Source of the DNA: an uncultured virus (IMG/VR IMGVR_UViG_3300025138_000029)
Taxonomy: Duplodnaviria; Heunggongvirae; Uroviricota; Caudoviricetes
IMG/VR virus record: IMGVR_UViG_3300025138_000029
Reading direction: 5' to 3' (one strand)
DNA: 64,000 nucleotides
Under the pieces are notes generated by a model. It worked only from the letters and a program-made list of their open reading frames with translations, was not told the DNA's origin and made no database searches. The position numbers and the translations under genes are program-made. Shown here piece after piece: positions 1 through 64,000 of this stretch. The number at the start of each line of letters is the position of its first letter. Position 1 is the first letter of the stretch.

Positions 1-796
1 GTTTATTCCAATCTTGTTCAGGTCTAACCTCTAAATTCGTTTTCCAAGCCGCGTCTAATATATTCATATTAACACCAACATCATTTCCCATAGAAATAAG
101 TGCATTAATATCTTTAGGAAAACATGTGCCTCCAAACCCTAATTTACCGTCAGGTCCTGGTACATGTAGATGAGAATCACCAATACGACCATCAGATGAA
201 AAACCATACACGGCATCGTCCCAATTAATTCCGACTAATTTTGCTAATCTATAGTACTCATTCATTAATGAAACTTTAGTAGCAAAAAAGGTATTATTCA
301 TATATTTTATAAATTCCGCGGTTTTTGAATCAGTATGTATAAAATGACGGTTCATAAATCTATTTGAAAATAGTTTTTCAACTCTATCCGTTAGTTCTTT
401 GTTACCACCAAAAATTATTCTAGACTGAGTTAACATATCTAACTTAGCCGTTCTTTCAGTTAAAAATTCAGGTGAAAATATTATATTTAAATGAGGGTAT
501 TTTACTTGTAATTTTTCTGTTGTACCTGGTAAGACGGTTGATTTAATAATATATATAGGACCTTCTATTGAGTCTTCAAAAACTTTTTCAATAAAAGATA
601 GGTCTTGTCTACCGTCAACACACATGGGTGTTGGTACACACACAAATATAAAATCTGACTCATGTGTTTCATCTTTAGTGTGTGTCGACTTTAAAGGGTC
701 AATATCATATACTCTAATTTCATTTGTCGGTGAAAATGCAAAAATTTGTGATTCACCTACAAAACCATTTCCAATAATTCCTACTACATTTTTCAT
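1..796 (-). CDS. ugd: UDP-glucose/GDP-mannose dehydrogenase family (3' end runs off the window; not in the ORF track)
   Basis: Own translation from ATG at 796: MKNVVGIIGNGFVG (Rossmann), FVCVPTP, IIKSTVLPGTT, FSPEFL, AEFIKYMNNTFFATKVS, catalytic GFGGTCFPKD. Confidence 0.92.
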   Translation of the reverse strand, partial: MKNVVGIIGNGFVGESQIFAFSPTNEIRVYDIDPLKSTHTKDETHESDFIFVCVPTPMCVDGRQDLSFIEKVFEDSIEGPIYIIKSTVLPGTTEKLQVKYPHLNIIFSPEFLTERTAKLDMLTQSRIIFGGNKELTDRVEKLFSNRFMNRHFIHTDSKTAEFIKYMNNTFFATKVSLMNEYYRLAKLVGINWDDAVYGFSSDGRIGDSHLHVPGPDGKLGFGGTCFPKDINALISMGNDVGVNMNILDAAWKTNLEVRPEQDWNK

Positions 797-797
797 T

Positions 798-1556
798 TTA
801 TTTTCTGTGTTTAGATGGGACCCATCCATGGTCCCTATAATTAATAACAATTTGATTTCTCAAATCCATATGTGAACCTTTCTTCCACGACGCACTACTA
901 TCTGTACCATAGTCCCATCCAGTTTTTTTCATACTACCCCATAAATCTTGGTTTTCTGGAGGATGTGGAGGGACGTAAGTTTCAATGTTTCCATATTTAA
1001 GGGCTAAGTAACTTAACTGTATATCTTCACCATTATCCCACGTCATTGGTTCTTCATAAAAGAGATATTTCAAGTTTTGTTTTCTCAAAAACCAAGAATG
1101 ACCAACCAAATCAACTTTTGTTATTTCGTTGTGGTTACCACCGTTCCAACCAATTTTTGCATGACGGCCGTAGTTATACGTATCTAATTCACCTGTAAAC
1201 AATACACCTGCGGTTCCTAAGATTGCATCACCAGTTTTTTCTAATGTGTTGAAGCAATTTTCAAACCATCGAGGTCCGGGAATGGTGTCATCATCAAAGA
1301 ATACCACATACTCAGTTTGAGCCAACAAACCAAGGGCAAATCTTCCATGAAATTTAAAGTTATGATTTGAGTTTATAATTTTATAGTCCCCAAATTCTTC
1401 AGATAAGTCTATCTGTTCCCTATCTTCTGGATTGTTATACCAAATCCAAATTTCTTTTGGTTTAATGGTTTGATTTTCAATTGCCTCAATCTGTTCTTTA
1501 AGATATTCAGGTCTTTTATAGCAATTTAATATTATTGTAATATCATTCATGTTCAT
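798..1556 (-). CDS. Glycosyltransferase, GT-A fold (GT2-like)
   Basis: ITIILNCYKRPEYLKEQIEAI N-terminus; YVVFFDDD DxD motif; GEDI late motif. Confidence 0.8.
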   Translation of the reverse strand: MNMNDITIILNCYKRPEYLKEQIEAIENQTIKPKEIWIWYNNPEDREQIDLSEEFGDYKIINSNHNFKFHGRFALGLLAQTEYVVFFDDDTIPGPRWFENCFNTLEKTGDAILGTAGVLFTGELDTYNYGRHAKIGWNGGNHNEITKVDLVGHSWFLRKQNLKYLFYEEPMTWDNGEDIQLSYLALKYGNIETYVPPHPPENQDLWGSMKKTGWDYGTDSSASWKKGSHMDLRNQIVINYRDHGWVPSKHRK

Positions 1557-2037
1557 ATATTTGTTTTGAGTTAGGTTTAGATTCTGCTCCAGCTTTATTA
1601 AAACGGTTTTTAGGTAAAATTATTTCTTTTCCGTTAAGTTCTAATTTAAATTTTTTAGAAAATAAATTTACATTATCTTTGTAATTAGTATAAAGTTCGT
1701 CATGTGAGATTATTATACAATTATCACTATTTAATTCTTTAGATTTATTAAGATAATTTTCCCATACTTCGATAATACCATCGTTATGTCCGTATTTTTG
1801 GTAACTTTTATTCCACTTATCATAGTCTTTATAAATTACTATAATTTTGTCTGAAAATTTAAATGAAGGGTAAGAGTGTTTAATGGCGATATACTTATTA
1901 TGTATACTTAATTGTTTTATGTCACATTTCCCATAAAAATTTTTATATCTAATATTTTTAAAATATTCTTTTAAGGTCCATTCTAAAAAATTGGTACCAC
2001 TTCTTGGTAATCCGTAAATTTGTACTGTATTTTTCAT
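1543..2037 (-). CDS. Sulfotransferase-like protein (short)
   Basis: N-terminal IYGLPRSGTNFL matches the PAPS 5'-phosphosulfate loop; KH, IIVIYKD and IISHDEL at the positions of the usual later motifs. Confidence 0.65.
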   Translation of the reverse strand: MKNTVQIYGLPRSGTNFLEWTLKEYFKNIRYKNFYGKCDIKQLSIHNKYIAIKHSYPSFKFSDKIIVIYKDYDKWNKSYQKYGHNDGIIEVWENYLNKSKELNSDNCIIISHDELYTNYKDNVNLFSKKFKLELNGKEIILPKNRFNKAGAESKPNSKQIYEHE

Positions 2038-3005
2038 AATAGTTTTGATATTTTTTTACTACTTTTACCGTTACCATATGGACACTTTTCATCTATAATG
2101 TAGTTTTTATTTATCTTATTAAACATTAATGATAAATCAAGAGGATTATCACACATATGAAGGTGACCAGTATCGAGACCTTCAGGTCGTTCAGTAGTCT
2201 TTCGACATACAATTACTTTTTTATTAAAAAAACTACCTTCTTCCTGTAATCCTCCACTATCACTAACCACAAACTTGACCTTCACTAATAATTCTAAAAG
2301 TTCAGTATGACTCAACGGCTCAATTACGATAACATGGGTTAAAATTTCTCTGTGTTTTTGAACGTTAGGGTTTGGATGTATAGGTAATATGAATTCTAAA
2401 TCAGGATTTTCTTTTGCTACATTATTTAGTTCAGTAAACCACTCATCCATCCAATGATGGTTTTCTCTTCTGTGTAATGTCACCAAAACCTTATTTGTAT
2501 ATTCACATTTGTTTTTATAATCTAAAAGATTATCTAATACTGTATTACCGACTACATGACAAATTCCATTAACTTTTTCGCTGATTAAGTTATCTCTTGA
2601 TAATTCTGTTGGACATAAATTAACATCAGAGATTCTCGCAATCATTTGTCTGTAACCTTCTTCAGGATACGGATGTTCTAAGTTATAACTTCTTAATCCT
2701 GCCTCTAAGTAATAAATCTTTTTTTGTCTATTGAATGCTGCAACCGCACATGCAAATGCTGATGCGGTGTCTCCTTGGACCAATACCGAGTCAAAATCTC
2801 CTTCAGGAAATTGTAAAAGACAATCACTAATTAATTGGTCTAATCTATTATCAGAATTACCAATAGTTATTCTATAATCAACTTTAATATCTTTTAGTAA
2901 ATCAGGATGTTGACCAGTAAATAAAAGTTCATAGTTATCTAATTCTTTTATTAGTGGTTTAATTTTTAACCATTCAGGTCTAGTACCAAAACACAATAAT
3001 ACCAT
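2034..3005 (-). CDS. wecB: UDP-N-acetylglucosamine 2-epimerase (non-hydrolysing); likely start at 3005
   Basis: FGTRPE, TGQH, VQGDT, EAGLRS, PYPEE, TLHRREN, SDSGGLQEE, TERPEG, PYGNG. Confidence 0.95.
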   Translation of the reverse strand: MVLLCFGTRPEWLKIKPLIKELDNYELLFTGQHPDLLKDIKVDYRITIGNSDNRLDQLISDCLLQFPEGDFDSVLVQGDTASAFACAVAAFNRQKKIYYLEAGLRSYNLEHPYPEEGYRQMIARISDVNLCPTELSRDNLISEKVNGICHVVGNTVLDNLLDYKNKCEYTNKVLVTLHRRENHHWMDEWFTELNNVAKENPDLEFILPIHPNPNVQKHREILTHVIVIEPLSHTELLELLVKVKFVVSDSGGLQEEGSFFNKKVIVCRKTTERPEGLDTGHLHMCDNPLDLSLMFNKINKNYIIDEKCPYGNGKSSKKISKLL

Positions 3006-3550
3006 TATTTTAATTTTATAGTTAACCAACATTTATTACTACCCCCATTTGTCCACGTTTTTCTACCTGACTCAAAAATAATGTCATAGTTTTTAAAAGT
3101 TGATTTTAATTCACTTTCAAAAGATGGATAATGGAACGCATCATCTACATGTATAATCGTATTAGATTTAACGTTATCTTTAAAGATTTGATACCAATAT
3201 TTTCTCAACTCCCCATCGGGACCATCGACAATGACTATATCATATTTTTCATCACTCGGAATAGATAACTTACCATCAGTTAAATTCTTTTTATCGTACA
3301 TTCTAACATCAATACCCTCATGGTTAGGTGCCCATTGAGGATTATCCTCGTAAGTAACATAAGTTACATTACTATATTTAGTTTTAAGTGCTTCATATAG
3401 TTTTACTGTGGTATTACCTGCTCCGAACTCTAAAATACTAATACTACTTTTATTAGGTAGAGATTCACCAATCTGTTTAACTTGTGTAGGCGTCATAGCA
3501 TTAGTACCATTAACTAACCCTAAATTTTCAAAAATATTTACCATATGCAA
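3005..3550 (-). CDS. Class I SAM-dependent methyltransferase-like
   Basis: ILEFGAGNTT (motif I), YDIVIVDGP, IHVDD. Confidence 0.75.
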   Translation of the reverse strand: MHMVNIFENLGLVNGTNAMTPTQVKQIGESLPNKSSISILEFGAGNTTVKLYEALKTKYSNVTYVTYEDNPQWAPNHEGIDVRMYDKKNLTDGKLSIPSDEKYDIVIVDGPDGELRKYWYQIFKDNVKSNTIIHVDDAFHYPSFESELKSTFKNYDIIFESGRKTWTNGGSNKCWLTIKLK

Positions 3551-4233
3551 ACTTTATTATTTTTTTGTTTTAAGTATCCTCTATTATTACCGACAACCCA
3601 TGGGTTAATAGTGGAGCCAATATCAATATAGGTGTTATTTTTATTATGTGAATGTAATTGATGTGATAGTATATTACCTAAAGGTCCGGATGAAAAAAGA
3701 AATAATTGATTTTCCTCTTCATCGGAATAAATTTTAGAGTCTTCAATAATTTTACTAACTTCTGGTTCTTTCCAAGAAGTTAAATTTAACGGAACATACT
3801 TATCAACTTTAAATGGTAATTCTTTATTTAGACCAACTTTATTAGCATATAAAACAACCCTACCTTCCCATTTATTAAATTCCGGTAAAAAATTATGTTT
3901 AAAATATTCGTAATTAGCATTAACAAATATATTTGCCCAAGTTACATTAGATGACCCTACATTGTCTCTCATCCATTGTACGTGTTCCATAGGTTGACAA
4001 CAACTACAACTAACACCCACATGATAATCTTCATGTTGATATTTAAATGACTCTAATAGTAATTTAAACTCTTTATCGTTATTATTTGGGTTAAATGACC
4101 ACCCATCACAGTTAGTTATTGGTTGATTAATTAAAATTTTATATTCCCCATCAGCATATTTACTAAAGGCGAATTTTTTTCGTTTTAAAACTTTATCAAA
4201 TAATAATTCTATGTCGGATTTAAAATTTTTCAC
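3538..4233 (-). CDS. Putative GT-D-fold (DUF1792-like) glycosyltransferase
   Basis: FAFSKYADGE resembles the S/RFGDGE motif; LFSSGPLG and YIDIGS C-terminal motifs; cluster context. Confidence 0.5.
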   Translation of the reverse strand: MKNFKSDIELLFDKVLKRKKFAFSKYADGEYKILINQPITNCDGWSFNPNNNDKEFKLLLESFKYQHEDYHVGVSCSCCQPMEHVQWMRDNVGSSNVTWANIFVNANYEYFKHNFLPEFNKWEGRVVLYANKVGLNKELPFKVDKYVPLNLTSWKEPEVSKIIEDSKIYSDEEENQLFLFSSGPLGNILSHQLHSHNKNNTYIDIGSTINPWVVGNNRGYLKQKNNKVCIW

Positions 4234-4238
4234 TTTAT

Positions 4239-4385
4239 TTATATATTTCTGTATCTTCGTTTATCACTCCACTGTACCTTTTTACTTTTACCTAACATAC
4301 TATATTTAGCCACTACTTGGTTAAATTTATTTCTGGTTTCTTGAGTATGTGGGTTACCATTGTTTTGTTGGTCCGTATTAGTCAT
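4239..4385 (-). CDS. Small hypothetical protein, 48 aa (MTNTDQQNNGNPHTQETRNKF...RRYRNI)
   Basis: Own translation; exactly fills the gap between two co-oriented genes and overlaps the upstream stop. Confidence 0.55.
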   Translation of the reverse strand: MTNTDQQNNGNPHTQETRNKFNQVVAKYSMLGKSKKVQWSDKRRYRNI

Positions 4386-5778
4386 TATTTTTTTTATTTC
4401 TATTGTTATGTCTTTCTAAGACTGTTTTATGTAATTCTCCCATATTTTGTCTAGCTGAAGTAGATACCGAGCCCTTACCTTCGCTTTCATGGTGGAAATA
4501 TATAAATAGTCCTTTAGGTATTCTCTTACCAATAAAACCAGCGTCCATCATTTGTACCCATAAATCATAGTCGACCCATCCTTTCATTTCTGTGTTATAT
4601 CCTTCTACTGATTCATATGCTTCACGAGAATACATAGAACTATTAACAATAAAAGGACCCTGTAACAGTCTTTCTTTAGACCACTCAGGTCTTTTTTCTA
4701 ATCCTTGCATTTCACCTACATGAACAGTATCACAATATACCGGACTTATCTTAGGGTTCTTCTTTATGAGGTTAACTCCCATTTTAAGGTAACCAGGGTA
4801 AATCATGTCATCAGCATCCAAAGGTAATATATATTCCCCCTTACCTTCTCTAACCGCAACGTTTCGAGTATCAGAGACTCCCGTGTTCTCTTTATGAATT
4901 ATTCTTATACCTTCTTGACCTTCTAATGAATCTAATTTCATTAAACAGTATTGGTCATCTGAACCGTCATTAACTAAAGTAATTTCAAAATTAGTATAAT
5001 CTTGGTTATAGACTGATTGTAAAGTAGGGTTTAATCTTTTAGCGTAATTATAAATTGGCATAGCTAAGGTTACTAATGGTTCACCTTTCTTTATTGGTTT
5101 TTTATTAAATTTAGTAGGTATCAGTATAGGTAATTTATCTTCGTACATACTTAGAAATTTTAACCTATTACTTTCCCATTTATTATTTGTTTCACCGATA
5201 GATAAGTGTGTTATTCTAACGTCATAAAATACACCGATTTTAACACCACTAATATAATTTTTAAAACTAAAACCTAAATCATAAAAATGAAAACCATCAA
5301 AAGATTCGTCAAAGGTATGTTTTATTTTTGTTTTATTTAACGCAATAAAAAGACCATCAACAATAACGGTTTCATCTAATTTACTGCCTTTTGATTCACT
5401 ATATTGATTAGTCCATTTTTTTTCTCCTTGTTGGTGATTAACCACGCCTAACATTTCTTCAGTAATTTCCCACCATCTTGCTGACTTCGGAAAAAATTTA
5501 GTACCCGCAACCCCTAAAATACCATATTCAGGATTTCTTTTAAAATGTTTTAATATTTTATTACCCCAATTTTTCTTTTCAAAATAAAGGTCATCATGAC
5601 ATAATACTACTATATCGTTAGTTGCTTTTTCTAAAATTATATTATATGCCTCACTTAACGAATGAGTACCAGGGTTTTCAAAAGGAATGACTTCCATTTT
5701 ATGAACGCCACATGATTTTTCTATATATTCTTTAAATGTGGGGTCTATTTTTTTAGTGCAATATCCAATAGTTATCAT
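4378..5778 (-). CDS. Two-domain glycosyltransferase (GT-A + GT2)
   Basis: Domain 1: SLSEAYN, VLCHDD, DGLFIA, FHFYD; domain 2: MPIYN, VNDGSDD, N.GVS..RN, PLDADD, DYDLW. Confidence 0.88.
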   Translation of the reverse strand: MITIGYCTKKIDPTFKEYIEKSCGVHKMEVIPFENPGTHSLSEAYNIILEKATNDIVVLCHDDLYFEKKNWGNKILKHFKRNPEYGILGVAGTKFFPKSARWWEITEEMLGVVNHQQGEKKWTNQYSESKGSKLDETVIVDGLFIALNKTKIKHTFDESFDGFHFYDLGFSFKNYISGVKIGVFYDVRITHLSIGETNNKWESNRLKFLSMYEDKLPILIPTKFNKKPIKKGEPLVTLAMPIYNYAKRLNPTLQSVYNQDYTNFEITLVNDGSDDQYCLMKLDSLEGQEGIRIIHKENTGVSDTRNVAVREGKGEYILPLDADDMIYPGYLKMGVNLIKKNPKISPVYCDTVHVGEMQGLEKRPEWSKERLLQGPFIVNSSMYSREAYESVEGYNTEMKGWVDYDLWVQMMDAGFIGKRIPKGLFIYFHHESEGKGSVSTSARQNMGELHKTVLERHNNRNKKNND

Positions 5779-5788
5779 ATACCTTTAT

Positions 5789-6388
5789 TTAGTTACCCGT
5801 TGAACCAAAACCATTTTCGTTACGGTCTTTTTCTTTTATTTCAGAGACCCTTTTTAATTTTACATCTCTACCTTGAACTACTGGACATATAACTGCTTGA
5901 GCTATCTTATCACCAAATTCAATTACTTGTGGTTCAGGTGTTAAATTTATTAATATAACTTTAATTTCTCCTGTGTATCCTTCATCGATTGTACCTGGAG
6001 TATTTAAAACCGTTAATCCTTTTTTAAGTGCTAATCCACTTTTAGGTCTAACCTGTACCTCACATCTTTTAGGTACATTTATATGTAAACCCGTACCTAC
6101 TAAAACTCTTTCAAATCCATCTAATGTTACTTTTTCATTTGCCCTTAAATCAAATCCAGAGTCACTACCATAATGATACTTGGGTTCATCATTAATAGAC
6201 TTAAACGAATACTCTACCTCAGTAGGTTCAAATCCTGTATCTGTAAATGATTTTTCTAATTCATCATAATCGATTCCAAACGATTTCATCATTGATTTAG
6301 GGTCGGACATATCAACATCACTTAAAGTGTTTTTAAGGTCTGTTAATTTAGACATATCCTCTTTTAATTTATTTAGTTTATTTAACAT
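5789..6388 (-). CDS. dut: Trimeric dUTPase with N-terminal extension
   Basis: SGFDL, RPKSGL, GTIDEGYTGEI, KIAQ, R...GFGSTG. Confidence 0.95.
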   Translation of the reverse strand: MLNKLNKLKEDMSKLTDLKNTLSDVDMSDPKSMMKSFGIDYDELEKSFTDTGFEPTEVEYSFKSINDEPKYHYGSDSGFDLRANEKVTLDGFERVLVGTGLHINVPKRCEVQVRPKSGLALKKGLTVLNTPGTIDEGYTGEIKVILINLTPEPQVIEFGDKIAQAVICPVVQGRDVKLKRVSEIKEKDRNENGFGSTGN

Positions 6389-6391
6389 AAG

Positions 6392-7093
6392 TTATTTTAA
6401 TTTATATATTTTTTTAATCAACTCAACTAACACATGAACATCTTTTTCACAATATTCAGATATTGGTATTAAACCATTTGAATTCCAATAGGTGTCATGT
6501 ACTAAATTACCTGTCACTTCACCCGTTTTAGGACTATCGATACCCATAGAAACACACATCAAATCTAGCGAAGAGATACCAAAATTATTGCCGAATTGCC
6601 AAATTTCTTTAGTGTCTAACGCCTTAAATTCCCATGGTTTAGTGTCATAAGATGGTAGTAATTTAGGAGGTAGAATATTATTAGTTAAAAATCTTTTACC
6701 TAGTACAGGTATATCAAAAAATTTAATATTATGACCACAAAGATAAAAATCTAATTTTTCTACTTTATTAAGTAGTTCTTTAACTTTAATTAATAAATCT
6801 TTTTCATCATCTTCAGCGATAGTTTGAGTATGTATATCACCTGATGGTGTTATAAACGAAAAAGATGCGACAATTATTTTAGAAAACTCTGCAACTAACG
6901 CCGCCTTGTTTATAAAAATCTCTTCAGGTTTCTTACCTTCTTGGTCAGGATATTTTCTAATAAACCAATCAATATAGCTTTCAAATAATCTTGCTAATTC
7001 TGGTCTGTTTTTTTTTAGGGTTGGTAAATCTTTTTCTATTCCGACAGTTTCTAAATCGAAAAATAAAAGTTTATTTAATGGTAAATTTATCAT
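6392..7093 (-). CDS. Stand-alone DEDD 3'-5' exonuclease (PolB-exonuclease related)
   Basis: FFDLET, GHNIKFFD, SLD, YCEKDV. Confidence 0.85.
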   Translation of the reverse strand: MINLPLNKLLFFDLETVGIEKDLPTLKKNRPELARLFESYIDWFIRKYPDQEGKKPEEIFINKAALVAEFSKIIVASFSFITPSGDIHTQTIAEDDEKDLLIKVKELLNKVEKLDFYLCGHNIKFFDIPVLGKRFLTNNILPPKLLPSYDTKPWEFKALDTKEIWQFGNNFGISSLDLMCVSMGIDSPKTGEVTGNLVHDTYWNSNGLIPISEYCEKDVHVLVELIKKIYKLK

Positions 7094-8298
7094 TTTAATA
7101 GTGTTTTATATATTTGTGCTCTTGTTTTTGTGACGATATTTAAATCATATTTATCTTTTACTGTTTCATATAGTCTTTCACCCAAATCTTCTGCCCATGA
7201 TGGGTTCTTTACTAATTTTTTAACATATTTAGCCCAATCAGCATGATTTCTACCTTCATTTACTAATAGTGCGTTACCATCAACAAACTCACCGTATTTT
7301 AATGCGTGTTTTAAGTCTATAGTGTAGGGTCCAATATTTGAAGCGATAATCGCCTTTTTATAAAATCCTGCTTCAATAACTTTCAATTGAGATTTCATTC
7401 TATTAAAGATATGGTTTTTAATAGGTGCTAATGATACGTCAAATTTAGAATAATTTTTAGCGTAAGATGTAACAGGTTGGGTCCAAACTCTGTGATAGAA
7501 TTTTTCATTCTCATAAGGTTTAGGATTATATCTTTGTAAATATTTTTTATAATCATCGTCAATTAAACTATAATTTTTTGTAAATATTTTTTCGTATTCC
7601 GCCCAAACAGTTTCTTCAGGTTTAATATCTCGTTGTTTCTGTTTTTTTGTTTTTTGGTCTATTTCAGTAACAGTACCTCTTGTATCAAACCCGCAAAGAT
7701 ATAAATCAAACGTATCATTAAGTGTTCCTGTCTTACTAAAACAATCGGATAATATTTTTAAATCATGTAAGTGTGATGACCCCCCTAACCAACCAAACCT
7801 TAACTTATCTGAAGGTTCGGTCTTAGCCATGAATTGAGGTTCTTTAGGGTTAATGGCATTTGGTAAAACAAATACATTTTTATTTAGTTTTTTAATTTCT
7901 TGTGCAAAAATTTCTGTAGTTGTAGTTACATACTGAGCGGCTTTTAAATTAGCTCGTATTTTCAAATGTAATTTATTATTAGTAATCATTACATGTGCAG
8001 GATGCTCTTTAGTCGGTAACCAATAGTCATCTATGTCGGCTATAGTGATAACCCCCCATTTTTTTAACTTTTCTAAAAGTGGTGGTGTTGAATCGTAGTC
8101 TTTAGTAATTGTTCTATGAAAATGTACTATATCGTAATTTTTCCAATAATTTTCATCATTAACTTTTGGTTCGTAATCGATATCTACATGAAAATCATCA
8201 GGATTTTGATTTTGTAGGAAGATGTGTGGTTCTACTGAACGAAATTTACCGACACCTGTTCTATCGGATGGTAGTACTAATATTCTAATCTTTGACAT
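7090..8298 (-). CDS. Glycosyltransferase, GT-B (GT4-like)
   Basis: DIDDYW, VLPNAI, GWLGGSSHLHDL, FN..KSQLKVIEAG, IIASNIGPY. Confidence 0.8.
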   Translation of the reverse strand: MSKIRILVLPSDRTGVGKFRSVEPHIFLQNQNPDDFHVDIDYEPKVNDENYWKNYDIVHFHRTITKDYDSTPPLLEKLKKWGVITIADIDDYWLPTKEHPAHVMITNNKLHLKIRANLKAAQYVTTTTEIFAQEIKKLNKNVFVLPNAINPKEPQFMAKTEPSDKLRFGWLGGSSHLHDLKILSDCFSKTGTLNDTFDLYLCGFDTRGTVTEIDQKTKKQKQRDIKPEETVWAEYEKIFTKNYSLIDDDYKKYLQRYNPKPYENEKFYHRVWTQPVTSYAKNYSKFDVSLAPIKNHIFNRMKSQLKVIEAGFYKKAIIASNIGPYTIDLKHALKYGEFVDGNALLVNEGRNHADWAKYVKKLVKNPSWAEDLGERLYETVKDKYDLNIVTKTRAQIYKTLLK

Positions 8299-8353
8299 AT
8301 ATTTTAAGTTTAATCAAAATATAGTAAAAGATTTTTAATAAGAAAAGGTATGC

Positions 8354-8947
8354 TTATTTTTTTACCTTCTTAATCTTTAATACTTTTCCTTCGAATATGT
8401 GATTACCTACTCTAAGTGATAGAGTTTCGTTGGTTTTTTTAGATGATTCAGATAATAAACCCGCATTTGATAACTCTTCTTTAACTACGTCTCTTACTGT
8501 GTCTCGTACAACATCTCTAATCATTTGTTTTAGGTCATTGTTAGGACTTAAAGAAGTGGTTGTGGTTATACCTTCATTTTGTGTTGTTGATGTGTTAGGT
8601 GTCTTATTATTATTCATTAACCTTGATGCTCCTTCTATAATATCATTAGATAAAACAGGGCTATTGGTTTGTGGTTGCGCTATTGGATTCTCTAACATTA
8701 ACTTTTTTATATCGTCAGGTAATTTAGAGTTATTTATAGCGTTTTCACTTACAGGTTGACCTAAATTAGTGGGTTGTTGTACAGGTTGTTGAGGTATCGG
8801 TTGTTGTACCATTTCTTGGGGTACATTATATGTCGCGTTAACATTTTCGGCCATAGGTAATGAATTACCATTATTATTTCTAGGGGTTTGGTTGTGTTTA
8901 TCCATTATTTGTCTAGAAACGGCTAATTTCTGCATTAAGTCACTCAT
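8354..8947 (-). CDS. Hypothetical protein, Q/P/N-rich
   Basis: 197 aa ORF in the minus-strand operon; low-complexity centre. Confidence 0.7.
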   Translation of the reverse strand: MSDLMQKLAVSRQIMDKHNQTPRNNNGNSLPMAENVNATYNVPQEMVQQPIPQQPVQQPTNLGQPVSENAINNSKLPDDIKKLMLENPIAQPQTNSPVLSNDIIEGASRLMNNNKTPNTSTTQNEGITTTTSLSPNNDLKQMIRDVVRDTVRDVVKEELSNAGLLSESSKKTNETLSLRVGNHIFEGKVLKIKKVKK

Positions 8948-8958
8948 ATTATTTTATA

Positions 8959-9342
8959 TTAAAATTTAGCGTTTAAAATTACACTTGACATACTATTATC
9001 ACCATTAGGGTTGTAGTTAGGTCTCGGTCTATTAAATGTATCGCTAGTTAGTTTATAAGTAAAGATTTTGTCAACTCTGAATAATCTCCATCCCGGTAAT
9101 GGTTTTTCACCTATAGATGCGGTATGGGAAGCTCCTTCTATATCCCACGCCCTTAGCACCATATTATTTCCACCTTTACTTCTTCCTACACATACAGGTT
9201 CAATAGTTCTATAACCTTTACCACCAGGTTCTTTACCATCATAATTAATAATCACAACTTTTCGGTCTCTAATTGATTTTTCAATATCATTAAGAGATGC
9301 TATTTCATTTATAAGACCTTTAACGGTTGTAATTAATTTCAT
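8959..9342 (-). CDS. Stand-alone WYL-domain protein
   Basis: VIINY...RTIEP..VG....LRAW.....WRLFRVDKI pattern. Confidence 0.75.
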   Translation of the reverse strand: MKLITTVKGLINEIASLNDIEKSIRDRKVVIINYDGKEPGGKGYRTIEPVCVGRSKGGNNMVLRAWDIEGASHTASIGEKPLPGWRLFRVDKIFTYKLTSDTFNRPRPNYNPNGDNSMSSVILNAKF

Positions 9343-9641
9343 TATAAATCAAAGTTAGGATAAGGGTTATTTGAACTAAATTTATCAATCTTAGTGTTTT
9401 CTACTCTCGCTTGTATATCTGTTGATGTACCTGCTTGTTCATTATAAACATCTAAAAATTGTGAAGTACCTCTACCTATATTATCACCGTCCGCCATGGC
9501 GTCAGGGTGTTGAGGTGAATAAAGGTCACTCTTAGGTGAAAAATCATTCTTTGGAAATAATTTTGCTCTTTCAGCTTCAGCGAACTCAGTTAATGAATTT
9601 ACTGGTTGTGCGAAATCTAATTTGTCGTTTTGTGTTGCCAT
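9342..9641 (-). CDS. Hypothetical protein
   Basis: 99 aa; stop/start overlaps with both neighbours. Confidence 0.75.
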   Translation of the reverse strand: MATQNDKLDFAQPVNSLTEFAEAERAKLFPKNDFSPKSDLYSPQHPDAMADGDNIGRGTSQFLDVYNEQAGTSTDIQARVENTKIDKFSSNNPYPNFDL

Positions 9642-10105
9642 TATATTAATGTTTTCATTATATCGTTTATTTGTTTTATCTGTTCAGTAACAGAAGTGTC
9701 ATACTTATTAATTCCCTTCTCATGTTTTTGTTGGGGATTAACAACTATTTCGTCCTTAGTGTGGTATTTAATATATTCATTTTCCATACCACCTTCAGAT
9801 TTGGCTTTCTTACCTATATCTAAGGTGTTTCTCCAATAATCTAAGACATGGTTACACCATGTTTTCATTCTATCACCACCATTTAGTATAAACGGGGCGT
9901 CTTCGGTACTACCATCAAAGGAATCAAACCAATTTTTAATTCTTTTTAATCTTTGGTAATTTAAAACATTACTGTCTCTTAATTCTTTATTTCTATTAAA
10001 CCCCTCGGTATTACTGTCAGCCTTAACAGAATTAAAACACTTAGATAGGTGGTCTACTAGCGAGTCAGGTAATTTTACTTTTCTATCGTATAAATCTTTA
10101 TTCAT
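9641..10105 (-). CDS. Hypothetical protein
   Basis: 154 aa; translationally coupled. Confidence 0.75.
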   Translation of the reverse strand: MNKDLYDRKVKLPDSLVDHLSKCFNSVKADSNTEGFNRNKELRDSNVLNYQRLKRIKNWFDSFDGSTEDAPFILNGGDRMKTWCNHVLDYWRNTLDIGKKAKSEGGMENEYIKYHTKDEIVVNPQQKHEKGINKYDTSVTEQIKQINDIMKTLI

Positions 10106-10850
10106 TTTTTAATAACTTAATTAAATCTACCACAGATAAACCATCCATATCGGCTAATTTTTTTAAAGCTTTAATATTTCTAACTATTATTGGTGAAATA
10201 TCTTTTTGTACTTTTAAATCCATATCTTCAGACTTACTAACTAACATATCGTCAGCCATTTTTAACAACTCTTCCTTACTAAGTATCTTTCCTTTTTCAG
10301 TTAATCTACCCTTCATTACAAAGTTTTTCTTACCTTTAAATTCCGATGAATCATCTAATTTAGAGTCTTTACCCATTTCTTCAGCTCTACCTTTAGCGTC
10401 ATCTTCTTCAAAACCTAACTCATCCATAAAGAAATCTATTGTCTCATCAGCGTCCATAAATTTTGTTTCATCGTATCCGAAGGCGTCTTCCATATCTTCT
10501 TCACTAACTTCTTTTTTTTCAACACTTTCACCATAATAAACTCTATACCCTCTAGTTAATGGGTCTTGAGTAATTCGAGCCATTGCAACTGTCTTATCCA
10601 TAGTAGTATTACCGTCAGCACTAACATTAGGGTCTAAAATAGGTATTTTAGAATTTAACATCGTACCATCATAGTCTATTACTTCATCCATTTCCCCTTC
10701 AGGTTTTTCGCTCTGTATAATGTCTAAAAACTCTTTATGTGTGTTACAAGGCATAAATGTTTTCCTTTTGTGTTTGTGGTATCCCTCACAACCTAATTCT
10801 TTTGCGGCTTTCTCAGCGACCTCCTTTGTTTTATAAAGATATGACTTCAT
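10098..10850 (-). CDS. Hypothetical acidic protein with N-terminal C/H metal-binding module; likely start at 10850
   Basis: AAKELGCEGYHKH...FMPCNTH; ATG at 10850 lies just downstream of a minus-strand TATTTAT. Confidence 0.7.
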   Translation of the reverse strand: MKSYLYKTKEVAEKAAKELGCEGYHKHKRKTFMPCNTHKEFLDIIQSEKPEGEMDEVIDYDGTMLNSKIPILDPNVSADGNTTMDKTVAMARITQDPLTRGYRVYYGESVEKKEVSEEDMEDAFGYDETKFMDADETIDFFMDELGFEEDDAKGRAEEMGKDSKLDDSSEFKGKKNFVMKGRLTEKGKILSKEELLKMADDMLVSKSEDMDLKVQKDISPIIVRNIKALKKLADMDGLSVVDLIKLLKNE

Positions 10851-10865
10851 TGGTTCTTTTTTAAT

Positions 10866-10891
10866 ATAAATACTGCGAACAAAGTATTTAT
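10866..10891. promoter_or_regulatory. Back-to-back TATTTAT motifs (putative divergent late promoters)
   Basis: ATAAATACT-gcgaacaa-AGTATTTAT inverted repeat at the strand switch. Confidence 0.65.
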
Positions 10892-10906
10892 CTATAAAAA
10901 CCATTC

Positions 10907-13000
10907 ATGGCAAGTCAGAATATTAATAATTATAATTTTAATCGATACGATATACGTTTAGACAATAGTAGCTACTTTGACCTAACAATTGCTTCAGATG
11001 AAAGAGATTACGATGAGGAGGTGGTTTTCTCTAAAAAGTTAATCGCTGAAGATGATGGGGATAGGTTGCCTGTCTATATTGATTTATCATCAGATTTATC
11101 AAATCAAAAGATGAGATTACTGTGGAATGTTAATTACAGTGGTAATACTTTGGTATCTGAAAATTATTATAACCCTAAAAATGTTGATTTATTTTGTGAA
11201 TCCGCAACTACCTTATGTGATATAGGTTTAGTTGCAACAGATAATGGGTTATATGATAAAATGACTGGTGAGACAATAACTTTCACAATGGCCATAAATG
11301 ATTTTGAAAAATGGAACCCCCATTATTATGACCGTAGAATGAAATTCCATCCCGTTACTTCTTACGCAGATTGGCCAAATCATAGATTTTCAGGTAATTC
11401 TAAAACAATTTATAATATAGTTTCTAAAAACAATGGAGACTCTATCGGTTATTATAATGAATTATACGGAGGATTCTACCAAGGATTTTATAAGTTATTT
11501 GGGTATGACTATGAAGTATTTCCTGAAAGGGTTAATAAAGGTTGGACTATGGAGACAATCATTAAGCCAAGACAAAGAGAAGAGTTTAAGATACAACCTT
11601 CTGAAGTATATTTAAATGATGTTTATCCTGATAATGCAGGTATGTTTTTTTATTTTGGTACAAGAGCTGAAAATAAATATTACCATCCAGCTTCAGGTAA
11701 GACGGAATCTAAAAGAGGTAATCAAGGTTCGGACGGTTTAGGTTGTTACAGTTATAATTGTGGATTTAATATTGATGCTTCAGGTAAAAGTTCGACTGAA
11801 TGGTCATATAAAAGGGTAACTTCAGGTTTGACTGATTGTATACGAACATGTGCATGTTCCAATACTGGTGTAACAAATTCTAATTGTTTTAATGTATTTC
11901 CGACAACAGGTACTACTGTGAAACACGAGACAGGACCATGTGGTGCGTATGATACCACGGTCGTAAATCCGCCTATTGACCCAGGGGTTGACGCATTATC
12001 TAACGCAATGTCTATTAGATTATCAGGTGACCCTAAAAACCCTAAACTTTGTGTTAAGTATATTAAATTAACAGGAGACTGTGTAACAACAGGTAGTTGT
12101 GGAACCACAGGTTTAACGTATTCTTCAGGTTATTGTATTAATGAAATATGTTCAGTTAGGGGTATATATGATGATTGTGGATATGATTCTTTAGTCTGTT
12201 TAACTGCTAATACTGAGGAAAGATGGGTAATGTTTTCTGCCGTTTTTGAAAGGTATGAATTATTAGAGGATTGTGATTTAATAAATTGGGGTGGATTAGG
12301 TGATATTAGAGAAGTGGTATATCCGTCCGCCATAAATGGGGCGGCCTATAATTTAATAATGCCACCACAAACCCATGAAGGTCAGAAAAAAGAAAAAAAA
12401 GAAAGTATAATAGAATTAAATCGAAAATGGTTAAGAAATAAAGATAGGAGAAAAGGATTATTAAAATTATATGTTAATGGTTACTTATTTATGGTCATTG
12501 AAGATTTTGAAGAGATTATACCTCGTGAATTAAATACTCAAAAAGAAAAACAATTAGGTGTACCATTTAATATTAGTTGGGGTGGAGGAACTCAAGGACT
12601 TAGAGAAAGTCTAATGTTTAGTGCTTGTACTGCAACTGAAGGTCCTTATATACAAGACCCTGAAGATATGCCAAATCAAACCTTATCAGGTACTTCCTTA
12701 TCGGGATTAACAACTGATATTTTAATAGAACCTAATTTTGGAGGAACATTTATGGGTGGAATATCTCAATTTAGAATGTATACCGAACCATTATCGACCC
12801 CTCAAATTCAACATAATTATAGAGAGTCACGAGTAAGATATAATTTATACGATTTTTGGTGTAGTAATTGTTTTGATTGTTTGTTAGGTTGTTACTTTAA
12901 TTTTGATTTAGAAGAGGCCGCCTGTGATTTTGATTTTGTATCTAATGAAATAACTTGTGATTTTGGATTTAATATATCCGATAACAACCCTAATATTTAA
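10907..13000 (+). CDS. Cys-rich putative virion protein, possibly an interrupted LamG/concanavalin-like fold
   Basis: GWTMETIIKP, LKLYVNG, FMGGISQFRMYTEPLS..QIQHNY resemble LamG elements; many [ST]GxT motifs. Confidence 0.55.
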   Translation: MASQNINNYNFNRYDIRLDNSSYFDLTIASDERDYDEEVVFSKKLIAEDDGDRLPVYIDLSSDLSNQKMRLLWNVNYSGNTLVSENYYNPKNVDLFCESATTLCDIGLVATDNGLYDKMTGETITFTMAINDFEKWNPHYYDRRMKFHPVTSYADWPNHRFSGNSKTIYNIVSKNNGDSIGYYNELYGGFYQGFYKLFGYDYEVFPERVNKGWTMETIIKPRQREEFKIQPSEVYLNDVYPDNAGMFFYFGTRAENKYYHPASGKTESKRGNQGSDGLGCYSYNCGFNIDASGKSSTEWSYKRVTSGLTDCIRTCACSNTGVTNSNCFNVFPTTGTTVKHETGPCGAYDTTVVNPPIDPGVDALSNAMSIRLSGDPKNPKLCVKYIKLTGDCVTTGSCGTTGLTYSSGYCINEICSVRGIYDDCGYDSLVCLTANTEERWVMFSAVFERYELLEDCDLINWGGLGDIREVVYPSAINGAAYNLIMPPQTHEGQKKEKKESIIELNRKWLRNKDRRKGLLKLYVNGYLFMVIEDFEEIIPRELNTQKEKQLGVPFNISWGGGTQGLRESLMFSACTATEGPYIQDPEDMPNQTLSGTSLSGLTTDILIEPNFGGTFMGGISQFRMYTEPLSTPQIQHNYRESRVRYNLYDFWCSNCFDCLLGCYFNFDLEEAACDFDFVSNEITCDFGFNISDNNPNI

Positions 13001-13009
13001 TAATTAAAA

Positions 13010-13408
13010 ATGGAGTTTTTTATAAGAAAAAATAGTACATTACCAATAATAAAGGTACAAATTGTAAAAGATGGAAGAGTAGATTTTAGAGAATTTGATA
13101 ATCTAACTAAAGATTCGACTATAACTTTTAGTATGTGGAATGAAGAGACAAATGTTTATTATATTATGAATGAACCAGCATATACTATGGTTAAACCTGA
13201 TAGTGTTGGAACAGAGGAAGTGGAATATTATGTTTACTACCAATTAAGTTCCCATGAGACCAGACATATCGGTGGTTATGTAGGGGAATTTAAAATAAAA
13301 AATAGCCAAGGTGAAATTATATTACCAAGAAGGAAGGAACTTTTTATTAATATAACAGACTCTTTTAGTCGAGGAGACTTATGTTGTAAACCTCAGGGAG
13401 CAAACTAA
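13010..13408 (+). CDS. Putative structural adaptor (BppU N-terminal-like), paralog 1
   Basis: FFIRKNSTLP.I...ITFSM...YYVYY...T...G.Y.GEFKI. Confidence 0.55.
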   Translation: MEFFIRKNSTLPIIKVQIVKDGRVDFREFDNLTKDSTITFSMWNEETNVYYIMNEPAYTMVKPDSVGTEEVEYYVYYQLSSHETRHIGGYVGEFKIKNSQGEIILPRRKELFINITDSFSRGDLCCKPQGAN

Positions 13409-13429
13409 TATATCGTAATATTTATATGT

Positions 13430-13783
13430 ATGGAATTTTTTATAAAACAAAATAGTGAACTACCAATACTTAAAATGCAAGTAGTTAGAGATGGTCGTAC
13501 AGACGCATATAAGATATTTGATGCGGACTTGGATACGGCAACAATGAGGTTCTCAATGAAAAATGAAAAGAACGGTATACCAAAAATTTTAATGGAAAAC
13601 GCATATATAACTGAAAAATCACAACTTAACCCCACTTCGCCCTATGAATATTATATTTACTATAAGTGGAGTAAAAAAGATACTAGCGTTAAAGGAAGAT
13701 TTATTGGTGAGTTTCACATACATAATTCCATGGGTAAATTAATTGCACCAATAAGAGAAAATTTATATATAAACATAATATAA
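13430..13783 (+). CDS. Putative structural adaptor (BppU N-terminal-like), paralog 2
   Basis: FFIKQNSELP.L...MRFSM...YYIYYKW...DT...G.F.GEF. Confidence 0.55.
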   Translation: MEFFIKQNSELPILKMQVVRDGRTDAYKIFDADLDTATMRFSMKNEKNGIPKILMENAYITEKSQLNPTSPYEYYIYYKWSKKDTSVKGRFIGEFHIHNSMGKLIAPIRENLYINII

Positions 13784-13786
13784 GAT

Positions 13787-14239
13787 ATGAATAATAACAT
13801 AAGAAGAAAAAAAAATTTAGTAATAGAAAGATTAAATCGTAGATTGTTAGGTGAGTCTGAAATGGATTGTCCGAAAGCGACTCAAGATTTAGAATTAAAC
13901 ACTAAAAATAGAGACTCCTCTATCAAATCAGGACACATAAAGTATGGACCATTAAATGTGGATGAACCTGGAGATTATTGGAAAGACTTATCCAATCATT
14001 GGGATACCACAGAGGAAGCCGCTAAAAAATCTTTATGCGGTAATTGTGTTGCTTTTGATATATCAGAAAGAATGGATGAATGTATGCCGGGAATTACATC
14101 TGATGATGATGGTAGGTTAGGTTATTGTTGGATGCATAACTTTAAATGTCATTCGGCAAGGACCTGTTATACTTGGGCAAAAGGTGGTCCAATAGATAAG
14201 GACGAAGTTTCTTATGAATGGCAAGAAAGAAATTCATAA
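13787..14239 (+). CDS. Cys-rich hypothetical protein (putative metal-binding)
   Basis: CGNC...EC...GYC...FKC...RTCYTW. Confidence 0.7.
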   Translation: MNNNIRRKKNLVIERLNRRLLGESEMDCPKATQDLELNTKNRDSSIKSGHIKYGPLNVDEPGDYWKDLSNHWDTTEEAAKKSLCGNCVAFDISERMDECMPGITSDDDGRLGYCWMHNFKCHSARTCYTWAKGGPIDKDEVSYEWQERNS

Positions 14240-14243
14240 TAGT

Positions 14244-14272
14244 TTGACAATCTTATAATAGTTACTTATAAT
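14244..14272 (+). promoter_or_regulatory. Perfect sigma70-type promoter upstream of DNA polymerase
   Basis: TTGACA-N17-TATAAT. Confidence 0.8.
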
Positions 14273-14343
14273 TTGTTTAAGTGTTAAAGAGTAATCACGT
14301 CAATACGATGTGAGTAAATGTCTCAAACGTAAAAACAAATTAT

Positions 14344-17175
14344 ATGGTATCACAAGAACAAATTGAGAGCTTCCTCAACGGGGAAGACCCTGAAAAATAT
14401 ATAGTAGCGTTAGAATATGATTACGCCTCAGGAAAAATATTCAAAGTAATTCAACACCCTGTTCAGGGTAAAGTTATAAAATCTGACACATTTATTCCAT
14501 TTGCTTGGGTAGGTAACCTACACGGAGTAAATTTTTATGGTGGCTCTAAAGAGGCTCAAAAACAAGCCATGTCCACTCACGGAATTATTATTGATAAGTT
14601 AGATACTCACAATGATGAAAGATTAAATAATGGGTTAAAATTCTTAGTAAAAACTACAAAATCTTATAGTAATTTAGTTAATTTTTTTAAAGGAGGGGGA
14701 TTAGACCCGTGGGGTAGAGGTAATTCTGATAATATTATGATTTTATCACCAACTGAACAATACCTAATACAAAAAAATAAAAGATTATTTAAAGGTTTTG
14801 ATGAGTACGATGAAGTCCATAGATTTGTTTTTGATATTGAAACTACAGGTCTTTCACCGGAAGAGAGTAGTATATTTCTTATTGGTATGAAAGATAATAA
14901 GGGGTTTGAAAAAGTTATCTCATGTGAAAATGAAGAAGAAGAACGAAAAGTTATTATTGATTTTTTTAACACTATATCATATTTAAAACCTACATTAATA
15001 GGTGGATATAACTCAGCTTTCTTTGATTTTCCATTTATTATTCGTAGAGCCGAAATCTTAGGGTTAGATATAAAAAAAATATCTAAAACCCTTAACCCAA
15101 AACAAAGTTTAAGACAAAAAGAAGGAATGTTAAAATTGGCTAATGAAATGGAGCCATATACTCAAACTATGATGTGGGGGTATAATATTGTTGATATTGC
15201 ACACGCCGTTCGTAGAGCTCAGGCAATAAATTCAGATATTAAAAGTTGGGGTCTTAAATATATAACTCAATTTATTGGCGCGGAAAAAGAAAATCGTGTG
15301 TATGTGGAAGGAGATAAGATTGGTAAAATCTATTTTGATAATAAGGATTATTACTTTAATCCAAAAACGGGTGGTTATAAAGAAGTTGGGACACCAGGAA
15401 CTGAAGATTTGATGGAAAGATTTCCTGGTCATTACGAAAAGGTAAACGGTAATTATATAATTGAACGCTATCTCTATGATGATATATGGGAAACTATGGT
15501 AGTTGATGGTGAATATAATCAAGCAAATTTTTTACTATCTAAATTAGTACCAACGACATATGAAAGGTTATCAACTATGGGTACGGCGACGTTATGGAAA
15601 ATGATTATGGCAGCATGGTCATATAAACATAACTTAGCTATTCCTAAAAGAGGAGAGAAAAGACCATTTACAGGTGGACTATCAAGATTAATGGCGGTCG
15701 GTTACTCTACCGATGTTTTAAAATTAGATTATTCTTCTCTTTATCCGTCTATTCAGTTAGTACATGATGTTTTTCCTAAATGTGATGTTACGGGAGCAAT
15801 GAAAAGTATGTTAAAGTATTTCAGAGATACTCGTATTAACTACAAGAAATTGGCGTCAGATTTATATATAAGTGACCCCGAAAAATCAAAAAAGTATAAT
15901 CGTAAGCAACTACCTATTAAAATATTTATTAATGCCTTTTTTGGTTCCTTATCCGCACCCCATGTATTTCCTTGGGGTGATATGGATATGGGTGAACAAA
16001 TAACTTGTACCGGTAGACAATACCTTAGACAGATGATTATGTGGTTTATGAAAAGAGGTTATAAACCTTTAGTGATGGATACTGATGGTGTCAACTTTTC
16101 GTCTCCTGAAGGTCGTGAAAAACACACATATATTGGTAAGGCCCTTAATGGGTTAGTTATTAAGGATAAAGAATATATTGGTACAGAAGCCGATGTTGCT
16201 GAGTATAATGATATCTTTATGAGAGGTGAAATGGGTCTTGATACTGACGGAGTGTGGCCATCTACTATCAATGTAGCACGTAAAAACTATGCACTTTTAA
16301 CAGACACGGGTAAAGTAAAACTAACTGGTAATAGTATTAAATCTAAAAAATTACCTACATATATTGTTGAGTTTTTAGATAAGGGACTAAGATTATTATT
16401 AGATGGTAAGGGTCACGAATTTTTAGAACATTACTATGACTACACTCAAAAAATATTTGACAGACAAATACCAATTTCTAAAATTGCTAATAAATCTAGA
16501 GTTAAACAAAGTATTGAAGAATATAAAAACCACATAAAAAAAAGAACTAAATCGGGTTCTTTAATGTCAAGACAGGCTCATATGGAATTAGCTATTAGAC
16601 ATAATTTACCTGTTGGACTTGGTGATACTATCTATTATGTAAATAATGGTGAGAGAAAGTCGCATGGGGACGTACAGAAAAAAAATGTGTGGAAAGCTTC
16701 TGCAGTTGAGAAAAGAAAATATAAAGCAGAACATGGGGTGACAATGCCTGCGGATGGTGTAGAAGTGGTTTTAAATTGTTATCATATAAGTGATAAGTAC
16801 ATTAATGATACTCCAGATAAATTAGGTGAATATAATGTACCACGTTATTTAGCCGCGTTTAATAAACGTATTGAACCACTATTAGTTGTGTTTTCTACAG
16901 ATATAAGGGATGAAATTATTGTTGACGACCCATCAGAAAGACCATTTTTCACTAATTCACAAACAAAACTTGTAAGGGGGTTTCCTCGTAGAGATGGGGA
17001 CCAAGATACTTTAGATGAAGTTTTAACTTTATCTGAACCTGAGATTAGATTTTGGAATGATGTTAATATTAATCCTTACTATATGTATTTAGAAGATACT
17101 ATGGGATTAGTTAATGAGGAGTACGTTAAAAAGAATCTTGATATTATGAGTTCTTTAACCCATCAGAAGACATAA
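14344..17175 (+). CDS. polB: Family B DNA polymerase
   Basis: Exo FDIETTG, GYNSAFFD, Y..DD; pol DYSSLYPS, KIFINAFFG, DTDG, RKNYA. Confidence 0.95.
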   Translation: MVSQEQIESFLNGEDPEKYIVALEYDYASGKIFKVIQHPVQGKVIKSDTFIPFAWVGNLHGVNFYGGSKEAQKQAMSTHGIIIDKLDTHNDERLNNGLKFLVKTTKSYSNLVNFFKGGGLDPWGRGNSDNIMILSPTEQYLIQKNKRLFKGFDEYDEVHRFVFDIETTGLSPEESSIFLIGMKDNKGFEKVISCENEEEERKVIIDFFNTISYLKPTLIGGYNSAFFDFPFIIRRAEILGLDIKKISKTLNPKQSLRQKEGMLKLANEMEPYTQTMMWGYNIVDIAHAVRRAQAINSDIKSWGLKYITQFIGAEKENRVYVEGDKIGKIYFDNKDYYFNPKTGGYKEVGTPGTEDLMERFPGHYEKVNGNYIIERYLYDDIWETMVVDGEYNQANFLLSKLVPTTYERLSTMGTATLWKMIMAAWSYKHNLAIPKRGEKRPFTGGLSRLMAVGYSTDVLKLDYSSLYPSIQLVHDVFPKCDVTGAMKSMLKYFRDTRINYKKLASDLYISDPEKSKKYNRKQLPIKIFINAFFGSLSAPHVFPWGDMDMGEQITCTGRQYLRQMIMWFMKRGYKPLVMDTDGVNFSSPEGREKHTYIGKALNGLVIKDKEYIGTEADVAEYNDIFMRGEMGLDTDGVWPSTINVARKNYALLTDTGKVKLTGNSIKSKKLPTYIVEFLDKGLRLLLDGKGHEFLEHYYDYTQKIFDRQIPISKIANKSRVKQSIEEYKNHIKKRTKSGSLMSRQAHMELAIRHNLPVGLGDTIYYVNNGERKSHGDVQKKNVWKASAVEKRKYKAEHGVTMPADGVEVVLNCYHISDKYINDTPDKLGEYNVPRYLAAFNKRIEPLLVVFSTDIRDEIIVDDPSERPFFTNSQTKLVRGFPRRDGDQDTLDEVLTLSEPEIRFWNDVNINPYYMYLEDTMGLVNEEYVKKNLDIMSSLTHQKT

Positions 17176-17488
17176 CATACCAATTATCTACTATAAATCT
17201 TAATTCTACAGAGGCGAATTTATCTAATTGAATTTCTTCGTACTCTTCATCTATAAGTTTATTAGTTTTAATTATGGTATTACCCATAGATTTAATTGTG
17301 AGATGTTCTGTCGTTAATTCGTCTAAAGTAACGGTACAGGTTTCATCACCACCACTATTTTTTACTATAATGACACTCTCACCTTTAGTTTTATAATGTG
17401 TTGAATTTTTAATTAATATAACTTCAGAAATTAACTTTTCTTCTCCGTTTATTAATTTCTTTACGGGGTATGATTTTATTATTCCCAT
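17144..17488 (-). CDS. Hypothetical beta-rich protein
   Basis: 114 aa, starts 2 nt after the neck gene; convergent 32 nt overlap with polB. Confidence 0.7.
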   Translation of the reverse strand: MGIIKSYPVKKLINGEEKLISEVILIKNSTHYKTKGESVIIVKNSGGDETCTVTLDELTTEHLTIKSMGNTIIKTNKLIDEEYEEIQLDKFASVELRFIVDNWYVMSSDGLKNS

Positions 17489-17490
17489 AC

Positions 17491-18603
17491 TTATATGACA
17501 TACATTTGTCGAGGCAACGCTCTATATTGTAATGATTTATTAAGGTTTTCAGCTAAATTCGCTTCTCTTTCCATCATTTTGTCAGGTCTAAGTCTTTCTA
17601 AACGAGCCATTAACTCTTCCATTAGTTTACTTTTCTCATCTTTTGCTTCTGTTAGAAGAGAATCGTAATCCATTGTTATTTCAGAGTCTGGAGTTTTTAA
17701 ATTACCACTAAACTTTCCCCTAACTCTACCTAAAGTTTCTTTAACATAAGAAACAAACCACTTTCTAACCCATGCTTGTGCTGGATTGTTTAATTCGTCC
17801 CATCTCATTTCATCAATCGGTATATCAGAAGGTAATCTTACAATATCAGGATTATTAGCTAAACAGTCTTCTCTATTATCAGTATCGTAATACCAATACC
17901 ATACTTTGTATTCATTATTTTCTATATTACCAAAATCAAATTTACCTCCTGGTACATTAAATAAGTGTAATGCTTTTTTACCTTCAGGAAGTGCGGTAAT
18001 TCTATAGGTTAACTCACCCGCAATTAATCTTCTTTTAATATTAATATCTTGCATCCTTAAAAGAATGTCAAATGCTGGTGTTATCATATAATTACCAGCC
18101 TGTCCCATTTGTGAAAATCCAGCACCTCCTCCGATACCTACACCACCCATACCACCAAATCCACCCATAAATGGGTCAAAAAAGGCCGCATCTAATTCGG
18201 CTCTTGTAAACCATAAGAGTTCATTAATTTCTCTACCCGCAGGTATTTCATATATTTGTTGGTTAGTTTTTAAGGTTACGAAATCTTTTTTTAATACATA
18301 ATCACCTCCGGCCTGTAAACCTACTATTTTTGAATATGAATATGTGTATTGTGTTTCCCAATCTAAAGAACGAGTTGTAAATGCTCTAGTAACAGATTGC
18401 TCATCTAAATTCATACCATATAATGAGGTCCATTGTGATTCAATTAACCAATCGTTTACGTATTGAGCGTAGTCTTGTATTGATAACTCTAATAATGAGT
18501 CCATCATTTCGTCTTCAATTTCAATACTACGTATCGGTGCACCTAATAGGTGTTTTACACGAGTAAATAACTTACTTCTTTGAGGTTCTTTAATTATAGA
18601 CAT
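17491..18603 (-). CDS. Neck/head-tail adaptor protein (T4 gp13-like)
   Basis: LGAPIRSIEIEDE N-terminus and LGRVRGKFSG C-terminal motif; Gly-rich insert. Confidence 0.7.
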   Translation of the reverse strand: MSIIKEPQRSKLFTRVKHLLGAPIRSIEIEDEMMDSLLELSIQDYAQYVNDWLIESQWTSLYGMNLDEQSVTRAFTTRSLDWETQYTYSYSKIVGLQAGGDYVLKKDFVTLKTNQQIYEIPAGREINELLWFTRAELDAAFFDPFMGGFGGMGGVGIGGGAGFSQMGQAGNYMITPAFDILLRMQDINIKRRLIAGELTYRITALPEGKKALHLFNVPGGKFDFGNIENNEYKVWYWYYDTDNREDCLANNPDIVRLPSDIPIDEMRWDELNNPAQAWVRKWFVSYVKETLGRVRGKFSGNLKTPDSEITMDYDSLLTEAKDEKSKLMEELMARLERLRPDKMMEREANLAENLNKSLQYRALPRQMYVI

Positions 18604-18644
18604 ATATACGTTTTCTTAATAAATATTCGGAAAACTATAATTCT

Positions 18645-20207
18645 TTAATTTATATATTCATCGGATTCTTTAAAAACGTATCTTCCATTAACTATTTTAG
18701 TATTACTATTCTCAAAAACTACAGTTCCTAATTTATTATTGTGAAATACTAAAAAATCGGTTTTATAAGGTTTTACATTACCTGTTCCGTAAACCACGAC
18801 TTTACCATTCTGTTTTGAAACTCTATTGAATGGTTTTATCTGCATTGTTTTTGTTTGTTCATTTAACGTTACAACGGCATCTATACCACCAATCATATCA
18901 TCAACATCACCTAATTCCCCGACCTTTTTAACCTTATCAGTCTTAAAGATTTCTTTTAAACCGGCAACCGCATCTACTTCTCTCTTATCTCCAAACTTAT
19001 TTGTTTTGTCAAGACCTGACATTATAGTTTTAAATGTTGGTGAATTAGAATCAAATATTTTATATCTTAATTCGATTAGATACTTATTAAGTCTGTCAAC
19101 TTCATTTATTTGTTCTTTATTATTTTTACTATTAAAGTTAATAACATCAATTCCGTATTTTTTTAAGTATTCATTAGTATCGGTAACTAAGGTACAAAAT
19201 GCGGTATAGTTTGTATTTAATTTGTTAATGACTGACCTTCCATTTTGTTCATAATCATAAACTCCCGACATTTGACCTTTATCGTATTGATTTTTTTCAT
19301 ACCAATAATCAGAAAAAACTTCTTTAAGAATATCCATGATTGTAAACATAAACCTTTTTTTAATTTCAGGGTTGGTGTTAAATAATCTTCTATATAATTG
19401 AACTTGATTTCTATTACAACCTGGACTTGAACCTTCAGATATTATACTTTTAACTTGTTTAGTTTCATTTAATTTTTTACTTTCTTGTAAATCATATAAT
19501 TCATTTACGTAGTCCCAATTAATAACCGACCAAAAGTTTGAGATATATTCATCTCTTTTATTACGATATTTTAAATAGTATGCGTGTTCCCAAGTATCTA
19601 ACGCCAATAATGGGTAACCACCATTTTTAATAACATTCATTAATGGATTATCTTGATTAGATGTTGACATAACTCTAAGTTTATCTGACTTGGTTAGAAT
19701 TAACCATGTCCATCCAGAACCAAAATTCTTTAACGCTTCGTTACTAAAGATTTTTTTAAATTTTGCAAAACTACCAAAATCTTTAATTATTTTTTCGTAA
19801 ACATTTCCTTGTGCTCTTTGTTCCTTAGGTGATAACATTTTCCAAAATAATGAATGGTTAAAAACACCACCTGCATTATCTCTTATACTTTTACTGTATC
19901 TGGAGATACCTTTTATTAATTGTTCTATTTCAATATTTCCATCAATTCTGTTTGATAGTAAATTATTTAATTTTTTAACATATCCTTTATAATGTTTATT
20001 ATAGTGAGTATCCATAGTTTCTGAATCTATAAATCTCTCTAAGGCAGAATAAGAGTATGGTAATTTTTCTATACCTATTTTTTTCATTTCCGTTAAAATT
20101 TGTTTAGATTTTCGCGAGACGATATTTGTAACTTCTTTTAAGTTTTCTCGGCTTTTTAATTTATGTTCAATCTCTGAGATTTTATTTTTTAATCTTTTGA
20201 ACTTCAT
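18645..20207 (-). CDS. sod: Fe/Mn superoxide dismutase (Mn-type signature) fused to a C-terminal PD-(D/E)xK-like domain
   Basis: LPYSYSALE, HYNKH, NAGGVFNHSLFW, FGSGWTWL, NQD, DTWEHAYY; about 270 aa extra C-terminus. Confidence 0.9.
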   Translation of the reverse strand: MKFKRLKNKISEIEHKLKSRENLKEVTNIVSRKSKQILTEMKKIGIEKLPYSYSALERFIDSETMDTHYNKHYKGYVKKLNNLLSNRIDGNIEIEQLIKGISRYSKSIRDNAGGVFNHSLFWKMLSPKEQRAQGNVYEKIIKDFGSFAKFKKIFSNEALKNFGSGWTWLILTKSDKLRVMSTSNQDNPLMNVIKNGGYPLLALDTWEHAYYLKYRNKRDEYISNFWSVINWDYVNELYDLQESKKLNETKQVKSIISEGSSPGCNRNQVQLYRRLFNTNPEIKKRFMFTIMDILKEVFSDYWYEKNQYDKGQMSGVYDYEQNGRSVINKLNTNYTAFCTLVTDTNEYLKKYGIDVINFNSKNNKEQINEVDRLNKYLIELRYKIFDSNSPTFKTIMSGLDKTNKFGDKREVDAVAGLKEIFKTDKVKKVGELGDVDDMIGGIDAVVTLNEQTKTMQIKPFNRVSKQNGKVVVYGTGNVKPYKTDFLVFHNNKLGTVVFENSNTKIVNGRYVFKESDEYIN

Positions 20208-20246
20208 ATGTTTTTTTTATTATAAATAATGGTTAATTATAATTTT

Positions 20247-22010
20247 TCATCGTCTAACAGATATTTCATTAATAATTTGTTCCATAATATCTCCTCTTTC
20301 TTCATTATCCCCCATAACTGTCTCAAAAATATTCTTTTTTTGTGACAAAATATCATATATAATACCTTCTATTGAGTTTTCAAAAATTGGATAAAATACC
20401 GATACATTAGATTTTTGTCCATATCTATAGGCTCTATCTTCCGCTTGTGAATGGTCAGAAGGTACAAAAGATAAGTCGTTCATAATAACTGCTTCTGCAG
20501 CGGTTAAAGTTATTCCAACACCAGCCGCTTTAAGATTACCCACAAAGACTTTAACTTTATCGTTTTCTTGAAATTGGTCTACTGAGTTTTGTCTTGATAT
20601 TTTATTCATTTTACCATCTAATTTAACTGCTTTTTTACCAAAATGGTCCGCAATTTGATTTAGAGTGTTTGTAAAGTTAGTAAACACTATTACCTTCTTA
20701 CCTTGCTCAATAATGTTCTCAACCAATTCACAGGTTTCTTTAATTTTATTTTCCGCAATTATTTGTCTTATTTTCATTAACATGGAAAATTGTACCGTTA
20801 AAGATTTTTTTTCTCTGTCATCTTCTACCCAATCATAGTATTCCCCCATTAGGGCAACGTATTCTTTAGATTTTAAATTAAGGTAAACGGGTGTGATAAT
20901 TTTATCAGGTAAATCTAAGATGTCTTGCTTTAATCTTCTTAGTACGTGGGTTTTCGTTCTATCCCTTAGTTCAGTGAGATTAGATGACCCATTTACGTTC
21001 CATACTTTACGGTTACCAACATTAAATTGGTATCCTTCACAATATCTAATAACATATGCCATCCAATTATATGCTACGGGTGATTCAACTAAATTTAATA
21101 AATTGTAATAGTTTATTGGTCTCGATGTCATTGGTGTTCCAGTTAATAACCATACTCTACCTATTGAATTTATAATGTCATTAATAAGTTTAGTTCTTTT
21201 AGCTTGAACATTCTGAATGTAATGTGCTTCATCAACTACAACCAAATCAAAACCCTCTTGTAAAATAATTGATTCTTCTTTGTTTTTAATATTATGAAAG
21301 TTCTTTAATATATCATAATTAATAATAACGAAATCGGCACTTTCCCATTTTTTACCTTCAATGATTGATATTGATTTTTTAGTGTAATTTTGAATTTCAC
21401 GTTTCCAATTAATTTTTAACGATGCGGGACATACAATTAATACTCTTTCTGCTCCTGTTTCTAAGGCTGCGATAACTGTAGAAGTTGTTTTACCAAGTCC
21501 CATATCATCGGCTAAAATATATTTTTTATGACTTGCTAATTTTTCAATAGATTCTATTTGGTGGTCTAATGGTGGTCTATGAGAATATTTTTCATAATTA
21601 ATTTCAACTTTTTCTATTTCCTGAGACTTAATTAGTGCAACGCGAGGTAACCAAAATGAATGTAACTTCTCACTATCAAAAACTTTACCCCATATATGAA
21701 AAGACTTATCTTTTTCAACTAATAACTTTTCTATGTATATTTTTTCAGGAATTTTTGTTAATAATTTATCCTCCATCATTTTTTTTCCAAAATAACTATC
21801 TAAATTAACCCATTTTCTAGCTATTTTAGGTACTCTTAGATGATAACTATTAATGTAGTCTGCTTGAGCTCTAGTTAGTTTAAAATATTTTTTTTCTTTA
21901 AAGTTTTTTTGAATGGTAGATATATAATTATTGAACCCATCGTATTCTTCTAATATACGTTGCGCCCTAACCTCAGGTATTTTTGATAACTTATCTTTAT
22001 TACTTTCCAT
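20247..22010 (-). CDS. SNF2-family helicase (SMARCAL1/HARP-like)
   Basis: LADDMGLGKT, CPASL, DEAH, LTGTP, LRRLK, GVGITL, QAEDRAYRYGQ. Confidence 0.93.
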   Translation of the reverse strand: MESNKDKLSKIPEVRAQRILEEYDGFNNYISTIQKNFKEKKYFKLTRAQADYINSYHLRVPKIARKWVNLDSYFGKKMMEDKLLTKIPEKIYIEKLLVEKDKSFHIWGKVFDSEKLHSFWLPRVALIKSQEIEKVEINYEKYSHRPPLDHQIESIEKLASHKKYILADDMGLGKTTSTVIAALETGAERVLIVCPASLKINWKREIQNYTKKSISIIEGKKWESADFVIINYDILKNFHNIKNKEESIILQEGFDLVVVDEAHYIQNVQAKRTKLINDIINSIGRVWLLTGTPMTSRPINYYNLLNLVESPVAYNWMAYVIRYCEGYQFNVGNRKVWNVNGSSNLTELRDRTKTHVLRRLKQDILDLPDKIITPVYLNLKSKEYVALMGEYYDWVEDDREKKSLTVQFSMLMKIRQIIAENKIKETCELVENIIEQGKKVIVFTNFTNTLNQIADHFGKKAVKLDGKMNKISRQNSVDQFQENDKVKVFVGNLKAAGVGITLTAAEAVIMNDLSFVPSDHSQAEDRAYRYGQKSNVSVFYPIFENSIEGIIYDILSQKKNIFETVMGDNEERGDIMEQIINEISVRR

Positions 22011-22024
22011 AATGTAATATTTAT

Positions 22025-22053
22025 AATATAACTATAAACTAACTATTTATCAA
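22025..22053 (-). promoter_or_regulatory. Sigma70-like promoter for the SNF2 helicase, overlapping a plus-strand TATTTAT (22044-22050)
   Basis: Minus strand reads TTGATA-N17-TATATT. Confidence 0.55.
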
Positions 22054-22056
22054 TAT

Positions 22057-22572
22057 ATGAGTAATAGAAAGATACCTATAACAAGACTAGAGAAGTTTTT
22101 TGGTTCCGAAGATTTTGGTTTAGAACAAAATATGGGGCGCGAATGGCTTGAGGGTGATATGAATTTTACTTTAGTTTTATATCGTGTTGATAGACAAAAA
22201 ACAAAAACCGATGATGTTTATGGTGAGACTGAAGAAGATGGTATTAAATTCTTACCTCCTGTTGAATTTAGGGGTTATGTTACTATAGAGTTACCTGATA
22301 ATCAAAATTATGCTAATTCTAATTTATCTCAAATGGAGCCAGGTAATTTAAAAGTTGGGGTATATCAAGATGCGTTGGATGAATTACAGATAGATATTGA
22401 GTATGGTGATTATATAGGATATTATGAAACAGTAGATAGAGTAAGATATTATTCAGTTGTAAATGATGGTAGAGTGGTTAGTGATAATAAACATACTTAT
22501 GGTGGATTTAAACCCTTTTATCGAAGTATAATTGGAGCACCTGTTAATGACGGTGAATTTAGAGGGATATGA
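22057..22572 (+). CDS. Putative head-closure/neck protein (gp14-like)
   Basis: DDVYGE and IEYGDYI motifs; size; upstream of tail terminator and sheath. Confidence 0.5.
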   Translation: MSNRKIPITRLEKFFGSEDFGLEQNMGREWLEGDMNFTLVLYRVDRQKTKTDDVYGETEEDGIKFLPPVEFRGYVTIELPDNQNYANSNLSQMEPGNLKVGVYQDALDELQIDIEYGDYIGYYETVDRVRYYSVVNDGRVVSDNKHTYGGFKPFYRSIIGAPVNDGEFRGI

Positions 22573-23129
22573 AAAAATTAATAAAAGAAATAAATTTAAT
22601 TAAGAACCAAATGTCGTACATGTGTGAAGGTATTGAGGGCGAAAAAGTAGTTTGTGATGATTGCGATTGGTCTTGGAATTTAAGTGAAGGTGGTGATGAC
22701 CCTTATGTTTGTCATAAATGTGGTAACGATAATCAAGAAACAAACTATATCGGTAAAAAAGTTATGGTTTACTATAATTTACACAAACACACATTTTCAG
22801 TTTCTTACAAAGGTAAGATTGTAATGTATGCCGATTATGTTAAATTAAAGGACGTAGAGTTCAGGGTTAGACAAGGTGGAAAAGAAAAAGTAAGGGATGA
22901 GATGAGAAAAAACGTCCACGCCTTTGTTATTGGAAATTTAATGGAATTTTGTAATTATCCGTGTGAAGATTTACCTGAAGAACCTAATCAAAATGTAATT
23001 ACTTATAATCCGTATAAGTACGACTCATTTGTTAGAAAAGATAGCGAAAAACCAATCTATAAAGCCAACGAGGTTGAAATGATTAATTCAAAAAATAAAG
23101 TTTTTTTTATTAGTGAAACTATAAAATAA
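22569..23129 (+). CDS. Hypothetical protein: Zn ribbon plus phage domain
   Basis: CDDC...CHKC, then VYYNLHK...RKNVHAFVIG...YNPYK. Confidence 0.7.
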   Translation: MKKLIKEINLIKNQMSYMCEGIEGEKVVCDDCDWSWNLSEGGDDPYVCHKCGNDNQETNYIGKKVMVYYNLHKHTFSVSYKGKIVMYADYVKLKDVEFRVRQGGKEKVRDEMRKNVHAFVIGNLMEFCNYPCEDLPEEPNQNVITYNPYKYDSFVRKDSEKPIYKANEVEMINSKNKVFFISETIK

Positions 23130-24169
23130 TGGCACTACCTAAAAATGTAAAAAAATATTTACCTTTAACTCCTGATAAAATTTTACTTCAGAGGAGGGAG
23201 GAGTTGCTTGAGCAAATCCAAAAAAACGGAACTTATTTACCTAAATCAATATTACATGCAGATTTAGATAGGGGTATGTTAGATTTTGTTAAAGAAGATT
23301 TAGGTATTTCTGTAAGTGGTAAAAAAATTAATACAATTGATTTAATTATAACTACTCAGAACTGGGCTCAATTTACTGAATCTTGGAATTTTCAAGATTT
23401 AGATAAAAATATAAAACCCCCATTTGTCGCCACAGTAAGAAATCCAGACGTTAAATTTGGAACTAATCCGTCTCTACAATATACAATACCAAATAGAAAA
23501 CAATTTTATTATGCTAAAGTACCTACGTGGGATGGACAGAGAAAGGGTATGGATATTTATAAAATACCTCAACCTGTTCCTGTTGATATAACTTATAATG
23601 TTAAAATTTTCTGTAATAAAATGAGACATCTTAACGATTTTAATAGAAAAGTATTACAGACTTTTTCATCAAGACAAGCATATACTGAAATTAAAGGACA
23701 TTATATACCTATGATATTAAACAGTTCGTCAGATGAGTCGGTATTAGAATTAGAAAAAAGAAAATACTATGTCCAAAGTTATGAATTTTTAATGATGGGG
23801 TTTTTATTAGATGAGGAAGAGTTTGAGGTTTCACCAGCGATTTCACGAACCTCTACTGTTTTTGAAGTTGAAACTTTTAACAGCAGTAAACGAGCAAAGA
23901 AATTTCCGTCTAACCCTAAGAATTTTGATTTAGATATTCTATTTACAAGCGGTACCACCGCTCTTACTGAAACTTATAGATATGAAGTGGACTTATCCAT
24001 TTTAGAATCTACCAATGTCGACAGTTATTCTACATATATTAATAACAACTATATTGGAGACGATGTTCCAATCATTAAGGTTTCTACAAACGATTTAATA
24101 AAAATCGATGTAGTCAAAACCGATAATACTAAATCTTCAGTATTAAAGGCTAAGGCCAGATTAGTTTAA
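23129..24169 (+). CDS. Putative tail terminator/sheath stabiliser (gp15-like)
   Basis: PQPVPVDITYNVKIF motif; position before the sheath gene. Confidence 0.55.
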   Translation: MALPKNVKKYLPLTPDKILLQRREELLEQIQKNGTYLPKSILHADLDRGMLDFVKEDLGISVSGKKINTIDLIITTQNWAQFTESWNFQDLDKNIKPPFVATVRNPDVKFGTNPSLQYTIPNRKQFYYAKVPTWDGQRKGMDIYKIPQPVPVDITYNVKIFCNKMRHLNDFNRKVLQTFSSRQAYTEIKGHYIPMILNSSSDESVLELEKRKYYVQSYEFLMMGFLLDEEEFEVSPAISRTSTVFEVETFNSSKRAKKFPSNPKNFDLDILFTSGTTALTETYRYEVDLSILESTNVDSYSTYINNNYIGDDVPIIKVSTNDLIKIDVVKTDNTKSSVLKAKARLV

Positions 24170-24319
24170 CTATTCTCCGTATATATCTTTTTGTTCCTTA
24201 CACTTTTCCTCTATCATCTTCTCTAAGAACTTGTATATCTTAAGTCCGTGTTTTTCGCAATAAGTTTTTAGTAGTTGATGTGACTCAGGTGAAATTTTTA
24301 TGTTTTTTATTTTACTCAT
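24170..24319 (-). CDS. Small ribbon-helix-helix-like DNA-binding protein, 49 aa (not in the ORF track)
   Basis: MSKIKNIKISPESHQLLKTYCEKHGLKIYKFLEKMIEEKC: alternating strand, helix, G turn, helix. Confidence 0.7.
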   Translation of the reverse strand: MSKIKNIKISPESHQLLKTYCEKHGLKIYKFLEKMIEEKCKEQKDIYGE

Positions 24320-24451
24320 CCATGTTTTTTTAAAAAGTAGAAAAAAGGTAGAATTTTTTCCTACTCTTTATAAATATAGTCTTTATGTAATAGTTTTTTC
24401 ATCTTTTTCGTAATATTTATCTATAAATAAAACTTAAGAAAAAATTACAAC

Positions 24452-27400
24452 ATGGCGACATCTAACAAAGTATTCGTATCTCCGGGTGTTTACACATCAG
24501 AAAGAGATTTAAGTTTTGTAGCACAAAGTGTAGGTGTAACTACTCTTGGTTTAGTGGGTGAAACAATTTCGGGACCAGCGTTCGAGCCGATTTTCATCAC
24601 AAACTTTGACGAGTTCCAATCCTATTTTGGTGGTACAAATCCAACTAAATTCGTGAATACTCAGATACCTAAGTATGAGGCGGCTTATATAGCTAAATCG
24701 TATCTTCAACAATCAAATCAATTGTTTGTTACAAGAGTACTTGGACTATCGGGGTACGACGCGGGACCTTCATGGTCAATAAAAACTATCGGTAACTTAG
24801 ATAGTACAGGAACTACAGCAACATCTGTTTCGGGTCCTTTCACTATTGCATTCTCCGGTGTTTCAGGAACATCCACAAGCACGGCTATCACCAACTATGG
24901 TGGTTTACCAGCTAGTATTTTAGGTGTGATAAATCATCCTTATGAGACATATACGGGTGGAGAGTCGACTTTAGAGGGTGACTTCAAAAAATATTTTTAT
25001 CAAGAAATTGCTAATCCAGCAAATTCAGGTAGTACTTCATACTTTTGGGGAGCGGTAAGTGCTTCTACTTATAGTAGTATAACAGGAGCGTCATCGACAC
25101 CTAATTATACAGGTAATACAAATGTACTCGCTGTTAATAATGTACAGTTTGAAAATAACGTTTTAAATGCGTCAGTTAATGACCCATGGTATTACGCGTT
25201 ATTCACTGAAAACTCAGGAGTATATAATGGTACAGGTTTTGGTTTTGGTGTTACTACCTTAACTAATACAGGTGGATTAAATTACGAAGGAACTGCTGAA
25301 GTTTACATAACTAACTATACGGGTACACCTATGAGTGAATACCACGATTTAGTTGTGGGGACATTACGTTCAAGAGGTATTGATACATACACTACTGATG
25401 ATGGACCAGTTTACGAAGTGTCAGGTTTAACTGATGTGATGATTGACTGTACAGGAGCATTTTCAGCAATATCAACAAACCCATTTGCAACATTTGGTAT
25501 AAGTGGTTTAACTGCTGATAACGACACTTTCACATTTAATACATCATTTAATATTGCAAATTCTAATTACGTATCAAAGGTATTTGGTAAATCTAATTTT
25601 GCTAAACCTAAATCGGAAGTTCCATTATTCTTAGAAGAAGAGTATTACAACTTATTAAATACAGGTTATAGGTTAGGTAAAGTAAGAGGACTTGATTGTT
25701 CTTTAACTGCATTACCAAGTGCGAGAGGAGATGCTGGTACTAATACTAGTATTGGTTGGTATCTTGATAGATATCAAACACCTGAAACACCATATTTGGT
25801 TTCAGAATTAAGAGGTAATAAAGTTTATAATATGTTTAAATTTTTAACAGTCTCTGATGGTAATTCAGCAAATAAAGAAGTAAAAGTTTCCATAATGAAT
25901 ATTTCATTTAATAATGGAACATTTGACGTTGCGGTTCGTGACTTTTTTGATACAGATGCTAATCCTGTAATCTTAGAAAAATTTACAAATTGTACAATGG
26001 ATGTAAACCAAAACAGTTTTGTAGCTAAGAAGATAGGTACATCTAATGGTGATTTTGAACTAAGGTCAAGATTTATCATGTTAGAAATGAATGAAGATGC
26101 ACCTATGGATTCATTACCTTGTGGTTTCCGAGGATATGAAACAAGACAATACTCAGGAGTTAAATCACCTTTCTTAGAATATAAAACTAAATATGATACA
26201 CCAGGTGAAGTTATTTGGAATCCACCATTCGGTTCTGCAACAGGTACTGATAATGAAACAAGAAGTTCAGGAGATAGAGTTAGAAGAACTTTCTTAGGTG
26301 TTTCTAATACAGTTGGAATAGATTCAGATTTCTTCCAATATAAAGGAAAACAAAACCCTACTAACTTAGCTACTGCTACTGACTCACAACCGTGGTCTTA
26401 CCTTACTAAAGGTTACCACATGGATTCAGGAGCGACTGTCATCACAATATCATCTAATTATGTTACTTCGGGTGAAACAGCTTTCGAAGTTGGAGACGCA
26501 AGTTTTGATTCAGAACCACAAGAGGGTAGTCCTTATTACAGATTAAATGCACGTAAGTTCACTATAGCACCATCAGGAGGTTTCGATGGATGGGACATAT
26601 ATAGAGAATATAGAACTAATGGTGATAGATACCAATTAGGAGCGGCAGGATTTAGAAAAGGTGCAGCACCTTCAATCTCTTATCCTACGGCTACAGGTTG
26701 GGGGGCATTTAAACAAATTACGGGTCCTGACCAATTAACTTGGGCTAATACTGATTATTACGCTTACTTATGGGGTCAATATACCTTTAATAATCCTGAA
26801 TCAGTTAATATAAATGTTTTTGCAACACCAAACATTGATTATGTAAATAATTCAAACTTAGTTGAGTCTGCAATTGACATGGTAGAACAAGATAGAGCGG
26901 ATTCGGTTTATATTTGTACAACTCCTGATTATCAAATGTTTACACCAACATTAGGTGATTTTGATACTAACTTTATTTATCCTGAAGAAGCGGTAGATAA
27001 TTTAGAAGAAACAGGAATTGATTCAAACTATACCGCAACTTATTACCCATGGATTTTAACGAGAGATTCGGTAAATAATACTCAAATATATCTCCCACCA
27101 ACAGGTGAAGTTGTTAGAAACTTGGCATTAACAGATAATATCGCTTTCCCTTGGTTTGCAACTGCAGGTTATACAAGAGGATTAGTTAATTCTGTTAAAG
27201 CACGTAAAAAGTTAACACAAGAAGACAGAGATACACTATATCAAGGTAGATTAAATCCAATAGCAACCTTCTCTGATGTGGGTACAGTTATTTGGGGTAA
27301 TAAAACTTTACAAGTTAAGGAATCTGCACTTGATAGAATAAACGTAAGAAGATTGTTATTACAAGCTCGTAAATTAATTTCGGCAGTGGCTGTTAGGTTA

Positions 27401-27643
27401 TTGTTTGAACAAAATGACGAACAAGTAAGACAAGAATTCTTAGACTCAGTTAATCCAATCTTAGATAGTATTAGAAGAGATAGAGGTTTAATTGACTTTA
27501 GAGTGACAGTTTCTGGAACTCCTGAAGATTTAGACTCAAATACGTTGACAGGTAAAATTTACTTAAAACCTACAAGAGCACTTGAATTCATTGATATTGA
27601 ATTCTTAATTACACCTACAGGAGCATCTTTTGAAGATATTTAA
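24452..27643 (+). CDS. Contractile tail sheath protein with large insertions
   Basis: VSPGVYTSERD, YYPW, PWFATAGYTRG, WGNKTL, RINVRRLL, PTRALEFI. Confidence 0.95.
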   Translation: MATSNKVFVSPGVYTSERDLSFVAQSVGVTTLGLVGETISGPAFEPIFITNFDEFQSYFGGTNPTKFVNTQIPKYEAAYIAKSYLQQSNQLFVTRVLGLSGYDAGPSWSIKTIGNLDSTGTTATSVSGPFTIAFSGVSGTSTSTAITNYGGLPASILGVINHPYETYTGGESTLEGDFKKYFYQEIANPANSGSTSYFWGAVSASTYSSITGASSTPNYTGNTNVLAVNNVQFENNVLNASVNDPWYYALFTENSGVYNGTGFGFGVTTLTNTGGLNYEGTAEVYITNYTGTPMSEYHDLVVGTLRSRGIDTYTTDDGPVYEVSGLTDVMIDCTGAFSAISTNPFATFGISGLTADNDTFTFNTSFNIANSNYVSKVFGKSNFAKPKSEVPLFLEEEYYNLLNTGYRLGKVRGLDCSLTALPSARGDAGTNTSIGWYLDRYQTPETPYLVSELRGNKVYNMFKFLTVSDGNSANKEVKVSIMNISFNNGTFDVAVRDFFDTDANPVILEKFTNCTMDVNQNSFVAKKIGTSNGDFELRSRFIMLEMNEDAPMDSLPCGFRGYETRQYSGVKSPFLEYKTKYDTPGEVIWNPPFGSATGTDNETRSSGDRVRRTFLGVSNTVGIDSDFFQYKGKQNPTNLATATDSQPWSYLTKGYHMDSGATVITISSNYVTSGETAFEVGDASFDSEPQEGSPYYRLNARKFTIAPSGGFDGWDIYREYRTNGDRYQLGAAGFRKGAAPSISYPTATGWGAFKQITGPDQLTWANTDYYAYLWGQYTFNNPESVNINVFATPNIDYVNNSNLVESAIDMVEQDRADSVYICTTPDYQMFTPTLGDFDTNFIYPEEAVDNLEETGIDSNYTATYYPWILTRDSVNNTQIYLPPTGEVVRNLALTDNIAFPWFATAGYTRGLVNSVKARKKLTQEDRDTLYQGRLNPIATFSDVGTVIWGNKTLQVKESALDRINVRRLLLQARKLISAVAVRLLFEQNDEQVRQEFLDSVNPILDSIRRDRGLIDFRVTVSGTPEDLDSNTLTGKIYLKPTRALEFIDIEFLITPTGASFEDI

Positions 27644-27664
27644 TATCTGACTATTTATTAAATT

Positions 27665-27686
27665 GAGGGGGGAATTATCCCTCCTC
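27665..27686 (+). other. GC-rich hairpin after the sheath gene
   Basis: GAGGGGGGA-ATTA-TCCCTCCTC; no U-tract. Confidence 0.55.
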
Positions 27687-27718
27687 TTAGCCAATTAAAC
27701 GTTTAAATAAAAAAAATA

Positions 27719-27865
27719 ATGGAATTTAAGAAAAAAACACTTAGTGAAGCTTTAGAAATTAAAGCTAATGGAAATAAGTCTTTCTCTGAAAAACCTCAAA
27801 ATATTGTTATTTCTGAGAATCAGTTAGAGAGATTAATTGAAAAACTTAACACTATTAAAAAATAG
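27719..27865 (+). CDS. Small hypothetical protein, 48 aa (MEFKKKTLSEALE...IVISENQLERLIEKL; not in the ORF track)
   Basis: Own translation; A-rich leader; fills the gap. Confidence 0.65.
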   Translation: MEFKKKTLSEALEIKANGNKSFSEKPQNIVISENQLERLIEKLNTIKK

Positions 27866-27869
27866 AAGT

Positions 27870-28721
27870 ATGAGTTTAAAGAAGGTTATAAGGGAGTTTT
27901 ATTATGAAAAACAATTACGTGAAGGGTTTGACCCTGAAGGTAATCCTGATTTAAAGTATTATGCTTTTGATTGGGATGATAATATAGCCACTATGCCCAC
28001 ACAAATAATTCTCCTTTCTGATGACAATAAGGAGATTGGGATGTCTACTGAGGATTTTGCAGATTACAGGGGGATGATTGGTAAAGAACCCTTCAGTTAT
28101 AAGAATGAAATGATTATTGGATACGCAAATGACCCATATAGAAATTTTGGAGTAACAGGAGATAAAGCATTTATTATAGATTCAATGTTAGCTAAACCAG
28201 GACCATCTTGGAATGATTTTGTTGAAGCAATAAACGGAGGTTCAATTTTTTCAATTATAACGGCAAGAGGACATACACCTTCAGTGTTACGTGACGCAAT
28301 TTACAATATGATAGTAACTGACCATAATGGAATAAGTAAGGAGTCTTTAATTGATAATTTAAAAAAATATCGTAATATGGTAGGTGATGAAGAAAAAGAC
28401 TCGTCAATTATGATTAATGATTATTTGGACCTTAATAGATATTACCCCGTAACTTACGGTGAAGGTAACGCAGCGGACCCTGAAGAAGGGAAAATTAAAG
28501 CGTTACGTGAATTTATTTCGTATGTTAGAGATATTAGTAAAAGTATTGGTAAAAAAGCCTTTCTTAAAAATGATATAAAAAATAATTTTATACCGATGAT
28601 TGGGTTTTCTGACGATGACCCAGGCAACGTAGAAAAGATTAAAGCATTTTTAGATAAAGAATATAAAGATAAACCAGTTAAAACCTATTTAACTAAAGGA
28701 GGAGATAAAAAAGAAGTTTAA
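27870..28721 (+). CDS. HAD-superfamily hydrolase-like; likely start at 27870
   Basis: AFDWDDN (motif I), ITARG (II), K (III), GFSDDD (IV). Confidence 0.7.
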   Translation: MSLKKVIREFYYEKQLREGFDPEGNPDLKYYAFDWDDNIATMPTQIILLSDDNKEIGMSTEDFADYRGMIGKEPFSYKNEMIIGYANDPYRNFGVTGDKAFIIDSMLAKPGPSWNDFVEAINGGSIFSIITARGHTPSVLRDAIYNMIVTDHNGISKESLIDNLKKYRNMVGDEEKDSSIMINDYLDLNRYYPVTYGEGNAADPEEGKIKALREFISYVRDISKSIGKKAFLKNDIKNNFIPMIGFSDDDPGNVEKIKAFLDKEYKDKPVKTYLTKGGDKKEV

Positions 28722-28842
28722 TAAAAATTATTATTTTATTTGCTCTAGTAGATTACTGAAAAAAAAATAAAAGTAAATAGAAAAACTTTTAAACTGGATA
28801 TTTATAATTAAATAAACTAAAGAAATATAAAACCAAAATACA

Positions 28843-29331
28843 ATGGCAGACTTATTAATGAAAATGCCCGTTCCCTATGAACCAAAAAGGAAGAATCGAT
28901 TTATACTATCGTTTCCATCATCATTGGGTATTAATTCTTGGTATGTTGAGTCTACATCAAGACCTAACATCCAAATCGGGTCAACAGAAATTCCTTTTTT
29001 AAATACATCCACATATGTGGCTGGTAGATTCGTGTGGAACACGATAAACGTTACATTCCGTGACCCAATTGGTCCATCCGCCTCACAAGCTTTAATGGAG
29101 TGGGTTAGATTACATTCAGAGTCCGTAACAGGTCGTATGGGGTATGCAGCAGGATACAAGAAAGACTTAGACTTAGAAATGTTAGACCCAACAGGAGTTG
29201 CAGTTGAAAAATGGATTCTACAAGGAACCTTCTTAACTGATGTTAATTTTGATAGTTTAGGGTATGGTGATGATGCACTTGCTACGATTACAGCGACATT
29301 ACGTCCTGATAGATGTATTTTGGTATACTAA
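28843..29331 (+). CDS. Tail tube protein (gp19-like)
   Basis: EPKRKNRF, YVAGRFVWNTINVTFRD, W.L.G.F, L.Y; size and position. Confidence 0.88.
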   Translation: MADLLMKMPVPYEPKRKNRFILSFPSSLGINSWYVESTSRPNIQIGSTEIPFLNTSTYVAGRFVWNTINVTFRDPIGPSASQALMEWVRLHSESVTGRMGYAAGYKKDLDLEMLDPTGVAVEKWILQGTFLTDVNFDSLGYGDDALATITATLRPDRCILVY

Positions 29332-29373
29332 TATAAAACAAGTATTGATTATAGAACAATAGATTATATATTT

Positions 29374-29410
29374 AAGACCATAGGAGTTATAATACTTCTA
29401 TGGTTTTTTA
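29374..29410 (+). terminator. Intrinsic terminator after the tail tube gene
   Basis: AAGACCATAGGAGT-tataat-ACTTCTATGGTTTT followed by further T. Confidence 0.8.
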
Positions 29411-29425
29411 TTTTAATTAACAATT

Positions 29426-30175
29426 ATGGACCAAGGAAAACAATACGGACAAGCTAATATGGACTTACCACACGATGTGGTACCATTACCATCGCAAGGG
29501 ATATTCTACGTAAATAAGAAAAAATCTCTTAAAGTTGGGTATTTAACTGCTCAAGATGAAAATATATTATTATCATCTTCAGGGGACAAGAATTTAGTTA
29601 CTACATTACTAAAGAATAAAATTTACGAACCAGACTTCAATATCAATGATATACTTGATGGAGATGCGGAAGCTATCTTAATATTTTTAAGAAATACAGC
29701 ATTTGGTCCTGAATATAATTTTAAATTAAAAGACCCAAAAACTAAAAAAGATTTTGACGCGACTATTTTATTAGACGAATTAAATATCTTACAACCAAAA
29801 ATTAAACCAAATAATAAAGGATTATTTGAGTTTAACCTACCAAAAACAGGTGTTAATGTAATCTGTAGACTTTTAAACGTAGGAGACACTACTGAGTTAA
29901 GTCGTTTAGACGAAAGTTATCCTGTAGGTGTCACAGTTCCAATTGTTACAAAAAGATTAGAAAAACATGTTGTATCTATTGACGGTGATGAGAACCGAGA
30001 AAAAATATCAACTTTTATAAATACGCTACCTATTATGGATTCTAAATTTATTAGGAACACAATGTCAGATTGTGAACCTAAATTAGACCTAGATAGAACT
30101 GTTATGGCCCCGTCAGGAGAAAAAGTGAATGTGCGTATCACTTTTGGGGCAGAGTTTTTTCGTCCTTTCTTCTAA
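29426..30175 (+). CDS. Baseplate hub/tail assembly chaperone (gp26-like)
   Basis: VPLPSQG.FY, LTAQDENIL, LIFLRNTAFG, C-terminal FFRP; between tube and tape measure. Confidence 0.7.
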   Translation: MDQGKQYGQANMDLPHDVVPLPSQGIFYVNKKKSLKVGYLTAQDENILLSSSGDKNLVTTLLKNKIYEPDFNINDILDGDAEAILIFLRNTAFGPEYNFKLKDPKTKKDFDATILLDELNILQPKIKPNNKGLFEFNLPKTGVNVICRLLNVGDTTELSRLDESYPVGVTVPIVTKRLEKHVVSIDGDENREKISTFINTLPIMDSKFIRNTMSDCEPKLDLDRTVMAPSGEKVNVRITFGAEFFRPFF

Positions 30176-30188
30176 TTATAGGAAAGTT

Positions 30189-30350
30189 ATGCTTGATGAG
30201 TTCTATTATCTAAGTAAACATGTAAATATGTCTTACTCAGACCTACAAATTATGCCTACATATGAGAGAAAATTCTTTATTGACAAGTTATCATCCGAAT
30301 TCGCTAAAAAAAATGAGGAGATTGAAAAACAAAGACAAAAATCTCGGTAA
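30189..30350 (+). CDS. Small tail-assembly protein (frame open from before 30129)
   Basis: EFYYL....MSYSDL..MPTYERKFFI pattern typical of the second chaperone ORF before a tape measure gene. Confidence 0.65.
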   Translation: MLDEFYYLSKHVNMSYSDLQIMPTYERKFFIDKLSSEFAKKNEEIEKQRQKSR

Positions 30351-30375
30351 ACGATATTTATAGTAAAACTATTTT

Positions 30376-32310
30376 ATGTTTCAATCAAATAATTCAGGTT
30401 CAGGAAGTATTAGTGATGATGTAAAAAACATCAATACTCAAATAGATTTAGCTAATATTGGACTAAAGAGTTTCACTAAAAGATTAATGGAGAGTGTAAC
30501 TGATGTTAAATCGGTTATACAAGATGTTGGTGGATACAACACAAAAGCCGCTCAAGCGGTTAGAGAGTCAATAGGTCAAACTAGAATTGTTAGTGACGAA
30601 ATACAGAGAATGTCCGCTAACGCCGCTAAAACAACATTAGGTATTGGTGTCACTATAGAAGATAATATTAGTTTATTTGCAGCATTGAATAATTCAATGA
30701 TGAGAACAACTTTTTTTACCGATGAACAAGTTGTTAGATTTCAAGCCTTAGGTCAAATTGCTAATATGACTTCAACTGAATTAGCTACAATGGCTACTTC
30801 ATTTGATACATTAGGGTATACAACAGACGAAACTCTTGACCACATGCAGAGTATGACTGAAGAAGCGAGGTCATACGGAGTAAATGTATCATCATTTATG
30901 AGTGAGGTTAACAAGAATTTAAAGTTAATGGTAACATACAACTTTAAAGATGGAGTACAAGGTCTATCAAAAATGGTTGCGGAAGCTCAAGCCTTAAGAA
31001 TTGACATGAGTAAAACTGTTAGTTTTGCTGATGAGTTAATGTCACCTGAAAAAGCAATTGAAACTGCCGCAGGATTCCAAATGTTAGGAGGTGCGGTCGG
31101 AGCATTAGGTGACCCATTCCAATTATTACATATGGCCCAAACAGATATGGAGGGTCTTCAAACAAGTCTTGTCGATATGGCAGGAGCTTCAGTAGACTTC
31201 AATAAGGAGACAGGTGAATTTAATATACCTGTTACTGAGATGTATCGACTTAGAGAGGCTGCCAAACTTGCGGGACAATCCTATCAAGAATTTTCAGAAA
31301 TGGCAATTAACTCAGCTCAACGAACTGAAAAATTAAAATTACTCGATGGATTTAATACGGTACCTGAAGAACAAAAAGAATTAATTGCGAGTTTAGGTAA
31401 AATTGGTGCTAATGGGACCATGGAAATAACGATGCCTGATGGCTCAATCAAAAAAATAGGTGAAGGGTTTAATCAGTTAGTGGGAAGTGATTATGGTGAG
31501 TTACAGAGTATGTTAGACGTTAATAATATGTCTGAAATAGACATTGCAAAACAGTCTATGGGTTATCTAAATGAAATCTCGAACGCTCAATCAGTTTTAA
31601 CTAATATGACTAGATTACAATTAGCTTCTGGTGATGGATTTACAGATATGGCAGGTTCACTATCAAAATCGAACTCACTAATATTAGATGCAATGAAAAA
31701 AGAAGGTGGTGAAAATTTGTCTATTCCTCAAGAATTAATTGATTTATCCGCAGCCATTAATACACAACTTAAAGTAACTCCAGAACAAGCAGAAAAAGTG
31801 GCGAATACTACATTTCAGTTTATTAATGATACTTTTGCTATGGTAAAATTAAAATTAGGTACTTATGATTTTAACGAACAATTTGATGAGATATTTGATG
31901 GACTTAAAGAGGCGTTAGAAAAATTAAATATAAATGTACCTTCAATAAATGGTTCAAATACACCTGAAAGGGACGTTCAAACAGGTAATACACCACCGGT
32001 TATAAATGCCCCTAATAGAGATGTTGAAGTACAAGCAATAACTACACCTGATAGAGATGTTGCTGTTAATACTATTCAAACATCAAGTCTTAATGTAACT
32101 CAACCTACTAATAATGAACCAGTACAATTAGCAGTAAATGGTCAAGTAAACCTAAATATTGAAGGAATACCTACGAACTCCCCTCTAACTAAAGAACAGT
32201 TAAGTACGTTACTTGTTAATAATCCTGACGCCATGGTAAAAATAAAATCTCAATTAGAAAATAGGTTAGGTACGTTAACCGACTTTAATTTAGGTGGAGG
32301 ATACGGATAA
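30376..32310 (+). CDS. Putative tape measure protein
   Basis: Helical A/M/Q/S-rich 644 aa protein after tube and chaperone genes. Confidence 0.65.
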   Translation: MFQSNNSGSGSISDDVKNINTQIDLANIGLKSFTKRLMESVTDVKSVIQDVGGYNTKAAQAVRESIGQTRIVSDEIQRMSANAAKTTLGIGVTIEDNISLFAALNNSMMRTTFFTDEQVVRFQALGQIANMTSTELATMATSFDTLGYTTDETLDHMQSMTEEARSYGVNVSSFMSEVNKNLKLMVTYNFKDGVQGLSKMVAEAQALRIDMSKTVSFADELMSPEKAIETAAGFQMLGGAVGALGDPFQLLHMAQTDMEGLQTSLVDMAGASVDFNKETGEFNIPVTEMYRLREAAKLAGQSYQEFSEMAINSAQRTEKLKLLDGFNTVPEEQKELIASLGKIGANGTMEITMPDGSIKKIGEGFNQLVGSDYGELQSMLDVNNMSEIDIAKQSMGYLNEISNAQSVLTNMTRLQLASGDGFTDMAGSLSKSNSLILDAMKKEGGENLSIPQELIDLSAAINTQLKVTPEQAEKVANTTFQFINDTFAMVKLKLGTYDFNEQFDEIFDGLKEALEKLNINVPSINGSNTPERDVQTGNTPPVINAPNRDVEVQAITTPDRDVAVNTIQTSSLNVTQPTNNEPVQLAVNGQVNLNIEGIPTNSPLTKEQLSTLLVNNPDAMVKIKSQLENRLGTLTDFNLGGGYG

Positions 32311-32372
32311 ATCTACTAACTGTGGTTATATAAAATTATATATCCATCTATTTATCTAAAAAGAATATATAG

Positions 32373-35300
32373 ATGCAAAGTCCATTATCATTTGACTCAA
32401 CTGAAAACTTTAGAAGGAAGTTATTAGTTAAAAATTTAGAACCTTACAATAGTGACGGTTTTACTCCTGCTAGTCAGCCAGGTCAGAGCCAAATAGATAT
32501 TAATGATATTGGAGTCATAGACTCTCAAGAAGTCGAGACTATTGGTTCAGGAGAAGGTAATTCATTATATATTAAAAACCAATACGGCCCACCAGGAGGT
32601 TATGGGGAACCTAAATCTATTGATGACGTATCTTTTATTAATTCAGTAACAAGTTTTAGTAACACACTTAATTTAAATATGTCCAATGGTGTACCCGCAT
32701 TAATTGGTAAAAGTGGTTATTATGATTTTATTGCATCTACTTATAATTCATTTAATTTACTAACGAGTTCAAATCCACAAGGAAGTAACGGTTCACTATC
32801 TCAAGATTCTGATTTAGCAAGAATTGCTGCGGAGTCACTAAAAACAGAATTTCAATATAGGGTTTCTGAAGAGACTTATCAACAAACAATAGGTAGAGTA
32901 AATGCCTTAGACGCCTTATCTGACCCTTTTGATTTACTTGGAATAGTTACAGGTAACAAATCAGTAATAGAAAGAGATTGGAAAATATCCGTACCAAAAA
33001 GTTTAATCGGTAAAGGTTTAGATTTTATTAGTCGTATAAGTGGAATTTATTCGCCTTACTCATGGATACCTGGAGATTACTTTAGTGATGTACCAAAACA
33101 GATGTACTTTAATCAAATAGCAAATAAAATAACGGGTTTATTTGATAAAAGAGGAGTTTTAAGGTTACCTACAGAAAAAACAGGAATGCAAATATTCTTG
33201 GATAATACAGGAGGAGGACAGAGGTCAAGATTATTTAAAGGTTTATCTATGAATAGGTATATACCTGATTATAATAAAAACTTTTTAACCGACCTATTCA
33301 CTAAGGTTCCTAAACAAAATTATTATGTAGGTAGTTCACAACAAGAAATGAAGGATATTGTCGCACCTGCTGAGTCACTACCCTTAGATAGAGATGGTAA
33401 TAAAACACAAACTCCCGTTTATGGGTATGATGAAATTGCTAAAATATACGAAAACGAAGAAAAAGACAATACGTATAAATTTGGTTTAAATCAGTCCTCA
33501 ACATATGACGGAGGAGGGTTACAAGGAGGTTTTACATGGGTTTCACCTAAATATAAAGATAGGGCGGGTCAAAAAGTTGGTGTTGGCGCCGAGTTTTTTG
33601 GTACTATAGATACCGATTGGAATGAACAAGGAGTTCAAAACACATTTACCGCAACTCAATCTATTGATGGTACAGGGGATTATACGTTCACTTCTGGTTC
33701 TATATTAGATAATACTCAAAAGTTAATCAATGCCGCGGATGAGGTTATAGGTGTTAGAAAGTTACAACACGTTGGTAACGCGATAGACCAAATATCTAAA
33801 GTTTTTCATGATGGGACAAGAGAATTAACTAAAGGTTCAAGAGTAATAGCATATAAAGATGAAGGAGGGGCTATTGTTGGTAAAGAGTACTGTAGAGTCT
33901 TTACCAAAGACACTCCGTATTTTTCTATGGCGGACTTACAAAAAACCGAAGGTATGACAACAAGTAATAGACGTTTTACTTATTCTGTTTTAGATAGTAC
34001 ATATAATTTAAATATTGCACCTATGAGAGGTACAGACACTACTAATTTAACAGGTAATGAGTTTAGTAGTGAAGGTGTTAAAAAATATATGTTTTCATTA
34101 GAAAATTTAGCGTGGAGAACATCACGAAAAAAAGGATTTACTTATCAAGATTTACCACATTGTGAGAGAGGACCTAACGGAGGTAGAATTATGTGGTTTC
34201 CACCATATGATATGAAAGTTAGTGAACAAAATAGTGCTAACTGGAACACCAATGAATTTTTAGGTCGACCTGAACCAATATATACCTATAATAATACGAC
34301 TAGACAGGGTAGTTTAAGTTGGAAAATTGTTGTTGACCACCCTTCCATATTAAATACTATAGTGGATAAAGAATTAGCCAATGAAAGTAATAATAATAAA
34401 ATTAACGGAATTGTTGATTCATTTTTTGCGGGTTGTAGAAAGTACGATATATATGAGTTAGCCTTAAGGTTTCCACAATTTACCTATAGTGATATATATG
34501 ATATAGTTGTAAATTCATCAGTAGGTCAAGAAGTAAAAGAAAATTTTGATATTATTAATGCTGACATACCAGGAGACGAAGATGTTACTGTTGAGGAATA
34601 TGAAAATAAAGTACAATCCACTGATTTTGATTTTGGGTATTATTTTCATAATGACGTACCTGGACCTCAAAATTCTACATCTACAACTACTACAGAAGTA
34701 TATAATAGTACCTTAAAAGGGTATATCGCATTACAAACAGAATATAATAATACTGCAAATGCAGATGAAAAATCAAACGTAGACCAATTTTTTCAAGATA
34801 ATGTATTAACAGGGGAAACTTCAGGAGTTCTATATAAAACACAATTATTTATTAAAAAAGTTAGTGAAGCATTAAATGCGGGTGCCACCGTTAGTGTATT
34901 ATTACAAGGTTCAGCGTCCTCACCAAATTCTGCAGTTTATAACAAGGCATTATCTAAAAGAAGAATTGATAGTGTAAAAAAATATTTTTTACCTTTACTC
35001 GATGAAAATCAAAAATCATTACAAAAATGGGTCGATGAAGGTAAATTAATCATACAGGAAGACCCGCAAGGAGAACAAACCAATATTGACGGAACCAACT
35101 GTACACAAGATTTAGTGGGTAATGATAAAATATATTCAGTAAATGCGATGAAATGTAGAAGAGTTAGAGTTAGTTCGGTTGTAGAAGTACCTCCTCCTAT
35201 TGAAGAGCCACCCGTAACTGATGAAGAGATTATTCCTCCAACAGTCTCTAATGATGTTGAACAAAACACACAACCGATACCTATCATTAAAAATCAAACA

Positions 35301-37130
35301 GTAGAAAAACAAAGAGAAGAAGTTGCTAAAATTATAGTTAGAAAACTATTAACTGAGTGTGATTATTTTAATTTAGTTAAAGAAAGTTCACCTATGGTTT
35401 ACGATGGTATTAAAGAAAAAATAAAATACTTTCAACCAGCATTTCATTCTACCACACCTGAAGGTTTAAATTCTAGATTAACATTTTTACAACAATGTAT
35501 ACGACCTGGAGACACTATACCTGTTATAGGTGACGATGGAAGACCAACAGAGTTTAATGCGAAAAACACATCTTACGGAGCCCCTCCAATATGTGTTTTA
35601 AGAATTGGAGATTTTTACCACACTAAAATAGCTATTAATCAAATTTCAATAACATATGAACCGTTAATTTTTGATTTAAATCCTGAAGGTATTGGAGTAC
35701 AACCTATGTTGGCGGATGTTAATATGTCATTTTTCTTTATTGGTGGTCAAGGATTAAAAGAGCCTGTTAATAGATTACAAAACGCATTATCATTTAACTA
35801 CTACGCAAATACAGAAGTATATGACGATAGGTCTGTTGTGACGGAACAAAGAGAAGATTTAAATAGAGAAATTTGGGAGGAAATAAACAGTAGTATACCT
35901 TTTGGTTCAGATAATCGACCAACAAATGAAGATATACCTGTTAACGGACAAACCATTGGGGTTAATCAAACTGAAGAGATTGTCACCTATCCAGGTACAG
36001 ATATTTCAACTAATAGTGGGCAAAAATCATATAAACAAATTATGGCGGATGCAATCATAAATGTACAAGATTATGCAAATTCTATTACTGAATCTTTAAA
36101 TGAAGTCGCAACAAATTACTCATTAGATGGTTTATCTTACTTTACAAGTGAGAGAAATTATAGTGAAGGTAAAATATTGGGGTATTATACAGATGGGTTT
36201 ACGGGGACTACTGTTACCACTGAGTTATTTGGAAAACCTCAAGAAGATATATTACAGAATAGAATCAATGATTTATTTGATGAGATAATTGACGATGTTG
36301 ATAGTGAAACTTCACCATTACTTAAAAAAATAAATAATAAGAATTTTCAACAAACTGACATTGATTTGTATAAGTTTAATGTAAAAAACGCTATTAATGA
36401 AATAAAACCTAACTTTATTTCTAATTATATGAGTGTTATGTCTAAAGTTGTTAATAATCAACTAAGTTTAATTAAAACAATAGATAAAGTTAATTTTGTA
36501 TTAACTAACACTGACGGGTTTTCAACTAAACCGAGAAATGTACAAGTTTCTATTAGTGGTACTTCTAATGTTGATAAAACATCTAAAAATGCAAATACCA
36601 CTTATGAAGAAATGGTAAATGATATGACTACTTTAGGTACTGATTTATCTGAATACTACAATCAAATTTTTGTTGACAACAATAGACTTGTAGAAAAAGA
36701 TTGGAATAGTTCATATACTTTTTCATTAGAAATTAATGAAGGAATTGAAAGTGCTAGATTAATGAACGCGATGTATCAAGAAATTTTAAATAATAAAGAA
36801 CAGTTAATAACTAAGGTACTAAATGGTAGAATTAACGGTATAAATAAATGGGTTAGGTATGTTAACAACACTGTGGACGGATTAAATAGCGATTATACGA
36901 AAGTATCTAATAAGACTGAAAGAGAGTTAAATAGATTTAGTAAACGCTCATCAGTAAAAAAATTCAATGACTATTCACCATTCGCCAAAGAAAAAGAAAG
37001 AATATTCCTTTATATTAATGTACCTAAGGACTATATTAATAGTACTAAAGATGGGTACTTTAACGAATTATACTCCGGATTAAATCAAGGAACTAAACAA
37101 GAGTTTAATGGTAAAAGCACATTCAATTAA
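32373..37130 (+). CDS. Large baseplate/tube-initiator-like protein with internal OmpA-like domain
   Basis: W....FLGRPEPIYTYNNTTR and PPICVLRIGD flanking GSAS...YN..LS.RR..SV...RRV. Confidence 0.6.
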   Translation: MQSPLSFDSTENFRRKLLVKNLEPYNSDGFTPASQPGQSQIDINDIGVIDSQEVETIGSGEGNSLYIKNQYGPPGGYGEPKSIDDVSFINSVTSFSNTLNLNMSNGVPALIGKSGYYDFIASTYNSFNLLTSSNPQGSNGSLSQDSDLARIAAESLKTEFQYRVSEETYQQTIGRVNALDALSDPFDLLGIVTGNKSVIERDWKISVPKSLIGKGLDFISRISGIYSPYSWIPGDYFSDVPKQMYFNQIANKITGLFDKRGVLRLPTEKTGMQIFLDNTGGGQRSRLFKGLSMNRYIPDYNKNFLTDLFTKVPKQNYYVGSSQQEMKDIVAPAESLPLDRDGNKTQTPVYGYDEIAKIYENEEKDNTYKFGLNQSSTYDGGGLQGGFTWVSPKYKDRAGQKVGVGAEFFGTIDTDWNEQGVQNTFTATQSIDGTGDYTFTSGSILDNTQKLINAADEVIGVRKLQHVGNAIDQISKVFHDGTRELTKGSRVIAYKDEGGAIVGKEYCRVFTKDTPYFSMADLQKTEGMTTSNRRFTYSVLDSTYNLNIAPMRGTDTTNLTGNEFSSEGVKKYMFSLENLAWRTSRKKGFTYQDLPHCERGPNGGRIMWFPPYDMKVSEQNSANWNTNEFLGRPEPIYTYNNTTRQGSLSWKIVVDHPSILNTIVDKELANESNNNKINGIVDSFFAGCRKYDIYELALRFPQFTYSDIYDIVVNSSVGQEVKENFDIINADIPGDEDVTVEEYENKVQSTDFDFGYYFHNDVPGPQNSTSTTTTEVYNSTLKGYIALQTEYNNTANADEKSNVDQFFQDNVLTGETSGVLYKTQLFIKKVSEALNAGATVSVLLQGSASSPNSAVYNKALSKRRIDSVKKYFLPLLDENQKSLQKWVDEGKLIIQEDPQGEQTNIDGTNCTQDLVGNDKIYSVNAMKCRRVRVSSVVEVPPPIEEPPVTDEEIIPPTVSNDVEQNTQPIPIIKNQTVEKQREEVAKIIVRKLLTECDYFNLVKESSPMVYDGIKEKIKYFQPAFHSTTPEGLNSRLTFLQQCIRPGDTIPVIGDDGRPTEFNAKNTSYGAPPICVLRIGDFYHTKIAINQISITYEPLIFDLNPEGIGVQPMLADVNMSFFFIGGQGLKEPVNRLQNALSFNYYANTEVYDDRSVVTEQREDLNREIWEEINSSIPFGSDNRPTNEDIPVNGQTIGVNQTEEIVTYPGTDISTNSGQKSYKQIMADAIINVQDYANSITESLNEVATNYSLDGLSYFTSERNYSEGKILGYYTDGFTGTTVTTELFGKPQEDILQNRINDLFDEIIDDVDSETSPLLKKINNKNFQQTDIDLYKFNVKNAINEIKPNFISNYMSVMSKVVNNQLSLIKTIDKVNFVLTNTDGFSTKPRNVQVSISGTSNVDKTSKNANTTYEEMVNDMTTLGTDLSEYYNQIFVDNNRLVEKDWNSSYTFSLEINEGIESARLMNAMYQEILNNKEQLITKVLNGRINGINKWVRYVNNTVDGLNSDYTKVSNKTERELNRFSKRSSVKKFNDYSPFAKEKERIFLYINVPKDYINSTKDGYFNELYSGLNQGTKQEFNGKSTFN

Positions 37131-37132
37131 TT

Positions 37133-37450
37133 ATGAGATACTGGAATAGATATACGGATTTTTTGGTTAACGGTCAACAGACTGTCGTGCCTTTTGTTAA
37201 TATACCATCTAAACCATCAGATAAAAGGTTTATTTTTAGAACGGGACGTAGTAGGTTAGATAAGATAAGTTATGAGTTTTATGAATCACCTTACTTTGGA
37301 TGGTTAATATTAGCCGCAAATCCTAAATATGGTGGTTTAGAGTCTAATATTCCTGATAACGCACTACTCTTTATTCCGTTTCCATTAACAAATTCTCTAC
37401 AGGATTATAAGGCGGCGGTAGAAAACCATTTCTTCTATTATGGCAGATAA
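37133..37450 (+). CDS. Baseplate wedge LysM-like protein (gp53-like)
   Basis: RLDKISYEFY...GWLILAANP...LFIP. Confidence 0.7.
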   Translation: MRYWNRYTDFLVNGQQTVVPFVNIPSKPSDKRFIFRTGRSRLDKISYEFYESPYFGWLILAANPKYGGLESNIPDNALLFIPFPLTNSLQDYKAAVENHFFYYGR

Positions 37451-40400
37451 CAAATTTTTTGGAAATGAAAACGTCTATGTGGATACCGACTATGATAATG
37501 TAATAGTTGTAGACCCAAACAAAGTCGTCAATTCAGACGGGACTGTACAGGAGCGTAATGTTAAACAAGAAAACTTAATTACTTATGCTAATTTAGAGGC
37601 GAGAGTCATACCAAGAACTAAATTGGCTATTGGTTCAAATTATGATGATAGTGTAAGAAATGTTGGTGTAGCACAACTTAAAGTTAACTTTTTAGAAGGA
37701 AGGTCTCAAAATCAAAAAGAACCTAATGTTAATTTAACGGGAGCAGATAACGAAGACCCTAAATATTTTGATACTTCTTGGACTGACCAATTTCTACCAG
37801 GAAAAAAAGAAGGTGGTTCAGAAAATGATATTTTTAGTTCGGGTAGAGGTGTCGACACACAACTACTTGGTATAACAAGAGTTAATATAAAAATGAATCC
37901 CGCCTTTGTTCCTACAGTTAGTATTGAAATGACTGACGTACAAGGTAGAGTTTTGTTTGAGAGAGGGGACCAATCTCCATATTCAATTTTTATGCATTTA
38001 CCCTATCCTATTTTTATTTTAACGGTAAAAGGTCATTTTGGTAAAGCTATTAAATTAGAATTAATACTAAAAGATTTTAATGCTAGATTTGACCCGTCTG
38101 ATGGTAGTTATAAAATTACTACTTCGTATGTCGCCAAATCTCACGCGTTTTTACAAGACACATTATTAGACTATATCTATACCACACCACATATGTACCC
38201 TAAGACTTATGAAGTTGATAATAATACTAACGGTACTGAAGATGGTACTGTGGGGGTTGATAAGATAGAAACGACTAAAGGGATGCAGAAAATAAAAGAA
38301 GTTTATTCCTTATATAAAGCAAAGGGATTAATTGATGATGATTTCCCTGAGATAACTATGAACCAAATGAGAATGAGGTTAGAGTATTTCAATAGGTTTG
38401 TGATGGAGGCATATTCAAAAGAAGATATGTCAGTTCTAAATGATGTAGTTGAATATGAAAAAAATATTAGTAAATATAGAAAAAAGATTTATCCTAGTCT
38501 TAATGAAAATTGGTTTGATACGTATATAGACCCATCATCTATTTTTATTTTAAACGACACTAAAAGTTCGGTGTTATATGGTTTTAAAAAAGAACTTAAT
38601 GAACAGAATAAAAAAACCGCCCTATCTAAGTTAAAAGGTATTATTAATGAGGGAAATCAGACATTAAAAAGTAGTCCTACATTTTATGACCCCGGTAATT
38701 ATATCATTGAAGGTAAGAAACATCCAGCTGAAATATCTGTTAATATTAAGAGTAGTGATTTAACTGAAAGACTTGATGACCCATCAAGAATTAATTATAA
38801 AACGACATATACTATACGAAAAGGAAGTGAACCAACTCCCGAAGAGTTATCAGTATTTGAGGCCGAATTAAAATCACAATTTGCCATAAGTTCAAAGACA
38901 TACTATATTGGTCCTGATGGTGAAATAACTGAAAATGAAGAAGGTTCTGTTTTAATTAAATTCGGTAATGTAATACAAGATAAAAACTTTTCCACTGGTT
39001 CTTTTTTAGCTAAATTAGGTAAAATTGAAAATACTTTTAAAGAAAAAAGAGAAACTATTGAAAAACAACTATCCGAAGCGTTAGCCAAAAAAATTATTAG
39101 TTCAGATATTGGATTAGGTTTTAATCCAACAATTAATAATGTTATGGCAGTTATATGTGCCAATGCGGAGGCCTTTTATCGTTTAATGGATGAGACTCAT
39201 ACCGCAGCTTGGAATGTTAGAACAGACCCAAATCGATTAAGTGCAATAATACCACCTGAAAAATCTTTTGGGGTGGACGGTAAAAATATGTTAGACCAAG
39301 TAACAGTTGACGGATTATCTGATACATTAAAAAACACTAAAATAGTTTATCCATGGCCACAATATTTTGAAGAAGAAGTCACAGAGAATGGAGATGCAAA
39401 ATATACATTAAAATACCCTGGACAACCGCAAGTTATTAATACTATAAAAGGATGGGATTATACTATATGGCCTGAGATACAATTTGTTGAAGAATATTTA
39501 ACAGCATCTTTAGAAAGAGATAAACCACAAGTTAATATTAATTACGGAAATGATAAACAAGTTTCTAAGTATATTGGAGTCAATGCGGTTGAATTTCCGT
39601 TTGAGAGTGAACCATATGTAAATGAAGAGTATGTATCGTTTTTCTATGAAATTTTTGAACGTACCTACTTAAGTTCCAATTATAGTAAAGTAATAAGAGA
39701 TAATAACTTTAGAAAAACATTATACAATGTTTTAGCTGATTTTGAATCGGTCAACATAAAAGAAGGTCTAAATAATAGCCCTGAATTAATGAAAATCTTA
39801 AAAGAATTTGGTCTTAATGCTTCCACCTTTAACTCTTATTTATCTTCAATTTCTAATAACGGTCAAGGTAGTTTTTGGGCAAGAAAATCAAGAGACATCT
39901 ATACACAAGATTATATAAAAGGATATGTTGATATAGATTTTGGTATCTATAGTTTAGAGAGTATGTCAACAAGTTCGACTGAAATTATTTCTTCAGTAGA
40001 ATCGGTAAAACAATTAGAAGATTATATTACTGGAAGTTCATCTAATTCTATAACATTAATGGATGTTTTTCCTTTTAATAATTTAAGTTGGCTACAAAAG
40101 AATACATCTAAAGGTGTAGAAGTTGGTAGTATAGACGGTGCGAATAGTACTACTGATGTTATGAATTTTAATATTTTAAAGAAGAGTATAGCCACGTTTG
40201 ATGACCAAACAGACAAAGATGAAAGATACTTAAATAGGTATTTAACATATTTTCAATATGAAAAAAACAAACCCGCGGCACCTAATCAAAATATCACTAA
40301 CTCAAGCGATAGTACTCAATATAATACTAATGACCAAGTTAAGTCTTATTATAATAATCGAGAAAATAAAGATTTTTATTTAACTGAAAGTCCTATAGAC

Positions 40401-43400
40401 TACGGAACTAACTATGATGGCGCGACTAATAATTTAACTTCATTACAGACTACATCACTTTTAAATACCCCCTATTTCATTAATGGGTTATTAAAAGGGG
40501 TTTCAGGAGAAACATTTAGTGAAGAAAATGCCTATGTAGGGTTAGGTTATTTATATTTAAATTCACTACCATTACCAACACTTAGCGAAAAATACTTAAC
40601 ACGTAATGAATTGGATAGTGGAGTTAAAACCACTAAATGGGGAGATTATTTTTATGCTGGACTCAGTAAATTTGCCGCTATACATAAGATACCTTATCTT
40701 TGGTTACTAAAATATGGTTCGGTATGGCATCGTTATAAAGAAGATAAAAAAGGTAATGGAGATATTTTAAAGGATATATGGAAAGACTTTAATTACGTAA
40801 ACGCTTATGACCCAATAACTAACAATATAAATAAAGTTTATAATGTACAAAACTATACAGGAGGAACATTTGCTTATGTACCTCAAAAAACAGAGATAGT
40901 TCCTGGAACAATACCCAACCCTTTAAGTAATGTAGGAATACCCGTTAACTTTAATTATCAGTTTACTAAAAACGGGTTTTATCCTCAAGTAGTTAATGAT
41001 ACCTATAAATTTTTTACAGGTAAATCACCTCTAATTACTTATAGTAGTAACGAAATAGATGACTTATTTAATAATGGTAATTTTAAATTAGGTCAATCAC
41101 AGACTAATTTCTTACCTGTAGGATATGACCAAGATAATGTACTCAATACTCTAACATATAGTAGTTATTTTCAATATTACGATATTGAAGGTAATACAAG
41201 TTTTGATGTTGAAGACTCTTCTAATAAATTATTAATTATACCATCCTCAGGATATCTAAAATTTGTCCAATCTCAAAGAGAGTGTTTAAACTCTCAAGGA
41301 CATATGACTGAAAATATTGATATAAATAATAAATCGATACAGAATGGTAATGTTAGACCTTTATGGGGAGCTTCTAATTTTGGTTACTTTGATAACCAAT
41401 GGATTAAAAAACCAAAAACAAATGAATATATTAAATATATTGATAATGAATATGATGAACAAAACGCGTTTAATCTACTAAATAAAGATAGTGAAAAAGA
41501 GTATAAATCTATAGAAGAAATTTTTGCGATATTCTCAAAAGAAATGTTAGATGAATTTGAAAAACATTTTTTAAATTTCTGTAAAAAAGAAAAAGATTAC
41601 AAAGATATGGTATTCAACCCTTCTGCTATTAATGATAATGAGTACTTAGGGTCTTTTAATGTTGAATACAACTATAATATTGAAAGAGTAATGAAAAGTT
41701 TATTAATTGTTGAAAAACCCGAATTAAGTAATAATTCAGAAATTGATGTTAAAAAAATATCAGACGCACAATTAAATAATTTTGTTAATTTAAATAATAT
41801 ACAAATAGCCGAAAGAGATATAATTTTAAAAATCGGAAACCCCGGTAGATTTAATAGGAGGGTGTTTAATTCGTTTTCAACTAACGAAAGTATAAAACCT
41901 ATTGAACCAATAAATTTCGACTTATATGTTGAGGGAACTGTTCCAACATCAACTAATAGTACTACTGTAGCAACGAGTAAAGTATTAAATCCTGAAGCGT
42001 GGGACGCATTATATGAATATGTCGGAGACTATATTGAGGAAAATATGAGATATTCAGATGACGGTTCATTTGTTACCGATTTTTTTCCGACAATGGATAT
42101 TAGATTTACTGAAGAAAATGTAAGAGACCTATCACAAATAATAAAAGTTTTTGCAACACAGAAGTATAATAATAATAATTTAACTTCAAGTGATTTTCAA
42201 CAAACTTTCGAAAGTTTTCTATCGGGTCAAATAACATATCAAAATGATATGTTAAATCAAATATTTAGAACACTTAATAAAACATTACCGTCCGTTAAAG
42301 TAAATCCAACACAGGTTAGAATTTCAAAATTAGATGGTAATACAATTAAAAATGATTTATGGTCAACATTTAAAACTTTTAATGATAGATGGATTTCAGG
42401 TCAAGATGTTAAAAACAAAACATTATTTGAACAATTTTTATTTATGGACAAGGCAAATAGACCAATCGGTGATAAGGTTGTTATTAATATAGAAGATTTA
42501 AGAAGTGCATTAAAGACCGCAAACTCATCTGCTAGCGTACTTTCACTCTTAGGTACTATTTTAGAAAAAAATAATTTTATATTTATGCCTACACCATCTT
42601 ATTCTAATTTTTATGGTAGAAATTTAAGAGTAAAAGAAGGAATGCCTGACCCATCTTTTAGTGATATTGGGAATAATACTTTTGGTACGTTTTTAGAGGT
42701 AGACACACATGGTTCCGAACCTAAATTTTTAGCAATATATGTCGGTAAAGTTTCTGAAACTATTAATACGTCACCAGAAAATGACAACTATCTTTATGGT
42801 GATGATTCATTTGATATAACTAAACCGGCTTTATCTCCTTTACGTTCCTCTGAAGATGGAGTAACTAATTTTTCTAATAGAAATAAAGTAGTTGCATTTA
42901 ACGTAGATTTTGGAGTACAAAACCAACAAATTTTTAAATCAATATCAATTGATATGGCGCAAAGAAAAAATATTGCACCAACCTTTCAAATACTATCTGA
43001 CATGGGTTCCATGGCTGATGGACAGAAAGTTTCTCAAGAAACTGCAAATCTTTATAATTTTTATAAAAACGCAAGTTATAACTGTAGTGTAACTTCAATG
43101 GGTAATGTTATGATTCAACCAACAATGTATTTTAATCTAAGATATGTACCAATGTTTTATGGCCCATATCTAATTACAAGTGTTACTCACGATATTACAA
43201 CTAGAGATTTTCAAACTTCATTTGAAGGTGTTAGAGCAACAAAATATTCTTTACAGATGCCAGACGGATTAATATCAAGTGTAAATAGAGATATCGTTCA
43301 AAATTATTTATCTGAAATACGAAGAATTCCATCACTATCTAATACAAGTGGAGACACACTAACTAGAAGTAATTATATAAAAAATAGTTCAACAACTACT

Positions 43401-44015
43401 AATGGTAAGAGACAGGCAATAGAAACTAAATGTGTTGCAGTACAACAATTAGACAAACCTTACGTACCATTACTAAAGACTGAGTTAAATCAAACACAGT
43501 TTAAAGGAGGTGTACAACAAATTACTTTACCTGAAAATGTTCAAAAATTTATTTTTGGTGTAGGATATGTAGAGACAGGAGTAGGGAAAAATCTAAAAGC
43601 ATTTAATAACAACTACTTTAATCTTAAAAACATGAAGAGTAATGCAAGATGGACAGTTAATTTCAACCAACAAACCTGTGTTAAAGATGGTAATTATGTT
43701 GTACCGTATTTATCCTTTGAAAATGCGGGTGACTCAATAGAGTTTATGTCTAAAGTATGTAATCAGTTTAGTCAAATAATTGATGCGTTTTTAGTTAATA
43801 GTACAATCAACGGTGATTTGGCAAAGAGTTTTACCTATTTGTGGTATTATACGTTTAGATTTACAACTAAAGAAAAAGAATTAAACGCGTCTAGTAATGT
43901 AGATGATTCAATTATCGCCGCGGTTAATCATGATATTTCAACTAATACTGTATCTAAACAATTATTCGATAAATCTGAAGTTATTTTTAAAACTGCTATA
44001 AATGCTTGGGGATAA
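37440..44015 (+). CDS. Very large baseplate hub-like protein, possible C-terminal lysozyme-like domain
   Basis: 2191 aa; MGNVMIQP..YF, GPYLITSVTH.I....FQT.F.G hub-like motif; VETG.G....NNYFNLK. Confidence 0.55.
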   Translation: MADNKFFGNENVYVDTDYDNVIVVDPNKVVNSDGTVQERNVKQENLITYANLEARVIPRTKLAIGSNYDDSVRNVGVAQLKVNFLEGRSQNQKEPNVNLTGADNEDPKYFDTSWTDQFLPGKKEGGSENDIFSSGRGVDTQLLGITRVNIKMNPAFVPTVSIEMTDVQGRVLFERGDQSPYSIFMHLPYPIFILTVKGHFGKAIKLELILKDFNARFDPSDGSYKITTSYVAKSHAFLQDTLLDYIYTTPHMYPKTYEVDNNTNGTEDGTVGVDKIETTKGMQKIKEVYSLYKAKGLIDDDFPEITMNQMRMRLEYFNRFVMEAYSKEDMSVLNDVVEYEKNISKYRKKIYPSLNENWFDTYIDPSSIFILNDTKSSVLYGFKKELNEQNKKTALSKLKGIINEGNQTLKSSPTFYDPGNYIIEGKKHPAEISVNIKSSDLTERLDDPSRINYKTTYTIRKGSEPTPEELSVFEAELKSQFAISSKTYYIGPDGEITENEEGSVLIKFGNVIQDKNFSTGSFLAKLGKIENTFKEKRETIEKQLSEALAKKIISSDIGLGFNPTINNVMAVICANAEAFYRLMDETHTAAWNVRTDPNRLSAIIPPEKSFGVDGKNMLDQVTVDGLSDTLKNTKIVYPWPQYFEEEVTENGDAKYTLKYPGQPQVINTIKGWDYTIWPEIQFVEEYLTASLERDKPQVNINYGNDKQVSKYIGVNAVEFPFESEPYVNEEYVSFFYEIFERTYLSSNYSKVIRDNNFRKTLYNVLADFESVNIKEGLNNSPELMKILKEFGLNASTFNSYLSSISNNGQGSFWARKSRDIYTQDYIKGYVDIDFGIYSLESMSTSSTEIISSVESVKQLEDYITGSSSNSITLMDVFPFNNLSWLQKNTSKGVEVGSIDGANSTTDVMNFNILKKSIATFDDQTDKDERYLNRYLTYFQYEKNKPAAPNQNITNSSDSTQYNTNDQVKSYYNNRENKDFYLTESPIDYGTNYDGATNNLTSLQTTSLLNTPYFINGLLKGVSGETFSEENAYVGLGYLYLNSLPLPTLSEKYLTRNELDSGVKTTKWGDYFYAGLSKFAAIHKIPYLWLLKYGSVWHRYKEDKKGNGDILKDIWKDFNYVNAYDPITNNINKVYNVQNYTGGTFAYVPQKTEIVPGTIPNPLSNVGIPVNFNYQFTKNGFYPQVVNDTYKFFTGKSPLITYSSNEIDDLFNNGNFKLGQSQTNFLPVGYDQDNVLNTLTYSSYFQYYDIEGNTSFDVEDSSNKLLIIPSSGYLKFVQSQRECLNSQGHMTENIDINNKSIQNGNVRPLWGASNFGYFDNQWIKKPKTNEYIKYIDNEYDEQNAFNLLNKDSEKEYKSIEEIFAIFSKEMLDEFEKHFLNFCKKEKDYKDMVFNPSAINDNEYLGSFNVEYNYNIERVMKSLLIVEKPELSNNSEIDVKKISDAQLNNFVNLNNIQIAERDIILKIGNPGRFNRRVFNSFSTNESIKPIEPINFDLYVEGTVPTSTNSTTVATSKVLNPEAWDALYEYVGDYIEENMRYSDDGSFVTDFFPTMDIRFTEENVRDLSQIIKVFATQKYNNNNLTSSDFQQTFESFLSGQITYQNDMLNQIFRTLNKTLPSVKVNPTQVRISKLDGNTIKNDLWSTFKTFNDRWISGQDVKNKTLFEQFLFMDKANRPIGDKVVINIEDLRSALKTANSSASVLSLLGTILEKNNFIFMPTPSYSNFYGRNLRVKEGMPDPSFSDIGNNTFGTFLEVDTHGSEPKFLAIYVGKVSETINTSPENDNYLYGDDSFDITKPALSPLRSSEDGVTNFSNRNKVVAFNVDFGVQNQQIFKSISIDMAQRKNIAPTFQILSDMGSMADGQKVSQETANLYNFYKNASYNCSVTSMGNVMIQPTMYFNLRYVPMFYGPYLITSVTHDITTRDFQTSFEGVRATKYSLQMPDGLISSVNRDIVQNYLSEIRRIPSLSNTSGDTLTRSNYIKNSSTTTNGKRQAIETKCVAVQQLDKPYVPLLKTELNQTQFKGGVQQITLPENVQKFIFGVGYVETGVGKNLKAFNNNYFNLKNMKSNARWTVNFNQQTCVKDGNYVVPYLSFENAGDSIEFMSKVCNQFSQIIDAFLVNSTINGDLAKSFTYLWYYTFRFTTKEKELNASSNVDDSIIAAVNHDISTNTVSKQLFDKSEVIFKTAINAWG

Positions 44016-44070
44016 TAATCAATAAATTAAGAAAAAGACTAATTTACGTATATTTATAAATAAAAACATT

Positions 44071-44295
44071 ATGGATACAAAAACACTGCTAGACCAATAT
44101 TTGTCTAAAGACACAAGAATCACTGAAAAAGATGCGGGTAATGGTTACAAAGAAGTTTGTGATTTAGATACGGGTGATTGTTATACTGTAAGAATGAGAG
44201 ACGGCCTTATAGAAAGAGTTGATAATTCTATGAAACTAAATAGAACATTAAAAGTTGAAACTCCTCATGGGGTTAAAACACTTTTAAATGGTTAA
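44071..44295 (+). CDS. Hypothetical protein
   Basis: 74 aa after TATTTAT at 44051. Confidence 0.7.
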   Translation: MDTKTLLDQYLSKDTRITEKDAGNGYKEVCDLDTGDCYTVRMRDGLIERVDNSMKLNRTLKVETPHGVKTLLNG

Positions 44296-44309
44296 AAAAA
44301 AATAATAAA

Positions 44310-44936
44310 ATGTCTGTAGATAAAAAAATATTAGAGGAAATAACTAAATATAATAATATTAATAAGTATATTTCCGAACAAGATGAGACTTTACCACCGC
44401 CGAATACACCTGGTGACGAAGGTGAAGATTTAAATTTAGATGGTGTAGAATTAGAAGACGAATTAGTCCAATCTGTTGATGTCGACTCAGACCCAGACGT
44501 TGAAGTTGTAGATGAACCTAATAGTGAGTCTGTAGATGTTGAAGAAACAGGTACGGAAGAATTAGATATTACGGATTTAGTTACTACACAAAAAGATATG
44601 TCTAAAAAACAAGAAGAGTATATGGATAGTATGATGGATAGGTTAAATGACCTAACCAGTAAATTAGCTGATATGGATACAATACTTAATAAAATTAATG
44701 ACCTCGAAACTAAAGTTGACAAATATCGTCAAAAATCTCCAGAAGAAAAGTTACAACTTAGAAGTTTAGACAGTTATCCATACAACCAAAAATTAACAGA
44801 TTTTTTTGTTGATAAAGGAGTCGAAATGGAAAAAACAGGTAAAAACGAATATGTACTTACTTCTGATGAAGTTGATAACTTTTCAAGAAGCGATATCAAA
44901 AAATCATTTGACACACCATTCGAAGACGAATACTAA
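44310..44936 (+). CDS. Acidic coiled-coil hypothetical protein (scaffold/internal-protein-like)
   Basis: D/E-rich tract followed by heptad region. Confidence 0.7.
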   Translation: MSVDKKILEEITKYNNINKYISEQDETLPPPNTPGDEGEDLNLDGVELEDELVQSVDVDSDPDVEVVDEPNSESVDVEETGTEELDITDLVTTQKDMSKKQEEYMDSMMDRLNDLTSKLADMDTILNKINDLETKVDKYRQKSPEEKLQLRSLDSYPYNQKLTDFFVDKGVEMEKTGKNEYVLTSDEVDNFSRSDIKKSFDTPFEDEY

Positions 44937-44961
44937 CCCTAATATATTATTTTTTTAAATT

Positions 44962-44991
44962 AAAAGGCCAATATTAATTGGTCTTTTTTTT
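44962..44991 (+). terminator. Intrinsic terminator
   Basis: AAAAGGCCAAT-atta-ATTGGTCTTTTTTTT. Confidence 0.8.
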
Positions 44992-45003
44992 ATTTTAAAT
45001 TAT

Positions 45004-45031
45004 TTGACTTAACGACTTTCTTTCTTATATT
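45004..45031 (+). promoter_or_regulatory. Sigma70-like promoter for the replication operon
   Basis: TTGACT-N16-TATATT. Confidence 0.5.
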
Positions 45032-45080
45032 ATTACTTGAGTAAAAGATAAATTATTAATAACAGAGAAAAAAGAAAATT

Positions 45081-45938
45081 ATGGCAAATGCATTAGACGC
45101 AGTTCTAGCTCAGTACGAGAAAAACACTGCAAAAACAAACGGAGGAAATCAATCGATTTCACAAGAAGATAGGTTAAAACGTTACTTCACGACTTATCTA
45201 CCAAAAGGAACTAAAGGAGGTCAAAAAACAGTTAGAATCCTACCAACATCAGACGGTTCTTCACCATTTAAAGAGGTGTGGTATCACGAAATTCAGATTG
45301 ACGGTAAATGGACTAAACTATATGACCCAGGTAAAAATGATGGGGAGCGTTCACCTCTTACTGAGGTTTACGAGGAGTTAACATCAACAGGTAAAGAATC
45401 AGACAAAGATTTAGCAAGACAATACAGACCACGTAAGTTTTATATCGTTAAACTTGTTGATAGAGACAACGAAGACCACGGACCTAAGTTTTGGAGATTT
45501 AAAGATAACTACAAACAAGAAGGTATCTTAGATAAAATTATTCCAATATGGAAAGCAAAAGGAGATATAACTGATGCTAATGAGGGTAGAGATTTAATTA
45601 TCGAACTTTCAAAGGCTAAAACACCTAAAGGTATTGAGTATACAGTTGTTCAAACAGTAATGTATGATGACCCATGTACTATTCATAAAGATGAGGCTCA
45701 AATGAAAGAGTGGGTGGAAGATGAATTATCATGGCAAGATGTATACGCACAGAAACCTGTAGAGTATTTAGAAGCTATCGCAAGAGGTGAAACACCTGTT
45801 TGGAGTAGTGAACTTAAGAAATATGTATATGGTGATGATACAGAATTATCTCTCGGAGGAGCTTCAAATACGGGTAAAGTAGAAGAGTCTACAGACCCAC
45901 AATCAAAAATGGGCGTTGACACAGACTTACCATTTTAA
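45081..45938 (+). CDS. Single-stranded DNA-binding protein (T4 gp32-like)
   Basis: VRILP, PF...WYH, GRDLII, acidic tail ending DLPF; adjacent to the recombinase. Confidence 0.8.
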   Translation: MANALDAVLAQYEKNTAKTNGGNQSISQEDRLKRYFTTYLPKGTKGGQKTVRILPTSDGSSPFKEVWYHEIQIDGKWTKLYDPGKNDGERSPLTEVYEELTSTGKESDKDLARQYRPRKFYIVKLVDRDNEDHGPKFWRFKDNYKQEGILDKIIPIWKAKGDITDANEGRDLIIELSKAKTPKGIEYTVVQTVMYDDPCTIHKDEAQMKEWVEDELSWQDVYAQKPVEYLEAIARGETPVWSSELKKYVYGDDTELSLGGASNTGKVEESTDPQSKMGVDTDLPF

Positions 45939-45951
45939 TATATTAATCAAT

Positions 45952-45983
45952 TGATGGTAGCGGCATTCGTGTCGTTACCATTA
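45952..45983 (+). other. Long hairpin with TTCG loop between SSB and recombinase
   Basis: TGATGGTAGCGGCA-TTCG-TGTCGTTACCATTA. Confidence 0.75.
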
Positions 45984-45997
45984 TTATTTAAAAAAAT

Positions 45998-47002
45998 ATG
46001 GCAATAAAGAAAAAAGATTTTAATAGTATAAAGAAGAAATTTTCTACATCCGCAAAATATAAACCACAAAGGTTTTTTGATTTGGGTGAGGATTTCTTAG
46101 ATGCTGTTGGATTACCTGGACCAGCAATAGGTCATTTAAATATGTTTTTAGGACATTCAGATACGGGTAAAACAACTGCGTTAGTAAAAGCGGCAGTAGA
46201 CGCTCAGAAAAAAAATATATTACCTGTATTCATTATTACGGAACAAAAATGGTCTTTTGAGCACGCAAAACTTATGGGTTTCGAGTGTGATGAAGTAGTT
46301 GATGAAGAAACAGGTGAATTAGATTGGGACGGGTTCTTCATTTTTAATAATAATTTTAATTATATAGAACAAATAACTGACTTCATTAATGAGTTATTGG
46401 ACGCTCAGTCTAAAGGTGAATTAGATTATGACTTACTGTTCTTATGGGACTCAGTGGGTTCAGTACCATGTAAAATGACTTTTGACGGTAAAGGTGGTAA
46501 AATGCATAACGCATCTACATTAGCGGATAAAATAGGTATGGGTATCAACCAAAGAATTTCGGGCTCACGTAGAGCGGATTCTAAGTATGAAAATACTTTA
46601 TTAATTGTTAACCAACCTTGGGTACAACTTCCTGATAACCCATTTGGGCAACCTAAGATAAAGAGTAAAGGAGGTGAGGCGATTTGGTTAAATTCTTCTT
46701 TAGTTTTCTTATTTGGTAATCAAAAAGATGCTGGTACCACCACTATAGCGGCAGTTAAGAACAAAAGAAAAGTAAAGTTTGCGTCCAGAACAAAAATATC
46801 GGTAATGAAAAATCATATCAATGGATTAGGATACGCGGATGGAAAAATAATTGTAACTCCTCACGGATTCATAGCAGGTAAAGAGAGTACTGAGGAAAAA
46901 AAATCAATTGAAAAATACAAAAGTGAGCAATCTGAGTATTGGAAAAAGGTCATCGGAGTTGAAGGTGATTTTAAGTTAGAAGAAGAAAAAAAAGAACAGT
47001 AA
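45998..47002 (+). CDS. recA: RecA/UvsX-like recombinase
   Basis: GHSDTGKT Walker A, LFLWDSVG Walker B, VNQ, KGGEA, KNH. Confidence 0.85.
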   Translation: MAIKKKDFNSIKKKFSTSAKYKPQRFFDLGEDFLDAVGLPGPAIGHLNMFLGHSDTGKTTALVKAAVDAQKKNILPVFIITEQKWSFEHAKLMGFECDEVVDEETGELDWDGFFIFNNNFNYIEQITDFINELLDAQSKGELDYDLLFLWDSVGSVPCKMTFDGKGGKMHNASTLADKIGMGINQRISGSRRADSKYENTLLIVNQPWVQLPDNPFGQPKIKSKGGEAIWLNSSLVFLFGNQKDAGTTTIAAVKNKRKVKFASRTKISVMKNHINGLGYADGKIIVTPHGFIAGKESTEEKKSIEKYKSEQSEYWKKVIGVEGDFKLEEEKKEQ

Positions 47003-47020
47003 CAATTTAACACAAATAAA

Positions 47021-48037
47021 GTGGTTAAAACATTATTAATTGACGGAAATAATTTATTTAAAATAGGTTTTCATGGAGTAAGAGATTTCTACCATGACGG
47101 AAAACATATTGGAGGTTTATATCATTTTGTTAACACAATCAAAAAGTTTCTTAATGAACACAATCATGATAAAGTCATTGTGTTTTGGGATGGGGAAAAT
47201 AACTCATCCCAAAGAAAACTTATTTCACCAGAATATAAGGGAAATCGTAAACAAACTTTAAATCAAGCTAAAAAAGAATCATTTGAATGGCAAGTTCAAA
47301 GAGTTAAGGCTTATCTTGAAGAAATGTTTATTCGACAAATTTCAGTTAAAAATACTGAAAGTGATGATTTAATAGCGTATTACTGTCAAATATCCGAAGA
47401 CGAATATAAAACTATATTTTCTTCAGATAAAGACCTCACACAGCTTATATCAGATAAAGTGGAGGTGTACCAACCGATGAAGAAGATAACCCTTAAAAAC
47501 GGAGATAAAGTACCTCTAAAAGAGATATCAATTCCTCATCAAAACATAGCAACATTTAAAATAATTTCAGGAGATAAATCCGATAATATTGATGGTATTA
47601 GATTTATGGGTGAAAAAACATTTGTTAAACTATTTCCTGAAATAGTTGATAGTGTGGTTACGATTGACGATATTATACAACGAGCTGAAGAGATACATAA
47701 AAATGATAAAGACAATCGAGCATTACAAAATTTACTTTCGGGTAAAACAAAAAAAGGAATTTTTGGTGAAGAATTCTTTGTAATTAATAAAAAACTCGTA
47801 GATTTGTCACAACCATTATTAAATGAAGAATCAAAAGAAACGATAAAAGAATACCATACAGAAAATTTAGACCCTGATGGTAGAGGTTATAAAAATTTGA
47901 TGAGGATGATGATGAGTGATGGAATTTTTAAATATTTACCAAAACACGATAATGTATGGGTTGAATTTTTAACCCCTTTTATGAAATTAACAAGAAAAGA
48001 AAAAAGAAGATTTAAAACAAAAAAACGTTTATTATGA
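47021..48037 (+). CDS. 5'-3' exonuclease/flap endonuclease (T4 RNase H / PolI N-terminal family)
   Basis: LIDGNN, WDG, YKGNR, ESDD, SSDKDLTQL, GDKSDNIDGI..MGEKT. Confidence 0.92.
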   Translation: MVKTLLIDGNNLFKIGFHGVRDFYHDGKHIGGLYHFVNTIKKFLNEHNHDKVIVFWDGENNSSQRKLISPEYKGNRKQTLNQAKKESFEWQVQRVKAYLEEMFIRQISVKNTESDDLIAYYCQISEDEYKTIFSSDKDLTQLISDKVEVYQPMKKITLKNGDKVPLKEISIPHQNIATFKIISGDKSDNIDGIRFMGEKTFVKLFPEIVDSVVTIDDIIQRAEEIHKNDKDNRALQNLLSGKTKKGIFGEEFFVINKKLVDLSQPLLNEESKETIKEYHTENLDPDGRGYKNLMRMMMSDGIFKYLPKHDNVWVEFLTPFMKLTRKEKRRFKTKKRLL

Positions 48038-48486
48038 AAGAAAAAATAGAAACAACTAAATTAGAGTTCTTAATGACACTTAACGATAACTTCGTTGTGC
48101 AAAGATACTTTAACGTTAAAGGGTATAACCCTAAAGCTAGAAAGAGTGTTGAACTTTATAGTATAGTTAGAGATGTTGCGGAAAAAATTCAAGAAGATTT
48201 GAAAAATAAGGCGTCTGACTATATGACAGAGAATACTCATCAGATAATGGCAAATCCAAATATTTTAGAGACTTCTAATACTGAGGGACCCGAATATTTT
48301 AATATCTATATTAAGATTGGAGATGAGACAATTTGTCATAGAATATGGGATGCTAAATTATACCCACCAAAGACAAGATACACTGTGGATGTACGCCCAC
48401 ACCTAAAAAAGTTACTTCGTGATTTGACTGACACTTTCTCAAGTGAAAATTTAACTTACAAGTACTTGAACTATCAACTAGTTTAA
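48034..48486 (+). CDS. Hypothetical protein
   Basis: 150 aa; overlaps the upstream stop. Confidence 0.75.
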   Translation: MKEKIETTKLEFLMTLNDNFVVQRYFNVKGYNPKARKSVELYSIVRDVAEKIQEDLKNKASDYMTENTHQIMANPNILETSNTEGPEYFNIYIKIGDETICHRIWDAKLYPPKTRYTVDVRPHLKKLLRDLTDTFSSENLTYKYLNYQLV

Positions 48487-48529
48487 CCATATTTATATTT
48501 TACAAACACAGATTAAAACTCAATAAAAT

Positions 48530-49909
48530 ATGTCAAAAGAAAAGAACTTTGGTTACCTCGGTAACACCTTCCAATTACAAATACTTAACAATATTATCCT
48601 ATATAAGGATTTTGCAGCTTCGATTGTAGATGTTTTGGAACCTAAGTACTTTGATAATCAATATTTTAAGTTAATCATGCAGATGACCAAGGAGTATTAT
48701 CACAAGTATGAACACGCTCCTTCATTCTCTACACTTGAACAAATTACTAAATCTGAAGTTTCATCACCTATGGCCCAAAAAATGGTCTTAGATATGATAA
48801 CTCAAGTAGTTGATGCTCCAGAAGATGGGTATCAATACGTTCAAGAAAAGGCATTAAAATTTTGTAAACAACAAGAATTACAGAAGGTTATGTCTAAAGC
48901 ACAAAAAATTATAGATAAAGGTGATTTTGAGTCTTACGACCATTTAGAAGAAATGGTAAGGGAAGCTTTACAGGTTGGAGAAGTTGACACGGGAACTGCT
49001 GATGTTTTTTTTAATTTAGATGAAGTATTGGATGACGATTTTAGACACCCAATTCCGATAGGTATAAATGGTATAGATAATTTACTAAAAGGTGGATTAG
49101 CAAAAGGAGAGATTGGTGTTATTTTAGCACCGACCGGTGTAGGTAAAACTACAGTCCTTAGTAAAATAGCAAATAACGCATTTAATTTAGGTTACAATGT
49201 TTTACAAATATTTTTTGAAGATAACCCTAAAATTATACAGAGAAAACATTTCACTATGTGGACAAAAATCGCACCCGATAATTTGTCATTACAAAGAGAA
49301 GAAGTTTTAGAAAAAGTTAGACAAATTAAAGAAAATGCACCAAATAGATTAGTTCTAAAAAAATTACCTTCTGATACAATGACAATGAATCAGATAAAAA
49401 ATCAGATGCGTAAAATGATTGCTGAAGGTAATAAAATAGACTTAGTTGTGGTTGATTATATTGATTGTATCGTTCCTGATAAGAATTTAGGTGACGAGTG
49501 GAAAAGTGAAGGTTCAGTTATGAGAGGGTTTGAATCTATGTGTCACGAATTAGATATTGCAGGATGGACGGCAACTCAAGGAAATCGTTCATCAATATCT
49601 TCTGATGTAGTAACAACGGACCAAATGGGTGGGTCAATCAAAAAAGCCCAAGTAGGACACGTTATTATTTCTGTTGCTAAATCCCTACAACAGAAAGAAA
49701 TGAATTTAGCTACAATTGCTATTACCAAATCAAGAATAGGTAAAGATGGAATTGTATTTGAAAACTGTAAATTTGATAACGAAATGATAGAGATTGATAC
49801 GGATAGTAGTGTTACATTCTTAGGAATGGAAGAACAAAAAGAAGAAAAAAACAAAGTACGTATTCAAGAACTCCTACAAAAAAGAAAACAAAGGGAAAAT
49901 AAAGTATAA
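48530..49909 (+). CDS. dnaB: Replicative DNA helicase (DnaB/gp41-like)
   Basis: APTGVGKT, VVVDYID, TATQGNR, KSRIG. Confidence 0.92.
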   Translation: MSKEKNFGYLGNTFQLQILNNIILYKDFAASIVDVLEPKYFDNQYFKLIMQMTKEYYHKYEHAPSFSTLEQITKSEVSSPMAQKMVLDMITQVVDAPEDGYQYVQEKALKFCKQQELQKVMSKAQKIIDKGDFESYDHLEEMVREALQVGEVDTGTADVFFNLDEVLDDDFRHPIPIGINGIDNLLKGGLAKGEIGVILAPTGVGKTTVLSKIANNAFNLGYNVLQIFFEDNPKIIQRKHFTMWTKIAPDNLSLQREEVLEKVRQIKENAPNRLVLKKLPSDTMTMNQIKNQMRKMIAEGNKIDLVVVDYIDCIVPDKNLGDEWKSEGSVMRGFESMCHELDIAGWTATQGNRSSISSDVVTTDQMGGSIKKAQVGHVIISVAKSLQQKEMNLATIAITKSRIGKDGIVFENCKFDNEMIEIDTDSSVTFLGMEEQKEEKNKVRIQELLQKRKQRENKV

Positions 49910-49931
49910 ATTTTTTTAAAAACAATATTAA

Positions 49932-51212
49932 ATGGACAATCTAATTGATAGTGTCACTAAAGACATTCGTTATGTAATAAAAAGAAGTGGAGATAAAGTA
50001 GTTTTTAAATCTGAAAAGATTGAAATAGCTATTTTAAATGCGATGAAAAGTATCGATAAAGTAGATGAAAATATGGCAGAAAAAATTGCCAGACTCACAA
50101 CAAAAGGTCTTTTCAGAGGTAATAAAGAAAGGGTACCTAATGTTGATGAAATTCATGATATGGTTGAAAACAAGTTAATGGATAACGGTTTAAATTATGT
50201 CGCTAAAGAATATATTATTTATCGTTCTAAGAACCAACCTAATATTTTTTCTAAAAGAATTAATCTTAAACCTTATGAATATCCTAACTTAAATGAATAT
50301 GTGGATGCAATTAGACATTCATATTGGGTACATACTGAATTTAATTATACCTCAGATATTCAAGATTATAAAGTACATTTAAACGATAAAGAAAAATCTG
50401 CAGTTGAAAGAGCTATGTTAGCTATTTCACAAATTGAAGTAGCGGTTAAATCATTTTGGGGTGACATTTATAAAAGAATGCCAAAACCTGAAATTGGTAA
50501 TGTAGGTGCTACATTCGCTGAGTCAGAGGTAAGACATGCTGATGCATATTCGCATCTAATTCAATTGTTAGGACTTAATAATGAGTTTGAAAATTTATTA
50601 GAAGTACCTCAAGTAAGAAGAAGAATTAAGTATTTAGAAAAAGCTATTTCTAATTCTAAGTCTGTAGATGACAAAGAATATTTTGAATCTATTGTGTTGT
50701 TTTCAATGTTTGTTGAAAATGTTTCACTATTTTCACAATTCTTAGTTATTATGTCATTTAATAAACATAAAAACAAATTAAAAGGTATTAGTAATGCTGT
50801 TGAAGCGACATCTAAAGAAGAAAATATTCACGCTGAATTTGGGTTCGAGTTAGTTAATTTAATTAAAAAAGAAAATCCAGAGTGGTGGACACCACAATTA
50901 GTTGAGGATTTAATTATTGCAACTAAAGAAGCTTATGAAGCAGAAACAGAAGTAGTTAATTGGATTTTTGAAAAGGGTGACTTAGATTTCTTAACTAAAA
51001 AACAAACAATGGAGTTCATTAAACATAGATTTAATGTATCTTTGAATTCAATAGATGTGGATAGTATATTTGAGATTAATGACACATTATTAGAGACTAC
51101 TGAATGGTTTGATGATGAGATTTTAACTACTAAACATACTGATTTTTTTAATAAAAGAAGTATCAACTACAGTAAGAAACAAAAATCAATCACATCAAAC
51201 GATTTATTTTAA
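49932..51212 (+). CDS. nrdB: Ribonucleotide reductase beta subunit with N-terminal ATP cone
   Basis: VIKRSG...F..EKI...EIHDMVENKLM...VAKEYIIYR cone; ligands QIEVAVK, EVRH, ENVSLF, EENIH; DFFNKR. Confidence 0.93.
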   Translation: MDNLIDSVTKDIRYVIKRSGDKVVFKSEKIEIAILNAMKSIDKVDENMAEKIARLTTKGLFRGNKERVPNVDEIHDMVENKLMDNGLNYVAKEYIIYRSKNQPNIFSKRINLKPYEYPNLNEYVDAIRHSYWVHTEFNYTSDIQDYKVHLNDKEKSAVERAMLAISQIEVAVKSFWGDIYKRMPKPEIGNVGATFAESEVRHADAYSHLIQLLGLNNEFENLLEVPQVRRRIKYLEKAISNSKSVDDKEYFESIVLFSMFVENVSLFSQFLVIMSFNKHKNKLKGISNAVEATSKEENIHAEFGFELVNLIKKENPEWWTPQLVEDLIIATKEAYEAETEVVNWIFEKGDLDFLTKKQTMEFIKHRFNVSLNSIDVDSIFEINDTLLETTEWFDDEILTTKHTDFFNKRSINYSKKQKSITSNDLF

Positions 51213-51247
51213 AAACAAAACAAAACAAATAATAATAAAATAAGAAT

Positions 51248-52954
51248 ATGAAAAAGAGAGAACCTTTTAATTGGATTAATGAAGAATCAATAACGTTTCT
51301 TCGTAGAGGTTATTTAAGTGAAGGTGAAGAACCTTTAGATAGAATAAAAATAATTGCAGAACATGCAGAAAAACTTTTAAATAAAGAAGGGTTTGCGGAT
51401 AAATTTTATGATTACATGAGTAAAGGATGGTATTCATTATCATCACCAGTATGGGCAAATTTCGGTAAAGTTAGAGGTCTTCCTGTGAGTTGTTTTGGTT
51501 CAAACGTTAGTGATAGTATAGAATCAATATTATTTACACAGGCTGAAGTTGGTGAAATGAGTAAAATGGGTGGGGGTACTTCAGGGTATTTCGGTAACAT
51601 TAGAGGTCGTGGAGCTAAGATAACGGATAATGGACATGCACCAGGTGCAGTCCATTTTATGAATCTATTTCAAAGTGTGGTTGATAACATTTCACAAGGG
51701 GCGACACGAAGAGGTCGTTTCTCACCTTACCTACCTGTTGAGCACCCTGATATTATGGAATTCTTAGAGATTGGTACGGAAGGTGCTTCAATACAAGATT
51801 TAACACACGCGGTAACAGTTACTGATAAATTTATGGAAGAAATGATTGCGGGGGACGATGAAAAAAGAAAGATATGGGCTAAAGTAATTCAAAGAAGAGG
51901 TGAAATTGGTTATCCTTATATTATGTTTCATGATACAATGAACAATAACGCACCTAAAGTCTACCAAGATAAAGGAGCTAAAATATATAACTCTAATCTT
52001 TGCTCTGAGATAGCTCTACATAATTCTGAAGACGAATCATTTGTTTGTGTACTATCTTCAATGAATGTATTACACTACGATGAATGGAAAGATACTGACG
52101 CTGTTGAAACTATGGTTTATTTCTTAGATGCGGTTGTTACAGAGTATTGTAATAAATTAGAAAAATTAAGAGACAACGGTACTAGAGAAGGTAAAATGGC
52201 GTTTTTATATATGGAAAAGGCTTATAACTTCGCTAAAAGACAAAGAGCACTCGGTTTAGGTGTTTTAGGTTGGCACTCACTTCTACAATCAAAAGGATTA
52301 CCTTTCGATACTAAAGAAACTGCTAAACTTAATGTTGAGGTATTTAGAACAATTAAAGATAAATCATATAAAGCATCAGAAGAGTTAGCTGAAATTTTTG
52401 GTGAACCTGAATATCTAAAAGGTTATGGTAGACGAAACGTAACACTTAATGCTGTTGCTCCGACTACTTCATCGGCGTTTATTCTTGGTCAAGTGTCACA
52501 ATCCATTGAACCTATTTGGTCTAACTGTTATGTTAAGGATGTAGCTAAAATGAAGGTTACTATTAAAAATCCTATATTAAAAGATTTGTTAGACTCAATC
52601 GGTAAAAATAATAAGGAAACTTGGGATAGTATAAAAAAGGCTGACGGTTCAGTACAACATTTAGATTTTCTAAATGACGACCAAAAAGATGTGTTTAGAA
52701 CATTTGCAGAAATTAATCAATCGTCAATTGTTAATCAGGCAGCAATTAGACAAGACTTTATTGACCAGTCGCAATCTTTAAATTTAATGGTTTCACCTGA
52801 GATGCCAACTAAAGACGTTAATAAATTACTTATTGACTCATGGAAGTTAGGGGTTAAGACACTATATTATCAACATTCTATGAACTCGGCACAGGCTTTT
52901 GCTAGAAAAAAGTTGAATTTAAATGACTTACAATGTGTTGCGTGTGAGGGTTAA
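51248..52954 (+). CDS. nrdA: Ribonucleotide reductase alpha subunit (no ATP cone)
   Basis: PVSCF, GGGTS, SNLCSEI, VCVLSS, APTTSS, IDQSQS, KTLYY, C-terminal CVAC. Confidence 0.95.
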   Translation: MKKREPFNWINEESITFLRRGYLSEGEEPLDRIKIIAEHAEKLLNKEGFADKFYDYMSKGWYSLSSPVWANFGKVRGLPVSCFGSNVSDSIESILFTQAEVGEMSKMGGGTSGYFGNIRGRGAKITDNGHAPGAVHFMNLFQSVVDNISQGATRRGRFSPYLPVEHPDIMEFLEIGTEGASIQDLTHAVTVTDKFMEEMIAGDDEKRKIWAKVIQRRGEIGYPYIMFHDTMNNNAPKVYQDKGAKIYNSNLCSEIALHNSEDESFVCVLSSMNVLHYDEWKDTDAVETMVYFLDAVVTEYCNKLEKLRDNGTREGKMAFLYMEKAYNFAKRQRALGLGVLGWHSLLQSKGLPFDTKETAKLNVEVFRTIKDKSYKASEELAEIFGEPEYLKGYGRRNVTLNAVAPTTSSAFILGQVSQSIEPIWSNCYVKDVAKMKVTIKNPILKDLLDSIGKNNKETWDSIKKADGSVQHLDFLNDDQKDVFRTFAEINQSSIVNQAAIRQDFIDQSQSLNLMVSPEMPTKDVNKLLIDSWKLGVKTLYYQHSMNSAQAFARKKLNLNDLQCVACEG

Positions 52955-52980
52955 GGTATAAAATAGGTGTATATTATGTA

Positions 52981-53010
52981 AAAAGGTTGGATTCGTCTAA
53001 CCTTTTTTCT
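52981..53010 (+). terminator. Intrinsic terminator after nrdA
   Basis: AAAAGGTTGGA-TTCG-TCTAACCTTTTTT. Confidence 0.85.
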
Positions 53011-53052
53011 TTTATATTTAGATAAAATAATCTGTGTTTATATTTATGGGAT

Positions 53053-53514
53053 ATGGCAAACGGTAAAACATATGGTGTATTTTTTCCTTTTAGAGATAGT
53101 TTACAAGGTGACTACCTAAGATTAACTGAATCCTCAGATGAGGAAATAAGGGCAGATTTACTTCATTTAATATTAACAAGGAAAGGTAGTAGGTACTATC
53201 TACCTGATTTTGGTACTCGAATATACGAGTTTATATTTGAACCAATGGATGGACCGACATTCGATGCGATTAAAGCAGATGTTAGACAAGCCGTAGATAA
53301 ATTTATACCAAATTTACAAATAAATGACATAACCATTGAACCTTATGTCGAAGCAGAACCATTACCTGGTGAAATCAATTACGATGAATTAGGTGGTCAA
53401 ATTTTTAGAGTTGCGAGTGATAGTGCGGTAGAGTACACCGCAAAACTAAGAATTGACTTTACTATTGTTAATGGTACATTTTCATCAAAAGATTTCGTGA
53501 TTATTAATATTTAA
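53053..53514 (+). CDS. Baseplate wedge protein gp25-like
   Basis: LILTRKGSR...PDFGT.I..FIFEP. Confidence 0.88.
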   Translation: MANGKTYGVFFPFRDSLQGDYLRLTESSDEEIRADLLHLILTRKGSRYYLPDFGTRIYEFIFEPMDGPTFDAIKADVRQAVDKFIPNLQINDITIEPYVEAEPLPGEINYDELGGQIFRVASDSAVEYTAKLRIDFTIVNGTFSSKDFVIINI

Positions 53515-53520
53515 TATTAT

Positions 53521-55359
53521 ATGGCTAACCGTAAAATTTCATACACAGATAGAGACTTTCAATCCTTAAGACAAGAATTGATAAATTATACACAACAGTA
53601 TTATCCAGAATTAATAGGTAATTTTAACGATGCCTCGATTTATTCTGTATTTATGGACTTAAATGCCGCTATCGGAGATAATCTACATTATCACATGGAT
53701 AGAAGTATCCAAGAAACAGTATTACAATACGCTCAACAAAAATCGTCAATTTATAATATTGCTAGAACTTATGGTTTAAAGATACCCGGTAACAGACCGT
53801 CAATTGCCTTAGTAGATATTTCAATCACGGTTCCAGCATTAGGGGACCAAGAAGATGAAAGGTATTTAGGTGTTATGAGAGCGGGTTCTCAATTTATTGG
53901 TGCTGGACAGGTATTTGAAAACCCTAACGATATTGATTTTACTTCACAGTACAATAGTGAAGGTTTCCCAAACCGTACTAAAATACCAAACTTTGATTCT
54001 AATAATAGGTTAATTAATTATACAATGACTAAAAGAGAAGTTGTAGTTAATGGATTAACTAAAACATTTAAAAAAGTTATTAATAATAACGATGTAAAAC
54101 CATTTTTTGAATTTTTCTTACCCGAAAAAAATGTTATTAGTATAACTTCATTAATTCAAAAAGATGGTGTAAATTATCAATCACCTCCTACGTATGATGA
54201 GTTTATTAGTTCTCCTGACAAATGGTACGAAGTAGATGCTTTAGCAGAATCTAAAATTTTTATTGAAGACCCCACACGACCGGCAGATAAACCAGGACTT
54301 AAAGTAGGTAAGTATATTGAAACTGAAAATAGATTTGTTTCTGAATATACACCTGAAGGTTACTGTAAAGTTAATTTTGGAGGAGGAACAACAACACCTG
54401 AGGAACAACTACAAGAATTTACGAGAACTGGTATTCCTTTAAGAATCCAAGATTATCAAAATAATATTGGATTAGGGTTAACTGTAAAGGCGAATACAAC
54501 ATTATTTGTACAATATAGAATTGGAGGAGGTAAATCCTCTAATGTTGGTGTTGATGTAATAACACAGTTTGGTACAACATATTTTGATGTTAATGGACCA
54601 TCTAATAACGTTAATCAAAATGTTATTGATAGTTTAAGAACTACTAATGTTACTGCGGCTATAGGTGGTGGAGATTTACCGACCCCTGAAGAGGTTAGAA
54701 ATATGGTATCATTTAATTTTGCGGCACAAAAAAGAGCGGTAACAGTTAACGATTATAACTCATTGGTTAGAACAATGCCTAGTAGGTTTGGAGCACCTGC
54801 GAAGGCGGCTATCACAGAACAAGAGAATAAAATAAGAATTGAAATATTATCTTATGATACACAAGGAAAACTTACAGAATCAGTTTCAAATACATTAAAA
54901 CAAAATATAGCTAATTATTTATCACATTATAGAATGATAAATGATTACATCTCAATAACTAACGCTAATGTGGTTGATTTAGAATTTGAATTATCCGTAG
55001 TAATGGACTCAACTCAAAACCAAGGACAGATTATTACTAATATTATTAACTCAGTAGATAGTTATTTTTCACCTCAAAAACAACAATTAGGTGATAATGT
55101 TAATATTTCGGACATACGAAGAATAGTACAAGATATACCGGGAGTCATATCTCTTTCAGAATTAAAAGTTTTTAATAAAGTGGGTGGTAGATACTCTAAT
55201 TCACAAACATCTCAAAGATATTCAGACAATCAGACAAAACAAATTCAGTTAGTTGATGACACTATTTTTGCACAACCAAATCAAGTTTATCAAATTCGAT
55301 TCCCCGACAATGACATTAAAGTGAGAGCTAAGTCACTTAAAAATGTCGACTTCTCATAA
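53521..55359 (+). CDS. Baseplate wedge protein gp6/J-like
   Basis: YTDRDFQSLRQEL, YRIGGG..SN, GG.D, QKRAVTVNDY. Confidence 0.88.
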   Translation: MANRKISYTDRDFQSLRQELINYTQQYYPELIGNFNDASIYSVFMDLNAAIGDNLHYHMDRSIQETVLQYAQQKSSIYNIARTYGLKIPGNRPSIALVDISITVPALGDQEDERYLGVMRAGSQFIGAGQVFENPNDIDFTSQYNSEGFPNRTKIPNFDSNNRLINYTMTKREVVVNGLTKTFKKVINNNDVKPFFEFFLPEKNVISITSLIQKDGVNYQSPPTYDEFISSPDKWYEVDALAESKIFIEDPTRPADKPGLKVGKYIETENRFVSEYTPEGYCKVNFGGGTTTPEEQLQEFTRTGIPLRIQDYQNNIGLGLTVKANTTLFVQYRIGGGKSSNVGVDVITQFGTTYFDVNGPSNNVNQNVIDSLRTTNVTAAIGGGDLPTPEEVRNMVSFNFAAQKRAVTVNDYNSLVRTMPSRFGAPAKAAITEQENKIRIEILSYDTQGKLTESVSNTLKQNIANYLSHYRMINDYISITNANVVDLEFELSVVMDSTQNQGQIITNIINSVDSYFSPQKQQLGDNVNISDIRRIVQDIPGVISLSELKVFNKVGGRYSNSQTSQRYSDNQTKQIQLVDDTIFAQPNQVYQIRFPDNDIKVRAKSLKNVDFS

Positions 55360-55430
55360 ATCTATCCATATACTTTTGATAAAATCAAATTAAAATTAAG
55401 ATGAATAACTATTTATCTTAAAAACTAATT

Positions 55431-58400
55431 ATGCCAAAATCGATTAGAATAAGAACAGAACCTGGTGTTGATAGAGACATTAATGTTAAAATTGACCAAG
55501 ATTTTGATTCCTTAGAAATTTTGTCTTTAAAATTAAGACAAGAAGACTTATATACACAGTTCTGCGCCGATTATGGGGTTGTTGTGGGAAGAGTAATAGC
55601 CAATGGGGGTTTAGGTATACCTAATGCTCATATATCAATTTTTATCCCTTTAGATGATGTTGATGAAAGTGACCCTATAATATCCACACTATACCCATAT
55701 AAAACCCCGACTACAAAGAATGAAGACGGGTATAGATATAATCTTCTACCATATGAAGATGAATACTACGGACATAACGGTACAGGTACATTTCCAACAG
55801 TTGACGATGTATTAACTCGTAAAGAGGTTTTACAAGTTTATGAAAAATACTATAAGTATTCGGTTAGAACTAATGACTCAGGTGACTTTATGATTGTCGG
55901 AGTGCCCTTAGGTAATCAAAAATTAGTTATGGATTTAGATTTATCTAACATGGGTGAGTTTTCACTTAGACCTTCAGATTTAATTAGAATGGGTCGTGGA
56001 GTACCTTCACAATTTAATGGTCAACTATTTAAAGATTCTGAAAATATTGATTCATTACCACAGATATTAAATGAAGTAAAAGACATTGATGTTTCATCAT
56101 TTTGGGGACAAGATGATATATGTGATGTAGGTATAACTAGAGTTGATTTTGATTTGAGTGACCAAGGAATAGAAATTACACCTCACTCAGTATTTATGGG
56201 TTCTTTGTTCTCCTCAAATGAGGATGACTATATAAAGGCCACTTGTAGACCTAAAAAAGATACAGGTAATTTATGTGATACTGTTGCGGGCCCTGGAGAG
56301 ATATTAGCCATAAGACAAACAATACAGGAAGATGAAAATGGTGACCCAGTATTAGAACAGTATCAATTAGAAGATGGGGGTAATGTTATTAACGATAATG
56401 GAGCGTGGTTAATTGACCTTCCAATGAATATGAATTATGTAACAACTAATGAGTTCGGAGAAAGAGTAACTTCTCCTGACCCTAGTGTTGGAATTCCCAC
56501 ACAAGCTAAGTATAGGTTTAAGATAAAATGGCAAAACGAAGCAGGATTACAAACTCAAATAATGAGGGCAAATTATTTAATTCCAAATATAAAAGAACAT
56601 TGGAATGGTAATCCTATATCTGGTATTCCATTTGATTTAAATAAATCGTATTCATTTTCATTAGATTGGTCGGATTATTACGATAAAGATGCCGCAATAA
56701 AATGTGAAGACACATTTTATAGTTTTGGTTATAATAAAGTCTACACTACAGCAGCACACATTGATAGATGGAAATATGGTGCAAATAGAGCTTCTCATTA
56801 TGGTATAAAAGAGATTCTTAATAGGGACTGTATGAGTGAAAATAATAGGTTTCCTGTAAATGATGGACAACGTAACTTTGATTTTTTATATTTTTTATTT
56901 AACATCCTACTCGGTGTTATTACCCCAACGGTTTTTGTTATTATCCCTATAATGCACGTATTAGCATTATTATATCCTATAGTAAGGCTTATTGTTAACC
57001 TTCTTGTAACCATAATTAATCCTATTTTATACTTAATTTGTAAAGCGGTTGCATTTTTAAGTAGAAAAGTTAAAAAAAGTGATTGTAAAAAAGACACAAT
57101 TAAAAAACTACCTAAAGAAAACCCATTTAAGAGATTAACTTTACCTATGATAACCTATCCTGACTGTGAAGCATGTTCATGTGATGATGTTAATTTACCC
57201 GATGCTGAAGATGAAACAATTACAAGTTTGGAATTAGAAATTGCAAATGCGAATCAGAGTAATTTAGCTGACTTCGTTAGTATAGGGGCTTATAATGATA
57301 TTGTATGTAGTACTAGCTCCGTCTCACCTGGAGGGGTAGTTCCTCCAACTATTAATATAAACTCGGAATGTTATGCATGTTATAATGGACAACCGAGTTA
57401 TGTTGCTGCACAATACAACCAACTTATCTTTTCAGGATACGACCCTGATATCCCACCACCATCAGAACCAGGAGAATTTAATCCACCTTTTACCCCACCT
57501 GCACAGTGGTCAAAGAGTCCATTTAGTTTACAAACACATAGTAGTGAATACCATTCAACATTTACCACAACCTTACCTCAGTCATTAAATTTAATGAATC
57601 AAAGAAGTAGATATTTTGATACTACAACACCTAATCGTATGTTAGTGGATATTGTAAATGACCAACTAAACCCTAATGGGGTTCCTAATACATCACCAAT
57701 TACACATGTAAAAAATAGGTACGAAGACATGCCGTTAGTTACTGTACTTGATGGTAATGTTAATTTAACCCCTGGTCAGTTATTAACATTTGTTGATGGA
57801 GAATTAATTGATGACCCTAACGTTAATAATACAGGAATGACCGTAAATCAATTTGGTTATCAGTCATTAACAGGTACCATGGTAAGTAATCCTTCCGCAT
57901 ACGTTACAAGACCATGTAGTTATATTGACGGTAACGGTACTCCACGAAATATAGATTTAGAATTATATTCACCTGTTCCAGGAGCGTCATACAATTTTAA
58001 AACGGGTATTGAATACTATCAGGTTATTGGTAGTATGGATGTTAGTGATGCAAGAGCTTACTTATCTGGTGTAACTGCAAATAGTAGTGATTCTATATTA
58101 TGGAAATACTTTTTAGATAAAGATTGTCAATATTTCTGTGACAGAGGTAATTCAAACTGGGCCGTTCCCATACAAGACCCTCTTGATTATTTTGAGGATG
58201 CAGACAATGTTAAAATATATTTTATAGCTAAAGGTGTGGACCCATACTCAGGAAGACAAAAAATAAAATATGATTTGAATAGACTATTTGGAGAACTATA
58301 TAACGCAAACCCTAACTTTATTTTCCAAGGAGATTATTTTCCTAACATACCAATACAAGAGGTTAGTAACGCTAATGGAGGTAATGGTGATGATGATACA

Positions 58401-60473
58401 CCCGCACCTCACTATGATATAGATTTACCTCCAGGTACAATACATTTTGATGATGGAATTAATGATAATACTGCATTATTTCATGGGTCTTATCTTTTTA
58501 CCCCTATTTCAAATTCAGGAACTACATTTCAATCATTTTTTACTAGAGGTTTTGCCTATTACTCTTCATTAGATTATCAATTTGGGACCACATTAACAAA
58601 TTTTGGTAGTAGTAATGGTGTCGAAGTAACTGGTAGTTTTCTTGACCCTTTAGTTGGTTATGATGTGATGTCTATTAGTACAACTCTTAGTGGACAAAGT
58701 AAAATAGAAGGAGCATCATACCAATGGACCGATACAAGTCCTCAAGCTAATTTAACTTCTGCGAGTAAAGTGTATACGATATCACCATCTTATTGGTTAT
58801 GGAACGCCGCAGGACTTGCACCTAAAATTAATATGAATGATGAGACTCGTTTAATTTTTAGGTCAGATAGATTACCAACATCATCGGTTAGGGACGAAGG
58901 GGCTTTAGCACCATATCAAGATTTCTGTTTACACTTAAATGACACATTTGTTTATTTTACTGTGACCGACACAGGTGTAAGTGAAGCAGTCTCACCTAAC
59001 ACTTCTGTCGGTTCTACAGATGGTTCAGGCGGAGCAGCAGATTATGGAGATGAACCACAACCAGGATTTATGGGAAATGGAATATTACAGAGTTTTGAAT
59101 GTTCAGGATTAAAAGTTTTAGAGTGTTATAATGGTACAGGTAGTAATTTTAGTGTAGACAATCCGTGTGACTTAGACGATAGAACTCAAGGGGGTTGTTA
59201 TGTGTTTGTTGATAACCCTTTAATAATTAGTATACCTAAAGATTTTAAATTTTTCTTTGAGTGGAGGACAAGGTTTAGATTTATGTTTGGAGCATGTAGA
59301 GGAGTTGTCGGACATATGTTCCAAAATAATTGGATAAATGGTACTTTATATATGCCATCATTTCAAAAGAAGACTTTTTATGATAGTAATAATGAAGTAA
59401 AACGTTACAAATATTGTGGTGACCCTTTCGTGGGTAATGGAGGGTTATTTGGAAATCAAAAACAAATGTGTGGACCATTATACTTTAATACTGATTCTAA
59501 CTCATTCTTTTATAGGTCCGCACCATATAATACTAATACGAATCAATTTAAACCACAAGGAGACTGTTATGGAGGTTTTTTTGGATTAAATAATATTGGT
59601 TCAAATGACGGAAATATATGGCAACCAACAACAATTATGGATTTGGGACCTAAAACAGATTTCCTAAAAGAAGTATTACTTACACCTGAATTCCAAGGAT
59701 ATATAATGGATGAGATTGAATCAACTTCATATCAAGATATATCAGGATTATTAAACTTATTTATAATTTCAAGATTAGTTGACGCTAACTTTTTAGAACA
59801 ACTATTAGGGGTGGGTGACGCATCAATACAACAATTATTTTCTAGAGACCCTGGACTTGGTTTAGTTAATAGATTTTTTGATTCAAGAGTTGATGGGGAT
59901 TATGCGCAGGCATGTTCTATCAATACAGAATTTGGTGTATTACCTTATCTTGCTGGAAATTATGAAGACGAAGTTGCAGTAGGAGACAGTTTATTTGGTG
60001 TATGGTTTACAGGAAGCACCGTGAGTCCTTATAACACTGTAGGTACAACAGTTGCTGATAGAAGAATTGTTGGCCCTGGAGAATTAACATTTTCTGAAGA
60101 CCCATTATTAGTTAGTAATTTTAATTATATTGGGTCACAAACAGTTCCATTTTATACTTGGGAATTTGCTGGTGGAAATATGTTTGGTACTGAGGAAAAT
60201 ACGTGGAAAACAAATACTTGTCAAACGGGTACATATCAAGATGAAAAATTTGACGGAGCCAATCAGTATGCTAAACCGACCACAGGTTTAGGTACAGGAT
60301 TTATTTTTAATAGACCAGTCAATGTATATCCTGGTAGTGTACCTACGGATAATGGTAATGATGGTTATAGGGTTGGGTCACCATTTCAATTCTATTTTGG
60401 ATTAAAAAGAGGTAAAAGTGCGATGAATTTGTTCATAACTAAATTTATATTTAATAGAGATTTAAATGGGTAA
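55431..60473 (+). CDS. Large putative virion protein with N-terminal beta-sandwich and an internal hydrophobic segment
   Basis: 1680 aa; GRV....GIPNAHISI, TNDSGDFMIVGVPLG; about 60 aa hydrophobic stretch. Confidence 0.6.
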   Translation: MPKSIRIRTEPGVDRDINVKIDQDFDSLEILSLKLRQEDLYTQFCADYGVVVGRVIANGGLGIPNAHISIFIPLDDVDESDPIISTLYPYKTPTTKNEDGYRYNLLPYEDEYYGHNGTGTFPTVDDVLTRKEVLQVYEKYYKYSVRTNDSGDFMIVGVPLGNQKLVMDLDLSNMGEFSLRPSDLIRMGRGVPSQFNGQLFKDSENIDSLPQILNEVKDIDVSSFWGQDDICDVGITRVDFDLSDQGIEITPHSVFMGSLFSSNEDDYIKATCRPKKDTGNLCDTVAGPGEILAIRQTIQEDENGDPVLEQYQLEDGGNVINDNGAWLIDLPMNMNYVTTNEFGERVTSPDPSVGIPTQAKYRFKIKWQNEAGLQTQIMRANYLIPNIKEHWNGNPISGIPFDLNKSYSFSLDWSDYYDKDAAIKCEDTFYSFGYNKVYTTAAHIDRWKYGANRASHYGIKEILNRDCMSENNRFPVNDGQRNFDFLYFLFNILLGVITPTVFVIIPIMHVLALLYPIVRLIVNLLVTIINPILYLICKAVAFLSRKVKKSDCKKDTIKKLPKENPFKRLTLPMITYPDCEACSCDDVNLPDAEDETITSLELEIANANQSNLADFVSIGAYNDIVCSTSSVSPGGVVPPTININSECYACYNGQPSYVAAQYNQLIFSGYDPDIPPPSEPGEFNPPFTPPAQWSKSPFSLQTHSSEYHSTFTTTLPQSLNLMNQRSRYFDTTTPNRMLVDIVNDQLNPNGVPNTSPITHVKNRYEDMPLVTVLDGNVNLTPGQLLTFVDGELIDDPNVNNTGMTVNQFGYQSLTGTMVSNPSAYVTRPCSYIDGNGTPRNIDLELYSPVPGASYNFKTGIEYYQVIGSMDVSDARAYLSGVTANSSDSILWKYFLDKDCQYFCDRGNSNWAVPIQDPLDYFEDADNVKIYFIAKGVDPYSGRQKIKYDLNRLFGELYNANPNFIFQGDYFPNIPIQEVSNANGGNGDDDTPAPHYDIDLPPGTIHFDDGINDNTALFHGSYLFTPISNSGTTFQSFFTRGFAYYSSLDYQFGTTLTNFGSSNGVEVTGSFLDPLVGYDVMSISTTLSGQSKIEGASYQWTDTSPQANLTSASKVYTISPSYWLWNAAGLAPKINMNDETRLIFRSDRLPTSSVRDEGALAPYQDFCLHLNDTFVYFTVTDTGVSEAVSPNTSVGSTDGSGGAADYGDEPQPGFMGNGILQSFECSGLKVLECYNGTGSNFSVDNPCDLDDRTQGGCYVFVDNPLIISIPKDFKFFFEWRTRFRFMFGACRGVVGHMFQNNWINGTLYMPSFQKKTFYDSNNEVKRYKYCGDPFVGNGGLFGNQKQMCGPLYFNTDSNSFFYRSAPYNTNTNQFKPQGDCYGGFFGLNNIGSNDGNIWQPTTIMDLGPKTDFLKEVLLTPEFQGYIMDEIESTSYQDISGLLNLFIISRLVDANFLEQLLGVGDASIQQLFSRDPGLGLVNRFFDSRVDGDYAQACSINTEFGVLPYLAGNYEDEVAVGDSLFGVWFTGSTVSPYNTVGTTVADRRIVGPGELTFSEDPLLVSNFNYIGSQTVPFYTWEFAGGNMFGTEENTWKTNTCQTGTYQDEKFDGANQYAKPTTGLGTGFIFNRPVNVYPGSVPTDNGNDGYRVGSPFQFYFGLKRGKSAMNLFITKFIFNRDLNG

Positions 60474-62214
60474 TCAAAAAAATAATCAAAGTATTAGAAT
60501 AGTTAGGGGTTCTGACCGTTATGCGGGCGCACCTGATACGGATTTATCTATTCAGATACCATTAGAAAATTCTAAAAAAAGTATTATTGAGGGAGATAGA
60601 AATGTACTAATTAATTTAGAAGAAAGATTTGACCATGAAAGACAGATTTCAACAAAGTTTAGAATAGCCGGTAAAATAGTAAATTTATTTGATAATACGG
60701 TATCAGGAAGATGTTCTAATTATGCTCCCTTTGAAGAAGAATTGTATTATATAGACCCAACACAATCATTAGTAGCGGCTCAAGGAAACGTCGCTAACGC
60801 GGTTTGGACAGGGTACCCTCCTTATGATGAATTTAATTTTTTTAGAACATCAGGAGTGCCAGGTCATGTAGATTATGATAGTAAAAGTGCATCAACCTAT
60901 AATTGGTCAGTGTATTTAAGTTACTCTCATAAAAATGACTATAATCAGTCTATGAAATATACTGATGATGATACTAACAATAGTTTAACTTTTAATGTGT
61001 CTGACGGTATCCCATATTCAATTAAGAATCGTACAGTAAATGGAAAAAGAATGATTAGTTTTTATTGTGGATTTAAACATAACATAAAGGAAGGTGATTA
61101 TGTTTACTTGCAAACACCTGTAAATGGTAAAAATTTATTAGAAGTTTATAGTTTAGGAGACCAATCATATGGTAATGAAGATAAGATTCTTAATGTTTAT
61201 AACTATGGGTATACAGGTAATAGTATTAGTGACGGAGCTATGGGAACATTAAAAAGAGTTATTAACCCTAGCAATTCTGGAGAAACTATGTCAGAATACT
61301 ATGTAAGAAAACATAAGACATTAACTGAAGTAAAAAATGTAGATTTAACCCGAATGGGGTTTGAACAAAATAATTTTCCTGTAGAAAAAAAATTAGAGTA
61401 CTCCGCACTTACGCCAAATCAAACAACAAGGATATCAGTAAAAGATGGTAGAGGTTCGTTTGGTTTATCATTTGATAAAGATATAGATATTATATCACTA
61501 ATGGATAATCTTGATAGACCTGTGACAGAATTATTCGTTACGATAGTGAACAAAGGTTATATGGGATTTTTCAATCACGGTGGAACAGGACCCCCTAATA
61601 AAGGGTTAGAAGTTGGGTGGTCATTTAATTTTAGAAAGAGCATGATTGATACTTGGTGGTCTAAGTTAAATCTACAGAATAAAGATAATATAACTACAGA
61701 CTATTATGATAAACCGGGTGATAATAATTTAAATATAAGATTTTACTATAATAAAGATTTACCGATAGGAACAGAAATTAAAGGAGATATTTGTGAATGG
61801 AATAAATTCGACCAAAAAGAAACTATTCTATCAAAGATATCTCATAAATATTCTTTTAATCCTGGTGTAATAACAACATCAGGAAATGTTAATTTACCCG
61901 ATGGATACACATATAACCCACATCATTCAGTAAAACTAAGAGTTTATTCGGACTATATTGAAACGGGAGATAGAGAAGCTGTAAGTGGTGTTCCTGACTA
62001 TTCTTTCTTTTCAAATTTTGAGGGACAGTGGAGATGGAGAGATATATACACTTATGGGTATATAGACACCGATGGTAATGGAGTTAATTACCCATTTTTA
62101 AATGGGGAACATTATCCTTTTGCGGATGTGCTATTTTTACAGACTCCCTTAATGAAAAACAATAACGTCTTTAATGACATAATCTTTGACCCAATAACTG
62201 ACGATTGTGAATAA
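60466..62214 (+). CDS. Putative structural protein
   Basis: 582 aa; coupled in the baseplate operon. Confidence 0.6.
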   Translation: MGNQKNNQSIRIVRGSDRYAGAPDTDLSIQIPLENSKKSIIEGDRNVLINLEERFDHERQISTKFRIAGKIVNLFDNTVSGRCSNYAPFEEELYYIDPTQSLVAAQGNVANAVWTGYPPYDEFNFFRTSGVPGHVDYDSKSASTYNWSVYLSYSHKNDYNQSMKYTDDDTNNSLTFNVSDGIPYSIKNRTVNGKRMISFYCGFKHNIKEGDYVYLQTPVNGKNLLEVYSLGDQSYGNEDKILNVYNYGYTGNSISDGAMGTLKRVINPSNSGETMSEYYVRKHKTLTEVKNVDLTRMGFEQNNFPVEKKLEYSALTPNQTTRISVKDGRGSFGLSFDKDIDIISLMDNLDRPVTELFVTIVNKGYMGFFNHGGTGPPNKGLEVGWSFNFRKSMIDTWWSKLNLQNKDNITTDYYDKPGDNNLNIRFYYNKDLPIGTEIKGDICEWNKFDQKETILSKISHKYSFNPGVITTSGNVNLPDGYTYNPHHSVKLRVYSDYIETGDREAVSGVPDYSFFSNFEGQWRWRDIYTYGYIDTDGNGVNYPFLNGEHYPFADVLFLQTPLMKNNNVFNDIIFDPITDDCE

Positions 62215-63067
62215 ATTTAGATTTACCGTAAACGATAAAGACACACAATTTAATCTACCTATTGAAATTGATTTCGATAATTTAGGTAGAGAAGATTTAA
62301 TTAAACAATATGAAGATGATGTCATAGAACAAGTGATTAATCCTGTTGAAGATTTTGAAACGACACGTTACTCACATAATAAGTGGTTAAATGTTAATAA
62401 CATACCTAAAAACAGTACTACTTACGAATTTTCTTTTTTTAATCGTACAGTAGATGTCGATACAACTACACCGGCTAATAGTAATTTATGGGTTTCTAGT
62501 TATACTTATGTCGACCCTTCAGTCTATCAAAATTATAGTGGTATTACATTTACTAATAAAGAACTTTATTATTACGCCAATTCATTTAAGAGAAGTTTCT
62601 TTAAACTAGATTTTTATGATACTACTGACGCTCAAAATCAACAAATTTATTTCACAGTAGTTATACCGACACAACAAGGTGAAAAAACACAAGTTGATAT
62701 CGGTACACCTACAGTACCAAAACCAGTCGATATTAGAAAACCATTATTTAATTTAGACTATGTTGGAGATAAAGAGGGGTATTTTATTTATTGGTTAAAA
62801 AGTCGTGAATATATAGATTTAAATACTTTTTATATGTCGGCTAAATTTTTTAATGCTAAAATAGGACAATTTGTTAGAATGACAAATAGACCACAATCTA
62901 ATATATCTGAAAAATTTAATTTTGATAAGTCTGAATACTTTTATTACAAAGTTAACTTAGATGTTGATAATTATGAATATGAGGTTTTTGAAGAATATGG
63001 GGTAGGAAATAGAGTAGGTCAATTAAATAATGGTATAAAATGGTACGAATACGTTAATCCACAATAA
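62207..63067 (+). CDS. Putative structural protein
   Basis: 286 aa; GTG start overlapping the upstream gene. Confidence 0.6.
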   Translation: MNKFRFTVNDKDTQFNLPIEIDFDNLGREDLIKQYEDDVIEQVINPVEDFETTRYSHNKWLNVNNIPKNSTTYEFSFFNRTVDVDTTTPANSNLWVSSYTYVDPSVYQNYSGITFTNKELYYYANSFKRSFFKLDFYDTTDAQNQQIYFTVVIPTQQGEKTQVDIGTPTVPKPVDIRKPLFNLDYVGDKEGYFIYWLKSREYIDLNTFYMSAKFFNAKIGQFVRMTNRPQSNISEKFNFDKSEYFYYKVNLDVDNYEYEVFEEYGVGNRVGQLNNGIKWYEYVNPQ

Positions 63068-64000
63068 TGGAAGAAAAATATTACATAAAAGTTTCTCCTG
63101 AATCAATAAAAGGTGACGTTATTACTGAGTATTTCAGTGGTAATACTTTTGGTGTTTATACAGGTATGACTCAAGTATTGAGTGGAGGTACAGGAGGTAG
63201 TAGTTTACTTACGGGTTTAACCATACCTTTAGTGTTTAGACAAACTTATGAAAATTATGGGTTTTATACGCCATTTGACGGTTTCGCGTTACAAAAAGAT
63301 GTGGTTAGTAATTTTATAACCTCAGGAGACCCTGGAAACCAATACGTAATTAGAATTTTTAATACTTCTGACCAATATAAAGGGTTTTTAAAGTTAGCTA
63401 ATTATACTGTAAATTGGGGAGACGGTAATTCAGAGCCATTTACCACAAACTCTCCTCAATATTTGTCACATACTTATCCCAACGTTCCTACGAGTTATAC
63501 AATAACCTTAACTCAAAATAATCCATGGGGACAGACTAATATAGAAAAGAAAGTTTACTTACCGACAACGGGAGTTACGATAAATAATCCTTATGGTAAT
63601 ATTACGTTTACACCTCAAGGTGGAAGTTGGTCAGGTATACCAATAAATTATAATTATATTTTTACCGGGGACAGTTCAAATACCGTACAAAGTCAGACTT
63701 CTAATAATTTTACAACAGTACCATTTATAGTTAGTGGTTTTACCTCATCTAGATTATCTGAACTTAAATTATATGGTACAGTTCAATATGATATAACTAC
63801 TACAGTAGTTAAAGGGGGACAACCATACGGTAAAGTTAATCAAATAACGAGTGGTTATACTTCGTACACAATTAATGATGTTGATTACTATGATTACCCT
63901 GATGGTACTACATTATATATCGCCAATTCCTCAGGTTTAACAAGTTATGACCTTGTTGCCTCAGCAATAACTAAACAAGAAGTATTAATTAACGTAGTTG
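63067..64000 (+). CDS. Putative structural protein with PKD-like domain (runs off the window; not in the ORF track)
   Basis: Own translation MEEKYYIKVSPE...YTVNWGDG...SHTY; open to the end of the window. Confidence 0.75.
   Translation, partial: MEEKYYIKVSPESIKGDVITEYFSGNTFGVYTGMTQVLSGGTGGSSLLTGLTIPLVFRQTYENYGFYTPFDGFALQKDVVSNFITSGDPGNQYVIRIFNTSDQYKGFLKLANYTVNWGDGNSEPFTTNSPQYLSHTYPNVPTSYTITLTQNNPWGQTNIEKKVYLPTTGVTINNPYGNITFTPQGGSWSGIPINYNYIFTGDSSNTVQSQTSNNFTTVPFIVSGFTSSRLSELKLYGTVQYDITTTVVKGGQPYGKVNQITSGYTSYTINDVDYYDYPDGTTLYIANSSGLTSYDLVASAITKQEVLINVV

What the first reader, a model, noticed from the sequence alone, without database searches (positions are those of the whole stretch)
10907..64000. 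[S/T]-G-x-T motif enriched in outer virion proteins: candidate glycosylation sequon
Counted by eye: 8 in the 697 aa ORF at 10907 (SGNT, TGET, SGKT, SGLT, TGVT, TGTT, TGLT, SGLT); 7 in the sheath (TGTT, SGST, TGNT, SGLT x2, SGAT, SGET), none in its conserved C-terminal core; 8 in about 311 aa of the ORF at 63067 (SGNT, TGMT, SGGT, TGLT, TGVT, SGFT, SGYT, SGLT); more in the terminator and baseplate proteins. I found none in the 943 aa PolB or in the tube protein. The copies are dispersed rather than tandem, as expected for a modification site. Inference: phage GTs at 1-8.3 kb glycosylate this motif to give a glycan-coated virion. It differs from the Bacteroidota D-[S/T]-[A/I/L/V/M/T] O-glycosylation motif.
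Basis: partly seen in the sequence, partly recalled or inferred. Interest (0 to 1): 0.85.

Follow-up and report, generated by a model that had tools for sequence, protein, structure and literature searches.

The report
Ser/Thr-Gly-x-Thr motif in phage particle proteins
A four-residue pattern (Ser/Thr-Gly-any-Thr) really is several times too frequent in some outer particle proteins of this large marine phage, but whether it is a sugar-attachment tag or simply a recurring structural turn cannot be decided from sequence alone.

Summary
[ST]-G-x-T occurs 8, 7 and 8 times in ORF 10907, the sheath and ORF 63067, as reported. Local-composition shuffles expect about 1, 2.5 and 1. SGxT is the top pattern of 8000 a-b-x-c patterns over all 49 window ORFs.

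The motif needs both hydroxyl positions. It is not a DNA-level effect, and the three proteins are not homologous. It recurs in a 297-kb syntenic relative. There, blocks I drew as structural have 118 sites against 55.5 expected, and all other ORFs have 12 against 21.

There is no enrichment in T4, Microcystis phage Mel-JY01, Escherichia phage ESCO13 or 400 kb of a Maribacter genome. Flavobacterium phage immuto shows a mild excess.

The glycosylation reading is neither shown nor excluded. The glycosyltransferases are conserved, but the double GT-A enzyme looks like a polysaccharide synthase (chondroitin synthase, E 7e-26). No relative without glycosyltransferases exists to compare. ESCO13 has distant homologues of the GT-B enzyme and no excess. 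Both structure models failed.

I lean to a structural strand-end motif (0.45) over an O-glycosylation sequon (0.30). Earlier notes of this scan report similar motifs in other T4-like phages (e1-6056712 and others).

The parts
10907..13000 (+). ORF 10907 (697 aa), no Pfam or PHROG family. Language-model features and its sequence suggest a ConA/LamG-like jelly roll with a Cys-rich insert. It has 8 [ST]-G-x-T sites at residues 78, 120, 263, 306, 320, 334, 401 and 599.
   Evidence: Counts. Shuffles p = 5e-5 and 2e-4. No family. LamG lead. 27 related loci at 46-100% identity whose full-length homologues carry 3-21 sites. TATAAATA lies 35 nt upstream at 10865, but that hexamer-type count equals chance overall.
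24452..27643 (+). Tail sheath (1063 aa). All 7 sites lie in the lineage-specific insertion, residues 107-773 (about nt 24770-26770). The C-terminal core 774-1062 aligns to T4 gp18 residues 362-653.
   Evidence: In the insertion, 7 observed against 2.03 locally expected (p = 0.003). The ends expect only 0.19 + 0.23. 3 of the 7 sites are shared with the G004 orthologue.
63067..63999 (+). ORF 63067 (311 aa in the window, 360 aa full length in L045), downstream of the gp25/gp6-like baseplate genes. It has a PKD-like middle domain and 8 sites, four of them within residues 24-52.
   Evidence: TGLT 49-52, T168/G169/T171 and S289/G290/T292 are invariant in 11 homologues. Motif S/T positions are invariant as hydroxyl in 12 of 16, against 10 of 60 other S/T. 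PKD hits lie just below the Pfam cut-off in the G004 orthologue. The model is confident only for residues 80-185.
55431..60473 (+). Large baseplate-region protein (1680 aa), 4 sites.
   Evidence: Shuffle p = 0.049, and 0.07-0.08 with local shuffles. 0 sites shared with the G004 orthologue.
30376..44015 (+). Three large tail or baseplate-region ORFs (30376-32310, 32373-37130, 37440-44015) with 1, 2 and 3 sites, not individually enriched. A small ORF at 37133-37450 has 0.
   Evidence: p = 0.49, 0.39, 0.15.
60466..63067 (+). Two ORFs between the 1680-aa protein and ORF 63067 (582 and 286 aa), 1 site each.
4378..5778 (-). Two-domain GT-A glycosyltransferase (PF13712 + PF00535), conserved across the lineage and resembling a polysaccharide synthase.
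   Evidence: Pfam and NCBIfam. K4 chondroitin synthase 2z86/2z87, E 7e-26, residues 155-415 aligned to 293-560. Matched in 21 of 27 related loci (48-96% identity); the 6 without a match are shorter loci.
7090..8298 (-). GT-B-like glycosyltransferase (PHROG 7162), conserved across the lineage, beside the dUTPase and a PolB-exonuclease-like gene.
   Evidence: Matched in 23 of 27 related loci (66-86% identity); the 4 without a match are shorter loci. 69% identity in G004. Distant homologues in Phapecoctavirus and in a 735-kb phage. No solved relative.
2..4233 (-). Variable sugar block: UDP-glucose dehydrogenase (2-850, cut by the window edge), GT2 (798-1556), UDP-GlcNAc 2-epimerase WecB (2034-3032) and three unknown ORFs.
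   Evidence: Only the dehydrogenase is kept in G004 (85% identity); the GT2 and the epimerase have no homologue there.

Best explanation
The window comes from a jumbo T4-like myovirus that probably infects marine Flavobacteriaceae. In this phage lineage the pattern hydrophobic-[ST]-[G, sometimes A]-x-[T, sometimes S] has been multiplied and kept by selection. It sits in the lineage-specific, probably outward-facing, beta-rich parts of particle proteins: the sheath insertion, the capsid-protein insertion, baseplate-periphery and fibre-like proteins, and the LamG-like ORF 10907.

The most likely reading is a structural one. A beta-strand ends on a hydrophobic residue, a hydroxyl residue plus a small residue make the turn or cap, and a Thr starts the next element. 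This would be used again and again in fibrous or beta-sandwich modules, with no sugar attached.

Shown: the excess, its specificity, its conservation, and its restriction to virion modules. Inferred: the strand-turn geometry, the outward location, and the host.
For: - **Flanking pattern.** Position -1 is hydrophobic in 49-57% of sites against a 33% background, and -2 is depleted of hydrophobic residues in G004. That is the pattern of a strand end.
- **Orthologue states.** Where an orthologue lacks the strict motif, it often has a conservative near-motif at the same column (TANT, SATT, SGTS, SGES). So the place is kept as [ST]-[GA]-x-[ST].
- **Part of larger structural elements.** Four sites spaced 7-10 residues apart lie at the N-terminus of ORF 63067. 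A 25-30-residue internal repeat is bracketed by TGGT and TGFT in a 624-aa G004 protein, and several sites fall inside a SprB repeat match. The one capsid-protein site conserved in 4 of 4 relatives aligns to N-G-S-T of T4 gp23.
- **Same tendency in T4.** T4 fibre and capsid proteins show it weakly: gp37 6 against 2.08, gp36 2 against 0.26, gp24 3 against 0.24. T4 particle proteins are not known to be glycosylated; that statement is recalled, not from a call.
- **Enzyme resemblance.** The lineage's conserved double GT-A enzyme resembles polysaccharide synthases rather than known protein O-glycosyltransferases.
Against: - **No shared ancestry.** The three window proteins share no detectable homology, so one inherited domain does not explain the excess.
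- **Not a general property.** The excess is absent from T4 overall (19 against 16.2), from Mel-JY01 and ESCO13, and from 315 Maribacter ORFs including a 6189-aa SprB adhesin (74 against 68.0). It is therefore not a general feature of beta-rich phage or Flavobacteriaceae proteins.
- **Glycine is replaceable.** Gly is often replaced by Ala and is no better conserved than other glycines. The hydroxyl positions of ORF 63067 are far better conserved than other S/T. That is not what a turn needing a left-handed Gly would show.
- **Site turnover.** ORF 10907 keeps its site number while sites move: 2 columns shared, 8 sites in the window and 6 in G004.
- **No three-dimensional check.** Both models failed.
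Confidence: 0.45

Rival explanations
1. The motif is an O-glycosylation sequon. A soluble phage glycosyltransferase (GT7090 as the priming enzyme, perhaps extended by the chondroitin-synthase-like GT4378 using UDP-glucuronate) modifies Ser/Thr in [ST]-G-x-T on assembled or folding particle proteins. The result is a glycan-coated virion.
For: - **Specific and coupled motif.** The observed/expected ratio is 6.8 in the three proteins, 2.0 in other tail proteins and 1.1 in the rest. The reversed, shifted or half motifs are not enriched.
- **Location.** The motif occurs in non-homologous proteins. It is confined to lineage-specific insertions of the sheath and capsid protein.
- **Hydroxyl conservation.** Hydroxyl positions are strongly conserved in ORF 63067.
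- **Number kept while sites move.** This holds in ORF 10907 and ORF 37440.
- **G004 split.** Blocks I drew as structural have 118 against 55.5, and the other 237 ORFs have 12 against 21.0.
- **Enzymes conserved.** GT4378, GT7090 and the UDP-glucose dehydrogenase are conserved in the lineage.
- **Elaborate glycan toolkit in G004.** It carries aminotransferase, acetyl-, methyl-, pyruvyl- and carbamoyl-transferases and mucin-like Pro/Thr-repeat proteins.
- **Precedents.** Mycobacteriophage virion glycosylation is known to me only from a passage in PMC12619734 and from reference lists; the paper itself is not held. SgtA adds O-GlcNAc to Thr in the GPT repeats of BclA3, which contain T-G-P-T (passages of PMC7157674).
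Against: - **No chemistry.** No sugar has been shown on any of these proteins.
- **No protein-binding domain.** None (such as the TPR of SgtA) was found in the window's glycosyltransferases.
- **Polymerase resemblance.** GT4378's nearest solved relatives are polysaccharide polymerases.
- **GT7090 context.** It lies among nucleotide-metabolism genes. GT-B enzymes of RB69 and DLP3 glycosylate DNA (PMC13326640, abstract and Table 1 passage).
- **ESCO13.** It has four glycosyltransferases, including GT7090 homologues, and no excess (27 against 25.4).
- **Unlike mycobacteriophages.** The tube protein has no sites and the capsid-protein C-terminus has none.
- **Depletion not replicated.** The depletion in non-structural G004 ORFs is not seen in the window (3 against 3.4).
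Confidence: 0.3
2. The motif serves another function that needs hydroxyl-small-x-hydroxyl. Candidates are a different modification (for example phosphorylation), a docking site for a decoration, cement or chaperone protein, or an anion- or glycan-binding nest on the particle surface.
For: The same facts as above for specificity, conservation of the hydroxyls and restriction to virion modules. T-G-x-T is part of a phosphate-binding loop in flavodoxins; I saw this only as a term count of 2 in one search listing.
Against: No kinase or other modifying enzyme was recognised in the window. No partner was identified. Nothing specific points this way.
Confidence: 0.12
3. The motif is a chance or composition artefact, picked after the fact.
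For: Control phage proteomes also have top patterns at p near 1e-6 to 1e-7.
Against: Local shuffles. Rank 1 of 8000. Replication in the G004 orthologues and in further G004 proteins. Elevated counts in full-length homologues: 3-21 per ORF 10907 homologue and 5-10 per ORF 63067 homologue. Diverse codons.
Confidence: 0.03

Closest known systems
SgtA-BclA3 of Clostridioides difficile (and BclA-type collagen-like spore glycoproteins)
   Same: A soluble GT-A enzyme adds O-GlcNAc to Thr in Gly-Pro-Thr repeats. Consecutive triplets read T-G-P-T, which literally matches [ST]-G-x-T. Ser is also accepted in vitro (passages of PMC7157674).
   Different: Here the sites are dispersed in globular or fibrous beta proteins, not in collagen triplets. 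G-x-T without a preceding S/T is not enriched (0.8-1.1). No GT-A + TPR enzyme was found in the window. The relative's collagen-like fibres are mostly G-x-K, with about 14% G-x-T.
Virion O-glycosylation of mycobacteriophages (Freeman et al. 2023)
   Same: Phage-encoded glycosyltransferases modify particle proteins. I know this only from a passage in PMC12619734 and from reference lists.
   Different: According to that passage, the glycans there sit at the C-termini of capsid and tail-tube subunits. Here the tube has 0 sites and the capsid-protein C-terminus has none. No short sequon is reported in what I saw. The original paper could not be read.
ST-turn / ST-motif (Ser/Thr side-chain capping of main-chain NH at turns and strand ends)
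   Same: A hydroxyl residue followed by a small residue right after a strand-like hydrophobic position. The definition of the ST-turn is recalled, not from a call.
   Different: ST-turns are ubiquitous and would not by themselves give a 7-fold, lineage-specific excess. The geometry could not be checked here.
E. coli K4 chondroitin synthase and other two-domain glycosaminoglycan synthases (for GT4378)
   Same: Two GT-A domains in one chain. E 7e-26 to 2z86/2z87, with heparosan synthase also hit. A UDP-glucose dehydrogenase is encoded nearby. Chlorovirus hyaluronan synthesis uses a similar gene set; that is recalled, not from a call.
   Different: 466 aa against 686 aa. Activity, acceptor and product are unknown. 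In G004 the N-terminal domain is instead fused to a GT4 and a pyruvyl-transferase domain.
Bacteroidota general O-glycosylation motif D-[ST]-[AILVMT]
   Same: The probable host phylum.
   Different: It is a different motif, and I recall the system as periplasmic. It is not enriched here: 10 against 7.6, 32 against 31.3 and 28 against 24.9.

Membership tests
Protein O-glycosylation sequon read by a phage enzyme | Glycan found on the motif Ser/Thr | not testable with these tools
   Needs mass spectrometry of particles or of co-expressed protein.
Protein O-glycosylation sequon read by a phage enzyme | Motif enriched beyond composition, and specifically in particle proteins | tested here: met
Protein O-glycosylation sequon read by a phage enzyme | Motif density follows presence of the enzyme across phages | tested here: inconclusive
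   GT4378 is matched in 21 and GT7090 in 23 of 27 related loci; the loci without a match are shorter. ESCO13 has GT7090 homologues and no excess. Mel-JY01 and immuto lack GT7090 but have other glycosyltransferases, with none and a mild excess respectively.
Protein O-glycosylation sequon read by a phage enzyme | Acceptor hydroxyls exposed on the particle surface | tested here: inconclusive
   Sites lie in the sheath and capsid-protein insertions. The models have pLDDT 40.6 and 29.7.
SgtA-type O-GlcNAc transferase system | GT-A catalytic domain fused to TPR repeats, with an acceptor made of G-x-T collagen triplets | tested here: not met
   No TPR in the window's glycosyltransferases. Sites are not in collagen triplets. 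[^ST]-G-x-T is not enriched.
Mycobacteriophage-type virion glycosylation | Glycans at the C-termini of capsid and tail-tube subunits | tested here: not met
   The tube has 0 sites. Capsid-protein sites lie only in the internal insertion. The feature is taken from a passage in PMC12619734.
Bacteroidota D-[ST]-[AILVMT] O-glycosylation | That motif enriched in the target proteins | tested here: not met
   observed is close to the local expectation in all three protein sets.
Proteoglycan-type Ser-Gly-x-Gly attachment site | [ST]-G-x-G enriched | tested here: not met
   2 against 3.6, 7 against 6.4, 2 against 4.2.
Structural strand-end/turn motif (ST-turn-like) | Preceded by a strand-like hydrophobic pattern, with conservative substitutions at the same alignment column | tested here: met
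Structural strand-end/turn motif (ST-turn-like) | A common local three-dimensional geometry at the sites | not testable with these tools
Two-domain glycosaminoglycan/polysaccharide synthase (GT4378) | Two GT-A domains, similarity to K4CP, and a UDP-glucuronate supply | tested here: met
   Polymerase activity was not tested.

The most novel reading that the evidence does not exclude
[ST]-G-x-T is a short sequon for phage-encoded O-glycosylation of particle proteins in a clade of jumbo T4-like phages of marine Flavobacteriaceae. GT7090 would prime the hydroxyl and the chondroitin-synthase-like GT4378 would extend a glucuronate-containing chain. The capsid, sheath, baseplate periphery and fibres would then carry a variable glycan coat, a phage 'proteoglycan'. 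The Pro/Thr mucin-like proteins of relatives would be further acceptors.
Probability: 0.2. Interest if true: 0.85.

Novelty: new variant of a known kind. Interest (0 to 1): 0.5.

Why it matters
If the motif is a sequon, it would be a short, defined address for sugar attachment on a tailed-phage particle outside the actinobacteriophages. It would make glycan shielding of marine phage particles predictable from sequence, with consequences for host recognition, grazing, stickiness and aggregation. If it is structural, it is a lineage-specific building habit of fibre and decoration modules, of limited interest. It would also be a warning that S/T/G-rich motifs beside glycosyltransferase clusters should not be read as sequons without chemistry. 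The distinction is directly testable with a few proteins and one mass-spectrometry experiment.

Tried and rejected
- **Structure mapping.** AlphaFold2 on the ORF 63067 family (11 sequences) gave pLDDT 40.6, with only residues 80-185 usable. On the ORF 10907 family (15 sequences) it gave 29.7.
- **Solved relatives.** None for ORF 10907 or ORF 63067 or for GT7090.
- **DNA-level explanation.** Rejected, because the codons are diverse.
- **Shared-domain explanation.** Rejected for the three window proteins: blastp finds nothing at E <= 1.
- **General Flavobacteriaceae or SprB feature.** Rejected: Maribacter 74 against 68.0, and its SprB giant 16 against 14.
- **General T4-like virion feature.** Rejected as the main cause.
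- **Known sequons.** D[ST][AILVMT], N-x-[ST] and S-G-x-G are not enriched.
- **DNA hydroxymethylation route.** The lineage's ThyA homologue scores as a true thymidylate synthase and the dUTPase as a true dUTPase. That gives no positive sign of base hypermodification, but DNA glycosylation is not excluded (PMC13326640).
- **T4-type late promoter TATAAATA.** 21 matches against 19.8 expected, so it is not usable as evidence.
- **Literature.** Searches for SGXT/TGXT as a named motif found nothing relevant. Freeman et al. 2023 is not held. A Phapecoctavirus glycosyltransferase search was uninformative.
- **Whole genome of the window.** Not held.
- **Earlier notes for this genome.** None.

Full report
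**What the window is.** The 64-kb window (GC about 31%) carries T4-type genes. These are a sheath, tube and gp27-like hub; gp25- and gp6-like baseplate proteins; gp32, UvsX, a DnaB-like helicase and class I ribonucleotide reductase; and a family-B polymerase.

At its left end is a sugar block on the minus strand. It holds a UDP-glucose dehydrogenase, a GT2, a WecB epimerase, a two-domain GT-A enzyme (4378-5778) and a GT-B-like enzyme (7090-8298). A dUTPase and an exonuclease gene lie between the last two.

The window is fully syntenic with a 297-kb record rated 99% complete (G004), so the phage is a jumbo myovirus. It shares gene order and 25-44% identical core proteins with Flavobacterium phage immuto. 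The bacterial relatives of its ribonucleotide reductase kept by the scan (the best 80 of 299, 62-68% identity) are mostly marine Flavobacteriaceae, with some Patescibacteria. A Flavobacteriaceae host is therefore an inference, not a finding.

**The observation.** There are 8 sites in ORF 10907, 7 in the sheath and 8 in ORF 63067. PolB and the tube have none. In all there are 39 sites in 49 ORFs.

- Shuffling each protein gives expectations of 0.58, 1.86 and 0.94 (p = 5e-5, 0.0027, 5e-5).
- Shuffling only within 15-60-residue blocks raises the expectations to about 1.0, 2.5 and 1.0. ORF 10907 and ORF 63067 stay at p = 2e-4 and the sheath at 0.005-0.017.
- Of all 8000 a-b-x-c patterns, SGxT is first over the whole window (23 against 6.5, p = 3.7e-7) and TGxT is sixth.

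**Anatomy of the motif.** The excess needs both ends of the motif.

| Pattern | Three proteins | 11 other tail/baseplate proteins | Remaining 35 ORFs |
|---|---|---|---|
| [ST]-G-x-T | 6.8-fold | 2.0-fold | 1.1-fold |

In the three proteins, [^ST]-G-x-T (0.8), [ST]-G-x-[^ST] (1.0), the reversed pattern (0.9) and the pattern with one more spacer (0.9) are flat. [ST]-G-x-S and [ST]-A-x-T are about 3.3-fold.

Codons at each position are diverse, so the signal is at the protein level. The three proteins are not detectably related to each other. Position -1 is hydrophobic in about half of the sites (background 33%), and -2 is depleted of hydrophobic residues in G004. Many sites read like strand-x-strand-[ST]-G-x-T. 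Known sequons are not enriched: D-[ST]-[AILVMT], N-x-[ST] and S-G-x-G.

**Where the sites sit.**

- *Sheath.* All 7 sites are in the insertion, residues 107-773 (7 against 2.03). The C-terminal core aligns to T4 gp18 residues 362-653.
- *Capsid protein.* In the capsid proteins of four relatives, every site lies in the variable internal insertion. One site (G-Y-[ST]-G-T-T) is conserved in 4 of 4 and aligns to N-G-S-T of T4 gp23. The others differ between relatives.
- *ORF 63067.* It follows the baseplate genes and has a PKD-like middle domain. Four sites lie within residues 24-52.
- *ORF 10907.* It has no family and only a weak ConA/LamG lead. In G004 its orthologue sits next to two large Pro/Thr-rich proteins, one with a LamG domain. 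That it is a particle protein is therefore plausible but not shown.

**Selection.** Full-length homologues of ORF 10907 (46-100% identity) carry 3-21 sites. Those of ORF 63067 (40-100% identity) carry 5-10.

In the ORF 63067 family, three sites are invariant in 11 sequences. The hydroxyl positions are invariant as a class in 12 of 16, against 10 of 60 for other S/T (p = 2e-5). The motif glycines are no better conserved than other glycines. In the ORF 10907 family the motif residues are no better conserved than others.

Between the window and G004 the number of shared sites varies.

| Protein | Sites shared with G004 | Window sites | G004 sites |
|---|---|---|---|
| ORF 63067 | 6 | 8 | 6 |
| Sheath | 3 | 7 | 5 |
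| ORF 10907 | 2 | 8 | 6 |
| ORF 37440 | 0 | 3 | 6 |

Many non-shared places hold near-motifs such as SATT, TANT or SGTS.

**Replication and controls.** The ORFs of G004 and of the control genomes are my own greedy calls of at least 60-80 aa.

*G004.* Excluding three collagen-like fibre proteins, 310 ORFs hold 130 sites against 76.5 +/- 9.1 from local shuffles. The excess comes from about ten proteins:

- the capsid protein (4 against 0.53);
- the orthologues of ORF 10907 (6 against 0.75) and ORF 63067 (6 against 0.94);
- unknown proteins of 735, 489, 519, 979 and 624 aa;
- a 1884-aa SprB-repeat protein (22 against 6.3).

By blocks that I drew from the annotation, partly after seeing the result, structural blocks have 118 against 55.5. 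The other 237 ORFs have 12 against 21.0. That depletion is not seen in the window (3 against 3.4).

*Controls.*

| Control | Observed | Expected |
|---|---|---|
| T4, 49 proteins | 19 | 16.2 |
| Mel-JY01, whole genome | 40 | 50.7 |
| ESCO13, whole genome | 27 | 25.4 |
| immuto, first 160,000 of 160,366 bases | 89 | 54.9 +/- 7.9 |
| Maribacter, 400 kb (315 ORFs) | 74 | 68.0 +/- 8.3 |

In T4 only gp24, gp36 and gp37 are mildly high. Mel-JY01 is the closest cultured sheath relative. In immuto the excess is diffuse and TGxT ranks 2 of 8000. The Maribacter sample includes its 6189-aa SprB adhesin (16 against 14).

So the strong excess is a property of this phage lineage. It is not a property of T4-like particles, of beta-rich adhesins or of the host family. 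A caution applies: every control proteome also has some top pattern at p near 1e-6 to 1e-7.

**The enzymes.** GT7090 has a match in 23 and GT4378 in 21 of the 27 related loci. The loci without a match are shorter or run off their contig. In G004 the two enzymes are 69% and 63% identical to the window's, the latter over half of the protein. The UDP-glucose dehydrogenase is 85% identical. The GT2 and the epimerase are absent there.

GT4378's best solved relative is E. coli K4 chondroitin synthase (E 7e-26), with heparosan synthase also hit. Together with a UDP-glucuronate supply, this points to polysaccharide synthesis. GT7090 has no solved relative. Its distant homologues lie in tandem next to the primase/helicase gene in ESCO13.

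The lineage's ThyA homologue and the dUTPase score as the ordinary enzymes. DNA glycosylation by GT-B enzymes with phage UDP-sugar genes is nevertheless documented for RB69 and DLP3 (PMC13326640; abstract and a Table 1 passage read).

G004's sugar block also has aminotransferase, acetyl-, methyl- and pyruvyl-transferase domains and a GT-D-like protein. A carbamoyltransferase lies elsewhere in the genome. G004 also has a 2499-aa protein with about 2000 residues of mucin-like Pro/Thr repeats, and five further PT-rich proteins. The window has none. This makes protein or particle glycosylation in the clade more plausible in general. It also offers other acceptors than [ST]-G-x-T.

**Weighing.**

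*For a structural motif:*
- the strand-like flank and the conservative near-motifs at the same columns;
- membership of some sites in repeats and in a SprB repeat;
- the T4 gp23 counterpart of the conserved capsid site, and the weak T4 fibre signal;
- the polysaccharide-synthase look of the conserved enzyme.

*For a sequon:*
- the coupling of two hydroxyls with a small residue;
- the occurrence in unrelated proteins and only in lineage-specific, probably outer parts;
- the better conservation of the hydroxyls than of the glycine;
- the site turnover with a kept number;
- the lineage restriction and the conserved enzymes.

The closest experimentally shown acceptor that literally contains the pattern is the GPT repeat of BclA3, glycosylated by SgtA (PMC7157674, passages read). 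The defining GT-A + TPR architecture and the collagen context are not met here.

Mycobacteriophage virion glycosylation is known to me only through a passage in PMC12619734 and through reference lists. Its C-terminal location on capsid and tube is not matched here.

I give 0.45 to the structural reading, 0.30 to the sequon, 0.12 to another hydroxyl-dependent function and 0.03 to chance.

**Earlier notes of this scan.** A word search shows that first readers and agents reported similar motifs in other uncultured T4-like phages. One is an [S/T]-[G/A]-x-T pattern in another jumbo T4-like phage (e1-6056712). Several concern G-x-T motifs and cite SgtA-BclA3. These are unchecked AI notes and not independent evidence. 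One of them led me to the SgtA paper. Here G-x-T alone is not enriched unless S/T precedes it.

Noticed in passing
G004 (IMG/VR record behind L022), 89222-96721 minus strand; also 87662-89140, 111822-115148, 115276-120930, 174232-177585, 177640-182664: A 2499-aa protein with about 2000 residues of mucin-like (V/P)-T-P-T-x-(S/T) repeats (Thr 33%, Pro 14.5%) between Cys-rich ends, plus five more Pro/Thr-rich large proteins in the structural region. These look like classic O-glycosylation-type linkers. Nothing comparable is in the window.
   Followed up: partly
G004 187-200 kb and 100530-102101: An elaborate glycan toolkit: an 824-aa fusion of GT-A (PF13712), GT4 and a polysaccharide pyruvyl transferase; a TylF-like methyltransferase; a DegT aminotransferase; a PglD-like acetyltransferase; a GT-D-like protein; a UDP-glucose dehydrogenase; and a NodU-type carbamoyltransferase. 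The accessory genes differ from those of the window (GT2 and WecB), so the glycan probably varies between relatives.
   Followed up: partly
window 4378-5778 (-): The two-domain GT-A enzyme is most like E. coli K4 chondroitin synthase and heparosan synthase (E 7e-26 and 3e-8). With the UDP-glucose dehydrogenase at 2-850, the phage may make a glycosaminoglycan-like polymer.
   Followed up: partly
window 18645-20207 (-): A 520-aa protein with a complete Fe/Mn superoxide dismutase (residues 47-236) followed by about 280 residues of unknown function. It is conserved at 60% identity in G004.
   Followed up: no
window 13010-13408 and 13430-13783 (+): Two adjacent small paralogous ORFs (46% identical, E 3e-31) between ORF 10907 and PolB. 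G004 has one copy.
   Followed up: no
window 6392-7093 (-) and 14344-17175 (+): A separate PolB-exonuclease-like protein (233 aa) is encoded in addition to the 943-aa PolB, which has its own exonuclease domain.
   Followed up: no
L027 10001-12355; L026 10001-16039; L017 10001-12784: ORF 10907 homologues vary in architecture. One carries a roughly 100-residue insert whose sequence looks to me like a proprotein-convertase P-domain; that is my reading of the alignment and was not tested. Others are extended to 928 and 2013 aa.
   Followed up: no
G004 30629-43677 (-): Three collagen-like tail-fibre proteins (1315-1619 aa) with a C-terminal Peptidase_S74 chaperone domain. Their triplets are about 40% G-x-K and about 14% G-x-T.
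   Followed up: partly
L060 (T4) gene 24, L061 genes 36 and 37: Within T4, only gp24 (3 against 0.24), gp36 (2 against 0.26) and gp37 (6 against 2.08) have more [ST]-G-x-T than composition predicts.
   Followed up: no
L089 (ESCO13 105097-108241): Four tandem glycosyltransferase genes, two of them distant homologues of window GT7090, lie between the endolysin and the primase/helicase gene of this Phapecoctavirus. Their target seems undescribed in the papers found.
   Followed up: no
window 10098-10904 (-): A 268-aa protein with a DUF3721 domain at residues 24-57, divergently transcribed from ORF 10907.
   Followed up: no
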